DNA of 64,000 nucleotides from Candidatus Xenobia bacterium (GCA_045863235.1 BTUM01000041.1:1-64000); one strand, 5' to 3'; shown: positions 1-64,000, counted from the stretch's first letter. Program-made: numbers and translations. Notes: a model not told the origin generated them from the sequence alone.

Positions 1-525
1 GGGATGTGCACTTGTTCGCTTCACCCGGGCCGCCCGAACGCCAGTTTGTCCCCGCGGGGGACGAGCACTTGTTCGCTTCACCCTGTAGCTCGAACGCCAG
101 TTTGTCCCCGCCGGGGACGAGCACTTGTTCGCTTCACCTGGGCCACTCGAACGCCAGTTTGTCCCCGCGGGGGACGAGCACTTGTTCGCTTCACCCGGGC
201 CACTCGAACGCCAGTTTGTCCCCGCGGGGGACGAGCACTTGTTCGCTTCACCCCCCGTAGCTCGAACGCCAGTTTGTCACCGCCGGGGATGTGCACTTGT
301 TCGCTTCACCCGGGCCGCCCGAACGCCAGTTTGTCACCGCCGGGGATGTGCACTTGTTCGCTTTACCCGGCCGCCCGAACGCCGAGACGAGCACATTGTC
401 TGCTTTACCCGGCCGCCCGAACGCCAGTTTGTCCCCGCCGGGGACGAGCACTTGTTCGCACGAGCAAGCAGGTCCGGGTCACTCGAGCCAGTCTGTCCCC
501 GCCGACCCCGCGCACGAGCACTCGT
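1..525. repeat. ~57-bp tandem repeat array with two internal palindromes per unit (truncated by the window edge)
   Basis: The block GCACTTGTTCGC recurs at 8, 65, 121, 178, 235, 293, 350 and 448, with degenerate copies near 391 and 518. Each unit has GTTCG...CGAAC and usually GTCCCC-N3-GGGGAC inverted repeats. Confidence 0.95.
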
Positions 526-564
526 GAGGTTTCTTTCAACGGCCTGTGGGACTATCGGTCCAAG

Positions 565-2676
565 ATGATCCGCCTGGTCGACAACTATGCCCCGGTCTGG
601 ATGCCGCAGCAGCGGCGCTCGGTCTCCTCCGAGCAACCGCTGGCGCAAGACCTGGTGCACCTTTCGAGCGATCCGGCGCGAACGCCCGAGTTCTTGAAGA
701 CCCTGCGCGACCTGGCGACCGATGTGGCGGTGCGCTCCAACCATGCCAACCTCTGCGCGGCTCTGGGAGCACCCCTCATCGCTGCGCTGGTGCTGGCAGC
801 TCGGGGCGTGGCCCAGAATCCCGTGGCCGCAGCCGCCCTGGGCGACCTGCTGGTCAAGTGGCGCGGCAGCTCGGAGGGCGACGGCTATCACATCGACCGC
901 GGGAAACTTGAAGAGGTGGTTCGGGGCGGCGACTTTCGGGTGGTGGGCAACCGGATCATGACCCCATGCGAGGAAGGCCAGACGGTCGGGTCGTTGGGGC
1001 CCGAGCTGTGGAGGATTTCGCAGCAGGTCGAGCAGGCCGGACGCCAGGACCTGGTGCCCTTCCAGGACCAGTTGGCGCGCCTGACCGAGAGGTTCGACCC
1101 GAGGACGAGCGGCGATACCCTGCACAAGGTTCAAAGGCGCGTGTTGAACGCGCTTCCCGAGCTGGCCACGGAAGACTACCTGGAGCGAGAGCTCAAACCC
1201 GTGCAGAACTCCCTCGCGGCGGTGGGGTCCTTTTACGGACCGTCCCGCATGCTGGACCTCTACCTCGAGGGCCAGCCCAATCGGCTGGACAGCCTCCAAC
1301 TGCTCAGCCACGTCGAGGACGGCGGATTCGTCCCTGAGCAGCGCCAGGTGGACGGCATGGTCAAGCGTCTCGTAGGCGACCTGGAGAACGGAAACGGCCG
1401 GGACTCGGAGTGGACCTTCGCGCTGCTCGACGCAGTGGCTCGTCAGACTCCAGGTTCGGTCAGCATCGAGCAGCGACGGCGCCTGCAGCAAGCCCTGCTC
1501 GAGGGCGGCAAGAAGCACCTGTCGCTGGCCACCTGGCACGGCCCCGTGGGCCGCCTGGCGGCCGCGGACCCCGAGCTGGTTCCCGGCCTGCTGGCCCGCC
1601 AGGACGAGGCGACCGCCCAGGCCCTGCTGCTCTCGGCCCCGCTCGACCAGGAGCAGTGGACCAGGATGCCGGTGGACCCTGACGTTCGCTTTGCCTACGA
1701 CATGGCCGACTTCGCCCGGCAGATCAAGAAGCTGACCCCGCAGGAGGCGCTGACCCTGGTCGAGAGCTTCGATACGGGCCGTTTTGGCCGCGCCTCCGAC
1801 GCCGCCGAGAAACGAGTCCGCAGCATTCTGCTGGCGCACCTGGCTTCCCATGGTGATTATCCGCAATTCGCCCAACTCAAGGATTGGGAAAGTCTGGCTT
1901 TCTATCCCTACCTGACCGAGGGGGTCCGCCAGGGCAGGACGGCCGAGACCATGGCTGAGCTCGACAGCGTGCTGGAGCGCTTGCAGCCTGGCCGGCTCTG
2001 CTATCAGAGCCTGGCCGGCGAGCTGGCCGCCCTGGCGGGACCGAAAGCCACCCTGACCCAGCTGGCCGAGCGCTATCTGGCTCTCCACCAGGGCACCGAC
2101 TTCTATGCCGAGGGCAAGGCCAGTCAGGGTTTGCAGCTCTTTGGGCGCGGGACCGAGGAAGAGTTCCAGGTCGGCCGCGCATGGCTGGAGCCCCTGGCGC
2201 CCAGCCACGAGCTGGTGGAATGCTTGAAGAAACTCAACGCCATGAAAGAAGACTTCCGCCCCGACTGGTCGCCGGCCCTCTTCGGCCGTCTGAACGCGGA
2301 CCTGGAGGCCTTCATGACGCTCCAGACGGCGGGGGAAGCGGGTCTGCCTCGTCTGAACGACCTTCGAAACGTGCGCGCCGGGCAGGCCAACGCAGCCTTT
2401 CCGGCCGCCTGGAGCTACCGGGGAGAGGACTGGGACGGGGCGCTGGCGGGACTGCAGCGACTGTCCTCCGTGACCGGCGAGCAAGGCTTCCTGGGCGCCA
2501 CCGAAACCTACTTCCAGGCCCTGAACGAAGGGGGCAGCGTAGAGCAGGCACTGGATCGGGCCCTTCGCAGACAGATCGCTGGAGCCGTCGAGACCAGTCC
2601 TGTCGCCATCGGCGAGCAGGGTGGGCGAGTGGTGATCGGCGGCTCGCTGCTGCGCCATCGCTCACCGGGCCGTTGA
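565..2676 (+). CDS. hypothetical protein (~703 aa, mostly helical) with N-terminal DLVHLS leader and C-terminal VVIGG..LRHR motif
   Basis: Long ORF. The upstream in-frame extension is only the translated repeat array, so ATG 565 was chosen as the start. Confidence 0.75.
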   Translation: MIRLVDNYAPVWMPQQRRSVSSEQPLAQDLVHLSSDPARTPEFLKTLRDLATDVAVRSNHANLCAALGAPLIAALVLAARGVAQNPVAAAALGDLLVKWRGSSEGDGYHIDRGKLEEVVRGGDFRVVGNRIMTPCEEGQTVGSLGPELWRISQQVEQAGRQDLVPFQDQLARLTERFDPRTSGDTLHKVQRRVLNALPELATEDYLERELKPVQNSLAAVGSFYGPSRMLDLYLEGQPNRLDSLQLLSHVEDGGFVPEQRQVDGMVKRLVGDLENGNGRDSEWTFALLDAVARQTPGSVSIEQRRRLQQALLEGGKKHLSLATWHGPVGRLAAADPELVPGLLARQDEATAQALLLSAPLDQEQWTRMPVDPDVRFAYDMADFARQIKKLTPQEALTLVESFDTGRFGRASDAAEKRVRSILLAHLASHGDYPQFAQLKDWESLAFYPYLTEGVRQGRTAETMAELDSVLERLQPGRLCYQSLAGELAALAGPKATLTQLAERYLALHQGTDFYAEGKASQGLQLFGRGTEEEFQVGRAWLEPLAPSHELVECLKKLNAMKEDFRPDWSPALFGRLNADLEAFMTLQTAGEAGLPRLNDLRNVRAGQANAAFPAAWSYRGEDWDGALAGLQRLSSVTGEQGFLGATETYFQALNEGGSVEQALDRALRRQIAGAVETSPVAIGEQGGRVVIGGSLLRHRSPGR

Positions 2677-2691
2677 GAGTCAATTTCGCCG

Positions 2692-4665
2692 TCAAGGCGT
2701 TCCGGGGCGCTTCCTGAGCACCACCGAGCCCAGCCGGACCCGCGTTTCCTCCTCGGCCACGGCGCCCGATGCGCGCGTCGCAGCCGCCTGCAAGGCGGTC
2801 TCGGTATCCTGGCCCGAGAGGCAGGCGAGCATGAAGCGCTCGAAGACCTCGGGGAACTTCTCCCCGGCCTGCTCATCCAGGGCCAGGAAGAGGCGACTGG
2901 CATCCCCTTCTTGCTCCCGGCCGGCCAGATGGCTCAACAGTGCCTGAAACAGGCTCTCTCGACCGGCCAATCGGGGGAAGACCCGGGGTGCCTGGTGCTC
3001 CTGCCCGTGCGCTTGCAGGCTTTGATAGAGGGTTGCGAAGCGCTGACTGGCTTCAGACAGCGGCTCATCCGGGCGGGCACCAGCCAGCAGGCTCATCAGG
3101 TCCCGCTGGGGGTCGGCGCCCACCCGGGACATCCGATCGGCTGCCCCCTGCACCTCCTCGGTCGACCAGCCCCGCAAGAGAGCCACCGTCGTAGTGGCCG
3201 CCAGTCCCGCTTCCCCGCGCCCCAGGCAGGCCTGGAAGGCCTGACGATAGGCGGCCAGAGCCGCTGGCAGGTCGGAGGCGGCGGCCTCCAGAGCCCGCAA
3301 CTGGGTAGCCACATCCTCCTGGTCGCAAAGGTGAGAGGTGACCAGCAGTGACTCGAGAAGCTCCAGCCGGACCAGGACCGGGCCCGCGCGAGAGAGCTCT
3401 TCGTGCATCAGGGTGCGGGCATCCCGGGGGCTCGAGAGACGGCTGAGGGCAACCAGGTGCGTCAGCCGCTCCTCCCGGGACAGGGCCCAGATGCCCGGTC
3501 CGGGAGGCTTACTCAGAAACTCCACGGTCTCGTCGGCCTCGTTCCAACCCACACCCTCGGCCACCCGAGCCGTCCACCGCAAGCGCTCGAGCAGCTCAGG
3601 GCCCCGCCAACCATGGTCGGTCAAGCCCTCGAAGCTCTGCCACAGGTCCTCAGCCCCATGACGCGCACACAGCTGAGCCAGGGCGGAGCTGGCCTCCTCG
3701 GGGCTGAGCCCGGTGTCCGTGCGGGTGACCTGGCTCAGCAGCTGACTGGCCTGCTCCGGGCTGACACGACGGCCTCGGAGCAGTGGCAGAAAGAAGTTCT
3801 CCAGCAGGCGGCCACGCACACGGTAGTCGCTCAGAGCCTGCTCAAGAGCTTTCCCTGAAGGCTCGGTCAGTGCCCCCAGCACCACTCCGTCCCGCGACAG
3901 AGTGGCCTTCCCCTGGTGGGCCAGCTCATAGAGCTCGGCCGGGTCGGCTCCCACTTCCGCGGAGGCCCGGCCCAGAGCGCGAGCAAAGTCGGGGTCGCTC
4001 ACCGAATCCGCATCGCCGCTGACCCGGTAGAAATCCTCGGCGGCCAGGGCATGGTGGCGCATGGTGCGTGACTGGCCCCCGGGCGGAGTGATCCAGGAGT
4101 AGGAGCCGGTGGTCTGGTCTCGGTAGGCCCTCGCGAGGCTGTGGGTGAAACGGTAGCCGGCCCTTGCGAGGTTGCCCAGAGCCCGAGCCTGGGCCGGGTG
4201 AGCGGTGTCCTCAGGGACCGCCTTTCCCAGCTCCAGAACGTCCAGCGCGGCCAACTGATCCAGATTGCCGAGACGAAAACTCAGGTCCTGGCCGGGCGGG
4301 CGAAGATCCACACCCTTGTCCAGCCGATCCAGCACCTGGTGGCTCTCGAGCTCGAGCTCCCGTCCCCCCCGAAGGAGGCCTTCCAGGAAACCAGGCTCGG
4401 TGGTGTAGCGATAGCCGCGCTGCTGACTCTCCCGGATTGCCTCTTCCAGGGCATGGCGCTGGGCCTGATTCAAGCTCCCGCTCAGCGGGCTGTTGACCAG
4501 CCCGGCTGTCAGGAGGCCGGAGCTGCGCAACGAGCTCCAGAGCCAGCTGCGTGATCCTGATTCGGAGAGCTGGACGGTGTCGTCAGGAAGTGGCGGCCCG
4601 CCGGCCGGAGCCGTTCGAGGAACCTGGTTGAGCGCGAGGGTCTGTCTGAGAGGAGTGATCTGCAT
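2692..4665 (-). CDS. hypothetical protein (657 aa) with N-terminal DTVQLS leader and C-terminal VRLGSVVLRKR motif
   Basis: Long ORF, convergent with the previous gene; TATCCT lies 9 nt upstream of the ATG. Confidence 0.8.
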   Translation of the reverse strand: MQITPLRQTLALNQVPRTAPAGGPPLPDDTVQLSESGSRSWLWSSLRSSGLLTAGLVNSPLSGSLNQAQRHALEEAIRESQQRGYRYTTEPGFLEGLLRGGRELELESHQVLDRLDKGVDLRPPGQDLSFRLGNLDQLAALDVLELGKAVPEDTAHPAQARALGNLARAGYRFTHSLARAYRDQTTGSYSWITPPGGQSRTMRHHALAAEDFYRVSGDADSVSDPDFARALGRASAEVGADPAELYELAHQGKATLSRDGVVLGALTEPSGKALEQALSDYRVRGRLLENFFLPLLRGRRVSPEQASQLLSQVTRTDTGLSPEEASSALAQLCARHGAEDLWQSFEGLTDHGWRGPELLERLRWTARVAEGVGWNEADETVEFLSKPPGPGIWALSREERLTHLVALSRLSSPRDARTLMHEELSRAGPVLVRLELLESLLVTSHLCDQEDVATQLRALEAAASDLPAALAAYRQAFQACLGRGEAGLAATTTVALLRGWSTEEVQGAADRMSRVGADPQRDLMSLLAGARPDEPLSEASQRFATLYQSLQAHGQEHQAPRVFPRLAGRESLFQALLSHLAGREQEGDASRLFLALDEQAGEKFPEVFERFMLACLSGQDTETALQAAATRASGAVAEEETRVRLGSVVLRKRPGTP

Positions 4666-4765
4666 CGCTCACTCAGGATACCCCCCGATCGTCGATGCAC
4701 TGTCTCGGCAGCGTCAGGCGAGGGGAGAGAAGATTGCCGGCTGTTTACGCAACACAGCTTCCCAT

Positions 4766-5638
4766 TCAGACCTCTTCGGAGGACTGAAACACCGCCCGCC
4801 GCTTCATCCTGCGCTGGGCCACCTCGTGCAAGAAGCGGTAGCGGTAGGCATAGAAGGCCGTCAGCCCCACGTCGTTGACGAGCGCAAAGTTCACCCCGGC
4901 GCCCACGATGCTGCCCACCAGGGCCACGCTCTGGGCCATCTTGCGACGGGCCAGGGCCACCGACAGCTCGCGGGCGAGCGCCTGCAGGCCCTTGGCCAGA
5001 GAGACGCGCTCGAGGTCCTTCAGCGGAGCTCCCTGGCGAATCATCTCTTCCAGGCTCTGGAGCTGCTCCATCCCCGCGCGCTTCTTCTCGTTCTCGAGAT
5101 AGTGGCCCACGTCCAGCACCTTCATCATGTAGGCGTGCTCATCCGGGCCCTCGACTGGAAAGCCGTAGCAGATGGCCACCTCCTGAATGGTGCGAAATGC
5201 CAGCAAGTAAAGTGCCGGCACGTCGGCCACCAGGCCAGGCAGGCCCACCGCCCCGGCCGCCCCCCCCTCGACGGCAGCGGCCCGTTTGTTGAAGTTGATG
5301 CATTCGATGGCCAGCGGGTCGAGCGACTTGACCTCGGCCGCGAAAATCTGATCCGGCGTCGTGCCTACGTCCTTGCCCAGCCGCGCGCTGATCTTGTCGA
5401 GAATGTCCCGGCGCGAAACGGTGGTGCGGGAGGTATCGCGAACCGTCCCCAGCACGCCGTAAATGGCGTTCCCCAGCGACTCTTTGACGCCGGCCGGAAT
5501 GAGGCGGTAGGCCAGCTCGGCCGGCTTGCCGGCCAGCACCAGCGCTTTGCTGAGCACCGAGGGCGGCTGGTGGACCCAGTCTTGAATCTCCTTCAGCACA
5601 GCCTGCTCGTCCTCGGTCAGATAGGTGGTCCAGGTCAC
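4766..5638 (-). CDS. EcsC family protein
   Basis: Motifs EGGAAGAVGLPGLVADVPALY, EVAICYGF and VGAGVN. GTG start follows a purine-rich RBS. Confidence 0.85.
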   Translation of the reverse strand: MTWTTYLTEDEQAVLKEIQDWVHQPPSVLSKALVLAGKPAELAYRLIPAGVKESLGNAIYGVLGTVRDTSRTTVSRRDILDKISARLGKDVGTTPDQIFAAEVKSLDPLAIECINFNKRAAAVEGGAAGAVGLPGLVADVPALYLLAFRTIQEVAICYGFPVEGPDEHAYMMKVLDVGHYLENEKKRAGMEQLQSLEEMIRQGAPLKDLERVSLAKGLQALARELSVALARRKMAQSVALVGSIVGAGVNFALVNDVGLTAFYAYRYRFLHEVAQRRMKRRAVFQSSEEV

Positions 5639-5729
5639 GCCTTCCCTTTCGCTCCGGGTCTGTTTACAACCTGGCAAAGTGGCCGGCGGGCCGGCCAGTC
5701 TATACTGCCAGCCGAGGAGGACTGCCCGC

Positions 5730-6923
5730 ATGCTCACCGCCATCGCCCCGTCCCCGGCCCGGATCCCTGCCTTCGCCGCCGCTGCTCCCCGGTCCGAGCC
5801 GACCGACCGGGTCACCCTGGGCGAGGAGCGGCCCGCTCCCAAGAAGTGGACCATCCTGGTCTACTCGGCCTCCGACAACGACCTCAAGCGGTTCATGCTG
5901 GCCGACCTGGATGAGGCCGAGCGGGTGGGGTCGGACGACCTGACCAACGTGGTGGCCCAGTTCGACCACGGCGGAGGCGAGGGGGCCAAGCGCTACCTCA
6001 TCACCAGGAACAACCAGAGCGGGCTCAACAGCCCTGTGGTGCAGGACATGGGCTCGACCAACATGTCCGACCCGCGCAAGCTGGCCGACTTCATCAAGTG
6101 GGGCATGCAGAAGTACCCGGCCGAGAATTATATGCTGATCATCTCCGACCACGGAGACGGCTGGAAGGGTGCCGGCCAGGACTACTCCCACAACGGTTGG
6201 ATGGGCCTGCCCCAGATCGAAGCAGGCATGAAGGAGGCCCGCCAGGCCACCGGCCGCAAGATCGACGTGCTCGGATTCGACGCATGTCTGATGGCTTCCG
6301 CCGAGGTGGCCCACCAGCTCAAGGACGAAGCCAGTTTCATGGTGGCCTCGGAAGAGGTGGAAGGCGGGGCCGGCTGGCCCTACAACCGCATTCTCAACCC
6401 GGGCATGCTGGCCGACCTGCAGGGCCAGTTGCAGCTGCAAATCGAGCTGACTCCACGCGATGTGTGCCGGCACGTGGTGCGCACCGCCCAGGGCAACCAG
6501 GGCGATCTGCCCACCATGTCGGCGGTGGACCTGTCCAAAGTGGCTGCTCTGACGCAGTCGGTGGACAGCTTTGCCGGGGCCCTCCTGGCCACCGCGGAGG
6601 CTTCCGTGCCCACCCTCAAGAGCCTGGCCGACCGCACCCAGGGATTTACCGACTACAGGGATCTCTATGACTTCGCCGACCGGGTGGCCAAGAGCCGCAT
6701 CAATGACCAGGCCCTGAAGGACGCCGCCCGGCAGGTGACCGCGAGGGTAGGCGAAGCGGTCATCTTCGAGCAGCACTCGAGCCGCTTCCCGGGTGCTCAC
6801 GGGCTGAACATCGAGCTCTCCCCCACCTACGCCCTCGACCAGGAGACCAGCCGTCGCTACTCGGAGATCAAGTTCGCCTCCGACACCCGCTGGGACGAGG
6901 CGGTGCGACGCATTCAGAGCTGA
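5730..6923 (+). CDS. clostripain-family cysteine peptidase (C11), no Sec signal
   Basis: Motifs KWTILVYSASDNDL, LIISDHGDGW (His) and GFDACLM (Cys); RBS GAGGAGG before ATG 5730. Confidence 0.9.
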   Translation: MLTAIAPSPARIPAFAAAAPRSEPTDRVTLGEERPAPKKWTILVYSASDNDLKRFMLADLDEAERVGSDDLTNVVAQFDHGGGEGAKRYLITRNNQSGLNSPVVQDMGSTNMSDPRKLADFIKWGMQKYPAENYMLIISDHGDGWKGAGQDYSHNGWMGLPQIEAGMKEARQATGRKIDVLGFDACLMASAEVAHQLKDEASFMVASEEVEGGAGWPYNRILNPGMLADLQGQLQLQIELTPRDVCRHVVRTAQGNQGDLPTMSAVDLSKVAALTQSVDSFAGALLATAEASVPTLKSLADRTQGFTDYRDLYDFADRVAKSRINDQALKDAARQVTARVGEAVIFEQHSSRFPGAHGLNIELSPTYALDQETSRRYSEIKFASDTRWDEAVRRIQS

Positions 6924-7092
6924 GCGATCAAGGCCAGCAACAGCAAGGTAGGTCCATACCACCAGGCCCACCGAGACCGTCTGGCCGTGGGCAGGAAACT
7001 TCTGGAAGGCAACGACACTACCTGTCATCCCCCGGCGCCAAACTCGTTTCGAAGCGCTCCCAACATGCGCGACGAAGTTCCGAGGAGTCCCC

Positions 7093-10000
7093 GTGCTCGC
7101 TGACAGCCACTCTCGCCAACAGATCGAAACCAGCCTCGAGCAGAACCTGCTCGTCGAGGCGGCCGCCGGCTCGGGCAAGACCGAGAGCCTGGCCCGACGC
7201 ATGGCCCACGGGATCATCTCCGGCCGCTACCGGGTGCAGGAGATCGCGGCCGTCACCTTCACCCGCAAGGCGGCCGGCAACCTGCGCGACCGCTTCCAGT
7301 CAGTGCTCGAACGGCGCCTGCCCGGGCTGTCCGACCAGCACGAGCGCGAGCGGGTAGAAACGGCTCTCTCTCATCTCGAGAGCCTCTTTGCCGGCACCAT
7401 CCACTCGTTCTGCGCCCGCCTGCTGCGCGAGCGACCGGTCGAAGCGGGCGTTTCCCCGGGTTTCGAGGAGCTCGACGAGGCGGCCGACGCCGAGCTGATC
7501 GGGCGGGTCTGGCGCCGGCTGCTCGATGACTGGAAGCTGGCCCAGTCGCCCCATCTGGCCGCCCTGCGCGAGTGCGGCCTCAGCCCGGCCCAGCTTCGCG
7601 AGGGGCTGCTGCGCATCTCGGCCAACTCCGACGCGGTCTTCCCGGCCGGGCAGGCCGAGCGTCCTCAACTCGAGCCTGCCCGAACGGCATTGCTTGCCTT
7701 CGCGGCCGACCTGTGCGGGCTCATCGGCCCCAAAGCGCGCTATCGCGAGTGCGAGGTGCTGCCCCGAGCGATGGCCTTCCGGGGCCGACTGGAGCGCTCG
7801 GGCAAGCTGGAGGACCCGGCTGAGCTGGCGGCTCTGCTGGGCATGTGGGAGCGCTTTACCCAGAAGTTCTTCGCCCCTCAGGAATGGGATGCTCCTCAGA
7901 TCGCGCTGAGAGAGCTCCGCCCCCGGGTCTTCACCCTGATCGAAGAGCTGCAGCCGGTATTGAGCGAGTGGCTGGCGGCCTGGCGGGCCTACGTCTATGG
8001 CCACCTCATCCCCATCCTGGTCGAGGCCCGCGACAGGGCGCAGAGGTTGCGCCGAGAGCAAGCCCTGCTCAACTACCAGGACCTGCTCCTCTACGCCGCC
8101 CGACTGCTGCGCGAGCATCCCGAGGTGCGGCGGGCCCTGCAAGAAAAGTTCCGCTGGCTGCTGGTGGACGAGTTCCAGGACACCGATCCCCTGCAGGCCG
8201 AGATCCTGTTCTGGCTGGCGGCCGAGAACGACGCCCCCGACTGGCACCAGGTCGACCTGAGGCCGGGCGCGCTCTTCATCGTGGGCGACCCGAAGCAGTC
8301 TATCTACCGGTTCCGGCGGGCCGACATCGACACCTACCAGACCGTGCGCCGTCGCATCGCCGAGAACGGCGGACAGGTGCTGCCCCTGGTAACCAGCTTC
8401 CGCTCCCAGCCGGCCCTGCTGGGCTGGACCAATCAGGTCTTCTCCCAGCTCTTCGGTAGCGGCGGACCGACCCAGGCCGCCCACCAGCCCCTCGAGCCCG
8501 ATCCGGGCCGGGGCGCCGCGACCGAGCCGGTGGGCGTGCGCACCCTGGTCATCCCTCCGGTGACCAACAAGTTCCGGGTGGGAGAGGTGGAAGCGCAAGC
8601 GATCGCGGCCTTCATCGCCTCGGAGGTGTCTGCCGGTCGACGCTGCTGGGGCGATTTCCTGGTGCTCACCCGGGTCAAGCGGCCGCTCCAGACCATCGCC
8701 CGGGCCCTGGAAGCCCAGGGAGTCCCCTACGAGGCCACCGGGGGCAGCGACTTCTCCGACAGCGAGTCGGTCAAGCTCCTGGCCGACCTGCTGGCCGTGC
8801 TGACCGATCCGGAAGACTCCCTGCGACTGGTGGGCCTGCTGCGAGGCCCCCTCTTCGGCCTCAGCGACGCAGAGCTGTACCTCTTTCGCCGAGCCGGTGG
8901 CCGCTTCATGCTCCCCGAGAAGGCCGTCGAGGGGGACGAGCCGGTGGCCGGGGCGCTCAGCTTCCTGGTCGAGTTGCGGGCTCTGACGCTCAGCCTGCCG
9001 CCCGTGGCGGCAGTGGAAAGAGTGCTGGAGAAAACCGGCCTCTTGGCCCGCGCGGTGACTCTGACCCGAGGTGGGGCCGAAGCCGGTCGGCTCTGGCAGG
9101 CCCTCGACCTGGTGCGCCGGGCCGAGCAACAGGGCGGCGCCCTGGCCGATGGTCTGCGCGCCCTGCAAGATGCCCTGGAGAGCCATGAGCTCGAGTCGGT
9201 GGCTCTCGAGGCCGGCAAGCGCAACGTGGTGCGCATCATGAACCTGCACCAGGCCAAGGGTCTGGAGGCCAACGTGGTCTTCCTGGCCGCCCCGACCTCC
9301 AGCTCCAGGTTTGGGGTAGACACGGTGATCCGGCGTCAGGGCTCGGAGGTGGTGGGCTTCCTCGAGATCAAGCATCGTTACCAGGTGCTGGCCCATCCCG
9401 AGCGTTGGGCCGAGTTGCAGGAAGCCGAGTCGGTCTACCTGCAAGCCGAGGATCGTCGCCTTCTCTACGTGGCCGCTACCCGCGCGGCGGAGCTGCTGGT
9501 GGTGTCGCGCTTCAAGGAGGGCCGCTCCCCCTGGGGCGAGCTCGAGCCCTTCCTGGAGGCGTGCCTGCCGCTCCCGGCGAGCAATCCCCCACCCGTGCCC
9601 GAGCCCACCCTGGAGTCCCTGTCGGCCTATCCCGACGAGTCGGAGTATGCCTCCCGCTGGCAAGACCTGTCCCGGCCAGCCTATCGCCGTCGCAGCGTCA
9701 CGGCCGCCATGCGCGAGGGCCAGAGCCAGGCCCTCTGGGCGGCTCTCGACACCCCCGAGCAGGCCGGCCCCGATGGCGGCGCGGCCTGGGGCATCCTCAT
9801 CCACCGGCTGCTCGAGCACTGCATGCGCCATCCCGAGGCGACCACCCGGGATGTGGCCCGGCTGGCCCGCTGGCTCACCCACGCCGACCCCGACCTGGCC
9901 GGCCTGGTCGAAGAGGCGGTCCAGGCCGTGGAGACGGTGCGGACCAGCGACTTCTGGCGCCAGGCCATGCAGGCGGGTGAGCGGCTGGTGGAGGTTCCTT

Positions 10001-10257
10001 TCGCCCTGGCCCAGCCCGGCGAGGACGGGATCCCCACCGTTTACTACGGTGTGCTGGACCTGGCCCTCAGGCAGCGTGAGGGCTGGGACGTGATCGATTA
10101 CAAGACCGACCGGAAAGCCCTGGACGAACTGGTCGAGCGCTACGCCGGCCAGGTGCTGACCTACGCCGAGCTGTGGCGCCACCTGACTGGCGATCCAGTG
10201 CGCTACGCGGGGCTCTTCGGGGTGCGCGAGGGCCGGCTCAGCCAGGATCTGCGCTAA
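7093..10257 (+). CDS. addA: AddA/RecB-like UvrD helicase with C-terminal PD-(D/E)xK nuclease
   Basis: Motifs AAAGSGKT, TFTRKAA, TIHSFC, VDEFQDT, VGDPKQSIYRFRRAD, HQAKGLE, LYVAATRA and the nuclease motif GVLDL...IDYKT. Confidence 0.9.
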   Translation: MLADSHSRQQIETSLEQNLLVEAAAGSGKTESLARRMAHGIISGRYRVQEIAAVTFTRKAAGNLRDRFQSVLERRLPGLSDQHERERVETALSHLESLFAGTIHSFCARLLRERPVEAGVSPGFEELDEAADAELIGRVWRRLLDDWKLAQSPHLAALRECGLSPAQLREGLLRISANSDAVFPAGQAERPQLEPARTALLAFAADLCGLIGPKARYRECEVLPRAMAFRGRLERSGKLEDPAELAALLGMWERFTQKFFAPQEWDAPQIALRELRPRVFTLIEELQPVLSEWLAAWRAYVYGHLIPILVEARDRAQRLRREQALLNYQDLLLYAARLLREHPEVRRALQEKFRWLLVDEFQDTDPLQAEILFWLAAENDAPDWHQVDLRPGALFIVGDPKQSIYRFRRADIDTYQTVRRRIAENGGQVLPLVTSFRSQPALLGWTNQVFSQLFGSGGPTQAAHQPLEPDPGRGAATEPVGVRTLVIPPVTNKFRVGEVEAQAIAAFIASEVSAGRRCWGDFLVLTRVKRPLQTIARALEAQGVPYEATGGSDFSDSESVKLLADLLAVLTDPEDSLRLVGLLRGPLFGLSDAELYLFRRAGGRFMLPEKAVEGDEPVAGALSFLVELRALTLSLPPVAAVERVLEKTGLLARAVTLTRGGAEAGRLWQALDLVRRAEQQGGALADGLRALQDALESHELESVALEAGKRNVVRIMNLHQAKGLEANVVFLAAPTSSSRFGVDTVIRRQGSEVVGFLEIKHRYQVLAHPERWAELQEAESVYLQAEDRRLLYVAATRAAELLVVSRFKEGRSPWGELEPFLEACLPLPASNPPPVPEPTLESLSAYPDESEYASRWQDLSRPAYRRRSVTAAMREGQSQALWAALDTPEQAGPDGGAAWGILIHRLLEHCMRHPEATTRDVARLARWLTHADPDLAGLVEEAVQAVETVRTSDFWRQAMQAGERLVEVPFALAQPGEDGIPTVYYGVLDLALRQREGWDVIDYKTDRKALDELVERYAGQVLTYAELWRHLTGDPVRYAGLFGVREGRLSQDLR

Positions 10258-10362
10258 GGCGCCGCGCGTTGGACACTTCAGAAATTGGCGCGGCGCCGAT
10301 CAACAGATTGTTTACACTCCCGCGCGTTCCAATTCTGAACAGGTCAACGCGCGGGAGTGTAG
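10255..10362 (+). repeat. 108-bp dispersed double-hairpin element, copy 1
   Basis: Near-identical to 30082-30189 and to the reverse complement of 37906-38013; overlaps the addA stop codon. Confidence 0.9.
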
Positions 10363-10445
10363 AGCGAAGCGCAGCGCGAAGAACTTGTTCTGAGCGGCCC
10401 CAGAGTGAAGGGCCCGACTTCTGCTCGCAGCGATCCTGAGTTGCT

Positions 10446-13400
10446 CTAGGCAGTTTCGGGGGCAACCACGACCCGGTTACGACCGCCCTCCTTGGCCTGG
10501 TACAGGGCCTCGTCGGCCCGGTTCAAGAGCCCCGCCAGGCCCTCTCCGAAGACCAGCTGAGCCACGCCCAGGCTCATCGTGACGCTCAGAGGGCCTGCCT
10601 CGCTGGGCACCTGGTTCTGGCCCACAGCCTGCCGCAGTCGCTCGGCCACCAGGGCCGCCCCGGCCAGGTCGGTCTCGGGCAGGAGAGCCACGAACTCCTC
10701 CCCGCCGTAACGACCGATGACGTCCAGGGTTCGCAGCGCCGTGCGGGCCCACTCGGCCACGGTGCGCAGCACCACGTCGCCCACCGCGTGGCCGAAGCGG
10801 TCGTTGAAGGTCTTGAAATGGTCGATGTCCATCATGATCGCCGACAGGGGCTTTGCATATCGACGCGCTCGGGCCAGCTCCACCTCGCCCTGGCTCAGGA
10901 TCTGACGGCGATTGCTGAGCCCGGTCAGTTCGTCGGTGGTGGCCAGCCGCTGCACTTCCCCGTAGAGACGGGCATTCTGCAGGGCGATCCCGGCCTGCTC
11001 GGCCCCGGCCAGCACCAGCGACTGCTCGTTGGGGCTGAAGGGGTGCACCTCGGTTCGCTCGAGCAAGAGCACCCCGATTCGCTCCTGATAGCCTTGCAGG
11101 GGCACGGCCAGGAGGGAGCGCGTGGCTGGATCCTGAGGAGAGGGATGCCGGAACAGCGGCTCGTGCACCAGGTCGGGCAGTTCCAGCAGTGCGCCCGAGA
11201 TCACCGTGTCGGACAAGAGCTCGCCGGCAGTCACAAGCGTGCGGGCCGAGAGCTCGGGGTAGCCCAGGCCGGTGAGCGGGACCAGCATCCGCTCGGGGGT
11301 CTCCGAAATGGTACCCTCCACCATGAGAGCCAGGGCCCGGTCGAAAGGAACCAGAGCCCGCACCGAATGCATGAAACGGCGCATGACCTCGATGCGATCC
11401 AGAGTCGAGCTGAGACCGTGGGAGATCTCGCGCAGGCAGTCAGCCAGCTCGCGCTGGCGACGCTCAGCTTCCAGGTTCATCTCCAGCTGCACGGCCCGGG
11501 CCGTGTCCAGGGCGATGGCGATGTGGCTGGCCATGGCGGCCAGAATGTGCCCGTCCTCCTCGGTGAAGATGCCGCGTGCCACGCGGTTGTCGAGGTAGAC
11601 CACGCCCATCACCTGGTCGCGCTGAATCAAGGGGGCAGCCATCATGCTCCGCAGGTCGTGGGCCACGGCGCTGGCCGAGCCGAGCACGGCCCGGTCCTCC
11701 GAGCCGGCCACCACCAGGGGCTCGCGGGTGGCCCGAACCTGCTCGACCATGGTCGTACTGTAGGTGGTCGAATGAGTCAGGTCGTTTCCCTGGGCGTTGC
11801 GGCCAGCCCTCAGCTCCAGGGCGGACTCGTTGTCCTTGCGAAGAAACAGAAAGGCGCGCTCGGCTCCGAAGACGCGGATGCTCTCGTCGAGCACCGCGCG
11901 CGCCTGCTGATGGGCGTCGAGCACCCGCGTGGAAGCCGAGGTCAGGCGCAACAGGGCATCGAGGTAGCGCTGGATCTTGACCCCCTCGGTCGTGCTGCCG
12001 TAAGTACGGAAGGAGAGGTTGGGACCCAGGTTGAGATAGGGCATCGTTTCGAGGTGAAACTCCAGGCTCAGGGAGCGAGCCCTACGTCTCCAGCCCATCT
12101 CCTGGGCCACCTGCAGGGCCAGGCGCGCCTCGCGCAAGGCAGTGCTGCTGCGACCCTGACTCTGAAGGATGCGGGCTCGTCCCGTGGCCACCTCCAGGCT
12201 GACGAAGGGGGCATCGAACTCGCGCGCCAGCGAGGAGGCCCGTCGCAGTAAGGGTACGGCCCGCTCTCCCTGACCCAGCTCATGGAGACAGGCGCCCGAG
12301 AGGGCCAGCCAGTGGCCCTTCAGCAAAGGTCCTCCGCCAGCGCTTCGCAGGTCGGCCAGAGCCCGCTCGAGTTGCTCCTGGCGCTCGAGCCGTTTCTGGG
12401 GAGGCGAGTGGCGCAGCTGCCCCAGCCTCACATGAGCGGCCACCACGTAGAATCCGCGCACGTGCAGAGGGGCCGCTTCGGGGAGAAAACCCAGGGAGGC
12501 GTGCTGGGCCAGCACCGCATCAAGCTCAGGGCCCAGATCATCTTGCTCGAGCAGAAAGAGAGCCCGATTTTGAAGCCACAGGCTCTGACGGTAGCGCTCG
12601 CGGGCATCCTCCTCGGCGATGGCTCGAAAGGCGTTGAGCGCTTCCAGCCCTTCGTCGGGGCGGCCGAGAAAGGCGCGCAGCGAACCGGCGAAGGGCAAGA
12701 GCACATGGCCGTGCAGCTCGCCCTCGCGGTTCCCCCGGGAACGCGCCAGGCCCCGCTCGACCCACTCCAGGGCTCGCTCGAGATAGCCCCGCATCAACAG
12801 ATTCCAGACCAGGTCGGTCACGGCGTTGAGATACTCGGCCGCGGTCAGCCAGCGGCCATGCTCTTGCAGGCAGTGGCGGATCAAGAGCTCGGCCTCGAGC
12901 GGCGCTCCCGCCCGCAATACAGCCATGGCCCGGAACAGGTGGGCCCGAGCCAGCACCACCGGGTCGTTGAGCTCCTCGGCCACCTTGAGCGCCTCGAGCG
13001 AATAGCGCTCGGCTCGCCGGGGCTGGCCCAGACTGGCGCAGATCAGAGCATGGCGGGCATAGCCCACGGCCAGCGCGGGACATTGCTTCAGACGTCGCGC
13101 CAGCTTCAGGGCCAGCGAGCCGACCTTGGAGAGCAGCTCGGGCTGGCTCTCGGTGTAAGCCACTTCAGCCAGGGCATCGCACAGCTCGAGCACCACTTTG
13201 CGCTCCTCATGCTCGAGCCCCACCACCTCCTGGCCCAGCACGACGCCCAGTTCCTGGAAACCCAGCTCGACCTGCTCGCGCACCTGGGTGGTGTCGAAGT
13301 TCATCAGATGAGCTCGGGCCATGCGGGCGCGCAACCTGGCCCGCTCCAGGGGCTCAGATTTAAGAGCGTGAGCGGCCTCAAAGTGACGCAAGCCCTCCGC

Positions 13401-15692
13401 GATGCGGCCGGTGGCCACCAGGGACGCTCCCAGAGCCGTCTCCAGCTCCTGATCGGGCTGAGCCATCCAGCGATGGGCCCGCAGCAAGAACTGGCGAGCC
13501 TCCTCGGGCGCGTACTGGTGCAGGGCGGTCAGGCCAGCCTGGCGATTGGCACGGGCCGCGGGCGCCGGGTCGACCTTCACCAGGCCGGCCGTGTAGTGGT
13601 GGGCCAGGGCATACTGCTGCTCGGGAGTCTCGACCCCGCGTCGCTCGAGAGCTTCCGCGATCCGCTGGTGAAGCCGGCGGCGCTCGGCCGGCTCCAGCGT
13701 GGAGAAGAACGCGTCGCGCACCTGCTCGTGCATGAATCGGTACCGTCCCGGGCCCACCTGCTCGACCAGGTTCACCCGCTCGAGCTCGCTCAGGGCGCGT
13801 TCCACCTCGCCCAGGGCCTGGCCGTTCGCCTCCGAGAGCAGGCTGAGCTCGAACTGCCCTTCCATGAGGGCCGCCACCTGAAGCACCGAGGAGGTGTGGG
13901 GCCCGAGCTCGCGCGAACGGCGCAGGACCAGCTGTACCAGGTCCTCGGGCAGATCGAGCTGCTCGAGCCGGTGGCCGTCAAAACGCCACTCTCCCCAGTA
14001 GGGTCGAAGCAGCCCTGCATCCAGCATCACCCGGACGTACTCCCCGGCCGCGAAAGGGCGTCCGTGGCTGCGACGGGCGATCTGATCGGCCACCTCGTCG
14101 TCCACCCGACCTCCCAGAAGCTCCCCTACCAGGCGCCGCACGGCTTCATTCTCCAGCGGAGCCAGAGGCACGCGCACGGGAGGTGCCGCCAGCGGGTGGA
14201 CAACCCGCGTCACCGCCTCCTGGTACTCGGTCTCGCAGCGAGCCGCCAGCACGACCAGCACCGGATAACGGGCCAGCCGGCGCGAGAGTCCGACCACCAC
14301 GTCGCGGGTCGCCTCGTCGAGCCACTGCACGTCATCGAGGAAGAGCACCGCCGGCCCTTGCAGCCGCCCCAGCTCCAGCAAGAAGTGAGCCAGGGCCTGG
14401 TAAAACTGATCCTGGGGCAGCGAGAGGGGGGCCGGTCGGGCGTCCGGGCACAGGACCTGTAAGGCCGGCACAAAGCGTTGCAGCAGGGGGGCAAAGTCGC
14501 CGGCCGCCTGGCGCACGCCCTCTTCCAACGGCAGCCGTTTTTCGGCCGGGCGGCGCCGCAGACCCTCGAGATACGCTTCCAGAGCTCGCTTGAGCGAAAT
14601 GAAGGGGAGGCCGTCTTGCCGCGAGCACTTGCCCGCGAGGACCAGACCGCGCTGCTGGCGCACCCGGTGCAGCAACTCGGCCACCAGCCGGCTCTTGCCG
14701 CTGCCGGCTTCGCCCTCGACCAGCACCACGCTGCCCCGACCTCGGGCAGCCTCGGCCCAGCGAGCGAGCAACTCTTCCAACTCGAGATCGCGCCCCCACA
14801 GGGCGGTGCGAAAGATGGTGGGGGCGGTGTCATCGGGCCCGAGCTCGAGAGGAAGGCCCCGCGCGGCTCGCAGGTTCAGCTCGTCCAGCCGGTCAAGATC
14901 CCCGATCAGGGCCTCGGCGCTCGAGTAGCGGTCGTCCGGGTCCTTGGCCAGCAGTTTGAGGATGACCGCCTCCAGGGCGGGCGAAAGCTCGGGTCGTAAC
15001 TGGCGAGGATTCACAGGCTGGGCGCTGGCGTGCATGCGAATGAGCTCGCCGGCATCGGCGGCCTGGAAGGGCGGGCGTCCGGTGGCCATCTCGTAGAGCA
15101 CGACCCCCAGCGAGTAAAGATCGGAGGGAGCGCGCACCGGGCGCTCGAGCATTCCGGTCTGCTCGGGAGAGCTGTAGAGGAAAGTGCCCACCACCACCCG
15201 TGAGTCCTGATCCTGGTCGGCCCGGGTGGCCAGGCTGAAGTCGGTCAGCTTCAGCCCCCCCGCCTCATCGAGCATGATGTTGCCCGGCTTCACATCCCGG
15301 TGGATGATGCCCCGCCGGTGCACTTCCACCAGCACCGAAGCCACCTGGCGTGCCGATTCCACCACCCGAGCCTCGTCGAACGGACCCTGCTCGAGCACGC
15401 GCTGCAGCGGGGTTCCCTGGATGAAGTCCATGATGAGGTAGGGCCGATCCTGCACGGCTCCCACCTCGTGGATGGCCGTCAGACCGGGGTGGGAAACACA
15501 AGCCAGAGCAGCCGCTTCACGCAAGAAGCTGACTAGTTCGCTGGCGGCTTCCTCGGGCCGCACCTCGCGACGCACTTTCAGCGCGTAAGTACGACCCTGC
15601 CGAACGGCTCGATAGACGATGCTGTAAGCGCCGCGCCCGATCTCCTCCCCAATCTCGAGCCCTGGAAGCGACAGGCGGTCGGATGAGAGCAC
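10446..15692 (-). CDS. Ser/Thr kinase - AAA ATPase - TPR-like - GAF - GAF - GGDEF diguanylate cyclase
   Basis: Motifs IGRGAYSIVY, HRDVKPGN, Walker A GEAGSGKS, LFLDDVQW, two GAF-like segments and GRYGGEEF. GTG start at 15692 is estimated. Confidence 0.9.
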   Translation of the reverse strand: MLSSDRLSLPGLEIGEEIGRGAYSIVYRAVRQGRTYALKVRREVRPEEAASELVSFLREAAALACVSHPGLTAIHEVGAVQDRPYLIMDFIQGTPLQRVLEQGPFDEARVVESARQVASVLVEVHRRGIIHRDVKPGNIMLDEAGGLKLTDFSLATRADQDQDSRVVVGTFLYSSPEQTGMLERPVRAPSDLYSLGVVLYEMATGRPPFQAADAGELIRMHASAQPVNPRQLRPELSPALEAVILKLLAKDPDDRYSSAEALIGDLDRLDELNLRAARGLPLELGPDDTAPTIFRTALWGRDLELEELLARWAEAARGRGSVVLVEGEAGSGKSRLVAELLHRVRQQRGLVLAGKCSRQDGLPFISLKRALEAYLEGLRRRPAEKRLPLEEGVRQAAGDFAPLLQRFVPALQVLCPDARPAPLSLPQDQFYQALAHFLLELGRLQGPAVLFLDDVQWLDEATRDVVVGLSRRLARYPVLVVLAARCETEYQEAVTRVVHPLAAPPVRVPLAPLENEAVRRLVGELLGGRVDDEVADQIARRSHGRPFAAGEYVRVMLDAGLLRPYWGEWRFDGHRLEQLDLPEDLVQLVLRRSRELGPHTSSVLQVAALMEGQFELSLLSEANGQALGEVERALSELERVNLVEQVGPGRYRFMHEQVRDAFFSTLEPAERRRLHQRIAEALERRGVETPEQQYALAHHYTAGLVKVDPAPAARANRQAGLTALHQYAPEEARQFLLRAHRWMAQPDQELETALGASLVATGRIAEGLRHFEAAHALKSEPLERARLRARMARAHLMNFDTTQVREQVELGFQELGVVLGQEVVGLEHEERKVVLELCDALAEVAYTESQPELLSKVGSLALKLARRLKQCPALAVGYARHALICASLGQPRRAERYSLEALKVAEELNDPVVLARAHLFRAMAVLRAGAPLEAELLIRHCLQEHGRWLTAAEYLNAVTDLVWNLLMRGYLERALEWVERGLARSRGNREGELHGHVLLPFAGSLRAFLGRPDEGLEALNAFRAIAEEDARERYRQSLWLQNRALFLLEQDDLGPELDAVLAQHASLGFLPEAAPLHVRGFYVVAAHVRLGQLRHSPPQKRLERQEQLERALADLRSAGGGPLLKGHWLALSGACLHELGQGERAVPLLRRASSLAREFDAPFVSLEVATGRARILQSQGRSSTALREARLALQVAQEMGWRRRARSLSLEFHLETMPYLNLGPNLSFRTYGSTTEGVKIQRYLDALLRLTSASTRVLDAHQQARAVLDESIRVFGAERAFLFLRKDNESALELRAGRNAQGNDLTHSTTYSTTMVEQVRATREPLVVAGSEDRAVLGSASAVAHDLRSMMAAPLIQRDQVMGVVYLDNRVARGIFTEEDGHILAAMASHIAIALDTARAVQLEMNLEAERRQRELADCLREISHGLSSTLDRIEVMRRFMHSVRALVPFDRALALMVEGTISETPERMLVPLTGLGYPELSARTLVTAGELLSDTVISGALLELPDLVHEPLFRHPSPQDPATRSLLAVPLQGYQERIGVLLLERTEVHPFSPNEQSLVLAGAEQAGIALQNARLYGEVQRLATTDELTGLSNRRQILSQGEVELARARRYAKPLSAIMMDIDHFKTFNDRFGHAVGDVVLRTVAEWARTALRTLDVIGRYGGEEFVALLPETDLAGAALVAERLRQAVGQNQVPSEAGPLSVTMSLGVAQLVFGEGLAGLLNRADEALYQAKEGGRNRVVVAPETA

Positions 15693-15761
15693 GAATTTTG
15701 CTTCGCCCTGGCTCGAAGGTCGCCTCCTGCGGTGGAGCGAACGCTGCCCCTCGAAGTGGAC

Positions 15762-16064
15762 ATGCAAGAGTGGATGATCCCGCTGCTGACCCAAATGGGA
15801 GGCGGTGCCATCGCAGGCCTGGCCGTCGGTTACGCCTTCAAGAAGACCACGAAGTTGGCTCTGCTCACACTCGGGGTGGTGCTGATCCTGCTCTACCTCT
15901 TGATGCAGGGTGGCTACATCACCGTCAAATGGCACGCCGTTAGCGACGGCATCGAGACCGGAGCCCGCACCATCTCAAGCTGGGTCTGGGAGATGACCCG
16001 CGAGTTGAGCGCTTCCCTGGTGGGCTTTACCGGTGGATTCCTGTTGGGCATGAAGATCGGGTAA
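15762..16064 (+). CDS. FUN14-family small membrane protein
   Basis: GGGAIAGLAVGYAFKK...LMQGGYITVKW and C-terminal GFTGGFLLG. Confidence 0.8.
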   Translation: MQEWMIPLLTQMGGGAIAGLAVGYAFKKTTKLALLTLGVVLILLYLLMQGGYITVKWHAVSDGIETGARTISSWVWEMTRELSASLVGFTGGFLLGMKIG

Positions 16065-16109
16065 CAAACCGGCAACCCTCTCGGTCACCCCTCGGATTAA
16101 GCTGCGCCC

Positions 16110-16592
16110 ATGCTGAGCAGCGTGCGCAACTTTCTGAACACTCACATCGGGGCTTCCAGCCAGGACTATCAGCGTTCCGGGCCCTCATCCGGACAGGTCG
16201 CCGCCGGGGCAGCCATCGGCGGAGGGCTCCTGGGGATGGGCGTGGGCGCGGCCATCGGCGCCTCCCGCCAGGCCGCCGACGTGGTCACCGTCGAGCAGGT
16301 ACCCTACCCAGAAAGCTATCGCGAGGCGGTGGGCACCCGCACCTCGATGGGTTGCTTCGAGTATCACTACAACTTTGGCAGCGGGGAGTACGAGTATGGC
16401 TACAACCCGCTGTGTGTCGAGACGGTGACCGACTACGAGACGCGCTACACCGGTCGCACGCTCTATAAGGAAGTGCACCACCACAGCGTGGGCTTCCCCA
16501 ACACGATGCTGCAGGGGGCTCTGGTGGGACTGGGTCTGGGCGTGGCCACCGGCGTGGCCGGAGCAGTGCTCTACAACGCGCTCAAGAAGTAG
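16110..16592 (+). CDS. hypothetical protein with two glycine-zipper hydrophobic segments
   Basis: Clean ORF; GAAIGGGLLGMGVGAAIG and GALVGLGLGVATGVAG flank a Tyr-rich loop with two Cys. Confidence 0.75.
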   Translation: MLSSVRNFLNTHIGASSQDYQRSGPSSGQVAAGAAIGGGLLGMGVGAAIGASRQAADVVTVEQVPYPESYREAVGTRTSMGCFEYHYNFGSGEYEYGYNPLCVETVTDYETRYTGRTLYKEVHHHSVGFPNTMLQGALVGLGLGVATGVAGAVLYNALKK

Positions 16593-16604
16593 CCAAGACC
16601 TTAG

Positions 16605-16958
16605 TTAGAGACCCAGGCGGTCCTTGCGGCCCTGGTAGATGCGTTGCTCGTCGAGCCAGGCTTCCTTGGACCGCTCCATGAGCGGGATCCGAGAGCTCCA
16701 GAAGAGGTAAGCCAGAAAGACCCCGATGGAGGGCTGCCAGAAGGGATAGTCCATGTGGTCTTTCTTGATCGTCATGTAGATAACCGCCGCGCCCGCGGCC
16801 AACCCCAGCCAGCGCGAGATCTTGTAGCCGTTGTAAGCCGGACGACCGGCGGCCTTGTTCATCATCCAGCCCACGATGACAGGCGGTATCCCCGCCACGA
16901 TGCAGTAAATGAAGGGCAGAGTGATGTTCTCTACCAGAAGCTTGAATGCCGGATCCAC
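16605..16958 (-). CDS. small membrane protein
   Basis: Three hydrophobic segments; coding-like composition. Confidence 0.7.
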   Translation of the reverse strand: MDPAFKLLVENITLPFIYCIVAGIPPVIVGWMMNKAAGRPAYNGYKISRWLGLAAGAAVIYMTIKKDHMDYPFWQPSIGVFLAYLFWSSRIPLMERSKEAWLDEQRIYQGRKDRLGL

Positions 16959-17008
16959 GTGAAGGAGATTCCAGGTTGGACCCGGACCTCCCTTCAGGCC
17001 CTACCCGA

Positions 17009-17266
17009 TCACCCGCAAGCGCGATCCGGGGCCGGCAGCGAAGGCAGCTCGAGCTGTCGCAACGAGAAGATGTCGCCCTGGGCCTGATTGAAGTAGCCCT
17101 GCAGATTGGCCATGTGCTCGGGGCTGGGGGCCTGGATGAGGCTGGTATCCACCTCGCGCATCGGCCCGAGCCGGTCGGCCCGGGCCAGCAGCTGGGCGAG
17201 TTGACTGGGGAGAAGAGCCGAGCGGTCGTGAATCTCCATGGTTGGTAGATTCTCCACCGAGATCAT
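17009..17266 (-). CDS. small hypothetical protein
   Basis: Short ORF following 17274..17735 on the same strand with a 7-nt gap. Confidence 0.5.
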   Translation of the reverse strand: MISVENLPTMEIHDRSALLPSQLAQLLARADRLGPMREVDTSLIQAPSPEHMANLQGYFNQAQGDIFSLRQLELPSLPAPDRACG

Positions 17267-17273
17267 TTTTCCC

Positions 17274-17735
17274 TCAACGAACCGGGGTGGCCGATTCGAT
17301 CACCGAGTTGGCCCAGGTGGCCAGCTTGGCGTCGGCCCCGGCCCGAACCTCGGAGGCTGCCAGCAAGAACCCACCCGGGTGAGGGCGCAGCAGGTAGCTG
17401 CCGGTCCAGCTCGCTCCACCCTCTTGAAAGCGAGCCAGCACCAGCAAACGGTCGGACGTGGCCAGAATCTCCTCCAGAACCTCGAGGCCGGAACGACTGG
17501 CGGCAAAGGCCTTCCAGGCCTCCCGAGCATCCTTGCCTGTCACCACCTGGAATTGGGCCCGCGCACCTCGGCCCGGCTCCACCACCAGGAGCCGGCCATC
17601 AGCGTCCTCGATCGACCAGCCCGGGGGCTGACGCACCAGCAAACCAAGCTTGGAGCTGGTGTAAAACGGCGAGTCCGCCACCACCAGAGCCGCCAAGAGC
17701 ACAACCAGCAGACCACTACGGTAAAGCGTTAACAC
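17274..17735 (-). CDS. putative exported protein
   Basis: Hydrophobic signal-like N-terminus (GLLVVLLAALVVA) followed by a soluble domain. Confidence 0.6.
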   Translation of the reverse strand: MLTLYRSGLLVVLLAALVVADSPFYTSSKLGLLVRQPPGWSIEDADGRLLVVEPGRGARAQFQVVTGKDAREAWKAFAASRSGLEVLEEILATSDRLLVLARFQEGGASWTGSYLLRPHPGGFLLAASEVRAGADAKLATWANSVIESATPVR

Positions 17736-17798
17736 AATCGCAATGCCTTCCTTCCTGTTCCTCCGGTATAACAGAGACCGGAGTCATCAGGGAAGACC

Positions 17799-18554
17799 AT
17801 GTTGATCCAAACCGCAAATACCACCTGGCGCCCTCAGCCGCAGCAAGCCGCGGCTCAGAAGGCTGCGCCCGCGCAGGAAGCCCCCTCCGAGCAGGCTGCA
17901 CCGGCAGAAAAGGTGGTGGTCAACGAGCACCTGACCACCGACAACGCCTACTCCTTCTACGTCAACGGCGAGCGCAAGATGATCCTGAAGGGCCAGCGCG
18001 AGAGCCTGAGCTCCAAGGTGATCCGCCAGACCCGCAACTTGATGAGCGCCGCCGGCAGCGAACTGGGAGCGCTGGCTTCCTCCAACCCGGCCATGGCCTT
18101 CAACACGACCATGGAAGCCATTCGCCCGGTGGTGATGGATGGTATCCCGAGCCAGTTCCACGGCCCAACCCAGGAGATCTTGCTGCCGGTCCAGCGCGGC
18201 GTGCTCGTCCTGTTTGACGCCTACAAGGCCTACGAGCGCTGGAAGCAGAATCGAGTGCTGGGCGACGACGCTGGCGCGCTGGACCAGATTGGCATGCTGG
18301 TGGATGGCGCCCACGTGGCTACATCCGCCGTCGGGCTGCTGGGCTCCATCGGACGCTACATCCCCGCCGTGGCGGCCATCTCGGCCATCGGCCTGACCAT
18401 CGCCATCGCCGGTGACATGGCAGCCTACTCGTTCAACCTGGTGGAGTACATCAACAAGCGCGGCAAAGGCGCTCCGCCCGTTCCTACCCCCACCCCTCCC
18501 CCGACTGCTCCGGCCCCGCCTCCCACTCCGGCTCCTCCGCCGACCAACCCGTAG
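17799..18554 (+). CDS. hypothetical protein with Q/A/P-rich leader, hydrophobic hairpin and Pro-rich tail
   Basis: Strongly coding-like ORF; TATAAC upstream. Confidence 0.75.
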   Translation: MLIQTANTTWRPQPQQAAAQKAAPAQEAPSEQAAPAEKVVVNEHLTTDNAYSFYVNGERKMILKGQRESLSSKVIRQTRNLMSAAGSELGALASSNPAMAFNTTMEAIRPVVMDGIPSQFHGPTQEILLPVQRGVLVLFDAYKAYERWKQNRVLGDDAGALDQIGMLVDGAHVATSAVGLLGSIGRYIPAVAAISAIGLTIAIAGDMAAYSFNLVEYINKRGKGAPPVPTPTPPPTAPAPPPTPAPPPTNP

Positions 18555-19435
18555 TGCACCGCCCCACGACCTTCCTGGAGGTCGACCATCCCCAGTTGCG
18601 GCTCACCCTGGCCTGCGAAACCTTCCAGATCACCGGCAGTTTCAAGTTCCGGGCCGCCAGCGAGGTGGCCCGCAGCGTGCCCAACGAGTTGCTCCTGACC
18701 GCCTCGTCGGGGAACTTCGGCCAGGCCCTGGCCTGCGCCGCTCGACGGACCGGCAAGAAAGCCATCGTGGTCATGCCGCAGACTTCCGCCCAGGTGAAGA
18801 TCGAGGCCGTTCGGGCTCAGGGTGGCCAGGTCGAGCTGGTGGACGTCACTCGCGTCAGCCGGGCCGAGCGGGTGCGCCAGCTCGCCGAGCAGTATCCGGA
18901 AGCCTACCAGGCCAGCGCCTATGACGATCCCCTGGTCATCCGCGGCAACGCCTCCCTGGGCCGGGAGCTGGCCGGACGCGGGTTCGACTGCATCGTCAGC
19001 CCGGTGGGAGGGGGGGGTCTGATCAGCGGAATCGTTACCGGTCTGGGCGTTGGGCGCCCGCGCGTCCTGGGCGCCGAGCCACTTTTGGCCAACGACGCGG
19101 CCCGCTCGCTGCGGGAAGGCCGGTTGCTGGCCAACGAAGGGGAGCCACAGACCCTGGCCGACGGGGCCCGGACCGTGTCGCTGGGACGCCACAACTGGGA
19201 GATCGTGCGCCAGGGAGTGGAAGACATTCTGGAGGTCAGCGAGGAGGCCATTGGCCACGCCGTCCGCTGGCTCTTCTTGAAGGCTAACCTCAAGGTGGAG
19301 CCAACCGGCGCTCTGGCCGTGGCAGCCGTGCTGGCAGCACCCGAACGTTTTGCCGATCAGAACGTTTGCTGTGTGATTTCAGGTGGCAACGTCGATCCGG
19401 CGCTCTACGCCTCGCTCCTCTCGGCAGGGATTTAG
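18554..19435 (+). CDS. PLP-dependent threonine/serine dehydratase (serine racemase-like)
   Basis: Motifs TGSFKFR, SSGNFGQALA, PVGGGGLISG, VEPTGA and SGGN. Confidence 0.9.
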   Translation: MHRPTTFLEVDHPQLRLTLACETFQITGSFKFRAASEVARSVPNELLLTASSGNFGQALACAARRTGKKAIVVMPQTSAQVKIEAVRAQGGQVELVDVTRVSRAERVRQLAEQYPEAYQASAYDDPLVIRGNASLGRELAGRGFDCIVSPVGGGGLISGIVTGLGVGRPRVLGAEPLLANDAARSLREGRLLANEGEPQTLADGARTVSLGRHNWEIVRQGVEDILEVSEEAIGHAVRWLFLKANLKVEPTGALAVAAVLAAPERFADQNVCCVISGGNVDPALYASLLSAGI

Positions 19436-19464
19436 CCGGAATCTAGAATTCTTCTCCAACGAGT

Positions 19465-20121
19465 ATGGAGCAAGACGTCACCAATCCGAGCCCGCCCGCT
19501 CCTCCCTATCGAAAGGGGTGGCTGCGGCGTCTCAAAAAGAGAGCCACCGGGGTGATCATCACTCTGGGACGGGTGCGCCCCCTGGCGCGCTTTGGCTACG
19601 CTGTCTACGGGGCCTTCTCCAAGCGCAAGCTGGCCCGCCGCGGGAACGTGCCCAACATGGCGATGCTGGACGGCACCTTGATGCGGGGAGGCCAACCCCG
19701 GGAAGCGGGTTTTGCCTGGCTCAAGGCCCAGGGAGTGGACACCATCTTGAACCTGCGCCGGGAAGCGCGCTGGGAGGAGAAGGCCGCCAAGCGCCACGGG
19801 CTGCGCTACTACTTCCTGGAGATGCCCGTCTTCGACGCTCCCCCGCTGGAGCTGGTCTACGAGTTTCTACGCATCGCCACCAACCCCGACAACGGAACGG
19901 TGTTCTTCCACTGCTATCACGGAGCCGACCGAACGGGGACGCTGGCAGCCGTCTATCGGGTGGCGGTGCAGGGCTGGAGCCTGGAGGACGCTCTGGAGGA
20001 GTTTTATCGGCACGGCTTTCACGCCGGCTACCAGGATCGCAACCTGGACTTCCTCTATCGCTTCGCCACCCATTGGGACGGGCTGGATGAGTCCGCCCGC
20101 CTGAAGCTGCTCAATCGGTAA
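19465..20121 (+). CDS. dual-specificity / tyrosine-type protein phosphatase
   Basis: Catalytic HCYHGADRTG (HCx5R) motif; RGGQP and ILNLR. Confidence 0.9.
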   Translation: MEQDVTNPSPPAPPYRKGWLRRLKKRATGVIITLGRVRPLARFGYAVYGAFSKRKLARRGNVPNMAMLDGTLMRGGQPREAGFAWLKAQGVDTILNLRREARWEEKAAKRHGLRYYFLEMPVFDAPPLELVYEFLRIATNPDNGTVFFHCYHGADRTGTLAAVYRVAVQGWSLEDALEEFYRHGFHAGYQDRNLDFLYRFATHWDGLDESARLKLLNR

Positions 20122-20347
20122 GAAACCAGGCCGGAATGGTGCACGGCGAGGGGCGCGGGCGGAGATTGCGCCGCATGCCCTCGACGAGCTCGGCCCCGGC
20201 GGCCAGCATTCCCAGCATCAATCCGATCACCAGCAGCATGGCCAGCGTCAGACCGAAGAACTGCAAGAACTCTTGCCGGCCGAGATATCCGTAGAGGCCA
20301 ACCAGGAGCCCGAAGGCGGTCAAGCTGTTGGCACCGTAACCAGTCAT
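20111..20347 (-). CDS. small membrane protein
   Basis: Two hydrophobic segments; start uncertain. Confidence 0.5.
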   Translation of the reverse strand: MTGYGANSLTAFGLLVGLYGYLGRQEFLQFFGLTLAMLLVIGLMLGMLAAGAELVEGMRRNLRPRPSPCTIPAWFLTD

Positions 20348-20436
20348 CGTCTTTATTCCTACCCTTTTCTGCGGCCGAGAGAACCGGCTCGCATGGGCAG
20401 TATAGGACCTGGCGGACGGGGTGAATGTGGGCCAGA

Positions 20437-21027
20437 TCACAAAAATGAAGATCCTGGCTCAAGCAGGAAGGCGGCTTCCTCGGGGCTGGACGGACGACCG
20501 AGAATGCTGTTGCGATGGGGATAACGCCCGAATCGCTGGATGATCACCGCGTGCCGTCGCGCGTAGTCGAGATAGCTGTCGAAGCGTTGACGGACCGGCG
20601 CAGGCGCCAGCTCCACCAGCTCGCCGAATCGCTGCAGAGAAGTCTTCTGGTGCTCGAAATCCTCGGAATGCTCCAGAGGCAGATAGAAGAAGACTCGCTC
20701 TTCCAGGGCCAGGGCCCGGTCTTGCTCGAGCCGCATGCCTTCCAGACAGAGCTCGAGAGCTTTCGCGTCGTAGGCGAAGGAACGGGCCTGACCCCGGTAC
20801 AGGTTGCGAGGGAACTGGTCCAGCACCAGAATGGACGCCAGGCGGCCCCGCGGAGTTTCAGGCCAGCTGTCGGGCAGAGACTGAAGCAGTGGCTCGAACT
20901 TTTCGGCGATGACGGCATCGAAGGCCGGGTCCTTGCGAAACCAACGACCGGCGGCCTCGGGGGTGCAGGTGCCCAGTTCGGGGTCCAGGTCAGGAAACCA
21001 GAACGACAGGACCTCCTCGATGGTCAC
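20437..21027 (-). CDS. DUF924 family protein
   Basis: Motifs VLSFWF, LDQFPRN, FFYLPLEHSE and RFGRYPHRNSILGR; GTGA overlap with the upstream gene. Confidence 0.9.
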   Translation of the reverse strand: MTIEEVLSFWFPDLDPELGTCTPEAAGRWFRKDPAFDAVIAEKFEPLLQSLPDSWPETPRGRLASILVLDQFPRNLYRGQARSFAYDAKALELCLEGMRLEQDRALALEERVFFYLPLEHSEDFEHQKTSLQRFGELVELAPAPVRQRFDSYLDYARRHAVIIQRFGRYPHRNSILGRPSSPEEAAFLLEPGSSFL

Positions 21028-21557
21028 GGATGGCGCACCGACAAGACCGCGCGCTCGTCCCATCGCAGGCAAGCCACGCTGGCATTGGGTAAGAACTGGT
21101 CTTGACCAAGCAAACGCAGAATCAGTCTCACCACTCCTCCGTGGGTGAACACGAGATGGCGTCCGGACGGCAGCTCCTCGATGAAATCGAGCACTCGCTC
21201 GGTAAAGCGGCCGGTCGACTCGCCCCCGGGGGGATGAAACTCGTCAAAGCGGTGCAGCAGCCCATCCCGCCAACAAGCGTCCAGAGTCCGCCAGTCCAGT
21301 CCGTCCAGCTCGCCAAAGTCGATCTCGCGCAGGCGCGGGTCGCGCCGGGGAATCCCGAAGGCCAGCTCGGCGGTGCGCCAGGCGCGCTCGAGGTCGCTGG
21401 ACCAGACAGCGTCGTAGCTCTGCTCGCGCAGAAAATCGCACAGGCCGCGAGCCTGCCGCTCACCCAGCTCGGTCAGCGGGGGGTCGGCCCAGCCCGTAAG
21501 ACGGTGCTCGGCGTTCCAGACTGTCTCGCCGTGCCGCACCAGCCAGAGCTCTCGCAC
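21024..21557 (-). CDS. histidine phosphatase (phosphoglycerate mutase family)
   Basis: Motifs LVRHGET, SSDLERA, LREIDFG and THGG. Confidence 0.9.
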   Translation of the reverse strand: MRELWLVRHGETVWNAEHRLTGWADPPLTELGERQARGLCDFLREQSYDAVWSSDLERAWRTAELAFGIPRRDPRLREIDFGELDGLDWRTLDACWRDGLLHRFDEFHPPGGESTGRFTERVLDFIEELPSGRHLVFTHGGVVRLILRLLGQDQFLPNASVACLRWDERAVLSVRHP

Positions 21558-22625
21558 CTACTTGCGCGCCGCGATGAGATACTCCAGCTTCTCGGGATCG
21601 GCTGAGATCTTGATCGGGGTTATCTCCTGATCGGCAGGGACGTCCGGAGGCTCTGGCTCATCGGCCGGCAGAGGCTGATCGGTGATGAAGGCGACTGTCT
21701 TGCGCAGCACATCCGCGTGGGCTTTTACCTGAGTGTGGTTAACCCACCACTTGTGGCTGCGCTCTACCCCCGGAAGCTCGACGCTGCTGCGCGAAATCAC
21801 CCCATCGCCACGAAAGGTGAGGATATTGCGGTCCGACAGAGTGGGCACGCCGTTGCCATCCACCGTGAACAGCTCGGCTCTCTCCTTCTGGCGCTGCAGG
21901 TTCTGGTTCAGACCACGGACCACAGGGTTATTGGGTCGCCCGTCCGCTCCCATCCGGTCAGCTGAGAGATCGCGAAGAGCCTGGTTGACCTCGGGGTCCT
22001 GGAAAGGGGGAAAGATGGGCAGCCCGAGCTCGCGGAAGCGCAGCTCCAGGTCAGCCATGACAGTGCCATGGTTGGGAGTTCCGATCATGACAAGATGGCG
22101 CACCCTCTCGTCGCCCTGATCGAGGTAGAGGCGCGAGTCGAGACCGCCCTTACTGTGGGCGATCAAATCGACCTCAGCAGCCCCCGTAGCGCGGCAGATC
22201 TGATTTACCGCCGCGCGCAACTCGGAGGCGTTGGTGGCCACGCTGTTGTATGGGCGCTGAAACTGCATTTTGAACACCCGGCCCTCGGGATTGACCTGCG
22301 AAGTGCCGTCCCCCTTGACATTGCCGCCGTTGGGATTGATGCCGTCGCGTGTGAGCCAGTCCTCAAACGCCTGCCAGTTCTCTGCGGCACCGTTGTAGCC
22401 GTGCACGAGCAGCACCGGCCGGTCAAGCACGGGAGGATTCTCCTCGGGCAACTTGGCCGGCAGCTCGTCGGGCTGGGAGGCGAAACTGGGGAAGGTAAAT
22501 GCAACCGGCTCGTCTCCAGACCAGGCGAAGCGGTCATCGACCGGAGGCGCCTGCGAGGCCGGAGGTGGCGGCGTGGCCGGCGAGCTCGAATGAAGGCTAT
22601 GAGGGCGTATCTGGGTGACCTGCAC
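21558..22625 (-). CDS. lipase / alpha-beta hydrolase with disordered N-terminal leader, no Sec signal
   Basis: Motifs PVLLVHG, AHSKGG nucleophile elbow, GTPNHG and DGVI. Confidence 0.85.
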   Translation of the reverse strand: MQVTQIRPHSLHSSSPATPPPPASQAPPVDDRFAWSGDEPVAFTFPSFASQPDELPAKLPEENPPVLDRPVLLVHGYNGAAENWQAFEDWLTRDGINPNGGNVKGDGTSQVNPEGRVFKMQFQRPYNSVATNASELRAAVNQICRATGAAEVDLIAHSKGGLDSRLYLDQGDERVRHLVMIGTPNHGTVMADLELRFRELGLPIFPPFQDPEVNQALRDLSADRMGADGRPNNPVVRGLNQNLQRQKERAELFTVDGNGVPTLSDRNILTFRGDGVISRSSVELPGVERSHKWWVNHTQVKAHADVLRKTVAFITDQPLPADEPEPPDVPADQEITPIKISADPEKLEYLIAARK

Positions 22626-22788
22626 GGGACGGACTCTCCTTTGACCGTATCTGGGTAGGACCTGGGCGTCTGCAAAACATGCCCGACTCCACGAAGTTTA
22701 GCGCCTGCGGCTTGTGACCATGGTGTCGGAGTTGTTACCGTTTGCCTGTTTCAGCCGGCTTTCAGCCACTTCGTCTATTCTGCCGGGA

Positions 22789-24570
22789 ATGGTAGTAAGC
22801 CCCGCTCTCTTTGCGCGCCCGGTGGCGGCCAGCTCGGACTATGATCGAGCGGTTTCCGCCTTCGTGAGCGAGTCCAACTCGGCCGAAGGGCGCTCGCTCA
22901 AGATGCGGGGCATCCAGCGCCTGCGAGAGCTCAACCCGGCCCTGTCGGCCGAGCACGTGCGAGCCATCGCATCCTTCGTGAACAACTCCACCGGGCTGGA
23001 GGGACGCGGCCTCAAGCTCGACGGCCTGGCCCGGATCATGCAGATCCAGCCCACCCTGACCCCCTCGGCCATCGGCAAGCTGGCTGGAGCGGTGGACGAG
23101 AGCGAAACCCTGGAGGGTCGTCGGGCCAAGTTGCAGGGCTTCCAGAAGCTCTATCAGACCCAGCCCGCCCTCTCTGAGGACGTGCTGGGCGAGATGGGAC
23201 GCCTGGTCTGCGGCTCCAACGGGGTGGAGGGCTACTCCATGAAGTTCGACTACCTGTCGCGCATGCTGAAAGTGCAGCCGAGGCTGTCGGCTGACTTCGT
23301 GCGCCAGCTCAGGCTTCTGGTGGACGAGTCGAACGGAGTCGAGGGCCGACGCTTGAAGATGCAAAACGTGCTGGCCATGCTGGAGAAGCAGCCCGGCTTG
23401 AGTCCGGCCATGCTGCGGGCGACGACCGGCTATGTGAACGAAAGCAACTCGCTGGAGGGCCGAGGCCTGAAGCTGGGTAGCCTGGTGAGCATGCTGGCCA
23501 AAAATCCGGCCCTGGAAGCCGCTCAGGTGGAAGCCCTGGCCTCCGGAGTCAACGCCTGTCCAGGAATGCCATCGCGACGAGCGGCCGTGGCCGGCTACGA
23601 GGCCGCTCTAGAGGCGGCTCCCACCCTGGGGCCCGACGTCCTGCGCGAGATGGGGCGCTTTCTTTCCCAGCCGGGCACCGACGCGGGCCGTACCGAGTAC
23701 ACCCGGATGGCGGTGCAGGTGGTGCAGGGCGACCCCGGTGTGAGCGCCACCACGTTCGGCTACCTGCGCCAGGCTACCGCCGGCGCTTACACGGCCCTGG
23801 ACGGCACGGCCCGGGCTACGCTGGCCTACAACGACCTTCTGATTGCCCGGGGACTTGGGAAACGGCCCGAGGAGCTGGCCACCCTGATCCCTGCCAGCGG
23901 CGCCACCGAAGGCGCCAGTCTGAGCCTGCCCCTGGAGGTGCTCGAGCAACTGCGCAGCCGCCCCGAGCTCGAGCTGTGCCAGCGCAACATCGCTGAAGCC
24001 CGCCAACAGGCCAATCACTTTGAGCAGGCCTTGCTGGGCAGCACCGACCAGGTCATCCAGGCCAACTATGATCGCTACAGCCAGCTCTGGGAGCAGCACC
24101 GCGAGGGTCTGAACGGCAAACTGCAACTGGCCGGGCTGGGCCTGGGAGTGGCGGCGGCGGTGGGCATGCTCTTCATCCCCGAGGTCCGCTCGCTGGCCGC
24201 CATCGGACTCTTTGGCGGAGTCTTCCTGGGCTCGCGACTGGCCAAAAAACCGCTCCAGAAGCTTCAGAACAAGAAGCTTGCCGGGATCATCAAGAGCGAG
24301 ATGGTGCCCGTGCGTGACAGCTGGAAGGCCCGTCAGGCGGCCCAGGAGGCCCAGAAGGTCCGGGTGGAGGCTTACCTGGCCGCCGATCTATGGCAGGCTC
24401 TGAAGACCGATCCCAATCGGATCCCCCCTGGCCAGAACGTGCGCGAGGGGGAAGATGCTGTCGTCATCGGCGGGATCCGCGTGCCCCGGCGCCGCCCCGA
24501 GCTTGACATCGCCGCGCCCCAGGGACCGCAGGGCTTCGACACGGCCAACCCTGGCCAGAGCCCCACCTGA
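22789..24570 (+). CDS. 38-aa repeat protein with C-terminal hydrophobic hairpin and VVIGGIRVPRR motif
   Basis: About 8 tandem 38-aa repeats; TATTCT 7 nt upstream of ATG 22789. Confidence 0.8.
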   Translation: MVVSPALFARPVAASSDYDRAVSAFVSESNSAEGRSLKMRGIQRLRELNPALSAEHVRAIASFVNNSTGLEGRGLKLDGLARIMQIQPTLTPSAIGKLAGAVDESETLEGRRAKLQGFQKLYQTQPALSEDVLGEMGRLVCGSNGVEGYSMKFDYLSRMLKVQPRLSADFVRQLRLLVDESNGVEGRRLKMQNVLAMLEKQPGLSPAMLRATTGYVNESNSLEGRGLKLGSLVSMLAKNPALEAAQVEALASGVNACPGMPSRRAAVAGYEAALEAAPTLGPDVLREMGRFLSQPGTDAGRTEYTRMAVQVVQGDPGVSATTFGYLRQATAGAYTALDGTARATLAYNDLLIARGLGKRPEELATLIPASGATEGASLSLPLEVLEQLRSRPELELCQRNIAEARQQANHFEQALLGSTDQVIQANYDRYSQLWEQHREGLNGKLQLAGLGLGVAAAVGMLFIPEVRSLAAIGLFGGVFLGSRLAKKPLQKLQNKKLAGIIKSEMVPVRDSWKARQAAQEAQKVRVEAYLAADLWQALKTDPNRIPPGQNVREGEDAVVIGGIRVPRRRPELDIAAPQGPQGFDTANPGQSPT

Positions 24571-24573
24571 GCG

Positions 24574-25701
24574 GTGGCACGCCCCGCACACGGAGCCCTG
24601 GCGGGCGACTTTCTGCTCGATCCCGAGGTGGTCTTTCTCAACCACGGCTCCTTCGGCGCCTGCCCCCGCCCGGTCTGGGAGGCTCACCAGGCCTGGCAGC
24701 TGGAGACCGAGCGCCAGCCGGTGGACTTCTTCGCCACTCGCTCGGAGAGCTTGCTGGCCGCGGCAAGGGCGGAGCTGGGCGAGTTTCTGGGCTGCCAGGG
24801 CGAGCAACTGGCCTTTGTGACCTGCGCCACGGTGGCCTGCAACATGCTGGCCCACGGCTGGCCCTTCGAGCCAGGGGACGAGATCCTGGGCAACGACCAC
24901 GAGTACGGCGCCTGTGAGCGGGCCTGGGAGTATCACGTTGCCCGCCGGGGCCTGAGCTACCGGCGAGCCACCCTCCGACCCGGGCCCGACTGCGCCGAGC
25001 ACCTGCTCTCTCAGGTTTCCCCGCGCACCCGGGCCATCTATCTGAGCCACCTCACCTCGCCCACGGCACTGGTGCTCCCGGTGGCTGAGATCGCACGGCT
25101 GGCTCGGGCCCGGGAGATCCTGACCCTGGTGGACGGAGCCCACGCCCCCGGCCAGCTCGATCTGCGCCTGGACGAGCTGGGCGTGGACGCCTACTTCGGC
25201 AACCTGCACAAGTGGCTCAACACTCCCAAAGGCAGCGCATTCCTGTGGGTGGCTCCCGAGCATTCGCCCGGCCTGCTGCCGCTGGTGGCAGGCTGGGGCT
25301 TCGAGCCCGAAGCGCCCTTCGCCAGCTGGCACGAGCGCTGGGGAACCCGCGACCTGGCTGCCTTCCTTTCCGTGTCGGCGGCGCTGGCCTACCATCGCGA
25401 GCGGCTAACCCCCGTGGTGCGCCAGAGCTGCCACAGCCGGGTCACCCGGTTTCTGGGGGCCGTGGGGTCGCAGCTCTACCCATCAGCGGAGTGGCATCGA
25501 CAGATGGGGGCAGCCCGGCTCGCAGACGGAATCGATGTGGATCGGCTCAAGGCCGAGCTCTACCAGCGCTATCGGATCGAGATCCCGGTGTATCGGTTTG
25601 GTGACAAGCCCTGGATCCGGCTGTCGAGCCAGGCTTACAATAGCGATGAAGAAGCCGACTACCTGGTGGAGGCGCTGAGGAGCCTCAGAGCGCTGCCTTG
25701 A
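24574..25701 (+). CDS. class V PLP aminotransferase (isopenicillin-N epimerase / cysteine lyase-like)
   Basis: Motifs FLNHGSFG, VDGAH, GNLHKW and GTRD. Confidence 0.9.
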   Translation: MARPAHGALAGDFLLDPEVVFLNHGSFGACPRPVWEAHQAWQLETERQPVDFFATRSESLLAAARAELGEFLGCQGEQLAFVTCATVACNMLAHGWPFEPGDEILGNDHEYGACERAWEYHVARRGLSYRRATLRPGPDCAEHLLSQVSPRTRAIYLSHLTSPTALVLPVAEIARLARAREILTLVDGAHAPGQLDLRLDELGVDAYFGNLHKWLNTPKGSAFLWVAPEHSPGLLPLVAGWGFEPEAPFASWHERWGTRDLAAFLSVSAALAYHRERLTPVVRQSCHSRVTRFLGAVGSQLYPSAEWHRQMGAARLADGIDVDRLKAELYQRYRIEIPVYRFGDKPWIRLSSQAYNSDEEADYLVEALRSLRALP

Positions 25702-26299
25702 TCCAGTGAGCGCATTCCTCGGGGTGGCGCTGGAGCAGCAAGTGCGGGCCGTGCATCCAGGTAATCGGGACCGCGGGCGGATAACGGGGCCGAACCAGCC
25801 AGTCTTGCCGCGCTGCCAGACACCGGATCGGAAGGCTCAAGCGCGAGAACTCGGGGCGCACATCCACCTGCAAGACCTCGCGGATGCGCGCGACCAGAAC
25901 CGGAGTGGACACGAGTCCGACCGCGTGTCGTAGGGCGCTTCCCAATTCGGCTGGAGCTCCCAGCCCGAGTAATACCGGAGACATGGCCCAGTCTGGAGGT
26001 CGCCACCGAACCAGCCACGAGGGCAACCAGGGTGCGGGGTTTGTCAGGAAGCTGTTTACCAGGACGAGTGCCCGAGCCAATCCACGTTCAGCCAGGCGGA
26101 CAGCCAACGGACCCGAGAACGACTCGGCCACCAGGGTGCAGTCCGCAACGAGCCGGGGAGCGATAAGCTCCATCAGTTCGTCGTAGCCGAGCGCAACATC
26201 GCACGGGTAGGAGACCACCTCAGCATCCAGATGCTCGAGCAAGGGCCGAAACAAAAGACCCGTCCCGTCCAGACCGGGAAGCAGGACGAAACGGGTCAC
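25685..26299 (-). CDS. alpha/beta fold hydrolase
   Basis: Motifs LLPGLDGTG, AESFSG and GPHLLL. Confidence 0.85.
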   Translation of the reverse strand: MTRFVLLPGLDGTGLLFRPLLEHLDAEVVSYPCDVALGYDELMELIAPRLVADCTLVAESFSGPLAVRLAERGLARALVLVNSFLTNPAPWLPSWLVRWRPPDWAMSPVLLGLGAPAELGSALRHAVGLVSTPVLVARIREVLQVDVRPEFSRLSLPIRCLAARQDWLVRPRYPPAVPITWMHGPHLLLQRHPEECAHWIKAAL

Positions 26300-26324
26300 G
26301 GACCCTCAGGCTGACAGGATCGAC

Positions 26325-26756
26325 TCAGTCCGGGTCGATGACTTGATAGTTCAGCCGGAAGGGCCCGCCCACGCCTTCGTTGGGAACCATGCGCAGGTAA
26401 TAAATGCCAGCCGGGTGACGCTGGGTGTATTCGAGGATGTTACCGTCCTTCGGACTTTCGGCGACGATCCGATCCCAGACTCCTTCCGATTGAGCGCGAT
26501 AAAGAATCAAATGGTATCGGTGGTTGTCGTCGGGACGCACCTGAACGCTCAGTTGCTCGTTGTGACGCAGGTCGAAACGATAGTAGCCCCAGTAGGGATA
26601 CATGACCTGAGGACCGTGATAGGTCTCCGAACGCTCGATGGGAAGCGCGGTGGCAAGCTCCTCGGTCGAAATGAGGGTATCGCCCCATTCAGGGATTGCG
26701 GCGCCCGGAGCGAGCAGTAACACGCCTAGCGCGAGCGCGGTCAGTGGGTGTTTCAT
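26325..26756 (-). CDS. putative exported beta-sandwich protein
   Basis: Sec-like signal (MKHPLTALALGVLLLAPGAA); RBS GGAG upstream. Confidence 0.7.
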   Translation of the reverse strand: MKHPLTALALGVLLLAPGAAIPEWGDTLISTEELATALPIERSETYHGPQVMYPYWGYYRFDLRHNEQLSVQVRPDDNHRYHLILYRAQSEGVWDRIVAESPKDGNILEYTQRHPAGIYYLRMVPNEGVGGPFRLNYQVIDPD

Positions 26757-26789
26757 AGAATCTCCTTCAGAGAGTTGGCTTTGGAACCT

Positions 26790-27608
26790 TCAGGGAGTGA
26801 CGGGCACGCCGGTCGCCTCAGAGCCACCACCCAACCCAAAAACCGCCGCCAGCAGACCACCGCCACCGAGCAAGACCCAGAGAATGGTGTTGTTCGTCTC
26901 GCTGGTATTCATCCCGCCGCCCTCTTCGTCGCCGGCCTCGTCATCAACGACGCCGTTGTTATCGTTGTCCAGACCATCGGGCTCGCTGTTGCCCACCGCC
27001 AATAACCCCTCGGCGGGCTCAGGGGAATCCATCTGCGCGACCGGCATGTTCTCGGTAGAGCCTGCCAGGGCGTCAAAGCCAGCCGGCAGGCCGATCCAGG
27101 CGAGGGCTGGGATGGGGGCGAACTGCGCCACCTGCACCGAGTCAGCCTTCAACTGAGCATTGCCGCTCAGGACCTTCAGCCTGGTCTCGGGCTGCGTCAC
27201 GTCCATGACAAAAGTGCCCTGTGAGCAACGCACGCTGGCGTCATTGCCATCGATCAGCACCGAGTGGTCACCTGACTCAGGCAGGCTGGCGAAGAGTTTG
27301 CCGCTCTCGAGCTTGAGCTGGAGGCGACCGCCGTCAATCTGAGAGCACCGAACGCGCGTGTCCTGGTCGAGACGAAGCCGAACCTCGCCCGGGAGGGTCA
27401 TCACGGCGCCCGATCCCGGCTCAGTCCTGACTGTCATGCCCGACTTCAGGCTCTCGCTGGCAGGTACCCAGGAGCCATCGACGCTGGACAGCACCGTGCC
27501 CTGCAACACGGCCAGATGGGCCTGGTCACTCTCCTGGGCCCAGGCCATCGGCAGCGACAGACTGAGGAGACTCGCTATTGTGATTGCGGAAACCGCGATG
27601 TGATTCAC
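26790..27608 (-). CDS. exported FecR-like domain protein with acidic linker and C-terminal membrane anchor
   Basis: Signal peptide ending AWA; FecR-like VRT..GS.A..LRLDQDT...LESGKL; hydrophobic C-terminus. Confidence 0.7.
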   Translation of the reverse strand: MNHIAVSAITIASLLSLSLPMAWAQESDQAHLAVLQGTVLSSVDGSWVPASESLKSGMTVRTEPGSGAVMTLPGEVRLRLDQDTRVRCSQIDGGRLQLKLESGKLFASLPESGDHSVLIDGNDASVRCSQGTFVMDVTQPETRLKVLSGNAQLKADSVQVAQFAPIPALAWIGLPAGFDALAGSTENMPVAQMDSPEPAEGLLAVGNSEPDGLDNDNNGVVDDEAGDEEGGGMNTSETNNTILWVLLGGGGLLAAVFGLGGGSEATGVPVTP

Positions 27609-27767
27609 TTTCCCATCCTCCAGATTCGTAGCCCCTCTCTAGCAGTCGTTCTCGACGCTCGCAAGCGGGCGACCTGTACAGGCTTGTTTGAAAGCTTTTA
27701 CGAAAAACCAGGGACTCCTCCCCGGTCGCACAATGTTTACTTTTCAAACCGGAAGGGTGGACATGCC

Positions 27768-28565
27768 GTGGGCGAGTGGGATGCGAAGGCTCGGTTCTGG
27801 GACGAATTGATGGGTCAGGAGGGCAACGCCTTCAGCCGGCAACTGGTCGAGCCGGCGATCGAGAGTTTGCTCGCCCTGCTCCCCGGCGAGCGCGTTCTGG
27901 ACCTGGCCTGCGGCACCGGGGTGATGACCCGCCGGCTGCACGGCCTGGGAGCGCGGGTCCTGGGGGTAGACCAGAGTGAAGCCATGCTGTCTCACGCCCG
28001 ACGGCGTGGGCCGGCCGAGATCGAATACCGACTGGTGGACGCGACCGACCCGGCCGCCCTCCGCAGCCTGGGCAGGTTCGATGCGGTGGTCTGCAGTATG
28101 GCCTTCATGGACATAGCCGATCTTGGTCCCCTGCTTGGAGCCATGAAAAACCTGTTGGAGCAGGGCGGTCGTCTGGTGGCAGCCCTCACCCATCCCTGCT
28201 TCAATTTCCACGGCTCGCGCCTGTTTGTCGAACACGAGGATCGCCAGGGTCAAATCGTTGAAAGCACAGGAGTGCGGGTCACAAATTACCTGCGCGAGGC
28301 TGCCGTGAAAGGCGCCGGAGCTCCCGGCGAGCCCAACCCGCACACCTACTACCATCGCCCGTTGCATCGACTGGTCGGCAGTTGCTTCGCGGCCGGGCTG
28401 GTGCTCGATGGCCTGGAGGAACGAGCTTTCGAGCACCCCCTCGAGGGCCGCGTCGACTTGAACTGGAGCCGATTGAACGAGGTTCCCCCTCTGCTGGCCC
28501 TGCGGCTTCGCCTGGGAACCAGCAGAGAGCCCGGACCGGGGGTGCCCCTGGACTGGCCGGAGTAG
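27768..28565 (+). CDS. class I SAM-dependent methyltransferase
   Basis: Motifs VLDLACGTG, FDAVVCSMAFMDI, HPCF and YYHRPL. Confidence 0.9.
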   Translation: MGEWDAKARFWDELMGQEGNAFSRQLVEPAIESLLALLPGERVLDLACGTGVMTRRLHGLGARVLGVDQSEAMLSHARRRGPAEIEYRLVDATDPAALRSLGRFDAVVCSMAFMDIADLGPLLGAMKNLLEQGGRLVAALTHPCFNFHGSRLFVEHEDRQGQIVESTGVRVTNYLREAAVKGAGAPGEPNPHTYYHRPLHRLVGSCFAAGLVLDGLEERAFEHPLEGRVDLNWSRLNEVPPLLALRLRLGTSREPGPGVPLDWPE

Positions 28566-28724
28566 GGCCTGCAAGCCCGGCCACCTCTTTGTGGACATGG
28601 AGGCGGAGCTCCTCCGCGTCCAGCCCGGGCTCCTGGTCCCAACCAGAAATGTCTACAATTTGGCAAGGCTCCTTTTACATTTGACCTCTAGATGGGAGGT
28701 TGACTGGTCCTGAAATCATGATCG

Positions 28725-30041
28725 ATGCTGAACCCCCTGCAGAACGGCAACGTTGCCAATCAGGTCTACGGGTTCCTCCCTCAGGCGCAGAGCGGGGCTC
28801 CGGCCCTGCAGGCCCCCCTGGGCGACCAGACGCGCTTTTCGCCCGAGTTGCTCGACCCGATGGGCGTCAGTCCGGTTGCCGACATGAATGGCCTGCTCAA
28901 CGGGCTGCGCGGTCTGACCGAGCCTGACCCTTCCCAGCGCCAGCAGAAGCAACAACCCCAGCAGCCCCGCAGCGCCGAGCAAACCCGCCAGGCCCAGCTC
29001 AAGGGCACCCTGGGCCGAGAAGACAAGCTGGCCGGCAAGCGGCTGCTGGCCGAGCTCGATTCTCAGGAACTGCAACAGATGTACGGCGAGCTCGGTCCCC
29101 TGATGGGGCGGTTGGGAGCGGCTCGTCCCGAAGTGACCTTGCAGGAGGCTGCCGGCATCCACGACGTCTTCAAGGACGACGCCAACGCGGCTCACCCGGT
29201 GGTGGAGTTCCTGTCCAACCGCAAGGACGTGAAGCTGAACGAGACCTTCACCTCGGCCCCCGGCGGCGGGCGTCCCGAGCTCGAGCCCAGCCTTAAGGAC
29301 GAGAACTCGCGCCAGATGCTCATGCTTCGCCGCGACCTCAAACCTCGGGACGCTTCCAAAATGGGCAGCCGTTTCCAGTTTGCCCTGGGCGATCCGATGA
29401 TGGCGGCCGACGCTTACAAGAGCACCGTGCCGATGCTGGCCAAGCGCAACGACATCCACCCCGAGACCATGAGCAACATGATGGACGGCATGGTGCGCAC
29501 CATGGGTGAGCCGGCCGCGGCCCTGCGCACCTTCAAGAGCGGCACCAAGCTGATGGAGGAGCGCGGCAACGTGCAGCCTACCGACGTCAGCCGGTTGCTC
29601 GGGGGCGTGGCCAACCTGAGCAAGAAGGACGGCGGCATGAACCCGGCCCGCGTGGCCAACGCCTTCGAGGACGCCACCAACCTGCTTCGCGAGCAGCCAG
29701 GGCGCAGCATTCACGACGTCATCTCGTTCACCGACATGCTGGGCGGCCCCGGTACTGCAGGCGCGGCCGGTCCGGGAGGGCCGCAGGGCCAGGGCCATCC
29801 AGGGCAGCCGGCGGGAACTCAAGCTCAGGCGGGGCCATCCATCGGCACTCCCTCCATCGGAGGCAAGCGCGACCGTCTGAGCCTGTTCCAGCAAGGCCTT
29901 GCCCTGATGCGCTCGGCACCCGACCTCAACGCCCAGAGCGTGCACGCGCTGGTCACCGGCCAGCCTGCCGCGCCGGCGACTCCCGGCGGGCCAACTCCAA
30001 GGAGTCCGTTCCAGCCCGCCCCCATTCCAGCCGTGTCCTGA
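28725..30041 (+). CDS. hypothetical protein with disordered termini and ~39-aa helical repeats
   Basis: Coding-like ORF; the repeat ML.KR.D[IL].P recurs at 39-aa spacing. Confidence 0.75.
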   Translation: MLNPLQNGNVANQVYGFLPQAQSGAPALQAPLGDQTRFSPELLDPMGVSPVADMNGLLNGLRGLTEPDPSQRQQKQQPQQPRSAEQTRQAQLKGTLGREDKLAGKRLLAELDSQELQQMYGELGPLMGRLGAARPEVTLQEAAGIHDVFKDDANAAHPVVEFLSNRKDVKLNETFTSAPGGGRPELEPSLKDENSRQMLMLRRDLKPRDASKMGSRFQFALGDPMMAADAYKSTVPMLAKRNDIHPETMSNMMDGMVRTMGEPAAALRTFKSGTKLMEERGNVQPTDVSRLLGGVANLSKKDGGMNPARVANAFEDATNLLREQPGRSIHDVISFTDMLGGPGTAGAAGPGGPQGQGHPGQPAGTQAQAGPSIGTPSIGGKRDRLSLFQQGLALMRSAPDLNAQSVHALVTGQPAAPATPGGPTPRSPFQPAPIPAVS

Positions 30042-30081
30042 GATCTCTGCGGAAAATCGTGCGAAGAAGCCGGGCGCGCTC

Positions 30082-30189
30082 TAAGGCGCCGCGCCTTGAA
30101 CACTTCAGGAATTGGCGCGGCGCCGTTCAACAGATTGTCTACACTCCCGCGCGTTCCAATTCTGAACAGGTCAACGCGCGGGAGTGTAG
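30082..30189 (+). repeat. 108-bp dispersed double-hairpin element, copy 2
   Basis: Near-identical to 10255-10362. Confidence 0.9.
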
Positions 30190-30227
30190 CAGGGCCCGAG
30201 CCCCCAGGAGCAAAGCACCCGCTCTCA

Positions 30228-31535
30228 ATGGCCACCCTGCTCTTTGCGACCCAGCCGGGCTCGGGTCACTTCAACCCGCTCTTGAGCATCGCGAGAAGAA
30301 TGGAGGCTCAGGGCCACCACACCGCGTTCACCTGCTCGGGACCGCCCGATTTCCACGAAGAGGTCCGCCGGGCCAGGGTCGAGCTTCATCCCCTCCCCCA
30401 ACCCCTCTCGCTCTCCGTTCCCGCAGCCCTCCTTCTGCCCCACACTCGCGGAATGCTGGAGACCATGGTGGCCGTGCTCGTCTTCACCGGGGACCTCGTG
30501 GTCCACGCCAGGGCGCTGGCAACCCTGTTGGCCGACCGTCGCCCGGATGCGGTCATCTGCGACTTCGCCTTCCCGGCCGCGGCCCTGGCCGCCGAGCGAG
30601 CCGGGCTCCCCTGGGTCTCGGTCTACCACGCAGGCCTGGCCTACCGAGGTCCCTCCGTCCCCCCGCTGGGCTCGGGCCTGCCCATCGGCGGCCAGTGGGG
30701 CTGGCGCGGCCAGATCGCCGGGTGGATGGAGCGACTCGGCAACGACCTGCTGAACCGACGGATGGCCCGGGCCCGAGCCAGACTCGGCCTGCCCGCCGTC
30801 AAGCGAGACTACTTCTGGACCTCCCCCTGGCTGACTCTGGTGCTGAGCGCGGAGGCCGTGGAGGCCCCCCGTCATTCGCTCACGGCTGAGACCTGCTTCA
30901 TCGGGCCCTGCTTTGGCGAGCGCTCGGGCGAGCAGTTCGGGCTCGAGCGCCGCTTCTGCGAGCGACCGCTGGTCTACGTCTCGCTGGGAACCGTGTTCAA
31001 TCGAAAGCCGGACGTCTTTCACCGCATTCTGACCGGGCTTCAGGAAGACTGCGAGCTGGTGGTGAGCGCGGGGGGCGCCTTCCCGGCCCTGAGCGCCAGG
31101 CGTTACCTCCCTTCGGTGCACCTCTTCCCGCGGGTGCCCCAGGTCGATCTGCTCCCCCTCGTGGACGCGGTCGTCAGCCACGGCGGCAACAACACCATCA
31201 ACGAGACCCTGGCCGCCGGCAAGCCATTGCTGGTGCTACCCGTGGGAGGTGAGCAGCAGGACAACGCAAGCCGGGTGGAGTTTCTGGGCGCCGGGCTGCG
31301 GACGACTCTGAACGCCCCTGCTGCCACGATCCGTGCTCTGGTCGGGCGCCTGATCCGCGAGTCGAGCTTTCGAGACTCGGCCTCGGCCTGCGCCGCGGTG
31401 CTGGCCGAGACCCGGGGCACCGAGACGGCCCGTTTGCTCATCGAGCGCCTGCTCGAGACCGGCCGCCCGGTCAGTCGTGTGGCCGGCTTTCCCCAGACCA
31501 TCACCGCGCGCACCGGACTGCCCTGGGAGGTCTGA
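30228..31535 (+). CDS. GT1/MGT-family UDP-glycosyltransferase
   Basis: Motifs GHFNP, VYVSLGT, VPQ, SHGGNNTINE and EQQDN. Confidence 0.9.
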   Translation: MATLLFATQPGSGHFNPLLSIARRMEAQGHHTAFTCSGPPDFHEEVRRARVELHPLPQPLSLSVPAALLLPHTRGMLETMVAVLVFTGDLVVHARALATLLADRRPDAVICDFAFPAAALAAERAGLPWVSVYHAGLAYRGPSVPPLGSGLPIGGQWGWRGQIAGWMERLGNDLLNRRMARARARLGLPAVKRDYFWTSPWLTLVLSAEAVEAPRHSLTAETCFIGPCFGERSGEQFGLERRFCERPLVYVSLGTVFNRKPDVFHRILTGLQEDCELVVSAGGAFPALSARRYLPSVHLFPRVPQVDLLPLVDAVVSHGGNNTINETLAAGKPLLVLPVGGEQQDNASRVEFLGAGLRTTLNAPAATIRALVGRLIRESSFRDSASACAAVLAETRGTETARLLIERLLETGRPVSRVAGFPQTITARTGLPWEV

Positions 31536-31587
31536 GCCCCCTGTCGTGGAAGCCCGTCTTTCCATCACGATGAGGGAGGCCACCAGG

Positions 31588-32016
31588 ATGAATCGACGCC
31601 AGTTCAACGCCATGCTGCTCTCAGCCGCCGTGCTGAGCCTGACCGGAGCCGCGCAAGCCAAGGAGCTGGCCCCCGGCCTCAGCGAGGAGATGTTCAAAAC
31701 CCTCGACCCCGTCGTCGAGCGCCTGGTGAAAGCCTACAACGAAGGCAACTGGAAGGCGTTCTACGCTGACTATGCCAAAGCCATGAACGCGCTGGCCACC
31801 GAACAGGCCTTCAACTCCCTCTACACCAACATGTACAAGAAACAGTTCGGCACCATCAAGACCCGCAAGCTGAACACCCAGCGCACCACCATGCCCAGCG
31901 AGATGAACGGGCTGATCGTCTACGACGTCACCTGCAGCAAGAAGAACGGCATCCTGGCCGTCAACTGGATGAAGGAAGATGGGAAGTGGAAGGTTCAGCA
32001 GGTCCAGCTTCAGTAG
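31588..32016 (+). CDS. Tat-exported small protein (NTF2-like fold suspected)
   Basis: MNRRQF twin-arginine signal and AQA cleavage site; RBS GGGAGG. Confidence 0.75.
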   Translation: MNRRQFNAMLLSAAVLSLTGAAQAKELAPGLSEEMFKTLDPVVERLVKAYNEGNWKAFYADYAKAMNALATEQAFNSLYTNMYKKQFGTIKTRKLNTQRTTMPSEMNGLIVYDVTCSKKNGILAVNWMKEDGKWKVQQVQLQ

Positions 32017-35000
32017 CGTCCTGACGGCGCTTCACACGCGCTCCGCCCACCACGATGGCTTTCTCCTCCTCCAGAATGCCGGTGCTGGCGCTCTCTTTCA
32101 CGATGCGCGCCAGGGCCTCGTCCAGGTTGTCGGAGACCAGGGCCGCCGGCAGGCGAGCTACCAGCTGGGCCAGTGACAGCCCCTTGAGCCGGCCGGCCTT
32201 CTCCTCCTCGCGCAGCAAGGCCAGGGCCCGCCAGCCCAGGCCGTTGGGCATGCCGCCCAGAACCGTCAGGGCTTGCTTGCGTGAGTCCAGCGGGGTGCGC
32301 TTGTCGCAGGCCAGCTCCAGCACGTCTTCCATCACTTCCAGGCCGCCCCGGTCGCGGAACAGCTCCTTGCCGACCGGGTCCACCACCATCAGACCGCCTA
32401 CCGAGAAGCCCTCCTTCTCCACGCTGCTGTCGGTCACCAACGTGTAACGCAGCCGTACTGAGCCGCCGGCGTAGTGGGACAGATCGGACTCGAAGGTGGT
32501 CCAGCCCGAGCTACCGGTGTGGCTCTGCAGCTGCTGCCAGTTCACCCCGTCTGCGGAGGCCTCGACCAGGATCCGGTCGTTGCCGCTCTCGGTATCGAAG
32601 CTGGCCTGGTAGCGAAGGCGCGGCTGCTCGACCCCGCGCAGGTCGATGGCCGGACTGGTGAGCGAGCTCTTTTCGTTGGGGCGGTAGTTGCCCGCCGGGC
32701 TGTCAGCCCAGCCGGGACCGGCGGGAGTCTGGACGCGACCCCAGGTCCCTTCGGCCACCCAGGCCCCCACCCGGGCGGTGTTGCTCAGTCCTGCCAGAAT
32801 GCCCAGCGCCTCGCTGTCGAGATCGCTTCCTTCGAGCCGCTGCTGTAGGCGCAGAGCGTCCAGGCCCCCTTCGGCCAGCTGAGCTCCCAGGGCCAGCAAC
32901 TCGGTCTTGCGGGTGCGCTGATCGGCAGGCAGATCCTGCAGCACGAACCACAGCTTGCGGCTATCCTCCCAGCCGGCGTAGTGCACCAGCAGCCCCAGAT
33001 CACGCGCTTTGTCAGGATCAGAGCCGGCCAGGTCCCAGACCTCCAGGGCCTGCCCGGGGTCGCCCAGTCCTTCGGTCAGCATGCTCAAAGTGGCGAGCGT
33101 CTCCTTGAGGGTGGCCTGGTCTTGACCCGGGCGGAAGACCGAGCGCGTCAGCATCTCAAGACCCTCGGCGCGGGTGCCGTGATCCTGCAGGCGCACCTCG
33201 GGCTTGCCGGCCGCGTTGTTCCCCCCGATCGTCAGCTTGCGCAGAGTCATCCCCTCGCGCTCGTTGGACCCGTCCGAGGTCAGGCGAAATCGGACGCGCA
33301 CGCTCTTGTCCCGGTAGGCGGACAGATCGCGCGAATAAGGCTGCATGCCCTGGGTGCCATCGTGGATGGCCAACTCTTTCCAACCGCTGCCATCATCCAC
33401 TTCGACGTAGATGTGGTCGTACTTGTCCTCCAGGGCGTGGCTGGCCTCGTAGGTCAACCGGGCCGTGGCCAGCCCCCTCAGATCCACCTGGCGTGTCTGC
33501 AGGATGTTGGTATCGTTGCTCTTATAGCTCTGATCGGGGCTGTCGTCCATGGAGCCGTCCGGACGCCGCACCCAGCGAGTTGGACCCTCGTAGACCTGAA
33601 AGCTCGTGGCCAGGCTGCTCAGATCGGCGCTCATGGCGGCATCGAAACCGGCCTGCAGCATCTGAGCAGGCAGCTCCGAGCGCAGGGGCGAGCCCAGCGC
33701 CTGGGCCAGTATGCGGGCGCACTGGTAGGCTGCGCCCACCTCGTCGGCGCTGCGTCCGGCCAGCACCAGGTCGGCCTGGCTGACGGCCGCCTCCACGCCC
33801 AGCGCGCTCACCAGGGCGCGCAGCTCGCCCGCGCGCGAGCCGGCCTTCGCCAGCACCGGCTGCAGGGCCAGAGCCTGGCTGGCGCTCACCTCATCGAGGA
33901 GGGCCGCAGCTCCTACCAGAGCGGCGCTCTCCTGGCTCGCAGCCAGTTCGAAAAGGCGCTCGCAAGTCCGGCGGGCCAACTCGGGCTCATCTTGGAAAAC
34001 CTGGTCCTCGCCGGCCGACTGCACGCTGAAGTTGCGGAAGGCCAGGCCTTTGCGCTCACCTGAGCCATCAGTGGTCAAGAGCCAGCGAAGCTGCACCTTC
34101 TGACCGTCGTAGGCGGACATGCTGATGCTCTGTCCGGTCCAGCCGTTGCTGCCTGCGTATTTGTTCAGGTCCTTCCACTCCTGGCCGTCGGTGGAGGCCT
34201 GCAGCTGCACAAAGTCGTACTTGTCCTCGAGCTCCCAACGGGCCTCGAAGCGCAGACTGGTACCCTGGCGGCCGGTCAGGTCGAGGGTGGGCCCCAACAG
34301 GACCTCGCGAGCGTTGTTGGAGTAGGCCGCCAGACCTGGATTGGTGCTCCAAGCCTTCTCGGCCGGATCATAGCCCCAGCTCCCCTGACTCTGCCACCCC
34401 TCCTTTGAAGAGCTGACCAGCAGGCGGTCCAGCGACCTCCTGGCTTCATCGCTCAGCGACCTGACGGTGGTGTAGCTCAGCTCGAGGTCGTCGCTGCGTC
34501 GAGCTCGCGCCAACCGAACGCCCAGATCGTGGGTCTCGACGGCTCGGTTCTTGCGCTCCTCCCAGCTTCCCGCTCCATGGGTCAAGTCGGGCCAGATGGC
34601 GGCCGCGGTACGCGAGCCCAGCTCCTGACTGAGCTTGGAGAGAGCGGTGGCCTGCTCGGGATCGGGGGCGGAGCCCAGCGAGCGCCAGGCCGCCATGCCC
34701 TCGGCAGTGGAGGCATAGCGGCCCAGGAATTCAGCTAGCAAGGCTACGTTCTGACCCGGTCGCTCCAACTCGGTCAACAGCTCATCCAGCTCCCCACCGG
34801 TCCGGTGGGTGAGCAGGGTGCGCTCGCCGGCCGGGCCGCGGGCCGTCAGGGCCAGATTCTGAAATTGAAAACCCTCTTTCTCCACGCTGCCATCGGTTTT
34901 GAGCCGGAAGCGAAGCTCGATGTCCTGATTGACGAAGCTCCGCAGAGAAACCTTGCGGGGAGCGGTGGCGCCGTCGCCGGTGTAGGTCTCGAGCGAGCGC

Positions 35001-36394
35001 CAGTCACCGCCCCGGGGGCGAATCTCCAGGAACACGTGGTCGCGGTCCTTCTCCAGGCTCCAGCCGGCCTCAAAGCTCAGCTCGGCATCCTGGAAGCCCT
35101 GCAGCGAGACCCCCCGGCTTGTCAGGGAGATGTCCTGGTTGGGAGCGTAGGCACCCTTGGGGTTGTCCTTCCAACCGCTGGCATCGCTGGTCCAGGCTCC
35201 CTCGCTCTTCCACTCGGGGCGGGCATTCCTGGCCACCTCGACGGCCTCGGGCGCCAGCACCGCCAACCTTCGGGCCACCTCCAGCTGAGGGAAGCTCTTC
35301 AGGCACTCGAGAAAGCACTCCGGTTTGGGGCTCTGCTCCAATGCCCGGGCAGCCTCCAGGGGCTGAGGGTGGTCTTTGACCGCCTGCAGGCGAGCCGACA
35401 GCGAGGGGAGCTCCTGGCCGGCGCTCTGGGCCAGCGCCTCACGGTACAGCGCCTCGCCGCGGGTGGCTCGATACAGCTCCAGTCGCTCGGCGTAGGGGCG
35501 CTCGCTGCCGTCGGAGGCCAGCAATCGCCAGACCTTGCCGGCCGACTCTGCACCCAACTCGCCGCGCAGCTCCTCGAGGCGTTTCTTCTGCTCGGCCAGA
35601 GCGGCCAAATCGGGAGCCTGGTCGGTCTTCCAGGTCAGCAGGGTCTCGCCGTGCGCCTGCAGGGCCACCTCGGCCGGGTTGCTCCGGTAGGTCGCAAAAG
35701 GATCGCCGCTAGAGAGCCGATAACCCTGCAGACTCTTGAGGTGAGCGGCCAGCTCAGGGCGGCTGAGGTTGTGAGCGGTCCCGGTCTTGAGGAAGACGGC
35801 CAGGGATGCCTCCTCGGGACTGTGCAAGGCTCCCTCGGGAACGATCACCCGCTGACCCGAGGCCAGCCTCTGGTAGGCCTGCCAGGAGGGCAGAGTGTTG
35901 TGGGAGTCATCCCGAAAGCTGACCCCGCTTCGGGCCAGGGCTTGAACCTGCTCGGCCAGCCGGGGTTGTTGCAGGGAGCTCAAGCTGCCCCCGCCGTGAA
36001 AGGCAAAGACCATACCCAGGGTTTCGGCGCTGGTGAGCGGTGCCCAGCTGTGCCCGGGCAACTGGAACTGCACGCGGGTGCCATCCTGAATGTAGCTGGC
36101 CGCCTTCTCACCGGGGGCGTCCTTCCATTTCTCGTTCCAGAAGTCGAGCCCGCGGCCCATGTACTGAAATTTGACGCCCTGAGCGTCCAGCCCCCGTCCC
36201 ATGGCGCCCAGAGTCAGTCCGGTCCCCACCGCGGCCTGGCTGGCCGTGGAAAGGCCGGTAGAGCCCAGGCGAGAGTATGCGGGCTGCGCTCGGCTCAGCT
36301 GCACGCTGTCGCCCGGGCCAGCGGGAGCCAGGGCCGCGTGGGGCCGCGCCGCCTGCTGGCTGACGGTCAGAGAGGAGGACGGAAGGATCCTCAT
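31961..36394 (-). CDS. 1477-aa protein with four immune-inhibitor-A/MAM-like jelly-roll domains, DSVQLS leader and IVVGGARVKRR motif
   Basis: Four copies of W.D.P...Y....L...[IV]DL...LE...D...[VL]E...G..W...LS.Y....V.LRF.L..D.S....G separated by helical linkers. Confidence 0.85.
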   Translation of the reverse strand: MRILPSSSLTVSQQAARPHAALAPAGPGDSVQLSRAQPAYSRLGSTGLSTASQAAVGTGLTLGAMGRGLDAQGVKFQYMGRGLDFWNEKWKDAPGEKAASYIQDGTRVQFQLPGHSWAPLTSAETLGMVFAFHGGGSLSSLQQPRLAEQVQALARSGVSFRDDSHNTLPSWQAYQRLASGQRVIVPEGALHSPEEASLAVFLKTGTAHNLSRPELAAHLKSLQGYRLSSGDPFATYRSNPAEVALQAHGETLLTWKTDQAPDLAALAEQKKRLEELRGELGAESAGKVWRLLASDGSERPYAERLELYRATRGEALYREALAQSAGQELPSLSARLQAVKDHPQPLEAARALEQSPKPECFLECLKSFPQLEVARRLAVLAPEAVEVARNARPEWKSEGAWTSDASGWKDNPKGAYAPNQDISLTSRGVSLQGFQDAELSFEAGWSLEKDRDHVFLEIRPRGGDWRSLETYTGDGATAPRKVSLRSFVNQDIELRFRLKTDGSVEKEGFQFQNLALTARGPAGERTLLTHRTGGELDELLTELERPGQNVALLAEFLGRYASTAEGMAAWRSLGSAPDPEQATALSKLSQELGSRTAAAIWPDLTHGAGSWEERKNRAVETHDLGVRLARARRSDDLELSYTTVRSLSDEARRSLDRLLVSSSKEGWQSQGSWGYDPAEKAWSTNPGLAAYSNNAREVLLGPTLDLTGRQGTSLRFEARWELEDKYDFVQLQASTDGQEWKDLNKYAGSNGWTGQSISMSAYDGQKVQLRWLLTTDGSGERKGLAFRNFSVQSAGEDQVFQDEPELARRTCERLFELAASQESAALVGAAALLDEVSASQALALQPVLAKAGSRAGELRALVSALGVEAAVSQADLVLAGRSADEVGAAYQCARILAQALGSPLRSELPAQMLQAGFDAAMSADLSSLATSFQVYEGPTRWVRRPDGSMDDSPDQSYKSNDTNILQTRQVDLRGLATARLTYEASHALEDKYDHIYVEVDDGSGWKELAIHDGTQGMQPYSRDLSAYRDKSVRVRFRLTSDGSNEREGMTLRKLTIGGNNAAGKPEVRLQDHGTRAEGLEMLTRSVFRPGQDQATLKETLATLSMLTEGLGDPGQALEVWDLAGSDPDKARDLGLLVHYAGWEDSRKLWFVLQDLPADQRTRKTELLALGAQLAEGGLDALRLQQRLEGSDLDSEALGILAGLSNTARVGAWVAEGTWGRVQTPAGPGWADSPAGNYRPNEKSSLTSPAIDLRGVEQPRLRYQASFDTESGNDRILVEASADGVNWQQLQSHTGSSGWTTFESDLSHYAGGSVRLRYTLVTDSSVEKEGFSVGGLMVVDPVGKELFRDRGGLEVMEDVLELACDKRTPLDSRKQALTVLGGMPNGLGWRALALLREEEKAGRLKGLSLAQLVARLPAALVSDNLDEALARIVKESASTGILEEEKAIVVGGARVKRRQDATEAGPAEPSTSHLPSSS

Positions 36395-36452
36395 GCAAGA
36401 CAGGATAGCCTTAAGGACTGAAAATTCTCTGTCTCTTCAGGGGGCCCCCCGT

Positions 36453-36848
36453 TCAGCGTTTCCCGGGAAAGAACTTCCTCATCGGGCTGGTGGTTCCGTA
36501 GTCGGTCAACTTGGGCAGCAGGCGCAGCAGAAAGGACTCATTGTTGGGCTCGGTCACGTCGGAGCCGTGGCTGACCCGCTTCACCCTGCCGATCAACGCC
36601 TTGAAGGGGAGGACGATGGCGTGCGAGAGCCCCGGCTGAGCCAGCATCATCATGCTCTCCCCGTTGCTGCTCCAGTGCCTCAGAAAGCGGCACAGCACCT
36701 TGCGGCTCTGGTTGTCGACGTAGAGCACGTCGCCAAACTTGAGCGTTTCCACCCGGGCCGGCTCCAACTCGACCAGCGAGCCCGCGGGAATGAGCCGGGG
36801 CATCTCGGAGACCGCCAGATGCACGGCGGAGGGGTTCTTCTTCTCCAT
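36453..36848 (-). CDS. hypothetical protein, weak peptidase S24/S26-like pattern
   Basis: SEMPRLIPAGSLVEL...LKFGDVLY...LIGRV resembles the S26 fold, but the catalytic residues are unclear. Confidence 0.55.
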   Translation of the reverse strand: MEKKNPSAVHLAVSEMPRLIPAGSLVELEPARVETLKFGDVLYVDNQSRKVLCRFLRHWSSNGESMMMLAQPGLSHAIVLPFKALIGRVKRVSHGSDVTEPNNESFLLRLLPKLTDYGTTSPMRKFFPGKR

Positions 36849-36919
36849 CCCTCAAGCCCTTGGCGCTCCGGAGTCGAACCCCTGCCTTGACCAAAGCGCA
36901 AGACCTTTGGTCTTGCACT

Positions 36920-37816
36920 TTAGCTCGGGTCGGCCTCGATTTCCAGCACAGGCTCGCGCTTTCCGTTCAGCAATCGGTAGTTGTGCTTGCCCGGGGCCTC
37001 CGAGCGGCCCAGCTCCTCCACCTCGAGGCCAGCCGAGCCGCGCCGGTCAACCACCGCCTTCGGCGAGCGGATGACCATCTTGCGCAGATCGCCGTCCGGG
37101 GTGCGCAGGCGCAGGTTGATCAGGTCGTCCTCGATGGAATAGCGCTCCAGGCGGGCCTTCATGGGAGTGCGCAGCTCGTTGTCGCGGCGAGGAGGCGGCT
37201 CTTGCGGGGTCAGCTCCTTGAAGCGCCCGGTCATCAGCTCGAACTCCTCGGGTGCGGCCCGCCGGGCCAGCGACTCCAGGCCGCGCAGCAGCTCTTGTGA
37301 GGGACTGAGGAACTCCAGGCCCACCCGGAAACGGTTCTGCTCGTCGTGAGGGGCGCACCAGGCCACCCGGGCCTGACACGAAAGGCCCGGGCCCTGCTCA
37401 CCCAGCTCGAGCACCATCTGGATCTGGATGCCCACCGGCATCTTGCCGTCGGTCTCGAGCTGCACGCCGCTCGAGCTGACGTCCAGGGTCATAGCCCGGA
37501 AGCCCGGCAGACATCGCGAGAGCACACGGGTACGACAGGGGAAGCGGCGCGACTGGCGCAGGAAAGGCTCGGGACGGGCCGAGCCGCCGGGCAGGCGGAC
37601 GCCCTTGAGCAGCCGTCCCACCACTACGTAGCCGCCCCCGGGCAGGCTGCGGCAGGTTCCCACCTGAATGCGCACCCTCGGGTGGTCGGGCAGGGTCAGC
37701 CGCAGCTGCACCTTCTTGCCCATCTCGTAGGGACGCGAGCTCTTGAAGATGATGCGCTCGCCCTGGCAGTCAACAAACTCACCCAGCTCGGTCGGACGGA
37801 AAAGATTTTGAAGCAA
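36920..37816 (-). CDS. PilZ-domain protein
   Basis: RQSRR (RxxxR) and DVSSSG (DxSxxG), ARVAWC and VGLEF; TTG start after GAGGTG is estimated. Confidence 0.8.
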   Translation of the reverse strand: MLQNLFRPTELGEFVDCQGERIIFKSSRPYEMGKKVQLRLTLPDHPRVRIQVGTCRSLPGGGYVVVGRLLKGVRLPGGSARPEPFLRQSRRFPCRTRVLSRCLPGFRAMTLDVSSSGVQLETDGKMPVGIQIQMVLELGEQGPGLSCQARVAWCAPHDEQNRFRVGLEFLSPSQELLRGLESLARRAAPEEFELMTGRFKELTPQEPPPRRDNELRTPMKARLERYSIEDDLINLRLRTPDGDLRKMVIRSPKAVVDRRGSAGLEVEELGRSEAPGKHNYRLLNGKREPVLEIEADPS

Positions 37817-37905
37817 AATCCACCTCTTCTGGCTCTGATTTGAACAAAATTCTGGATCCTGCCCGGAACTCCTGTTCGCAGGAAGAAAAACGTGTCCGGG
37901 CCTTG

Positions 37906-38013
37906 CTACACTCCCGCGCGTTGACCTGTTCAGGATTGGAACGCGCGGGAGTGTAGACAATCCGTTGAGCGGCGCCGCGGCAATTCCTGAAGTATTCAAC
38001 GCGCGGCGCCTTC
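37906..38013 (-). repeat. 108-bp dispersed double-hairpin element, copy 3 (inverted)
   Basis: Reverse complement matches copies 1 and 2; lies between divergent genes. Confidence 0.9.
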
Positions 38014-38053
38014 AGCGCAGGAACAGGAGCGCCTGGGGCCCGAAGCCAGTCGG

Positions 38054-39685
38054 ATGGGCGGCGTCTTCAAGCGCAAAGGGCCGGGACCTGAGGCGCTCTT
38101 TCAGCGCGCCCAGCAGCACTTCGAGCAAGGCGACGCCCGCAAAGTGCTCGAGTGCCTGCAGGCTGCCCTGGAGGCCGACCCCAACTACGTGCCAGCCCGC
38201 GCCTTCCGGAGCGACCTCTGCATGATGATGAGCCAGTGGGCGGCCGCGGTGGACGATCTGCAGGCTCTGATCAAGCTCGACCCATCCAACGCCGCCCGGC
38301 ACCACAACAACCTCGGCAGCGTCCTGCGCGAACTGGGCCAGCCCGAGCGGGCGCTGGGAGAGTTCAACCGGGCCATCCAGCTCGACCCGCGTTACCCCAA
38401 GCCCTACTACAACCGCAGCCAGGCCCTGCGCACCCTGGAGCGGTCGGGGCAAGCCCTGAGTGATCTGAATCAGGCCATCGAGCTCGATCCCAATTACCTC
38501 AAGGCCTATGTCTCAAGGGGCGCCTTGCACTGGAGCGAGGGTCGCTACCAGGAGGCCCAGGCCGACTTTCAGACCTGCATGCGGCTCGAGCCCGGCAATC
38601 CCGAGCACCGGGCCCAGTATGCCCTGGCGCTCAGCAACGGAGGGCGGCGCGAAGAAGCGCTGGAGCACTTCTCCCAGTGCCTGGGCAGCAACTGGGCGAG
38701 CCAGCGCGAGGTGTGGGTGCTGCACAACATGGCCACCACCCTGGGCGAGCTGGGCCGCGACCAGGAGGCCGAAGAGGGGCTCAACCACGCCATCCGCATC
38801 GAGCCCCGCGATCCCGACCTGTACTACAACCGGGGCAACACCTTCTTGCGCCGTGGCCGCTACCAGGAGGCCGAGCGCGACTACGCCCGGGCGCTGGAGA
38901 TGCGCCCCGGCATGGTGTGCGCCCTGATCAACCAGAGCTCGGCCTGGCTGGCCCTGGGGCGGCTCGCCGAGGCTCGCCAGGCGCTCGATCGGGTGTTGGA
39001 AGCCCTGCCCGATCAGAGCCAGGCCCTCTTCAACCGGGGCCGGCTCAACCGGCTGGAAGGCCGTTTTGCCGAAGCCCTGGCCGACCTCGACCGGTTGCTG
39101 CGCCTGGCGCCCCATGACACCGAGGCTCAGGAAGAGCGTGCCCGGCCCCAGAGCCAGAACCAGGAGCCGCTGGGGCCGCGACTGGCTCCTTTGCTCGAGG
39201 TGGACGACCTGCCCGCCCCCGATCCGCCCGACCCGCCCGAGGAGACCGGCCGCCTCCTGCACAGGCTCCAGGCTGGCGAGTCGCCCGAGGAGATCCTCAC
39301 CGGAGCCATCAAGGCCCGCTCGCTTCAAGCCGCCCGGGCCGCCCTGGACGCCGGAGCCAGCGCCCGGGGCCAGGAAGTGCCGGCGCTGGCCGGGGCCATT
39401 TTGTCCAACCACCTGGGGCTCATCGGGCTTCTGCTCGATCGCGGAGCCAGCCTGACCGATCCGATCGCCGGGTTCCCTCCCCTGTCGTTCTGCGTGTCGG
39501 TCTGGACCGAGCAAGACACGGAGCAGGACAAGGCTCGCACCGCCGCCTTCCTGGTCAGCCGGGGGGCGGACGTGAACGGCGTGAATGACCTGGGAGCCAC
39601 CCCCCTCGACGACGCCCTGATCTCGGAGAAGTCCTATCTGGCGGCGGCTCTTCAAAGCCTGGGGGGGCGCCCCGGATTGTTCTGA
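38054..39685 (+). CDS. TPR-repeat protein with C-terminal ankyrin repeats
   Basis: Roughly ten 34-aa TPRs (e.g. YYNRG...A...DP); ankyrin motifs LLLDRGA and GADVN...GATPLDDA. Confidence 0.9.
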   Translation: MGGVFKRKGPGPEALFQRAQQHFEQGDARKVLECLQAALEADPNYVPARAFRSDLCMMMSQWAAAVDDLQALIKLDPSNAARHHNNLGSVLRELGQPERALGEFNRAIQLDPRYPKPYYNRSQALRTLERSGQALSDLNQAIELDPNYLKAYVSRGALHWSEGRYQEAQADFQTCMRLEPGNPEHRAQYALALSNGGRREEALEHFSQCLGSNWASQREVWVLHNMATTLGELGRDQEAEEGLNHAIRIEPRDPDLYYNRGNTFLRRGRYQEAERDYARALEMRPGMVCALINQSSAWLALGRLAEARQALDRVLEALPDQSQALFNRGRLNRLEGRFAEALADLDRLLRLAPHDTEAQEERARPQSQNQEPLGPRLAPLLEVDDLPAPDPPDPPEETGRLLHRLQAGESPEEILTGAIKARSLQAARAALDAGASARGQEVPALAGAILSNHLGLIGLLLDRGASLTDPIAGFPPLSFCVSVWTEQDTEQDKARTAAFLVSRGADVNGVNDLGATPLDDALISEKSYLAAALQSLGGRPGLF

Positions 39686-39815
39686 TTGTGCACGGCACAT
39701 TTTGTGCCAGCTCCACGAGCGGCACAAGCGAACGACACTTGCCCGGCCGCGTCGACGAGAGCACCCGGGAACCCCGCCAGGACTGCTCCCCCGGGCGTCA
39801 AAGCCCCCCGCCCAG

Positions 39816-40808
39816 ATGGAACTTCGCATGCCCGCCGAGTGGGAGCCCCACGCCGCTACCTGGGCCGCATGGCCCTTCGATGACGAAGAGTGGCGCGGCT
39901 TCCTTGCGCCCGCCCGCGAAGAGTATGCTGCCGTCCTGCGCCGCCTGAGCGCCTTCGAGCCGGTCGAGCTGCTGGTGCACGATCAGGATACCGAGGATGA
40001 TGCACGCCATCGGCTGGAAGGCTGCGACGTGCGCTTCCACCGCTGCCCCCTCGACGACGTCTGGCTGCGCGACAACGGCCCCATCTTCGTGCGCCGCGAG
40101 GACGGCAGCATCCACCTGACCCACTGGCGCTTCAACGCCTGGGGCCAGAAGTACGACTACTCCCTGGACGCCAGGGCCCCCGAGACCATCGCCCGGGTCC
40201 TGGGCGCCCGTCGGGTCGAGATCGACCTGGTGATGGAGGGCGGCTCGCTGGAAACCGACGGCACCGGTCTCTGCCTCACCACCCGCCAGTGCTTGCTGCA
40301 CCCCAAGCGGAATCGCGGAGTGGACGCCGCCGAGTTGCAGCGCGCCCTGCACCGCTATCTGGGGCTGGATCGGGTGATCTGGCTCGAGCGCGGGCTGGAG
40401 GGCGACCATACTGACGGCCATATCGACACGCTGACTCGCTTTGTGGCACCGGGCAAGGTGGTGACCTCGATTGCCGGCCAGGGCGACTCCAACCACGACC
40501 TGTTGCAGGAGAACTTTCACCAGCTCAAATCTTACGGCCTGGAGGTGGTCAAGCTGCCTCTGCCGCAAGAGCGACGCGAGCTGGAGGGAGCGCGCCTGCC
40601 CATGACCTATGCCAACTTCTATATCGCCAACGGAATCGTGCTCGTGCCCCTTTACGGTGACCGCAAGGACGACGAGGCCATGCACGTCCTCGGGAAGGCG
40701 TTTCCTGGCCGCCTGGTGGAGGGATTTCCGGCCCGGGCCATCATCACCAGCGGGGGCGCTTTCCACTGTTTGACCCAGCAACAACCGGCCGGAGCGCTGG
40801 CGCGATGA
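39816..40808 (+). CDS. aguA: agmatine deiminase
   Basis: Motifs MPAEWEPH, WLRDNGP, EGGS, DHTDGHID, YANFY and GGAFHCLTQQQP. Confidence 0.93.
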   Translation: MELRMPAEWEPHAATWAAWPFDDEEWRGFLAPAREEYAAVLRRLSAFEPVELLVHDQDTEDDARHRLEGCDVRFHRCPLDDVWLRDNGPIFVRREDGSIHLTHWRFNAWGQKYDYSLDARAPETIARVLGARRVEIDLVMEGGSLETDGTGLCLTTRQCLLHPKRNRGVDAAELQRALHRYLGLDRVIWLERGLEGDHTDGHIDTLTRFVAPGKVVTSIAGQGDSNHDLLQENFHQLKSYGLEVVKLPLPQERRELEGARLPMTYANFYIANGIVLVPLYGDRKDDEAMHVLGKAFPGRLVEGFPARAIITSGGAFHCLTQQQPAGALAR

Positions 40809-41683
40809 AGCTAGCCGTGGTGCAGATGGCCATGAGCTCGGACCTGCAGGTCAACCTGACCAGAGCCGAAGACCTGGTCAGAGAGGCCGCGGCCCGGGGA
40901 GCGGGGCTGATCTTGTTGCCCGAGCTGTTCGAAAGTCTCTATTTTCCTCAGCAGCAGCGTGAAGAGCGCTTTCAGCTCTCCCACCCGGTGTCGGGCCACC
41001 CCTTCCTGGGCCTTTTCGCGGAGATGGCCCGCGAACTCAAGGTGGTGCTCCCGGTCAGCTTCTTCGAGCGGGCCGGCCAGGCCCACTACAACAGCCTGCA
41101 GATGATCGACGCCAGCGGCGAGGCGCTGGGCTGCTATCGCAAGACCCACATCCCCGACGGTCCGGGCTACCAGGAGAAGTACTACTTCAACCCGGGCGAC
41201 ACCGGCTTTCGCACCTGGTCGACAGCGGTGGGGGCGGTGGGCGTGGCCATCTGCTGGGATCAGTGGTTCCCCGAGTGCGCCCGGGCCATGGCTTTGCAGG
41301 GCGCCGACCTCCTGCTCTACCCCACGGCCATCGGCTCGGAGCCTCCCGAGGCGGACAGCCTGGACACCCGGGCCATGTGGCAGCGTGCCATGCTCGGCCA
41401 TGCCGTGTGCAACAGCTGTTACCTGGCCGCGGCCAACAGAGTGGGACAGGAAGGCGAGGCCCGTTTTTACGGGCACTCCTTTATCGCTGACTTCCGAGGG
41501 GAGATCCTGGCCGAGGCCGATGACCACAGCGAAACCATCCTGCAGGCCGAGGTCGACCTCGAGCTGGCCCGCTCGTTCCGTGCCGGGATGGGCTTTTTTC
41601 GGGATCGCCGCCCGGAGCACTATCGTACACTTCTGACACTGGACGGAACAACCCGACCCTGGAAAGCGACGGAGCTCTTATGA
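40805..41683 (+). CDS. aguB: N-carbamoylputrescine amidase
   Basis: Nitrilase-family motifs PELF, YRKTHIPDGPGYQEKYYF, ICWDQWFPE and YPTAIGSEP; overlaps the aguA stop. Confidence 0.93.
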   Translation: MKLAVVQMAMSSDLQVNLTRAEDLVREAAARGAGLILLPELFESLYFPQQQREERFQLSHPVSGHPFLGLFAEMARELKVVLPVSFFERAGQAHYNSLQMIDASGEALGCYRKTHIPDGPGYQEKYYFNPGDTGFRTWSTAVGAVGVAICWDQWFPECARAMALQGADLLLYPTAIGSEPPEADSLDTRAMWQRAMLGHAVCNSCYLAAANRVGQEGEARFYGHSFIADFRGEILAEADDHSETILQAEVDLELARSFRAGMGFFRDRRPEHYRTLLTLDGTTRPWKATELL

Positions 41684-42252
41684 AAAGCGTCCTTCTGGCT
41701 CTCATCTTGCTGCTGGCCCCGGCCGGGGCCTGCGGGCTGGATACCCGGGCCGAGTTCATCGAGGTGGGCGAAGACATGGAGGGCGGGGTGGCCCCCAGCG
41801 ATCCCAGGCTGATGGTCTTGATCCTCAAGAAGCCCGATGGCAGCGCGGTCATTCTGACCCGTCGCCGCGGCCAGGTCTACACCCGCGGCACCCTCGAGAG
41901 CTTCCAGCAGGCCGTGGCCGACCCGATGAGCAAACTGGGCTTGCTGTCGTTGCCATGCGAGCCCGAGTCGCGTTCCGGGTTGTCCGACGCTTACGGAATG
42001 AAGCGCTCTCTGCACGTTCACCTGGGGGGCAAGTGCTGGCGGCACGCGCCTCCATCCGGGTGCGTGCACGACGCTCCCACCATCAAGCCCAACCCCGAAC
42101 AGAAAAAGATCTTTGCCAGGGCCACCAGCGAGATCGCCGCCCTGGCAAGCCGGGCTCGCGAGAAGGCCACTGAAAGCAATTGGGATCAAGCCTGGAAGCA
42201 GCTTGAGAAAGAAAAGCCCGCACCCAGGGGCCCCGTGCCGGGATTGCCCTGA
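41680..42252 (+). CDS. putative exported protein
   Basis: Signal peptide MKSVLLALILLLAPAGA; coupled to aguB. Confidence 0.65.
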   Translation: MKSVLLALILLLAPAGACGLDTRAEFIEVGEDMEGGVAPSDPRLMVLILKKPDGSAVILTRRRGQVYTRGTLESFQQAVADPMSKLGLLSLPCEPESRSGLSDAYGMKRSLHVHLGGKCWRHAPPSGCVHDAPTIKPNPEQKKIFARATSEIAALASRAREKATESNWDQAWKQLEKEKPAPRGPVPGLP

Positions 42253-42505
42253 CAAGGCCCTCAGGGGATCCCCCCGCGTGTCCGGACGGCAACATGGGGT
42301 TAACAAACGGTTCATCCCCGCTCTGGCTTTGTTCGATGTTCGCTCGCTACCCTGAGGCCATTATGAGGATCGAATTCATATCAAGCGACCCGACGCTGGG
42401 CTGGGAAGTCTCGCCCGCCCGACGCCTGACCATCTTCCTTCTCTGGTGGCGTTTCCACCTGAGCTGACCAGGAACCGGAGAGGCGCCGTCTAATCAGCCC
42501 TCGCC

Positions 42506-45184
42506 GTGACGACCCGAACCCGACACTGCTGTCTTTCTCTCAAGACCGACGACGACCCGCGCCAGCGAGCCCTGCTCGAGGGCGCCCGCACTCTCGGTTT
42601 TCCTCTCGAGCGCCTGGAGGTCGAGGACCTCTACTTCTTTCCCGGCGACCTGTCCGATGCCACCTCCGCGCAACTGGAGGAAATGCTGTGCGACCCGGTG
42701 GTGCAGAAGGCGCGCTGGGATTCCCCCGATGATGGCCAGATCGTGGAAGTGGTCCTCCGTCCCGGGGTGACCGACCCGGTAGCCGAAGAGCTGGTCGAGA
42801 TGGCCCGTCACGCCGGCCTGACCGAGATCACCAGCGCCGCCAGCGGTACCCGCTACCGGCTCTTCCCCGCCCAGCCCGAGGCCGAGCGCCTGGCCCGCCA
42901 ACTTCTGGCCAACCCGGTCGTGCACCAGATCTCCTTTGGTGCCGTGCAGCCCGCCTGGCTGGGTAAAGCCAGCCCCTCCGATCGGGTGGACGAGGTGGCC
43001 CTGCTCGGCCTCTCCCCCCAGGAGCTCGAGCAGCTCTCGCAGGAGCGACGCTCGGCCCTGGATCAGGCCGAGATGCTGGCCATCCAGAGCTATTATCAAG
43101 GCGTGGGGCGCAATCCGACCGACGTCGAGTTCGAGACCCTGGCCCAGACCTGGAGCGAGCACTGCCTGCACAAGACCTTCCGGGCCCGCATCCAACTCGA
43201 GGACGGCCAGGTCGTGGACGGATTGCTCGATCACTACATCCGCCGCGCCACCGAAGAGCTCGACCGACCCTGGGTCCTGTCTGCCTTCGTGGACAATGCC
43301 GGCGTGATAGCCTTCGGAGAGGGGTACGAGCTGAGCTTCAAGGTGGAGACCCACAACCACCCCTCTGCCCTGGAACCATTCGGAGGCGCCAACACCGGCG
43401 TGGGCGGGGTGATCCGTGACGTGCTGGGAGTATCGGCTCGCCCCATCGCGGTCACCGACGTGCTCTGCTTTGCGCCCCCCGATCATCGCCAGCCCGAGGG
43501 CGTGCTGCCCCCACGCCGCATCCGTGACGGCGTGATCGCGGGCGTAGAGGACTACGGTAACAAGATGGGGCTGCCCACCGTCAACGGGGCCGTGCTCTAC
43601 CATCCCGGTTACGCGGCCAATCCTCTGGTTTACTGCGGTTGCCTGGGCATCGCCCCGCGCGGTAGCCATCCGCGCGAGCCTCAAACCGGAGACCGGGTGG
43701 TGCTGCTGGGCGGCCACACCGGCCGCGACGGGCTGCGGGGAGCCACTTTCAGCTCCATGACGCTGGAGCAGGACAGTGCCCAGCTGGCCGGCGCCTCGGT
43801 GCAGATCGGCCACCCCATCATGGAGAAGGGGCTGCTCGATGTCCTCTGGCGTGCCCGCGACCGGCGCCTCTACACGGCCATCACCGATTGCGGGGCGGGC
43901 GGCCTCTCTTCGGCGGTGGGCGAGATGGCCAGCGGGGTGGGGGCCGATGTGGAGCTCGAGCATGTTCGGCTCAAGTATCCCGGCCTTTCTCCCTGGGAGA
44001 TCTGGCTCTCGGAAGCCCAGGAGCGCATGGTGCTGGCCGTTCCCCCCGAGAATCTGGTTCCGCTGCAGGAGCTGTGCCAGATCTATGGGGTGGAGTCCAC
44101 CGACCTGGGCCACTTCACCGGCCACGGCCGACTGGTGGTGCGCTACGCCGGCAAGCCGGTGCTGGAGCTGGACAACCACTTCCTCCACAAGGGCTGCCCC
44201 CGGCGCACCATGCCGGCCGTGGTTCGACCTCCCCGGCCCTATCAACCGCCCGAGCGGAGCCTGCTGGAGTGGCTCTGCGACCCCAATGTGGCTTCCAAGG
44301 AAGAGGTGGTGCGCCGCTACGACCACGAGGTGCTCGGCCAGACCGCCCTCAAGCCCTTCGCGGGCGCTGCCCTGGACGCCCCCATGGACGCGGCCGTGCT
44401 GCTTCCCCTGGGTACCCCGGGCCCGCTGGGGGCGGTGCTCAGCTGTGGCATCAACCCCTGGCTCGGCGAGTGCGACCCCTACCTGATGGCCCTCTGGGCC
44501 GTGGACGAGGCGGTGCGCAACGCTGTGGCCACCGGGGCCGATCCCGAGCGGATGGCCATCCTGGACAACTTCTGCTGGGGCAGTCCGCGTCGAGCGGAAA
44601 CCCTGGGCGATCTGGTGGAGGCCTGCCGCGGCTGCTACGACGCCGCCAGGCTGTTCGGAACCCCCTTCATCTCGGGCAAGGACTCGCTCTACAACGAATA
44701 CGAGGGCCAGAGCATCCCGCCCACGCTGCTGATCTCGGCCCTCAGCCTGCACCCGAATGTCGAGCAGGTCGTCTCCAGCGATCTCAAGCGCCCTGGCCAG
44801 GCGCTCTATCTGGTGGGAACCCGGCCCGGCGCTCCCCTGGAAAGAAGCCTTCCCGACTGGGCCCCGGGCCTCTATCGGGCCCTGCACCAGGCCATGAGTC
44901 AGGGCCTGGTGGCGGCCTGCCACGACGCCAGCGAGGGGGGGGTGGCCGTGGCCGCCGCCGAGATGGCCATGGGCGGTCGCCTGGGGCTGCAGATCGCGCT
45001 CGAGGAGCCCTACGCCGAGCGCCCCTGCCGCCTGCTGGTGGAGGTCACCCGGCCGGCCGCTTTCGAAGCCGCCCTGGAAGGCTATCCCTGCACCAGAATC
45101 GGTCAGGTCGTGGCCGAGCCGGGGCTGCGCATTGGCGAGCAAGAGTGGCCGCTGGAGCAATTGCTGGAGGCCTGGAAGTCGTGA
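42506..45184 (+). CDS. purL: phosphoribosylformylglycinamidine synthase subunit PurL with N-terminal PurS-like extension
   Basis: Motifs QTWSEHC, KVETHNHP, DCGAGG, LSEAQERM, SGKDSLYN and HDASEGG. Confidence 0.93.
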   Translation: MTTRTRHCCLSLKTDDDPRQRALLEGARTLGFPLERLEVEDLYFFPGDLSDATSAQLEEMLCDPVVQKARWDSPDDGQIVEVVLRPGVTDPVAEELVEMARHAGLTEITSAASGTRYRLFPAQPEAERLARQLLANPVVHQISFGAVQPAWLGKASPSDRVDEVALLGLSPQELEQLSQERRSALDQAEMLAIQSYYQGVGRNPTDVEFETLAQTWSEHCLHKTFRARIQLEDGQVVDGLLDHYIRRATEELDRPWVLSAFVDNAGVIAFGEGYELSFKVETHNHPSALEPFGGANTGVGGVIRDVLGVSARPIAVTDVLCFAPPDHRQPEGVLPPRRIRDGVIAGVEDYGNKMGLPTVNGAVLYHPGYAANPLVYCGCLGIAPRGSHPREPQTGDRVVLLGGHTGRDGLRGATFSSMTLEQDSAQLAGASVQIGHPIMEKGLLDVLWRARDRRLYTAITDCGAGGLSSAVGEMASGVGADVELEHVRLKYPGLSPWEIWLSEAQERMVLAVPPENLVPLQELCQIYGVESTDLGHFTGHGRLVVRYAGKPVLELDNHFLHKGCPRRTMPAVVRPPRPYQPPERSLLEWLCDPNVASKEEVVRRYDHEVLGQTALKPFAGAALDAPMDAAVLLPLGTPGPLGAVLSCGINPWLGECDPYLMALWAVDEAVRNAVATGADPERMAILDNFCWGSPRRAETLGDLVEACRGCYDAARLFGTPFISGKDSLYNEYEGQSIPPTLLISALSLHPNVEQVVSSDLKRPGQALYLVGTRPGAPLERSLPDWAPGLYRALHQAMSQGLVAACHDASEGGVAVAAAEMAMGGRLGLQIALEEPYAERPCRLLVEVTRPAAFEAALEGYPCTRIGQVVAEPGLRIGEQEWPLEQLLEAWKS

Positions 45185-45885
45185 GCAAGCCCCGTGCGCT
45201 CATCTTGTATGCCCCGGGCACCAACCGGGAGGGCGAGGCCGCCCGGGCCCTGGACCTTGCCGGCGCCGAGCCGGTGGTGGCCCCGCTGAGCGAGCTGCGC
45301 GACCAGAGCTGGCTCGACTACCAGCTGCTTGTGCTGCCGGGTGGATTCTCCTACGCCGACGCCCTGGGCGCCGGTCGGCTGTGGGCCCTCGAGCTCAAGC
45401 AGCGTTTCTGCGACCAGATGCACGGCTTCATCGCCAGCGGACGGCCCGTGCTGGGCATCTGCAACGGCTTTCAGGCCCTGGTGAAAGGCGGCTTCCTGCC
45501 CGAAGGTCAGGCCACCCTGGCTCCCAACACGGTGGGTCACTTCCAGTGCCGTTGGGTGCGCCTGCTGCCCACCGCAGAGCGATGCCTGTGGACTCTGGGC
45601 CTCAAAGGGCCCCTCGACTGCCCCGTGGCCCACGGCGAAGGACGCTTCCTCCCCTCCCCTCCGGGCGACCCCTCCTGCGTGGCCCTCACCTATGCTCCCG
45701 ACCCGGGCAACCCCAACGGCTCCTGGCTGGACGCCGCCGGCGTCACCAACGAGCAGGGCAACGTGCTGGGCCTGATGCCCCACCCCGAGAATCACCTCTT
45801 CCCCTGGCAGCATCCGCGTCATTCCCGAGGAGAAGGAGGCGGGCTGGGGCTGGACCTCTTTCGCTCGGGAGTGGCTCATGCATGA
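45181..45885 (+). CDS. purQ: FGAM synthase glutaminase subunit PurQ
   Basis: Motifs PGTN, GGFSYAD, GICNGFQ, AHGEG and GLMPHPE; GTG overlaps the purL stop. Confidence 0.93.
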   Translation: MSKPRALILYAPGTNREGEAARALDLAGAEPVVAPLSELRDQSWLDYQLLVLPGGFSYADALGAGRLWALELKQRFCDQMHGFIASGRPVLGICNGFQALVKGGFLPEGQATLAPNTVGHFQCRWVRLLPTAERCLWTLGLKGPLDCPVAHGEGRFLPSPPGDPSCVALTYAPDPGNPNGSWLDAAGVTNEQGNVLGLMPHPENHLFPWQHPRHSRGEGGGLGLDLFRSGVAHA

Positions 45886-47833
45886 CCCGCTTCACCAGCT
45901 TTTCCCCCCCGATCCTCCCCCTGACACCCCGCCTCAGCTCAAGCTGCTGCTCGACCGGCTGAACGAGGCCATGGTGCGCGATCAGGTCGACCTGGCCCGG
46001 GCTTACCTCTGGGCCTCCCTCGAGCAACTGATCCGGTTCTTCTCCGGGCTCACCCTGCAGGCCCTGGAGTACGAAGGCCTGCGCACTCCCACCCAGCTCT
46101 CTCTCCTGAGCCGGGGCGCCGGCTCGCTGGAAGGCTGCACCCGCGTGCTGCAGGCAGCCGTCGGAGGACTGGTGGATCCACCCCGCACCAAACGAGGCGA
46201 GCAGGTGCTCAAGGTCTTCTACCCCTATCCCCCGCTGGACGCGCTGCACACCCGGTGGCTGGGCATCGCCGGCGCGCCCACCGAGCAGCCGCCCCTCTAC
46301 CAGTGGACGCCCACCATCGATCACGTGGACATTCAGGCCGAAGCGGTGCGCAACTACCTGCCCATCCTGCACTCCTGGCTGCTCGGCGCCACCAACCTGT
46401 TCCAAGAAGAGCAATTCTCGCTCGACCGCGAGCAGGCCGTGACCCTGGTGCACGAGTACGACCCTCCGCCCGTGCAGGCCGGCCCTCCCAATCCGGACGA
46501 CGCGCTGGCCTACTGGTCGCAGATGGAGGCCTCGGCCGAAGATGCCAGGATGGCCGCCCAGCAGGTGCTGCTGGCCCTGACCCAGCGAGCTGAAGGCGCC
46601 CTTTCTCGAAACCTGTTCGAGATCGCCGCCCAGGAGTTCGGTCGCATCCTCGAGCGCCAGGCCGACGCCGCCGCCCTGGCCGGCAAGGGACGGGCTTTGA
46701 GCTGTCTGGGGCGACTGGAGGAGGCCCAGCACTGCCTGACCGAAGCCGAGGAGCTCTCGCGACAGTTCGGCGACCCGTCAAGCCGTTGCTCGAGCCTTTT
46801 TTACCGGGCCACCAACATGCGCTACCTGGGTCGGTTTCAGGAGGCCCTGGAAGATATCGAGCCGGCGCTCGTGCTGGCCCGCGAGCAGAAGGCCGAGTCA
46901 ACGCGCCTGGCCGCCATGGAGATGGAGCGAGCTGCCATCTTGCTGAAGCTCGGGCAGAGAGCCGCCTACCTGCAGGCTCTCAAACGGGCCTGCGAGGATT
47001 CCAAGCGGGCCGCCGACCTGGAGAAGTCGAGCCGGGCCGAGGTGGAGCTGGCCTGCAACCTGGTGGAGCGAGCCTATGCGACCGACCCCAGCTTCAAAGA
47101 CCATCGGGCTCGCTCGGATCGCAACCAGGCCATCGCCATCTTGAAGAAGCTCAAGAAACGCGAGCCACTCTTTGCCATGGACATCGAGCTGGTTCGCTTC
47201 GTCAGGGAGCGCTTCGATCCGTGGGGGCGGCCCGAGCATGATCTGCTGACAGCCGAAAGAGACCTGCGGGTGATCCGGGTGCTGCTCGAGCTCCTGCCCC
47301 CGTCGGATGAGCTGAAATCGTTGCAGGTCAGGCTGATGGAGGAGGCCCGCGAGCGGCTCGCTGGAGGCCCCCTCCCGGCCGGCTACGTGGCCCAGCTGTT
47401 CGGACTGTTCACCGATCTCGCGGCCCGGTCGGGCAAGGAAAGCCGGCGCTGGCAAACCGAGCACTGGCTGGATCTGGCCGAGAGCTTCCCCGACCACGAC
47501 AACCGCACCCGTTGCCTGGTGCTGGCCTGCTCGAGCCTGCACTCCAGCACCGAGTCCAAGGACATCAAACTGCTGGTCTCGCTGCTCGACAGGTTGGCAG
47601 ATGAGCTTCCCCAGGGCCTGCCCTCAGGGGGGCTGGACCTGCTGGGCCCGGCTTTCAGCGCCATCCAGCATCGCCTGCCCAAAATGGGCCGAGAGCCCGA
47701 CTTCAAAGCTTCGGTGCAAGCCATGGCCGAACGCTGGCGGGCCCTTCCGCCCACCATGCCCAGCCGGGCTGGTGTGGGCCGCCAGGTCCTGAGCGAGCTG
47801 GCTGGCAAGAAGATCGACAATGTCACGCCTTAG
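45878..47833 (+). CDS. TPR-like hypothetical protein
   Basis: Central TPR-like helices (GKGRALSCLGRLEEA, YLGRFQEALED); coupled to purQ. Confidence 0.7.
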   Translation: MHDPLHQLFPPDPPPDTPPQLKLLLDRLNEAMVRDQVDLARAYLWASLEQLIRFFSGLTLQALEYEGLRTPTQLSLLSRGAGSLEGCTRVLQAAVGGLVDPPRTKRGEQVLKVFYPYPPLDALHTRWLGIAGAPTEQPPLYQWTPTIDHVDIQAEAVRNYLPILHSWLLGATNLFQEEQFSLDREQAVTLVHEYDPPPVQAGPPNPDDALAYWSQMEASAEDARMAAQQVLLALTQRAEGALSRNLFEIAAQEFGRILERQADAAALAGKGRALSCLGRLEEAQHCLTEAEELSRQFGDPSSRCSSLFYRATNMRYLGRFQEALEDIEPALVLAREQKAESTRLAAMEMERAAILLKLGQRAAYLQALKRACEDSKRAADLEKSSRAEVELACNLVERAYATDPSFKDHRARSDRNQAIAILKKLKKREPLFAMDIELVRFVRERFDPWGRPEHDLLTAERDLRVIRVLLELLPPSDELKSLQVRLMEEARERLAGGPLPAGYVAQLFGLFTDLAARSGKESRRWQTEHWLDLAESFPDHDNRTRCLVLACSSLHSSTESKDIKLLVSLLDRLADELPQGLPSGGLDLLGPAFSAIQHRLPKMGREPDFKASVQAMAERWRALPPTMPSRAGVGRQVLSELAGKKIDNVTP

Positions 47834-48641
47834 GCTGGCTCTACTCTTGATCCTGGTGGCCCCGACTCTGGCTCAGGCGGTTCTGTTCTCCAAACCCAGC
47901 CAGTTCGCGGGCAAGGTCCTGGTGGTCGAAGATGGCGGTTATCGCATTCTTCGCTTCCACGACCAGGGCCATGACTCGGAGCAGTCGCGCTGCGAGGTCA
48001 AACGCCCCACCTACCTGGTGCACGAGTACACCCGCCTGCAGCTGCTGGGCCTGACCTTCCTCGAGAAGCCCCCCGAGCGGATCCTGGTGATCGGGCTGGG
48101 GGGCGCCTCGCTCTCCAAGGCCCTGCACGAGCTCTACCCGTCGGCGCGGGTAGACTCGGTGGAGATCGACCCGGTGGTGGTGGAGGCAGCCCGCAAGTTC
48201 TTCTTTTATCGCGAGGGACCGAGGGTGCGCACCTTCGTGCAGGATGCGCGCCAGTACGTGCGTCAGACCCGAGAGCGCTATGACATCGTGTTCCTGGACG
48301 CCTTCGACGGACTGGACGTGCCCGAAGTCCTGCGCACCCAGCAGTTCTACCGCGACGTGGCCGCTCTGCTCGAGTCCGAGGGGTCAGTGGTGGTGGCCAA
48401 TCTGCACCGCAACTCGGAGACCTACGCCAGCGACCGCAACACGCTGGCTTCGGTGTTCGGACAGACCTGCGCCTTCGCGGGAGTGGGCAACGTTCTGCTG
48501 GTCAATCGCCTGCGGCCGGGTAGCTGCGACATCCTGGAGGAGGCCTCGAAGCTGGCACCCCAGTATGACCTGGTCCGCTACGCGCGCATGCGCGACGACT
48601 CCGATTGGGACCACGCGGCGCCGCTGGTTACGGGGTCGTGA
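47820..48641 (+). CDS. spermidine-synthase-like methyltransferase with signal peptide
   Basis: Motifs LVIGLGGA, VEIDPVVV, DARQY and DIVFLDAF. Confidence 0.85.
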   Translation: MSRLRLALLLILVAPTLAQAVLFSKPSQFAGKVLVVEDGGYRILRFHDQGHDSEQSRCEVKRPTYLVHEYTRLQLLGLTFLEKPPERILVIGLGGASLSKALHELYPSARVDSVEIDPVVVEAARKFFFYREGPRVRTFVQDARQYVRQTRERYDIVFLDAFDGLDVPEVLRTQQFYRDVAALLESEGSVVVANLHRNSETYASDRNTLASVFGQTCAFAGVGNVLLVNRLRPGSCDILEEASKLAPQYDLVRYARMRDDSDWDHAAPLVTGS

Positions 48642-50883
48642 CCTGGACCTCGTTGGAGGGAGTGGAGAAAACTGGACCTCGTCGAGCCTTCATTCGGAAC
48701 ACGTAAGTCTGGCCCGAAGCCAGGCCGGTTTTCAGGTACGGGCCACTGGCGCTGGCGTTATGGCCGCTCCAGGTCCCCACACTGGCCAGTCGATACTCGA
48801 GATAGAAGGCAGATTCGTCGCTGGAGTTATCCACCCAGTTAAGCTGGACCGAAGTCGGACCGGTCGCTGCCCCGGTCAACCCGCTGGGAGCAGCTGGACC
48901 TGTCTTGACTGCAATCCACTGGCAGTAGGTCGAGTAGGTTCCGCCCGCCCGAGCCCGCACCCTGAGGTAGATGGATGAGCTGGCCGGCAACCCCGTAAAG
49001 GTGTGGGTTGTCGCGTTGGAAGCCAGCTGGACAGCCGTCCAACTCCCCGTCGTTCCGATCCGGCGCTCGGCGAAGTAATTCGTCTCGTGGGTGGAGTTGT
49101 CTGTCCAGTCGATTCGAATCCGAGACTGGTCCAGGGCCGTCCCGATCAGGTTAGTGGGGGCCTCCGGCCTGGGATTGCGCACGATCTGGCTGGAATAAGG
49201 AGAGTACTCGCTACCCACCTTCGTCCGCACCCGATAGACGTAGCCCACCCCTTCGGTCAAGCCGGTATCGTTGTATTCGGTGACGTTGGCAGCCACGTTG
49301 AACGTGCTCCAGGGACTATTGGAAGGGGTCTGAAGCCGACGCTCCACTCGAAAACCATCTTCACCGTCCATCGGGTCGGTCCAGTAGACCCGGATGGAGG
49401 TGGTGTCGGGGACGGTCGCATTGAGCCCGGTCGGGGCCAGCGGCGAGTAGGCAGAAACGTGGGTCCGGTAATTCGAGATGGTGTCCACCATCTCGTTGAG
49501 CCTCCGATGCTCGTCGGGCCGGTCGTCGCCGGTCAGGCTGGTATCGGTCAGAGTGACCAACCCGACTCCCGGCACGTTGACCTGCAGTGCTGGATTGGAG
49601 AAATACTGCAACACCAGATCCCAGTCGTTGGGGTCAGGATAAGCCATGATGGTGGCGAACTGGTTGGTCACGCGATAGCCGCGGGCGTAGCGCGGGGTAG
49701 GCGCCGCCGGATAGCCGCCATTGGTGGCAAAGTCATGGGCCAGACCCTGGTTGTGCCCGATCTCGTGGGTCATGGTGATCTCGGTCACGTCATCGGGATT
49801 GGCCATCACCGCAAAACCGTAGATGTTGTAAGCGGTGTTCGGCTCGGGAGTCAGGAAACCGACGCCCCCCACCCCGACTTGAAAGGCTTTGCAGCGCATC
49901 ATCACCAGGTCAGCCCCGTAGGTAGTGCGCAGAGTGTGCACGTTGTCCAGGTAAGGGCCGCCCGTGCGCCAGTCAAGGCCTCCCGTGGTGGTTGGCAGCG
50001 TGCCAGGGGAACCCGAGTTCCCGGTGGCTTCGCCCGAGGAGCAGAGGCGATACAGATCGGCCTGGGCGTTACCCGACTCGGTGTAGGTCACTTCGGCAAT
50101 ATGCACGGTGCGCAGGGCGATGTTGACCTGGCTGTTCTTATAAGCCGCATTCGCCCAGGCCACATCGTTGTCGATCAGAGCGGTCATCTGGGTCAGCTGG
50201 TTGGCGTTGCTCTGGCCCGGGAAGTAGTATTCGGCCAGGTCGTCGGTATAAAGCTGCAGCACGTCGATGATGTAGCCCTCGTTGGTGAGGGCCTGGATGT
50301 CCTCGGCCTGGACGTTCTCAGCCAGGCGAGCCTGCTCGAGCGGCTCAGGCAGAACCGCCAGCGGCGCATCCCCACAGCACGATCCCCCAGGGCCCAGTTG
50401 CTGCACCACCACCAGACCTTCCCCGGCCGAGCGCAGCCGGTAGGTGGCGCCCGGGGCAGTGAGAAGGCCCACGAAGAGATCGCCCCGGGCGGTGAAGGTC
50501 GCCTGCACCGCGCCGTCGCCCGAAGCCCCGCTCCAGGAAAGATTGCCCGAGGCGGACTTCTGGACAAGCACCCGGTTCAGGTCGAACACGGCGTCCTCAA
50601 ACAGCTCGATGCGCACGTCCTGCAACTCGTCCACCCAGAGGTCTCCCTGAGCGATCAGGTCCGGATTGAGGCGAACGGTGCGCGACCGGATGACCACCTG
50701 ACCAGAGAGACGGTTGCTCGTCGCGTTCTCGGCGCCCTGCGCGTCCAGCAACAGTCGCGTCCGGCTCTCCTCGACCGGCATGGCCGGGACGGCTCCTTCC
50801 GTGAACGTGGTCTCGCCGCTACAAGCGTAGAGCAGGAGCAACGCCAACAGCGCCAGGGGCCGGCGCAAGACACGAGCGATCAA
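48628..50883 (-). CDS. lipoprotein metzincin metallopeptidase (reprolysin/peptidyl-Asp type) with three FN3 domains
   Basis: Lipobox LYAC; HEIGHNQGLAH zinc motif; TIMAY Met-turn; APTGL/APTNL/APSGL FN3 repeats. Confidence 0.88.
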   Translation of the reverse strand: MIARVLRRPLALLALLLLYACSGETTFTEGAVPAMPVEESRTRLLLDAQGAENATSNRLSGQVVIRSRTVRLNPDLIAQGDLWVDELQDVRIELFEDAVFDLNRVLVQKSASGNLSWSGASGDGAVQATFTARGDLFVGLLTAPGATYRLRSAGEGLVVVQQLGPGGSCCGDAPLAVLPEPLEQARLAENVQAEDIQALTNEGYIIDVLQLYTDDLAEYYFPGQSNANQLTQMTALIDNDVAWANAAYKNSQVNIALRTVHIAEVTYTESGNAQADLYRLCSSGEATGNSGSPGTLPTTTGGLDWRTGGPYLDNVHTLRTTYGADLVMMRCKAFQVGVGGVGFLTPEPNTAYNIYGFAVMANPDDVTEITMTHEIGHNQGLAHDFATNGGYPAAPTPRYARGYRVTNQFATIMAYPDPNDWDLVLQYFSNPALQVNVPGVGLVTLTDTSLTGDDRPDEHRRLNEMVDTISNYRTHVSAYSPLAPTGLNATVPDTTSIRVYWTDPMDGEDGFRVERRLQTPSNSPWSTFNVAANVTEYNDTGLTEGVGYVYRVRTKVGSEYSPYSSQIVRNPRPEAPTNLIGTALDQSRIRIDWTDNSTHETNYFAERRIGTTGSWTAVQLASNATTHTFTGLPASSSIYLRVRARAGGTYSTYCQWIAVKTGPAAPSGLTGAATGPTSVQLNWVDNSSDESAFYLEYRLASVGTWSGHNASASGPYLKTGLASGQTYVFRMKARRGPVFSTPSNEVQVTTP

Positions 50884-51005
50884 CTCACCCTCCCGGTCGA
50901 TGCCATCTCCTATCTATGGTAGCAAAAATTCCTCTGCCCGACCGGGTGCAAGTCGGGCAGGCCGGCAGGTTGCCCTCCGATCACGTTAGCCCAATGGCGC
51001 ACCAC

Positions 51006-51039
51006 AAAAAAGGGGCGCTCCTTCGGAGCGCCCCTTTTT
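51006..51039. terminator. bidirectional intrinsic terminator
   Basis: AAAAAA GGGGCGCTCC TTCG GAGCGCCCC TTTTT: GC-rich stem, cUUCGg loop and A/T tails; directly downstream of the S8 gene. Confidence 0.9.
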
Positions 51040-51054
51040 GACCGTCAGCGAGAA

Positions 51055-53181
51055 TCAGCACTCGCGCGGGTCGCCGGCCACCTTCACGTCGTCCACGTAG
51101 ACGCCGTCCTTCTGGAGGCTGCCGTCGGAGCTGAGACGGAAGCGGACCTGGACGGTCTTTCCCTCGTGAGCCGACATGTCGTGCTCGTAGTTCTTCCAGT
51201 CTTCGGTGCCGTCGTAGGAAGCGAGCTCGCTCCAGGTCTGGCCGCCGTCCTCGGTCATCTCGACATGTACCTGGTCGTAACCGGCCTCGGTGTCGAACTT
51301 CATATTGTACGACAGGCGCGGATTCTTGACCGTCGACAGGTCGAGCGCCCGAGAGGTGAGCGAGGTGCTGGCGTTGGCCCCGTAGGATCCTTCCGGCGAG
51401 TCGGTGTAGACCATCCCGCGTCCTTCCACGGCCACCTTGCCCCAACCGGCGTCGGGAGCCCAGTTCTCGCTCTCCTGCTCCATGTCGTCGGCGAAGGCGA
51501 AAGCGGCAGCTTTGGCCCGCGCGGCAGCGGTGACCATGGGCGAGGTGTTGCCCATGTTGTCGGCCACCTTGACGGCGAAGAAGTAGGTCTTGGGCTCCTC
51601 GCTGGTGGGAACCGGCAAAGTCAGCATCTCAGGGGTTCCAGCCGCGCCCGGGGCGGACAGTCCGCTCATCGGGGTGGCCTGATCCCAGCTCACGCCCTGG
51701 TCGCCGTTCTCGGTGATGGGCTTGTCGGAGACGCGCACCTGGTAGCTGGCGGCCTGGCCGGTGTGGCCGTCGTCACCGGTGGCGGTGAAGCCGAGGGTGA
51801 TCGAGGTCGCGCCCAGTCCGGCCACGTGCAGGTCGGCGGGAGCGGCCGGCGGGGTCTCGTCGGTCTCCATGGTGTTGATGGCCGAAACGCGGCCCCCGGA
51901 AACCATCTTGCCCTCGTAGGCGGCGCCCTTGACGGCGGTATTGATCAGGCGCGACTTGATCTGCTCGTTGGTCAGCTCGGGGTTGTTCGAGAGCATCAGC
52001 CCCACCACGCCGGAAACGTGGGGCGTGGCCATCGAGGTGCCGCTCAGACTGCCATACTGGCCGTTGGGCAGGGTGGAGTAGATGTCCACGCCGGGCGCGG
52101 CCACATCCACCGAACGGGCGCCGTAGTTGGAGAAGCGGGCCAGCTTGTCGGTGCGGTCGTGGGCCGCCACGCTGACGATGTTGTCCAGATCGAAGCCGCT
52201 GGGGAAGTGGGGGCGCTGATCGGCGTTCTGGCCGCTGTTGCCCGCCGCGCAGATGTGCAGGGCGGGGTTGGAGCGGAAGGCGTCCTTGAGCGCTTCCGAG
52301 CCGCCGCCGCCGCCCCACGAGTTGGAGGTGACGCGGGCGCCGATGCGACCCGAGTAGATGACGGCCTCGATCGCGTCGGCATAGGTTCCGCCGCCCCCGC
52401 CGTCGAGGAACTTCACGCCCGCCATGGTGGCGTTCCAGTTCACGCCGACCACGCCCTCGCCGTTGTCGCCCTTGGCTCCGATGGTGCCGGCGCAGTGAGT
52501 GCCGTGGCGGTTGTCGTCGAGCGGGTCGCCCCCGCCGTTGATCATGTTGGCGCCGTGGACGTCATCGATGTAGCCGTTGCCGTCGTTGTCGATGCCGTCG
52601 CCGGGGATCTCGCCCGGGTTCGTCCAGACGTTGGCAGCCAGGTCAGGATGGTTGTAGTCGATGCCGGTGTCGATGACCGCGATCAGCGGGCCCTGGCCGT
52701 TGGGAGCGCCGGTGGTGAGGTCCCAGGCGGCCGGAGCGGCCACGTCCACGCCCGGGTTGCCGCTGTTCTTCAGGCCCCAGAGGCGGCTGTCGAGGTCATT
52801 GGGCTCGGCCTGCACCTGGATCTTGTAGTTGGGCTCGGCGTAAGCCACGCCTTCCTGGCCCGAGAGGCGGGCCACGGCCTGCTCGACGGTCTCGCCATCT
52901 TGCAGGGCGAACTGGAACAGCTCGCCGCCGAAGCTCTTCTGCATCGACTCGGGCACGTCGAAGTGCCGGATGGTGCTCAGGCCCATGTCAGCCGCCAGGC
53001 TCTGGGCGTTGGCCAGGCCCACGTCACTCTTGAACTTGACCAGGACCTGTCCGGGCTCATACTGGGGCTTGTCGGCCGGAGCCGCGTCAAAGCGGTCCTG
53101 CGGCTGCGCCGAGGACTGGGCGGCGGCCTGAGGGCGGGTGCTGGAGATCGGGCTGGCCTGGTTGGGGCGAATGGTGTTCAC
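51055..53181 (-). CDS. subtilisin-family (S8) serine protease with FN3-like and C-terminal jelly-roll domains, no Sec signal
   Basis: Catalytic motifs VIDTGID, HGTHCAG and GTSMATPHV; GTG start after AAGGAG. Confidence 0.92.
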   Translation of the reverse strand: MNTIRPNQASPISSTRPQAAAQSSAQPQDRFDAAPADKPQYEPGQVLVKFKSDVGLANAQSLAADMGLSTIRHFDVPESMQKSFGGELFQFALQDGETVEQAVARLSGQEGVAYAEPNYKIQVQAEPNDLDSRLWGLKNSGNPGVDVAAPAAWDLTTGAPNGQGPLIAVIDTGIDYNHPDLAANVWTNPGEIPGDGIDNDGNGYIDDVHGANMINGGGDPLDDNRHGTHCAGTIGAKGDNGEGVVGVNWNATMAGVKFLDGGGGGTYADAIEAVIYSGRIGARVTSNSWGGGGGSEALKDAFRSNPALHICAAGNSGQNADQRPHFPSGFDLDNIVSVAAHDRTDKLARFSNYGARSVDVAAPGVDIYSTLPNGQYGSLSGTSMATPHVSGVVGLMLSNNPELTNEQIKSRLINTAVKGAAYEGKMVSGGRVSAINTMETDETPPAAPADLHVAGLGATSITLGFTATGDDGHTGQAASYQVRVSDKPITENGDQGVSWDQATPMSGLSAPGAAGTPEMLTLPVPTSEEPKTYFFAVKVADNMGNTSPMVTAAARAKAAAFAFADDMEQESENWAPDAGWGKVAVEGRGMVYTDSPEGSYGANASTSLTSRALDLSTVKNPRLSYNMKFDTEAGYDQVHVEMTEDGGQTWSELASYDGTEDWKNYEHDMSAHEGKTVQVRFRLSSDGSLQKDGVYVDDVKVAGDPREC

Positions 53182-53409
53182 GTTGGCACTCCTTCGGTGG
53201 TGTACGAAATGCGGGCGGCGCGTGGCGGTTTTCGAGCGACCACGCGGAGCAGGCATCGGGCTTCTCACCAACCCCCGGGCCCCACGGACCCGGCCTGCGC
53301 ACCACGCAGGTATCCTAACCAGAACATGGAGTTACACGTTTGACCGAATTGTGAACATGAAGATCGGCCATTCAGACTCCTTTCAGACGACCGGATTACG
53401 CTTGAGGGC

Positions 53410-54078
53410 ATGAACGTCACCGCATCCAACCCTGACCGCCTGGGCCGCCCGACTGACCGGGTGCGGGACACGGCCGCCGGGCTGGTGCTCCACCCCGAAG
53501 AGCAGCGCGATGAGCTGAGGGTGATGGCGGCCGGGGTCGAGGCCCTGGGACCGGTGAGCCGGGCCGAGCTCCTCGAAGGGCTTCGGCAGGCCCGCGCAGA
53601 TTGGGGAGAGCAGACTGAGAGCGTGGAGAAGTCTCGCGCCCTGGAGCGCATGCAGGCGGACACCCGGCAGCTCGAGAGTTTACCGGGAGAGAGCTTGTCC
53701 GATCTGACCGGAGCCCTGCTCAGCGCCAACCAGGACCGCCAGGATCGCCTGGGCCTCTTCTGCAAGGCTGGCGTCGGTGTGGCTCTGGGCTCCTTCCTGC
53801 TGACCATGGCAACCGGTCACTGGGTACCGCTGGCCCTGGGAGTGGCGGCGGTAGGAACAGCCGCCACCGCAGCCGTTAAGCGCTACCAGACCCCCGAGCG
53901 GGATACTTTGAGCCGTCTGGCCACCTACGGCGCCATCGCCCAGCAGAAGGCCGCGGCCACGGCCGAGGTGACCAGCCTGGTGGCCGCTCTGGGCGAGAAG
54001 GGCACGCACGGCATTCGCCAGACCCAGAACGGCGTCCAGGTCGGGGGCGTGGTCCTGCGGCGTCGCGGCTCGGAGTGA
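53410..54078 (+). CDS. hypothetical protein with hydrophobic hairpin and C-terminal VQVGGVVLRRR motif
   Basis: Clean ORF with two hydrophobic segments; overlaps the start of the next gene. Confidence 0.75.
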   Translation: MNVTASNPDRLGRPTDRVRDTAAGLVLHPEEQRDELRVMAAGVEALGPVSRAELLEGLRQARADWGEQTESVEKSRALERMQADTRQLESLPGESLSDLTGALLSANQDRQDRLGLFCKAGVGVALGSFLLTMATGHWVPLALGVAAVGTAATAAVKRYQTPERDTLSRLATYGAIAQQKAAATAEVTSLVAALGEKGTHGIRQTQNGVQVGGVVLRRRGSE

Positions 54079-55196
54079 CGGCCGAACGCCTTCGCCCCTT
54101 CGGCGAATCCATCTTCTCGAGCATGACCCGGCTGGCCAACGAGTGCGGGGCCATCAACCTTTCCCAGGGATTTCCCGACTTCGACGGGCCCGACTGGCTC
54201 AAGGAGGCGGCCTGCCAGGCCATCCGGCAGGGTCCCAACCAGTATGCTCCCAGCCCGGGGCTGCTCGAGCTTCGCACGGCGCTGGCAGCCAAGGTCAAGC
54301 GCGACTATGACCTCGAGTATCGGCCCGAGGACGAGATCACCGTGTTGTGTGGAGCTACCGAAGCCCTCAGCGCGACCATTCTCGGCCTGCTCGACCCGGA
54401 CGACGAGGTGGTGCTGCTCGAGCCTTTCTACGACTCTTATCCAGCCCTGGTGGCGATGGCCTGCGCCCGGCCCCGCTTCCTCACGCTGCGGCCGCCTGGT
54501 TTCGAGCTCGATCTGGAGGCGCTCGACCGCCTGCTCGGGCCGCGCACGCGTCTGCTCGTTCTCAACAGCCCCAACAATCCCACCGGCAAGGTATTCAGCT
54601 CTGAGGAGCTGGAGGCCCTGGCCGAGCGAGCCCGACGCCACGACTTCGTGGTGCTGTCGGACGAGGTTTACGAGCACCTGGTCTATCCCCCACACCGACA
54701 CATCCCCATCGCAACGCTACCGGGGATGCGAGAGCGCACGGTAACGGTCTCGTCCTTCAGCAAGACCCTCAGCATGACGGGCTGGAAAGTGGGCTATGCC
54801 ATGGCTCCACCCTGGCTCACCGCTGCCGTGCGCAGCTCGCACCAGTTCCTGACCTTCTGCTCCATCGCCCCGCTGCAACTCGCGCTGGCCCGCACTCTGG
54901 ACCAGCTTCCCGGGTATCTGCAACGAGCCACCGACGAGTACCTGGCCCGTCGCGATCTGCTGGCCGACGGCCTGGCGGCCCCCAGACCGGCCGGGACCTA
55001 CTTTATCGTGAAAGAGATCGAAGGCCAGGCCGAGCTTTACTGCCAGCGCCTGGCTCGCGAGGCAGGCGTGGCAGCCATTCCCTGCAGCGCCTTCTACCGC
55101 TCTGAGGCGGGCGACCACCTGATACGTTTTGCCTTCTGCAAGCGCCTGGAGGTTTTGGACGAAGCGGTACGCCGCACTCGTGCCTGGAGGCCCTGA
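54075..55196 (+). CDS. class I/II PLP aminotransferase (YbdL/methionine aminotransferase-like)
   Basis: Motifs INLSQGFPDF, NSPNNPTG, SDEVY, SFSKT..TGWKVG and IRFAFCK. Confidence 0.9.
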   Translation: MTAERLRPFGESIFSSMTRLANECGAINLSQGFPDFDGPDWLKEAACQAIRQGPNQYAPSPGLLELRTALAAKVKRDYDLEYRPEDEITVLCGATEALSATILGLLDPDDEVVLLEPFYDSYPALVAMACARPRFLTLRPPGFELDLEALDRLLGPRTRLLVLNSPNNPTGKVFSSEELEALAERARRHDFVVLSDEVYEHLVYPPHRHIPIATLPGMRERTVTVSSFSKTLSMTGWKVGYAMAPPWLTAAVRSSHQFLTFCSIAPLQLALARTLDQLPGYLQRATDEYLARRDLLADGLAAPRPAGTYFIVKEIEGQAELYCQRLAREAGVAAIPCSAFYRSEAGDHLIRFAFCKRLEVLDEAVRRTRAWRP

Positions 55197-55244
55197 CCTA
55201 CAGGGAGTCAGGCCGCAGGGCGGCGAAGGCTTCACGATTCTCCC

Positions 55245-58200
55245 ATGGGCACACAACTCGAGCGACTGAATCAACTGTTCGAGTTCCTCGTCAGGGTGCA
55301 AGAGTTCTGGACGCAGCCGTGGACGCGGCTCGAACAGCTGCCCTGGTCTTCGACCCTGCAGACGAACTCCGAAGGAGCGACCTGGCGGATCGCTCCTGAT
55401 GCGCCGCTGTACGCGGCGCTGGTGGAGGTTGCCGACCTGATCGAGCAGGAGTCATTCCGACTGAGACTGGGCCAGGAATGGCTGGAGGGACCGGAGGCTG
55501 CCTGCCCCCTGCGCTGGCAGGACGTGCGCTTGCGTCGCCTGGAGAGCGGCCTGGAGCTGAAGGTCCAGGGCCCGACCCACTTGCGCCAAGATCTCCTGCG
55601 CAGCCTCGGACTGCCAGAGCGACCGGACCCGCCTTATCAGGTCACTCCCTGCAGCGTGCTCTATCTCGAGCCGCTGGCGCTCGATTATTCCGAGTTTCTG
55701 GCCCGTCTTCGCAAAGCGCTTCCCGACGTGGACGATCTACCTGCCTCCCTGGCCTCCTTTACCGGCCCCTCCCCGGCCAAGCCCGAGCCCCTTTATCGCC
55801 AGCCTCTGTGGACGCTCAGCATCAGTCCTGAACAGGAGGAGGTGGCTCATCGCCTGGCGGTGCGACCGCTGGTGCTGGTGGAGGGAGGGCCAGGGACCGG
55901 CAAGAGCCACCTGGTCGCCAATCTGCTGGGCCACTGCCTGGCCATGGGCCTGCGAGTCCTGGTCACAGGTCCTTCTTCAGCGACTCTCAGACCGATTCTG
56001 AATGCTCTGCCGCCCGACCTGCGAGCCCTGTGCGTCGGCCCGGGCCAGAGCCCCGATCTCGAGCTCACCAAACGTCTCGAGAAGACCGATCCCAAGGCCC
56101 TGCTGAAGGAAGCCGAGGTGGAAAAGAAGAGGCGCGAGGAGCTGCTGGAAGAGCAAGACAGGCTCGAAGAGCAGCTCCTCACCCAGGCTCAGCTGGAATA
56201 CTCCGAGCGCGATGACGAGCGGGTGAGCGAGCTGGGCCGAAGACTGCAACCCGAGCGTGACGAATTGGGCTGGATCCCCGGACCGGTCGGCTTGAAGCCC
56301 AACCCCCTGACCCCCGACGAGGTGGCCGAGCTCTACGACAGCAACCGCCTCAGCCTGCACGAGGAAGAGCAGCTGTCGGGTCCTCTGCCCGATCGGGCAG
56401 AGTTGCTCACTGCGCCCGAGCTGGCTTCCCTCAGCGAGCTCTGGAGAGAAGTGGAGAACTATCCTGACCACAACTACTGGTCCGGCACTCCCCCCCTGGA
56501 ATCGCTGGAATACCTCCCCCTGGCAGCTTCACGGGTGGTGTCCTCGCTGCGCCAGAGCGACCCCTGGTTCCTCGAGTGCGTGTGGCGGGCCCGCACCAAC
56601 GAGAAGCACCGCCAGACCTACGGGGTCCTGCTGCGCGAGCTCGAGCAGAACCGGAAAGAGCGAAACCGGATCCTCAAGCAGATCGGCGACCGCGATCCGA
56701 CGCTCCCGTTCTTTGATGACGAGGCTCAGGAGATCTGCCAGGAGCTGCTCGAGCATGTCAATCGCGGCGGGACGGTCACCGGCATTGCGGCCACCTTCCT
56801 CAAGCCTCGCTGGAAGAAGTTCCTCAAGGGGGCACAGGTCCGGGGGAAATCTCCCACCACCGAGGGCGACTTCCAGGCCTTGCTGGAGGCCATCTCGCTC
56901 AAGCGCCTGAACGAGACGGAAGATCAGCGCTGGGCCCAGGAGATGGTCTTGCTGGGCTTGATGGGCGCCGAACAGCGGAAACTGGATCGCATCGATACGC
57001 TCAAGCGAGCCCTGAGCTGGAATCTCGAGGTCTTCTCCGACTTTGAGCACCAGGCTGCCGGGGCCGGCCTGCTCTGGGAGCGGGCCATGGAGCTGGCCAG
57101 CGAAGAGAACGGCTCGGGACGCGTGCTGCGACGTCTGCTCTCGTTCCTCGAGCACGAGCTGGAGCCTCTCTTGGAACGGCGCAAAGCCTACCTCGACGTC
57201 TGTCAGCTGATGAAACGGGCCGATCAGGAGGCCCGCTACCTCAAGAGCGCTGAACGGTCCAGCCCCAACCCGATCTGGGGCAAGCTTCGCCAGGCGCTGG
57301 TCGAGCGCGATGAGCGGGCCTACGAGGAAGCGCTGGAGGAGTTGGCCCGCTGGGAATCGCTGGCGCCTCTGGCTCAGCGGCGGCGGGAATTGCTCGACCT
57401 GCTCGAGCCGGTGGCGCCGGCCTGGGTGGACGCCATTCGAGAGCGCTCCAAGGTTCACGGTCGCACTCAAGTGCCAGGCAACGTGGTGGCGGCCTGGGAG
57501 CATCGCCAGGCAACCCAGTGGCTGCGCCAACTTCACGACCAACCCGGACCCGAGGTCACACTCAAGCGGCTCTTTGAGGTGCGTGAAGCGGTGCTGAGCG
57601 TCACCCGCGAGCTGGTCACCCAGCGCGCCTGGGCCATGCTCGGCATGCGAGCCGGCAAGCGAGAGCTGAGCTCACAAGACTGCGCCCCGGCCTGGGTCAT
57701 CCCGCTCGACCAGGTGCTGGAGCGGTTCTCCCCCGACGAAACCCGCTTCGACCTGCTGGTGGTCGAGCATGCCGGACTTTGTGACCTGAGAGCTGTGGGC
57801 CTGTTGGCACTGGCCGAACGAGCTTTGATCCTCGGGGATCCCGAACGGCTCTGCCCCGAGCCGGCCGCCCAGCATGACGAGCTGGCCCGATTGGCGGCCC
57901 CCTACCTGGCCGAGCATCATCGTGCCCGCCCGACCTCGCTCTTGACCTGGCTCGATCAGGGCGATTCGCTGCGCTTGACCGCCTCCTTCCGGGCTCGAAC
58001 CGAGCTCCTGCAACTCCTGCGCCTGCTCGAGAGCTCGGTGGCCCAGGCGCCGGGCCGCTCCCCCTCGCTCCCCACCCCTCCGTTCGGACTGCTCCGTTCG
58101 CGGCTGGAGGCCACGGATGTGGCCGCGATAGCCCTGGCCGTGCTGCGTGAGCATCCCGGACAGAGCCTGGCGGTGGCCTGCTGCCGCGTGGCTCTGGGGC

Positions 58201-60746
58201 GACAGGTCCGTCGCCTGCTCGAGCAAGCCCTCCCGGCTGAAACCAGACCGCTGGTTGGGTCGCCCCTGGAGCTCCAGGGTGAGGAGCGCGATCGGGTTCT
58301 GGTGGCACTGCCCGACACCGATCGCAAGCTGGTGAGCGCGGCCGACCGGCGCCGGCTGCTGGCCAGCCTGAGCCTGGCCCGGGAGCAAGTCTTGCTTTTA
58401 TCTGCCGGCGATCCCGAGAATGACTATGCCCCCGGGGATCTGCGTCGGGAACTGGTGGCCGGAGCCGAGGGAATCGGGACCCTGACGCTGGGCGGCTCAG
58501 GCTGGCGCGGATTGATTGCTCAGGCCGTGCGCAGAGCCGGATATCGGATGCATCCGTTCAATGAGCGCACCGTCCTGATTCAGGGAGAGTCGGGCTGGGT
58601 CATGCTCAGCATGCTGGGCGAGTCCACCCCTCCAACCCGCGCCGAGCTGGTCACGGAGAGCTGGCTGGAGCAGTACATGGGGTGGCGGGTCATCCGCCTG
58701 AGAGCCAGCTCCTTCTGGATCGACCAGGAGAGCAGTCTCCGGGGGGTCGTCGCGCAACTCGAGGCGCTGGGCCTGTCGCCTCTGGGCGACTCGCCGGCGA
58801 GCGAGCGGGGTCTGAGCCTGCTCAAGGCCGCTCAGGAGTTACGCCGCGAGCTGCCCGGCCTGCCAGCGCCGGCCGTCCAGGCAGGCGCTGACTATGGACC
58901 GGGCGATTTCAACTGGACCTGGCAGCCGCTGGTTCGGCGCCTGCTCAACGAGCAAGTCCGGGTGGCTCCAGCCGACACCGCCGGGCACGAGCTGGAAGTC
59001 GAGCGCCAGGGTCGCCGACTGACCCTGAGCGACCGACGGGGCGAGGGGATCGACCTTGCCGTCAGCCCGAGCGGGCTGGATGACGCCCTGGAGAAGGTCC
59101 TGGCCGCCCTGGGGCCGGGCGAGCCCCCGCTGCCGCGCCCCGAGCTGGTCGCCACGACCTCCGACGAGCCCGGTCACTGGTTGATCCCGTTCGAGTCCTT
59201 TGAGGACACGGCAACGCAGCCCGAGCCGGTCGCCCCCGCTGAGAACCTCGAGGGCACGACCGCGCAACCCGAGCCTCCTGCCGAGGACGAGGGAGCGGCC
59301 GCGCCCACTGAGGACCTCGCGCAGCTCGAGCCTTCTGAGGACCGCGAGGGCCACGCCCAGGGGGCCCAGCAGCTCCAGCAGGAGGAAGCGACTTTCGGTC
59401 AGACCGAGGTTTTGGACCTGCCCGAGGAGAGCGAGTTGGTCGCTCACACCGGGCCCGAGAGCCACCTGCCCGAGCCCACTCCGGAAAACTCCGCCCCCGA
59501 GGCCGAGAAGGCCCCGGTGGATGGGAAGCGGGCCGCCACCAGCGTGGCCACCCCACCCGAGCGCAAGACGCCCCGGAGCCAGCCCTCCGGCTACTTCAGC
59601 CCTTCCTCGCGCTTCGAATTCGGGGTTGCCCACCCGGCCAGCCGGCCGGCTCGACCTGCCGGCGAGCCGCGCCGCGGGGGCGAGCGGTCTCAGCCCGCTC
59701 CCCCGCCGGCTCCCCGACCGGTGGAGCCCGAAGCCCCCCCCGCTGCCGAGCCAGCGGCCGAGAAACGGCCCCAGCCAACCCGTCCCCCGACCTCCCCTCG
59801 CCCCGACAGGATCAGCTGGACCGAGGCCACCGGCCGGGCAGCCTCTCCGGCCGCCAAGCCGCCCGCGCCCAAGAACATGCCGAGCAGAACGGGTCCACCG
59901 CGCACTTCGCTCCCGCTGCCGCGCAAGGCCGCCCCGGCCCCGCCCGCCGAGCCGGCGGCTCCGATCGGCCTGGAGGCGATTCGCGCCCTGATGTTGCAGG
60001 CTTTCGAGTTGATCCGGCCGGTGCCGGACAGGGTCGTCACCGAGCTTGTCGAGGGGGTCAGCGAGGTCGGGCTCGAGCGGGGGGGCCGCGAGCAGCGCCG
60101 AGCCCCGCGCCTGCTGTGCTGTTATGACGTGCTGGGCGAGTGCGAGGGGGAGAGCTTCCAGGCCGTCGTCAGCGAGGTGAGCTTGACCGGGGTTCGCCTC
60201 GAGCTCTCCAACCGACTCAGGCGCGAGGCCCTGGTGGTGCTGCGGCCCGATCTCTCCAGTGACCTGTCCCCGGTTCAGTGCCAGGTACGCTGGTGCCGTC
60301 GCTCGGCGGAAGGCATGGCGGCCGGTCTGGCCTTCCATGAAGAGCCCGAGCAGCTCAGCCGCTCCTGGGTTGCGGTGCTGCTGCACAGCCTCGGCTTCGG
60401 GCCCGAGCACAGCCACCAGCGCCGCAAGACGCTGCGCGTTCCCACCCCGCGACTCAAGGTCCTGGTCCGGGGCAAAGGAATGGGAACGGCCCTCGACCTG
60501 GGCGTCGGAGGCATGCTGCTCGAGACCACCGCCCGATTGAGCCTCGACGAGCGCGTGGAGCTGACCCTGGGGCCCCATGAAAGCCTCCCGGCCGTGCAGG
60601 TGCAGGCCAGGATCGCCAACCAGCGCCAGCGCAAAGTTCCCGCTTACGGTATGGCCTTCATGGACCTGACCCCCTCCACCATGAAAGCCCTGGGCGCTTA
60701 CGTGCTCAGCTTCCTGGCCGCGCGCGCCAAGGGAAAGAGGCCCTGA
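55245..60746 (+). CDS. degenerate SF1 (Upf1-like) helicase + restriction-endonuclease-like domain + Pro-rich linker + two PilZ domains
   Basis: Walker A GGPGTGKS; altered motifs VVEHAG, GDPER and QGEERD; GWRVIRLRASSFW; PilZ motifs RRAPR/EVSLTG and RKTLR/DLGVGG. Confidence 0.8.
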   Translation: MGTQLERLNQLFEFLVRVQEFWTQPWTRLEQLPWSSTLQTNSEGATWRIAPDAPLYAALVEVADLIEQESFRLRLGQEWLEGPEAACPLRWQDVRLRRLESGLELKVQGPTHLRQDLLRSLGLPERPDPPYQVTPCSVLYLEPLALDYSEFLARLRKALPDVDDLPASLASFTGPSPAKPEPLYRQPLWTLSISPEQEEVAHRLAVRPLVLVEGGPGTGKSHLVANLLGHCLAMGLRVLVTGPSSATLRPILNALPPDLRALCVGPGQSPDLELTKRLEKTDPKALLKEAEVEKKRREELLEEQDRLEEQLLTQAQLEYSERDDERVSELGRRLQPERDELGWIPGPVGLKPNPLTPDEVAELYDSNRLSLHEEEQLSGPLPDRAELLTAPELASLSELWREVENYPDHNYWSGTPPLESLEYLPLAASRVVSSLRQSDPWFLECVWRARTNEKHRQTYGVLLRELEQNRKERNRILKQIGDRDPTLPFFDDEAQEICQELLEHVNRGGTVTGIAATFLKPRWKKFLKGAQVRGKSPTTEGDFQALLEAISLKRLNETEDQRWAQEMVLLGLMGAEQRKLDRIDTLKRALSWNLEVFSDFEHQAAGAGLLWERAMELASEENGSGRVLRRLLSFLEHELEPLLERRKAYLDVCQLMKRADQEARYLKSAERSSPNPIWGKLRQALVERDERAYEEALEELARWESLAPLAQRRRELLDLLEPVAPAWVDAIRERSKVHGRTQVPGNVVAAWEHRQATQWLRQLHDQPGPEVTLKRLFEVREAVLSVTRELVTQRAWAMLGMRAGKRELSSQDCAPAWVIPLDQVLERFSPDETRFDLLVVEHAGLCDLRAVGLLALAERALILGDPERLCPEPAAQHDELARLAAPYLAEHHRARPTSLLTWLDQGDSLRLTASFRARTELLQLLRLLESSVAQAPGRSPSLPTPPFGLLRSRLEATDVAAIALAVLREHPGQSLAVACCRVALGRQVRRLLEQALPAETRPLVGSPLELQGEERDRVLVALPDTDRKLVSAADRRRLLASLSLAREQVLLLSAGDPENDYAPGDLRRELVAGAEGIGTLTLGGSGWRGLIAQAVRRAGYRMHPFNERTVLIQGESGWVMLSMLGESTPPTRAELVTESWLEQYMGWRVIRLRASSFWIDQESSLRGVVAQLEALGLSPLGDSPASERGLSLLKAAQELRRELPGLPAPAVQAGADYGPGDFNWTWQPLVRRLLNEQVRVAPADTAGHELEVERQGRRLTLSDRRGEGIDLAVSPSGLDDALEKVLAALGPGEPPLPRPELVATTSDEPGHWLIPFESFEDTATQPEPVAPAENLEGTTAQPEPPAEDEGAAAPTEDLAQLEPSEDREGHAQGAQQLQQEEATFGQTEVLDLPEESELVAHTGPESHLPEPTPENSAPEAEKAPVDGKRAATSVATPPERKTPRSQPSGYFSPSSRFEFGVAHPASRPARPAGEPRRGGERSQPAPPPAPRPVEPEAPPAAEPAAEKRPQPTRPPTSPRPDRISWTEATGRAASPAAKPPAPKNMPSRTGPPRTSLPLPRKAAPAPPAEPAAPIGLEAIRALMLQAFELIRPVPDRVVTELVEGVSEVGLERGGREQRRAPRLLCCYDVLGECEGESFQAVVSEVSLTGVRLELSNRLRREALVVLRPDLSSDLSPVQCQVRWCRRSAEGMAAGLAFHEEPEQLSRSWVAVLLHSLGFGPEHSHQRRKTLRVPTPRLKVLVRGKGMGTALDLGVGGMLLETTARLSLDERVELTLGPHESLPAVQVQARIANQRQRKVPAYGMAFMDLTPSTMKALGAYVLSFLAARAKGKRP

Positions 60747-61252
60747 TGCGCTCGCGCATGGTGGATCTGCTCATGCTGCTGGTCGTGCTGTCTATCGGAG
60801 CCATGGTCTGGCACTTTCGCGAGCACCCGACCCACCGGCAGTTCCAGAGCGAGCGCCAGCTGGCCGACGAGGCGCTGAAGGAGAGGGACTTCCGAGCGGC
60901 CGTGTCGCACCTCCAGCACTGCGTGCGGATGGCTCGCCAGATGGGTGACCGGGAGCTCGAGCACGAGGCCCTGGACGACCTGGGCTGGAGCTACTTCGAG
61001 CTGGGCGACCTGGAGCAGGCGGCCAAGTTTCAGCAGGAAGCCGTGCTACGAGCCGAGGAGGCGCACGGCCCCGACAATCCCAAAGTGGCGCTCTACCTTG
61101 CCCGGTTGACCCGGGTAACGCCCGATCCGAAACTGGCGCGGGAGTATCTGGCCCGAGCCGAAGCGATCTATCGCAGGACGTTCCCCCCTGGACCGGATCT
61201 GGAGGCCGCTCTGGCCCCACTCGAGGAGCAGCGAAAGTCTCTGGCCCCCTGA
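60746..61252 (+). CDS. membrane-anchored TPR protein
   Basis: N-terminal transmembrane segment; ALDDLGWSYFELGDLEQA TPR motif. Confidence 0.75.
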   Translation: MRSRMVDLLMLLVVLSIGAMVWHFREHPTHRQFQSERQLADEALKERDFRAAVSHLQHCVRMARQMGDRELEHEALDDLGWSYFELGDLEQAAKFQQEAVLRAEEAHGPDNPKVALYLARLTRVTPDPKLAREYLARAEAIYRRTFPPGPDLEAALAPLEEQRKSLAP

Positions 61253-61306
61253 GGATTGACCTCGGTCAACGCATTCTCTGCTGCTCCAGGGTTATGATGA
61301 CAGCGT

Positions 61307-61762
61307 ATGGAGCTCATATCCGGGGCCAGCGCCCCACTGGACGGGAACCGACTCGGGAGCGGGGAGTACCTCGAGCGCGCCGATGGTTCTCTGCTGGACG
61401 GATTCACGGGCTACGACGAGATGATCCTGGAGAACGGCCTGTTGCTGCGTCGTTACGACAACGGGTCGGTGCGACTGGAGAACCCGGCCAGCGGAGTCAT
61501 CCAGGAGGAGCGCATCGATGGCAAGCTCCTGGTGTCGCTCCCCACCGGCAAGGTGGTCTTCCAGAAGTTCGTGGGCGAGCCTCTGCTGGTCTACGACACC
61601 ACCGGATTGCAGCCGCCCGGGCTGGCCCGGGTCAGCACCGCCAGTCTCCCCGGTGAGCACGAGCCCCGCCACGTCTACCACTTCCAGGACCATGAAGGGG
61701 GCCACGTCATCGATCTCTGCACTCTTCGCTACTACCGCATGGGCGCCCGGGCGGCGAGTTGA
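61307..61762 (+). CDS. hypothetical beta-rich protein
   Basis: Clean ORF; TATGAT 8 nt upstream. Confidence 0.65.
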   Translation: MELISGASAPLDGNRLGSGEYLERADGSLLDGFTGYDEMILENGLLLRRYDNGSVRLENPASGVIQEERIDGKLLVSLPTGKVVFQKFVGEPLLVYDTTGLQPPGLARVSTASLPGEHEPRHVYHFQDHEGGHVIDLCTLRYYRMGARAAS

Positions 61763-61772
61763 CTCAGATCAA
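61759..61772. promoter_or_regulatory. FNR/DNR-type binding box upstream of ric
   Basis: TTGACTCAGATCAA is one mismatch from TTGAT-N4-ATCAA and lies ~62 nt upstream of ric. Confidence 0.6.
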
Positions 61773-61834
61773 TTGCTAACCCTGAGAAAACTGGCAAGCT
61801 GAGTCAACCGCGTTCGAGAGGAGCAAGCCAGCCC

Positions 61835-62518
61835 ATGCAAACCACGACTGCCCACACCCCTGTCAAAGAGATTGCCGGAGGACATCCCCGCATCTGGAGC
61901 GTGCTGGAGAGATTCGGGATCGATTACTGTTGCGCCGGGGGAAAGCAGCCCCTGGAGCAAGCCTGCAACGAGCGAGGTGTGGACGTGGAGGCCGTCCTGG
62001 CGGCCATCCAGGAGGTGATGCAGGGGCCGAACAGCGGCCCTGACCTGGCCCGTCTGGGCCTGAGCGAGCTGTCCGACTACATCGAGCGGGTCCACCACGA
62101 CTACCTCAAGAGCGAGCTTCCCAGCCTCCGAGCTCGCTTGCGACGGGTCATTCAGGTGCACGCTGAGGCCCATCCCGAGGTGGTCGAGCTGGGACGTATC
62201 TTCGAGGACTTCGCCGACGAGCTCGAGAGCCACATGGCCAAAGAAGAGCACGCGCTGTTCCCGGCCATCCGCCAGATGGAGCGCGGGGAAGGACGCCTGC
62301 CCCTGGAGGGACCGGTCGAGATGATGCTGCACGAGCACCAGGCGGCCGGCCAGGCCCTGGCCCGAATGCGTGAGCTGACGGGCGAATTCACCCCGCCTGC
62401 GGATGCCTGCGCCACCTTCGAGTCGCTTTATCGGTCCCTGGCCGAGCTCGACAAGGACATGCAACGGCACGTCCACACCGAGAACGACATCTTGTTCCCG
62501 GCGGCACTGAAAGGCTGA
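61835..62518 (+). CDS. ric: iron-sulfur cluster repair di-iron protein (YtfE/ScdA)
   Basis: Motifs GIDYCC.GG, HHDYL, HMAKEEHALFP, EH and HVHTENDILFP. Confidence 0.93.
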   Translation: MQTTTAHTPVKEIAGGHPRIWSVLERFGIDYCCAGGKQPLEQACNERGVDVEAVLAAIQEVMQGPNSGPDLARLGLSELSDYIERVHHDYLKSELPSLRARLRRVIQVHAEAHPEVVELGRIFEDFADELESHMAKEEHALFPAIRQMERGEGRLPLEGPVEMMLHEHQAAGQALARMRELTGEFTPPADACATFESLYRSLAELDKDMQRHVHTENDILFPAALKG

Positions 62519-62635
62519 GTGCCGTGTCCGCGACCCCGTTTTGAATCGTAGCGGGGCACGAAGAGACCGCATCCAGACGGGGCTCTCCGCGTTCTCGGCG
62601 CTGTCTGCGGTTTGATGCAAAGGGTCAGGACGGAC

Positions 62636-62872
62636 TCAGCCGTCGTCTCCCGCGGGACGGGTGTAGATGACCCGAAAGAGCAGAATCGCCGCCTGGCAGT
62701 CGTCACAGCCAGGCGGCAACTCGCTTTGCTCGACCTTCTCGAGGCGCACCTCGAGCCCCAGGCTGCGGTAGAGGGCCGACGCCTCCTCCAGGCGCGGCGG
62801 AGCGGCCACGAACCGGCGGGTCCAACCCGAGTCGTCAGACGGCAAGACCTGAGCGCTCGCGCAGGTGGTCAT
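62636..62872 (-). CDS. small CxxC protein downstream of the activase genes
   Basis: WTRRF...RLEEA..LY..LG.EV...CDDC...IYTRP; overlaps the activase gene. Confidence 0.6.
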   Translation of the reverse strand: MTTCASAQVLPSDDSGWTRRFVAAPPRLEEASALYRSLGLEVRLEKVEQSELPPGCDDCQAAILLFRVIYTRPAGDDG

Positions 62873-63680
62873 CGAGCCGGCCCTGGAGGCGCAGCTTCTC
62901 CACCCGGCGCCAGCCCAGCCAGGCAGCGCCCACGGCGCCGTTGAACTGCACCAGCTCAGGCGGAGGGACGTTGATGGGGGCCTTCAGCTTCTCGGCCACC
63001 GTGCGGGTCATGCTCTCAAAGCGCAAAATGCCGCCCACCAGGGTGTATTCGGGCTCCATGTTGACCCGCTTCATCAGCTGCAGCGAGCGGTCGACCAGGG
63101 AAGAGATGGCCCCGCTCATGATGTCGGAGGGGGCCGAGCCGAGCGAGAGCTGGTTGATCACCTCCGACTCGGCGAACACGGCGCACACCCCGCTGATGGG
63201 CACCGGGTTGTGGGAGGTGGCCGCCAGCGGCCCTACCTCCTCGATGGCAAAGCCCATGGTGCGGGCGGTCTTCTCCAGGAACGCGCCCGTGCCGGCGGCA
63301 CACTTGTCGTTGAGGCGAAACGAGCGCACCTTGCCCTGGTGATCGAGGCGAATGGCCTTCATGGTCTGGCCGCCCACGTCGAGCACGGTGCGCGTGCCCG
63401 GGAAGAAGAAGGCGGCCCCCCGGGCGTGGGCGGTGAGGTCGGTGACCTGGGTGTCGCGGAAGCTCACCTGGTGGCGGCCGTAGCCGGTGCTGACCACGTA
63501 GGCCACCTCAGCTGCGCTGATTCCGGCAGAGGTCAGCGCCTGACGGTAGGCCTGCTCGGCGGCCTCGGCCAGCTTGAAGCCGGTCTTGAGCAAGCTGGCT
63601 CCGACCACGCCCGAGCGGGGGCTGTAGAGCACCGCCTTGGTGTAGGTCGAGCCGAGATCGATTCCAGCGCACAGCATCAC
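62835..63680 (-). CDS. ATP-dependent acyl-CoA dehydratase activase / benzoyl-CoA reductase electron-activating subunit (HgdC/BcrAD family)
   Basis: Motifs [29 protein letters not shown] and CAVFAESE. Confidence 0.9.
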
Positions 63681-64000
63681 ACCGTCACCCCCTGGGCTCC
63701 CAGAATGCGGTCGCGGGCATAGAGCGCCGCTCCCAGAGCCCCCATGAAGTGGGACTCGGGGCTCACGTTGACCTTCAATCCCAGCATCTGGTCGAGCACC
63801 TCCACCATGGCCTGGTTACGCGTCACCCCGCCGGTGAAGGTGACCTCGTTCTCGATACCCACGCGGCGGGCCAGGCCCACCGAACGGGTGCCGATGGAAA
63901 GGTGCACCCCCATCAAGATGTCCTCCACCTTCTTGCCCTTCTCCAGCCACGAGAGCACCTCGCTCTCGGCGAAGACGGTGCAGGTGGTCGAGATCTTGAC
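63677..64000 (-). CDS. second HgdC/BcrAD-family activase (3' part; runs off the window)
   Basis: Motifs [21 protein letters not shown] and MGALGAAL. Confidence 0.85.

Follow-up and report, generated by a model that had tools for sequence, protein, structure and literature searches.

C-terminal sorting signals are an established way of addressing proteins in bacteria, and include the basic tails of T4SS signals, the T9SS CTD, PEP-CTERM and T1SS signals. In cellulosomes, the dockerin is a small terminal module that sits on diverse protein bodies and pairs in a lineage-specific manner; cohesin–dockerin pairing is species-specific. As described in the available part of PMC8527033, chaperones of flagellar export bind the C termini of their substrates and dock on FlhA-C. 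An intermediate between flagellum and injectisome that retained the rod is only inferred in the part of PMC3459982 available to us.

Here we analysed a window of 64,000 nucleotides (the whole stretch of DNA under study) from a Candidatus Xenobia bacterium, together with its genome (G000; 8.36 Mb in 166 contigs, 65.8% GC, 97.6% complete) and its relatives. The original prediction held that five window proteins share an ungapped C-terminal motif of about 18 residues, and we found all five 18-mers at the places given; four of the segment coordinates were exact, and the third ended at 24492 rather than 24495. The features of the window are as follows.

522..564 (+): regulon promoter of gene 1, with a tandem box and a −10-like element; 16.9 bits, 15.7 when cross-validated
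565..2676 (+): tagged gene 1, 703 aa, without a Pfam or NCBIfam family; the start at 565 agrees with the promoter geometry
2608..2661 (+): C-terminal tag of gene 1
2692..4665 (−): tagged gene 2, 657 aa, with a Pro-rich leader containing D-x-V-x-L
2707..2760 (−): C-terminal tag of gene 2
22748..22788 (+): regulon promoter of gene 3, 26.2 bits, in leaderless geometry, the −10-like element ending a few nucleotides before the ATG
22789..24570 (+): tagged gene 3, 593 aa, with repeats and a hydrophobic hairpin
24439..24492 (+): C-terminal tag of gene 3, the top row of the alignment used for fold prediction; predicted helix and three strands
31961..36394 (−): tagged gene 4, 1477 aa, with four InhA-like MAM (jelly-roll) domains
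32024..32077 (−): C-terminal tag of gene 4
36395..36435 (−): regulon promoter of gene 4, 21.0 bits
53369..53409 (+): regulon promoter of gene 5, 31.8 bits
53410..54078 (+): tagged gene 5, 222 aa, with a hydrophobic hairpin
54013..54066 (+): C-terminal tag of gene 5

Four of the five genes thus carry the regulon promoter, and upstream of gene 2 no promoter box was found (score −13.9). The tags are followed by 4, 4, 25, 20 and 3 residues, respectively. An NCBIfam search with the five proteins gave MAM-related matches in gene 4 only. Gene 3 has a tagged homologue in a related genome (G040, locus L325), and gene 5 has ten homologues, one of them named Ca. Eremiobacterota. Half or more of the sequence words of gene 5 also occur in each of four sequencing runs from sludge, digester and bioreactor metagenomes. 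In a relative with 92% identity, the first three bases of one contig from an RNA run are the ATG of gene 5. This hints weakly at transcription without a leader, such runs having yielded contigs only and not expression data.

We translated all six frames of G000 and searched the resulting 42,681 ORFs with a hidden Markov model (HMM) built from the five window segments. This model gave 108 matches of at least 10 bits, 105 of which lay no more than 30 aa from the C terminus, and none in reversed ORFs; with the seed contig left out, 100 of 103 matches were still C-terminal. The consensus proposed earlier, used as a regular expression, had 30 matches in called genes, 27 of them C-terminal, and none in reversed sequences. 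Iterating the HMM for five rounds to convergence, without a position filter, yielded 184 matches, 176 of them C-terminal against about 15 by chance, with three matches each in reversed and shuffled decoys. The expectation that many more copies exist genome-wide was therefore borne out. Two of the 184 matches were ORFs without a gene call and were left out, giving 181 tagged genes with ORF lengths of 150–1,838 aa; these fall into 86 BLAST clusters, in agreement with the earlier claim that the protein bodies are unrelated. The genome-wide consensus is [VI]-x-E-x4-[VL]-x-[VI]-G-G-V-R-[VL]-[RK]-[RK]-R and stands behind a Pro/Gly-rich linker and a helix-compatible segment, as had been predicted. 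A median of two residues separates the tag match from the protein end, but in seven proteins the tag lies 170–320 aa from the end, and one of these has a second, terminal copy. The tag is present in G000 far beyond chance, its position is not strictly terminal, and appended domains are tolerated.

AlphaFold, given an alignment of 114 tag segments, modelled the tag as a helix joined by a linker to a three-strand β-meander (mean pLDDT 79, approximately 90 over the strands; pTM 0.41), which supports the β-hairpin or meander originally proposed. The predicted meander has one hydrophobic face. In searches with this tag we found no known family: the 114 segments gave a best E of 0.033 against Pfam, with no family in more than one member; a PDB sequence search gave 0 matches; Foldseek against the PDB with the tag model gave none at E 0.001; a wide VIA-align search gave none with Z ≥ 2 among 48,161 chains, the 38-residue model being a weak query; and ESM Atlas gave no usable match, short queries being weak in all such family and fold searches. 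The tag profile, run against 1.84 billion representatives, retrieved 18 matches at E 0.001, a yield limited by the shortness of the profile, and ten of these were inspected. Derivation of the tag from a PQQ propeller blade was ruled out (HHalign 0.3%). We also found no earlier description in the open literature searched. C-terminal sorting tags are known as a kind, but this 18-residue tag is itself undescribed in the libraries and literature searched, and the judgement that the motif was unrecognised held across Pfam, NCBIfam, PDB sequence, Foldseek and VIA-align.

The tagged genes are to a large extent co-regulated. The hexamer TTTCAG occurs upstream of 82 of the 181 tagged genes and of 371 of 6,901 others, and the promoter model that we derived consists of two TTTCAG repeats with an 11-bp period, followed by TAnnnT, mostly 6–7 nt before the start codon, a spacing that implies leaderless transcripts. 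In fivefold cross-validation this promoter was found at 122 of the 181 tagged genes, compared with 148 of 6,967 other genes, and G000 has 358 sites above 18 bits compared with 5 in each decoy. We take the layout to resemble OmpR/PhoB or SARP boxes; among 26 OmpR-type wHTH matches, no candidate activator was singled out. A strict form of the pattern, for which the controls gave 0 matches, was present in 22 of 41 genomes, among them 15 of the 16 that make up family f2. It was not found in genera g8 and g9, both of which have tags, and promoter and tag are therefore not fully coupled.

Proteins of the regulon also share an N-terminal leader, which, like the promoter, had gone unnoticed in the original prediction. 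In tagged promoter genes the first 30 residues are enriched in Pro and Ser and depleted in Leu (a matter of composition only), position 3 is I or V in 77 of 122, and D-x-[VFIL]-x-[LIPF] occurs in 35%, compared with 9% of other genes. A Sec-like hydrophobic stretch at the N terminus was found in 0 of these 122 genes compared with 1,616 of 6,819 others by a crude hydrophobicity test, and a regular expression for the Tat motif matched 0 of the 122, so the original statement that neither signal is present extends to the tagged promoter genes. The 148 other promoter genes have a similar leader, mostly without a tag, and 9 of them have a Sec-like signal. Because untagged promoter genes have the same type of leader, the export signal is probably N-terminal.

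A candidate machine for such a signal is encoded on contig C27, which holds a full basal-body and export cluster (FlgBC, FliEFG(x2)HIJ, FliK, FliMN(x2)OPQR and FlhBA), with FlgF/G/J-like genes on contig C74. The export apparatus of G000 is complete (FlhAB, FliPQR, FliI, FliH and FliJ); no flagellin, MotB, FlgD or FliD was found in this genome, and no CesT, FlgN or FliS chaperone. Its FlhA scored 815 bits with the FlhA profile, over the cut-off, compared with 617 bits with SctV, under the cut-off, and in a midpoint-rooted FastTree of 94 sequences the Xenobia-type FlhAs grouped together (support 1.0) among the flagellar FlhAs and at a distance from SctV. An FlhA match of some kind is present in each of the 41 genomes, close orthologues of the G000 protein occur order-wide, and the eight relatives that encode flagellin also have a further, less closely related FlhA (43–48% identical). 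G000 also has five stand-alone FlhA-C paralogues, which are present in tag-negative genera too. Judged by these scores and the tree, the export gate is of the flagellar type and not of the SctV clade of canonical injectisomes.

Adjoining the export cluster are three identical genes for an 81-aa protein, in a synteny that is kept in G006 and G030; the gene is multicopy in G000, and nine matches to the protein were found. Its ESM feature likeness to HrpA/HrpE pilins is 0.88–0.91, a range in which shuffled proteins reach 0.9 in 4–10% of cases, and it has a likeness of 0.90–0.91 to clusters in which 23–24% of members carry PF09589. No Pfam or PDB match was obtained, and its assignment as a Hrp-like pilin is a lead only. 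One of these pilin-like genes has a regulon promoter upstream (C27:56299, 22.7 bits); the flagellar operon has no strong promoter box, the best, at 11.9 bits, being upstream of flgB. As for markers of other routes, G000 had 0 matches to VirB4 (PF03135; T4SS), TssC (T6SS) and WXG100 (T7SS). A PrtD-type T1SS ATPase exceeded the cut-off in 0 of 44 genomes (best in G000, 250 of 510 bits), the controls being below it likewise, and the eCIS tail tube PF06841 was found in 0 of 5 genomes, with control genomes also lacking a match. Two full-length secretins of G000 sit in T2SS and type IV pilus loci, a third match being weak; T2SS cargo needs Sec or Tat. Taken with the leader, these data make export by the flagellum-derived apparatus through an N-terminal leader probable.

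What distinguishes tagged from untagged members of the regulon is their domain content. A Pfam scan at E 1e-6 was run on subsets picked by region density. From the 181 tagged proteins it took in 125, and from the 148 untagged promoter proteins 97, six of which had weak tags and were set aside, leaving 91 for comparison. A catalytic domain was found in 1 of 125 tagged proteins, compared with 27 of 91 untagged ones (p 1e-10), the latter comprising nucleases, peptidases, phosphatases, acyltransferases and similar enzymes. The tagged set includes 20 β-propellers and 5 MAM proteins among the 125, and 39 of 122 tagged promoter proteins have one or two hydrophobic helices. Among 601 neighbouring genes, no family stood out convincingly as a dedicated chaperone or immunity partner (best p 6e-4, 3 of 3, uncorrected). 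Since the leader is shared and the enzymes separate from the non-enzymes, the leader is what the regulon has in common, and the tag marks its non-enzymatic subset. The tag is likely to be a docking handle for this class of cargo of the flagellum-derived machine, and likely not the export signal itself.

The distribution of the tag among relatives bears on what it might dock to. With the basic tag model, genomes of genus g1 gave 101–148 matches each among the best 150 scored, g8, g9 and G040 gave 3–15, and f2 and g5 gave none. Propeller homologues in G013 end in an acidic version of the tag, and an acidic model, seeded by two acidic tags and built from 21, found 38 and 40 matches in the two g5 genomes; in g2 and g4 it gave at most one weak match each, those checked being non-terminal. 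HHalign shows the basic and acidic profiles to be homologous (93.6%, E 2e-7). Two genomes from outside the class, G058 and G069, are tagged, with one locus checked in each. A homologue in G000 exists for 31 of 45 tagged proteins of relatives, and in 29 of these cases it is tagged as well. Two candidate signals were discarded: 46 weak matches in G037, for which the eight loci fetched include a repeated, non-terminal sequence, and an alternative C-terminal motif. The alternative motif, sought on promoter-led genes of G013, G007 and G017 (20 loci, 19 first ORFs), gave 0 HMM matches and nothing in common by eye, some of the ORFs probably having been wrongly picked.

Across the phylum, 13 of 201 genomes were tag-positive among the best ≤37 candidates scored per genome, one of them by a single unchecked match. 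The pilin-like gene is present in 43 of the 201, including all 13, and at the same depth of scoring 0 of the 158 genomes without it were tag-positive, although related genomes are not independent. The machine is also present in genera g2, g3, g4, g6 and g7, where the tag is absent.

The charge of the tag differs between lineages, with a mean of +2.0 in G000 (165 tags), about 0 in g8, g9 and f4, and −4.8 in g5 (21 tags, a sample whose model may inflate the mean acidity). Aligned cargo bodies are similar, at −3.9 (G000) and −4.2 (g5) per 100 aa, which rules out a proteome-wide effect. We infer a single shared partner from this concerted change across many genes; the lineage-wide reversal suggests as much, and binding to one common partner is in our view probable. 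No complementary charge change was found in the core machine proteins or the FlhA-C paralogues.

The explanation that we favour, tentatively and with slightly less than even confidence, combines these elements. About 180 mostly co-regulated, non-enzymatic proteins would be exported by a flagellum-derived type III machine by means of their N-terminal leader, and the tag would dock this cargo onto one shared, lineage-specific partner. This partner would be an adaptor devoted to sorting inside the producing cell, with the role that flagellar export chaperones have when they grip substrate C termini, and it would route recognition and membrane-inserting proteins apart from hydrolytic enzymes. The adaptor is the weakest step, and it is placed in the producing cell because of the analogy with the C-terminus-binding flagellar chaperones described in the available part of PMC8527033.

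The propeller, MAM, CUB and F5/8 domains of the cargo suggest that the tag could instead act after type III export. In a dockerin-like manner, it would clip recognition proteins onto one scaffold (a pilus, a tip or the cell surface) or onto a prey or host factor. This is somewhat unlikely, yet it comes close behind the favoured explanation because neither a chaperone of a classical kind nor a complementary machine protein was found. The abundance of binding folds, the hydrophobic helices, the domains tolerated behind the tag and a charge switch without a mirror in the export machine are all consistent with it; against it, a scan of internally repetitive proteins of at least 450 aa revealed no obvious scaffold. 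We consider it very unlikely that the tag is a foldon-like cap that oligomerizes the preceding helix by self-association, without an outside partner. The modelled helix, linker and meander with one hydrophobic face would suit such a cap, as would the charge pattern of the tag in G000, which is acidic over its front half (−0.9) and basic over its back half (+2.9), but all sampled g5 tags have shifted to about −5, which independent self-pairing can hardly explain and which would make the tags repel one another. A trimer prediction of the tag (score 0.01) was given no weight either way. It is equally improbable that the tag itself serves as the main export signal, for a separate and unrecognized route, with the leader incidental: the near-terminal position of the tag, its T4SS-like basic tail and the lack of Sec or Tat signals speak for this, but VirB4, TssC and WXG100 gave 0 matches in G000, PrtD is under the cut-off, the secretins are those of T2SS and type IV pilus loci, the 148 genes with the same promoter and leader are mostly untagged, whole genera have the machine and no tag, internal copies and appended domains occur, and g5 has lost the basic character of the tail. 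Accordingly, the original idea of docking onto a common export machine survives in part: co-regulation and co-occurrence link the tag to the machine, but not as its primary export signal.

A predatory lifestyle has been proposed for the marine family Ca. Eudoremicrobiaceae, in the part of PMC9259500 that was available. A wider proposal, more doubtful than the explanation itself, would be that in part of the Eremiobacterota the flagellum evolved into an injectisome-like machine, separately from the known NF-T3SS, keeping the rod and gate and replacing the filament and motor by a Hrp-like pilin. At least 300 cargo proteins would then follow a two-address code, in which the N-terminal leader exports and the C-terminal meander is a lineage-specific docking handle that keeps lytic enzymes apart from a large repertoire of proteins for recognizing prey or host. 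In such a machine, the transition from flagellum to injectisome could be seen in a living organism with the rod retained. Tag and promoter together provide a sequence-based inventory of the likely secretome (approximately 300–400 genes) of an uncultured lineage, and the genus-wide charge reversal offers a ready swap test for finding the partner of the tag. We found no description of a C-terminal address that some 180 type III-like substrates have in common.

Compared with the C-terminal signals of T4SS, T9SS, PEP-CTERM and T1SS cargo, the tag is alike in being one short signature on many unrelated proteins per genome; unlike them, it has no NCBIfam or Pfam match, no TM anchor and no Sec signal, and T4SS and T1SS markers were not found. 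Its charge reverses between genera (basic in g1, acidic in g5), unlike the conserved net positive tail of T4SS signals. With the dockerin it shares a small terminal module, diverse bodies and lineage-specific pairing, but there is no sequence or fold match, the cargo is non-enzymatic and without signal peptides, and no scaffold was found. The Hrp-pilus NF-T3SS, as presented in the available part of PMC3459982, is similar in its non-motile apparatus, small pilin-like subunit and large one-promoter regulon of leader-bearing cargo; in G000, by contrast, FlhA falls among flagellar FlhAs, the rod, FliE and FliG are kept, the secretins lie in T2SS/T4P loci and no CesT was found. Late flagellar substrates (FlgN–FlgK/L, FliS–FliC and FliT–FliD; available part of PMC8527033) resemble the tagged proteins in using a flagellar-type gate and in bearing a second, C-terminal address on a subset of cargo. 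According to the same portion of that source, their chaperone-binding regions are disordered, have a chaperone each and belong to few structural substrates, whereas in G000, where FlgN and FliS were not found, the address is a predicted β-meander common to about 180 unrelated proteins.

The promoter with tandem TTTCAG boxes that precedes most tagged genes recurs at about 350-400 sites across the source genome (G000), many of leaderless geometry, and is kept across families f1, f2 and f4 of its relatives. Two strong promoters of this regulon lie ahead of each of two near-identical genes on G000 contig C133:

656-871, 71-aa gene
2618-2833, 71-aa gene

By eye, the same kind of N-terminal leader (Pro/Ser-rich, non-Sec) was found on untagged window genes, which include a subtilase with a MAM domain:

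5730-6923 (+)
28725-30041 (+)
51055-53181 (-)
16110-16592 (+)

In four G000 proteins, the tag is followed by an added domain built from short repeats of the form Y-[DN]-P-x-x-G:

C3:76161
C3:123379
C32:68044
C135:163

The related genome G037 contains a sequence (L195, L200, L205, L217 and L221) in dozens of copies, often at contig ends, that resembles the tag in one frame, yet its position is not C-terminal; it is probably a repeat or an IS end.

Five G000 genes encode stand-alone paralogues of the FlhA cytoplasmic domain (loci L006-L010), one fused to an FlhB-like N terminus and two to FliG_N domains:

C80:28012
C3:26973
C1:377631
C106
C107

In eight f2 genomes (G013, G009, G011, G027, G005, G015, G021 and G029), tblastn-type matches to the main FlhA fell into two pieces about 100 bases apart, covering residues to ~350 and from ~362, and one stop was seen in G005 and G021. 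This arrangement may reflect an insertion or a split gene.

Downstream of flhA on G000 contig C27 (locus L004) lie genes for pilin-like proteins, adjoined by a gene for an acidic helical protein:

C27:53833-54279 (L004:8834-9280), acidic helical 148-aa protein
C27:54348-57476, 81-aa pilin-like gene in three identical copies, plus the gene of a 473-aa protein

The 473-aa protein ends C-terminally in the same domain as the 81-aa genes. The 81-aa protein has nine matches within G000 and is present in 43 of 201 phylum genomes; as a query it gave no match in genus g4. The acidic protein, which has five paralogues in G000 and is kept in G006, G030 and G007, is possibly a chaperone for the adjoining pilin-like proteins, which are HrpA/HrpE-like in language-model features only.
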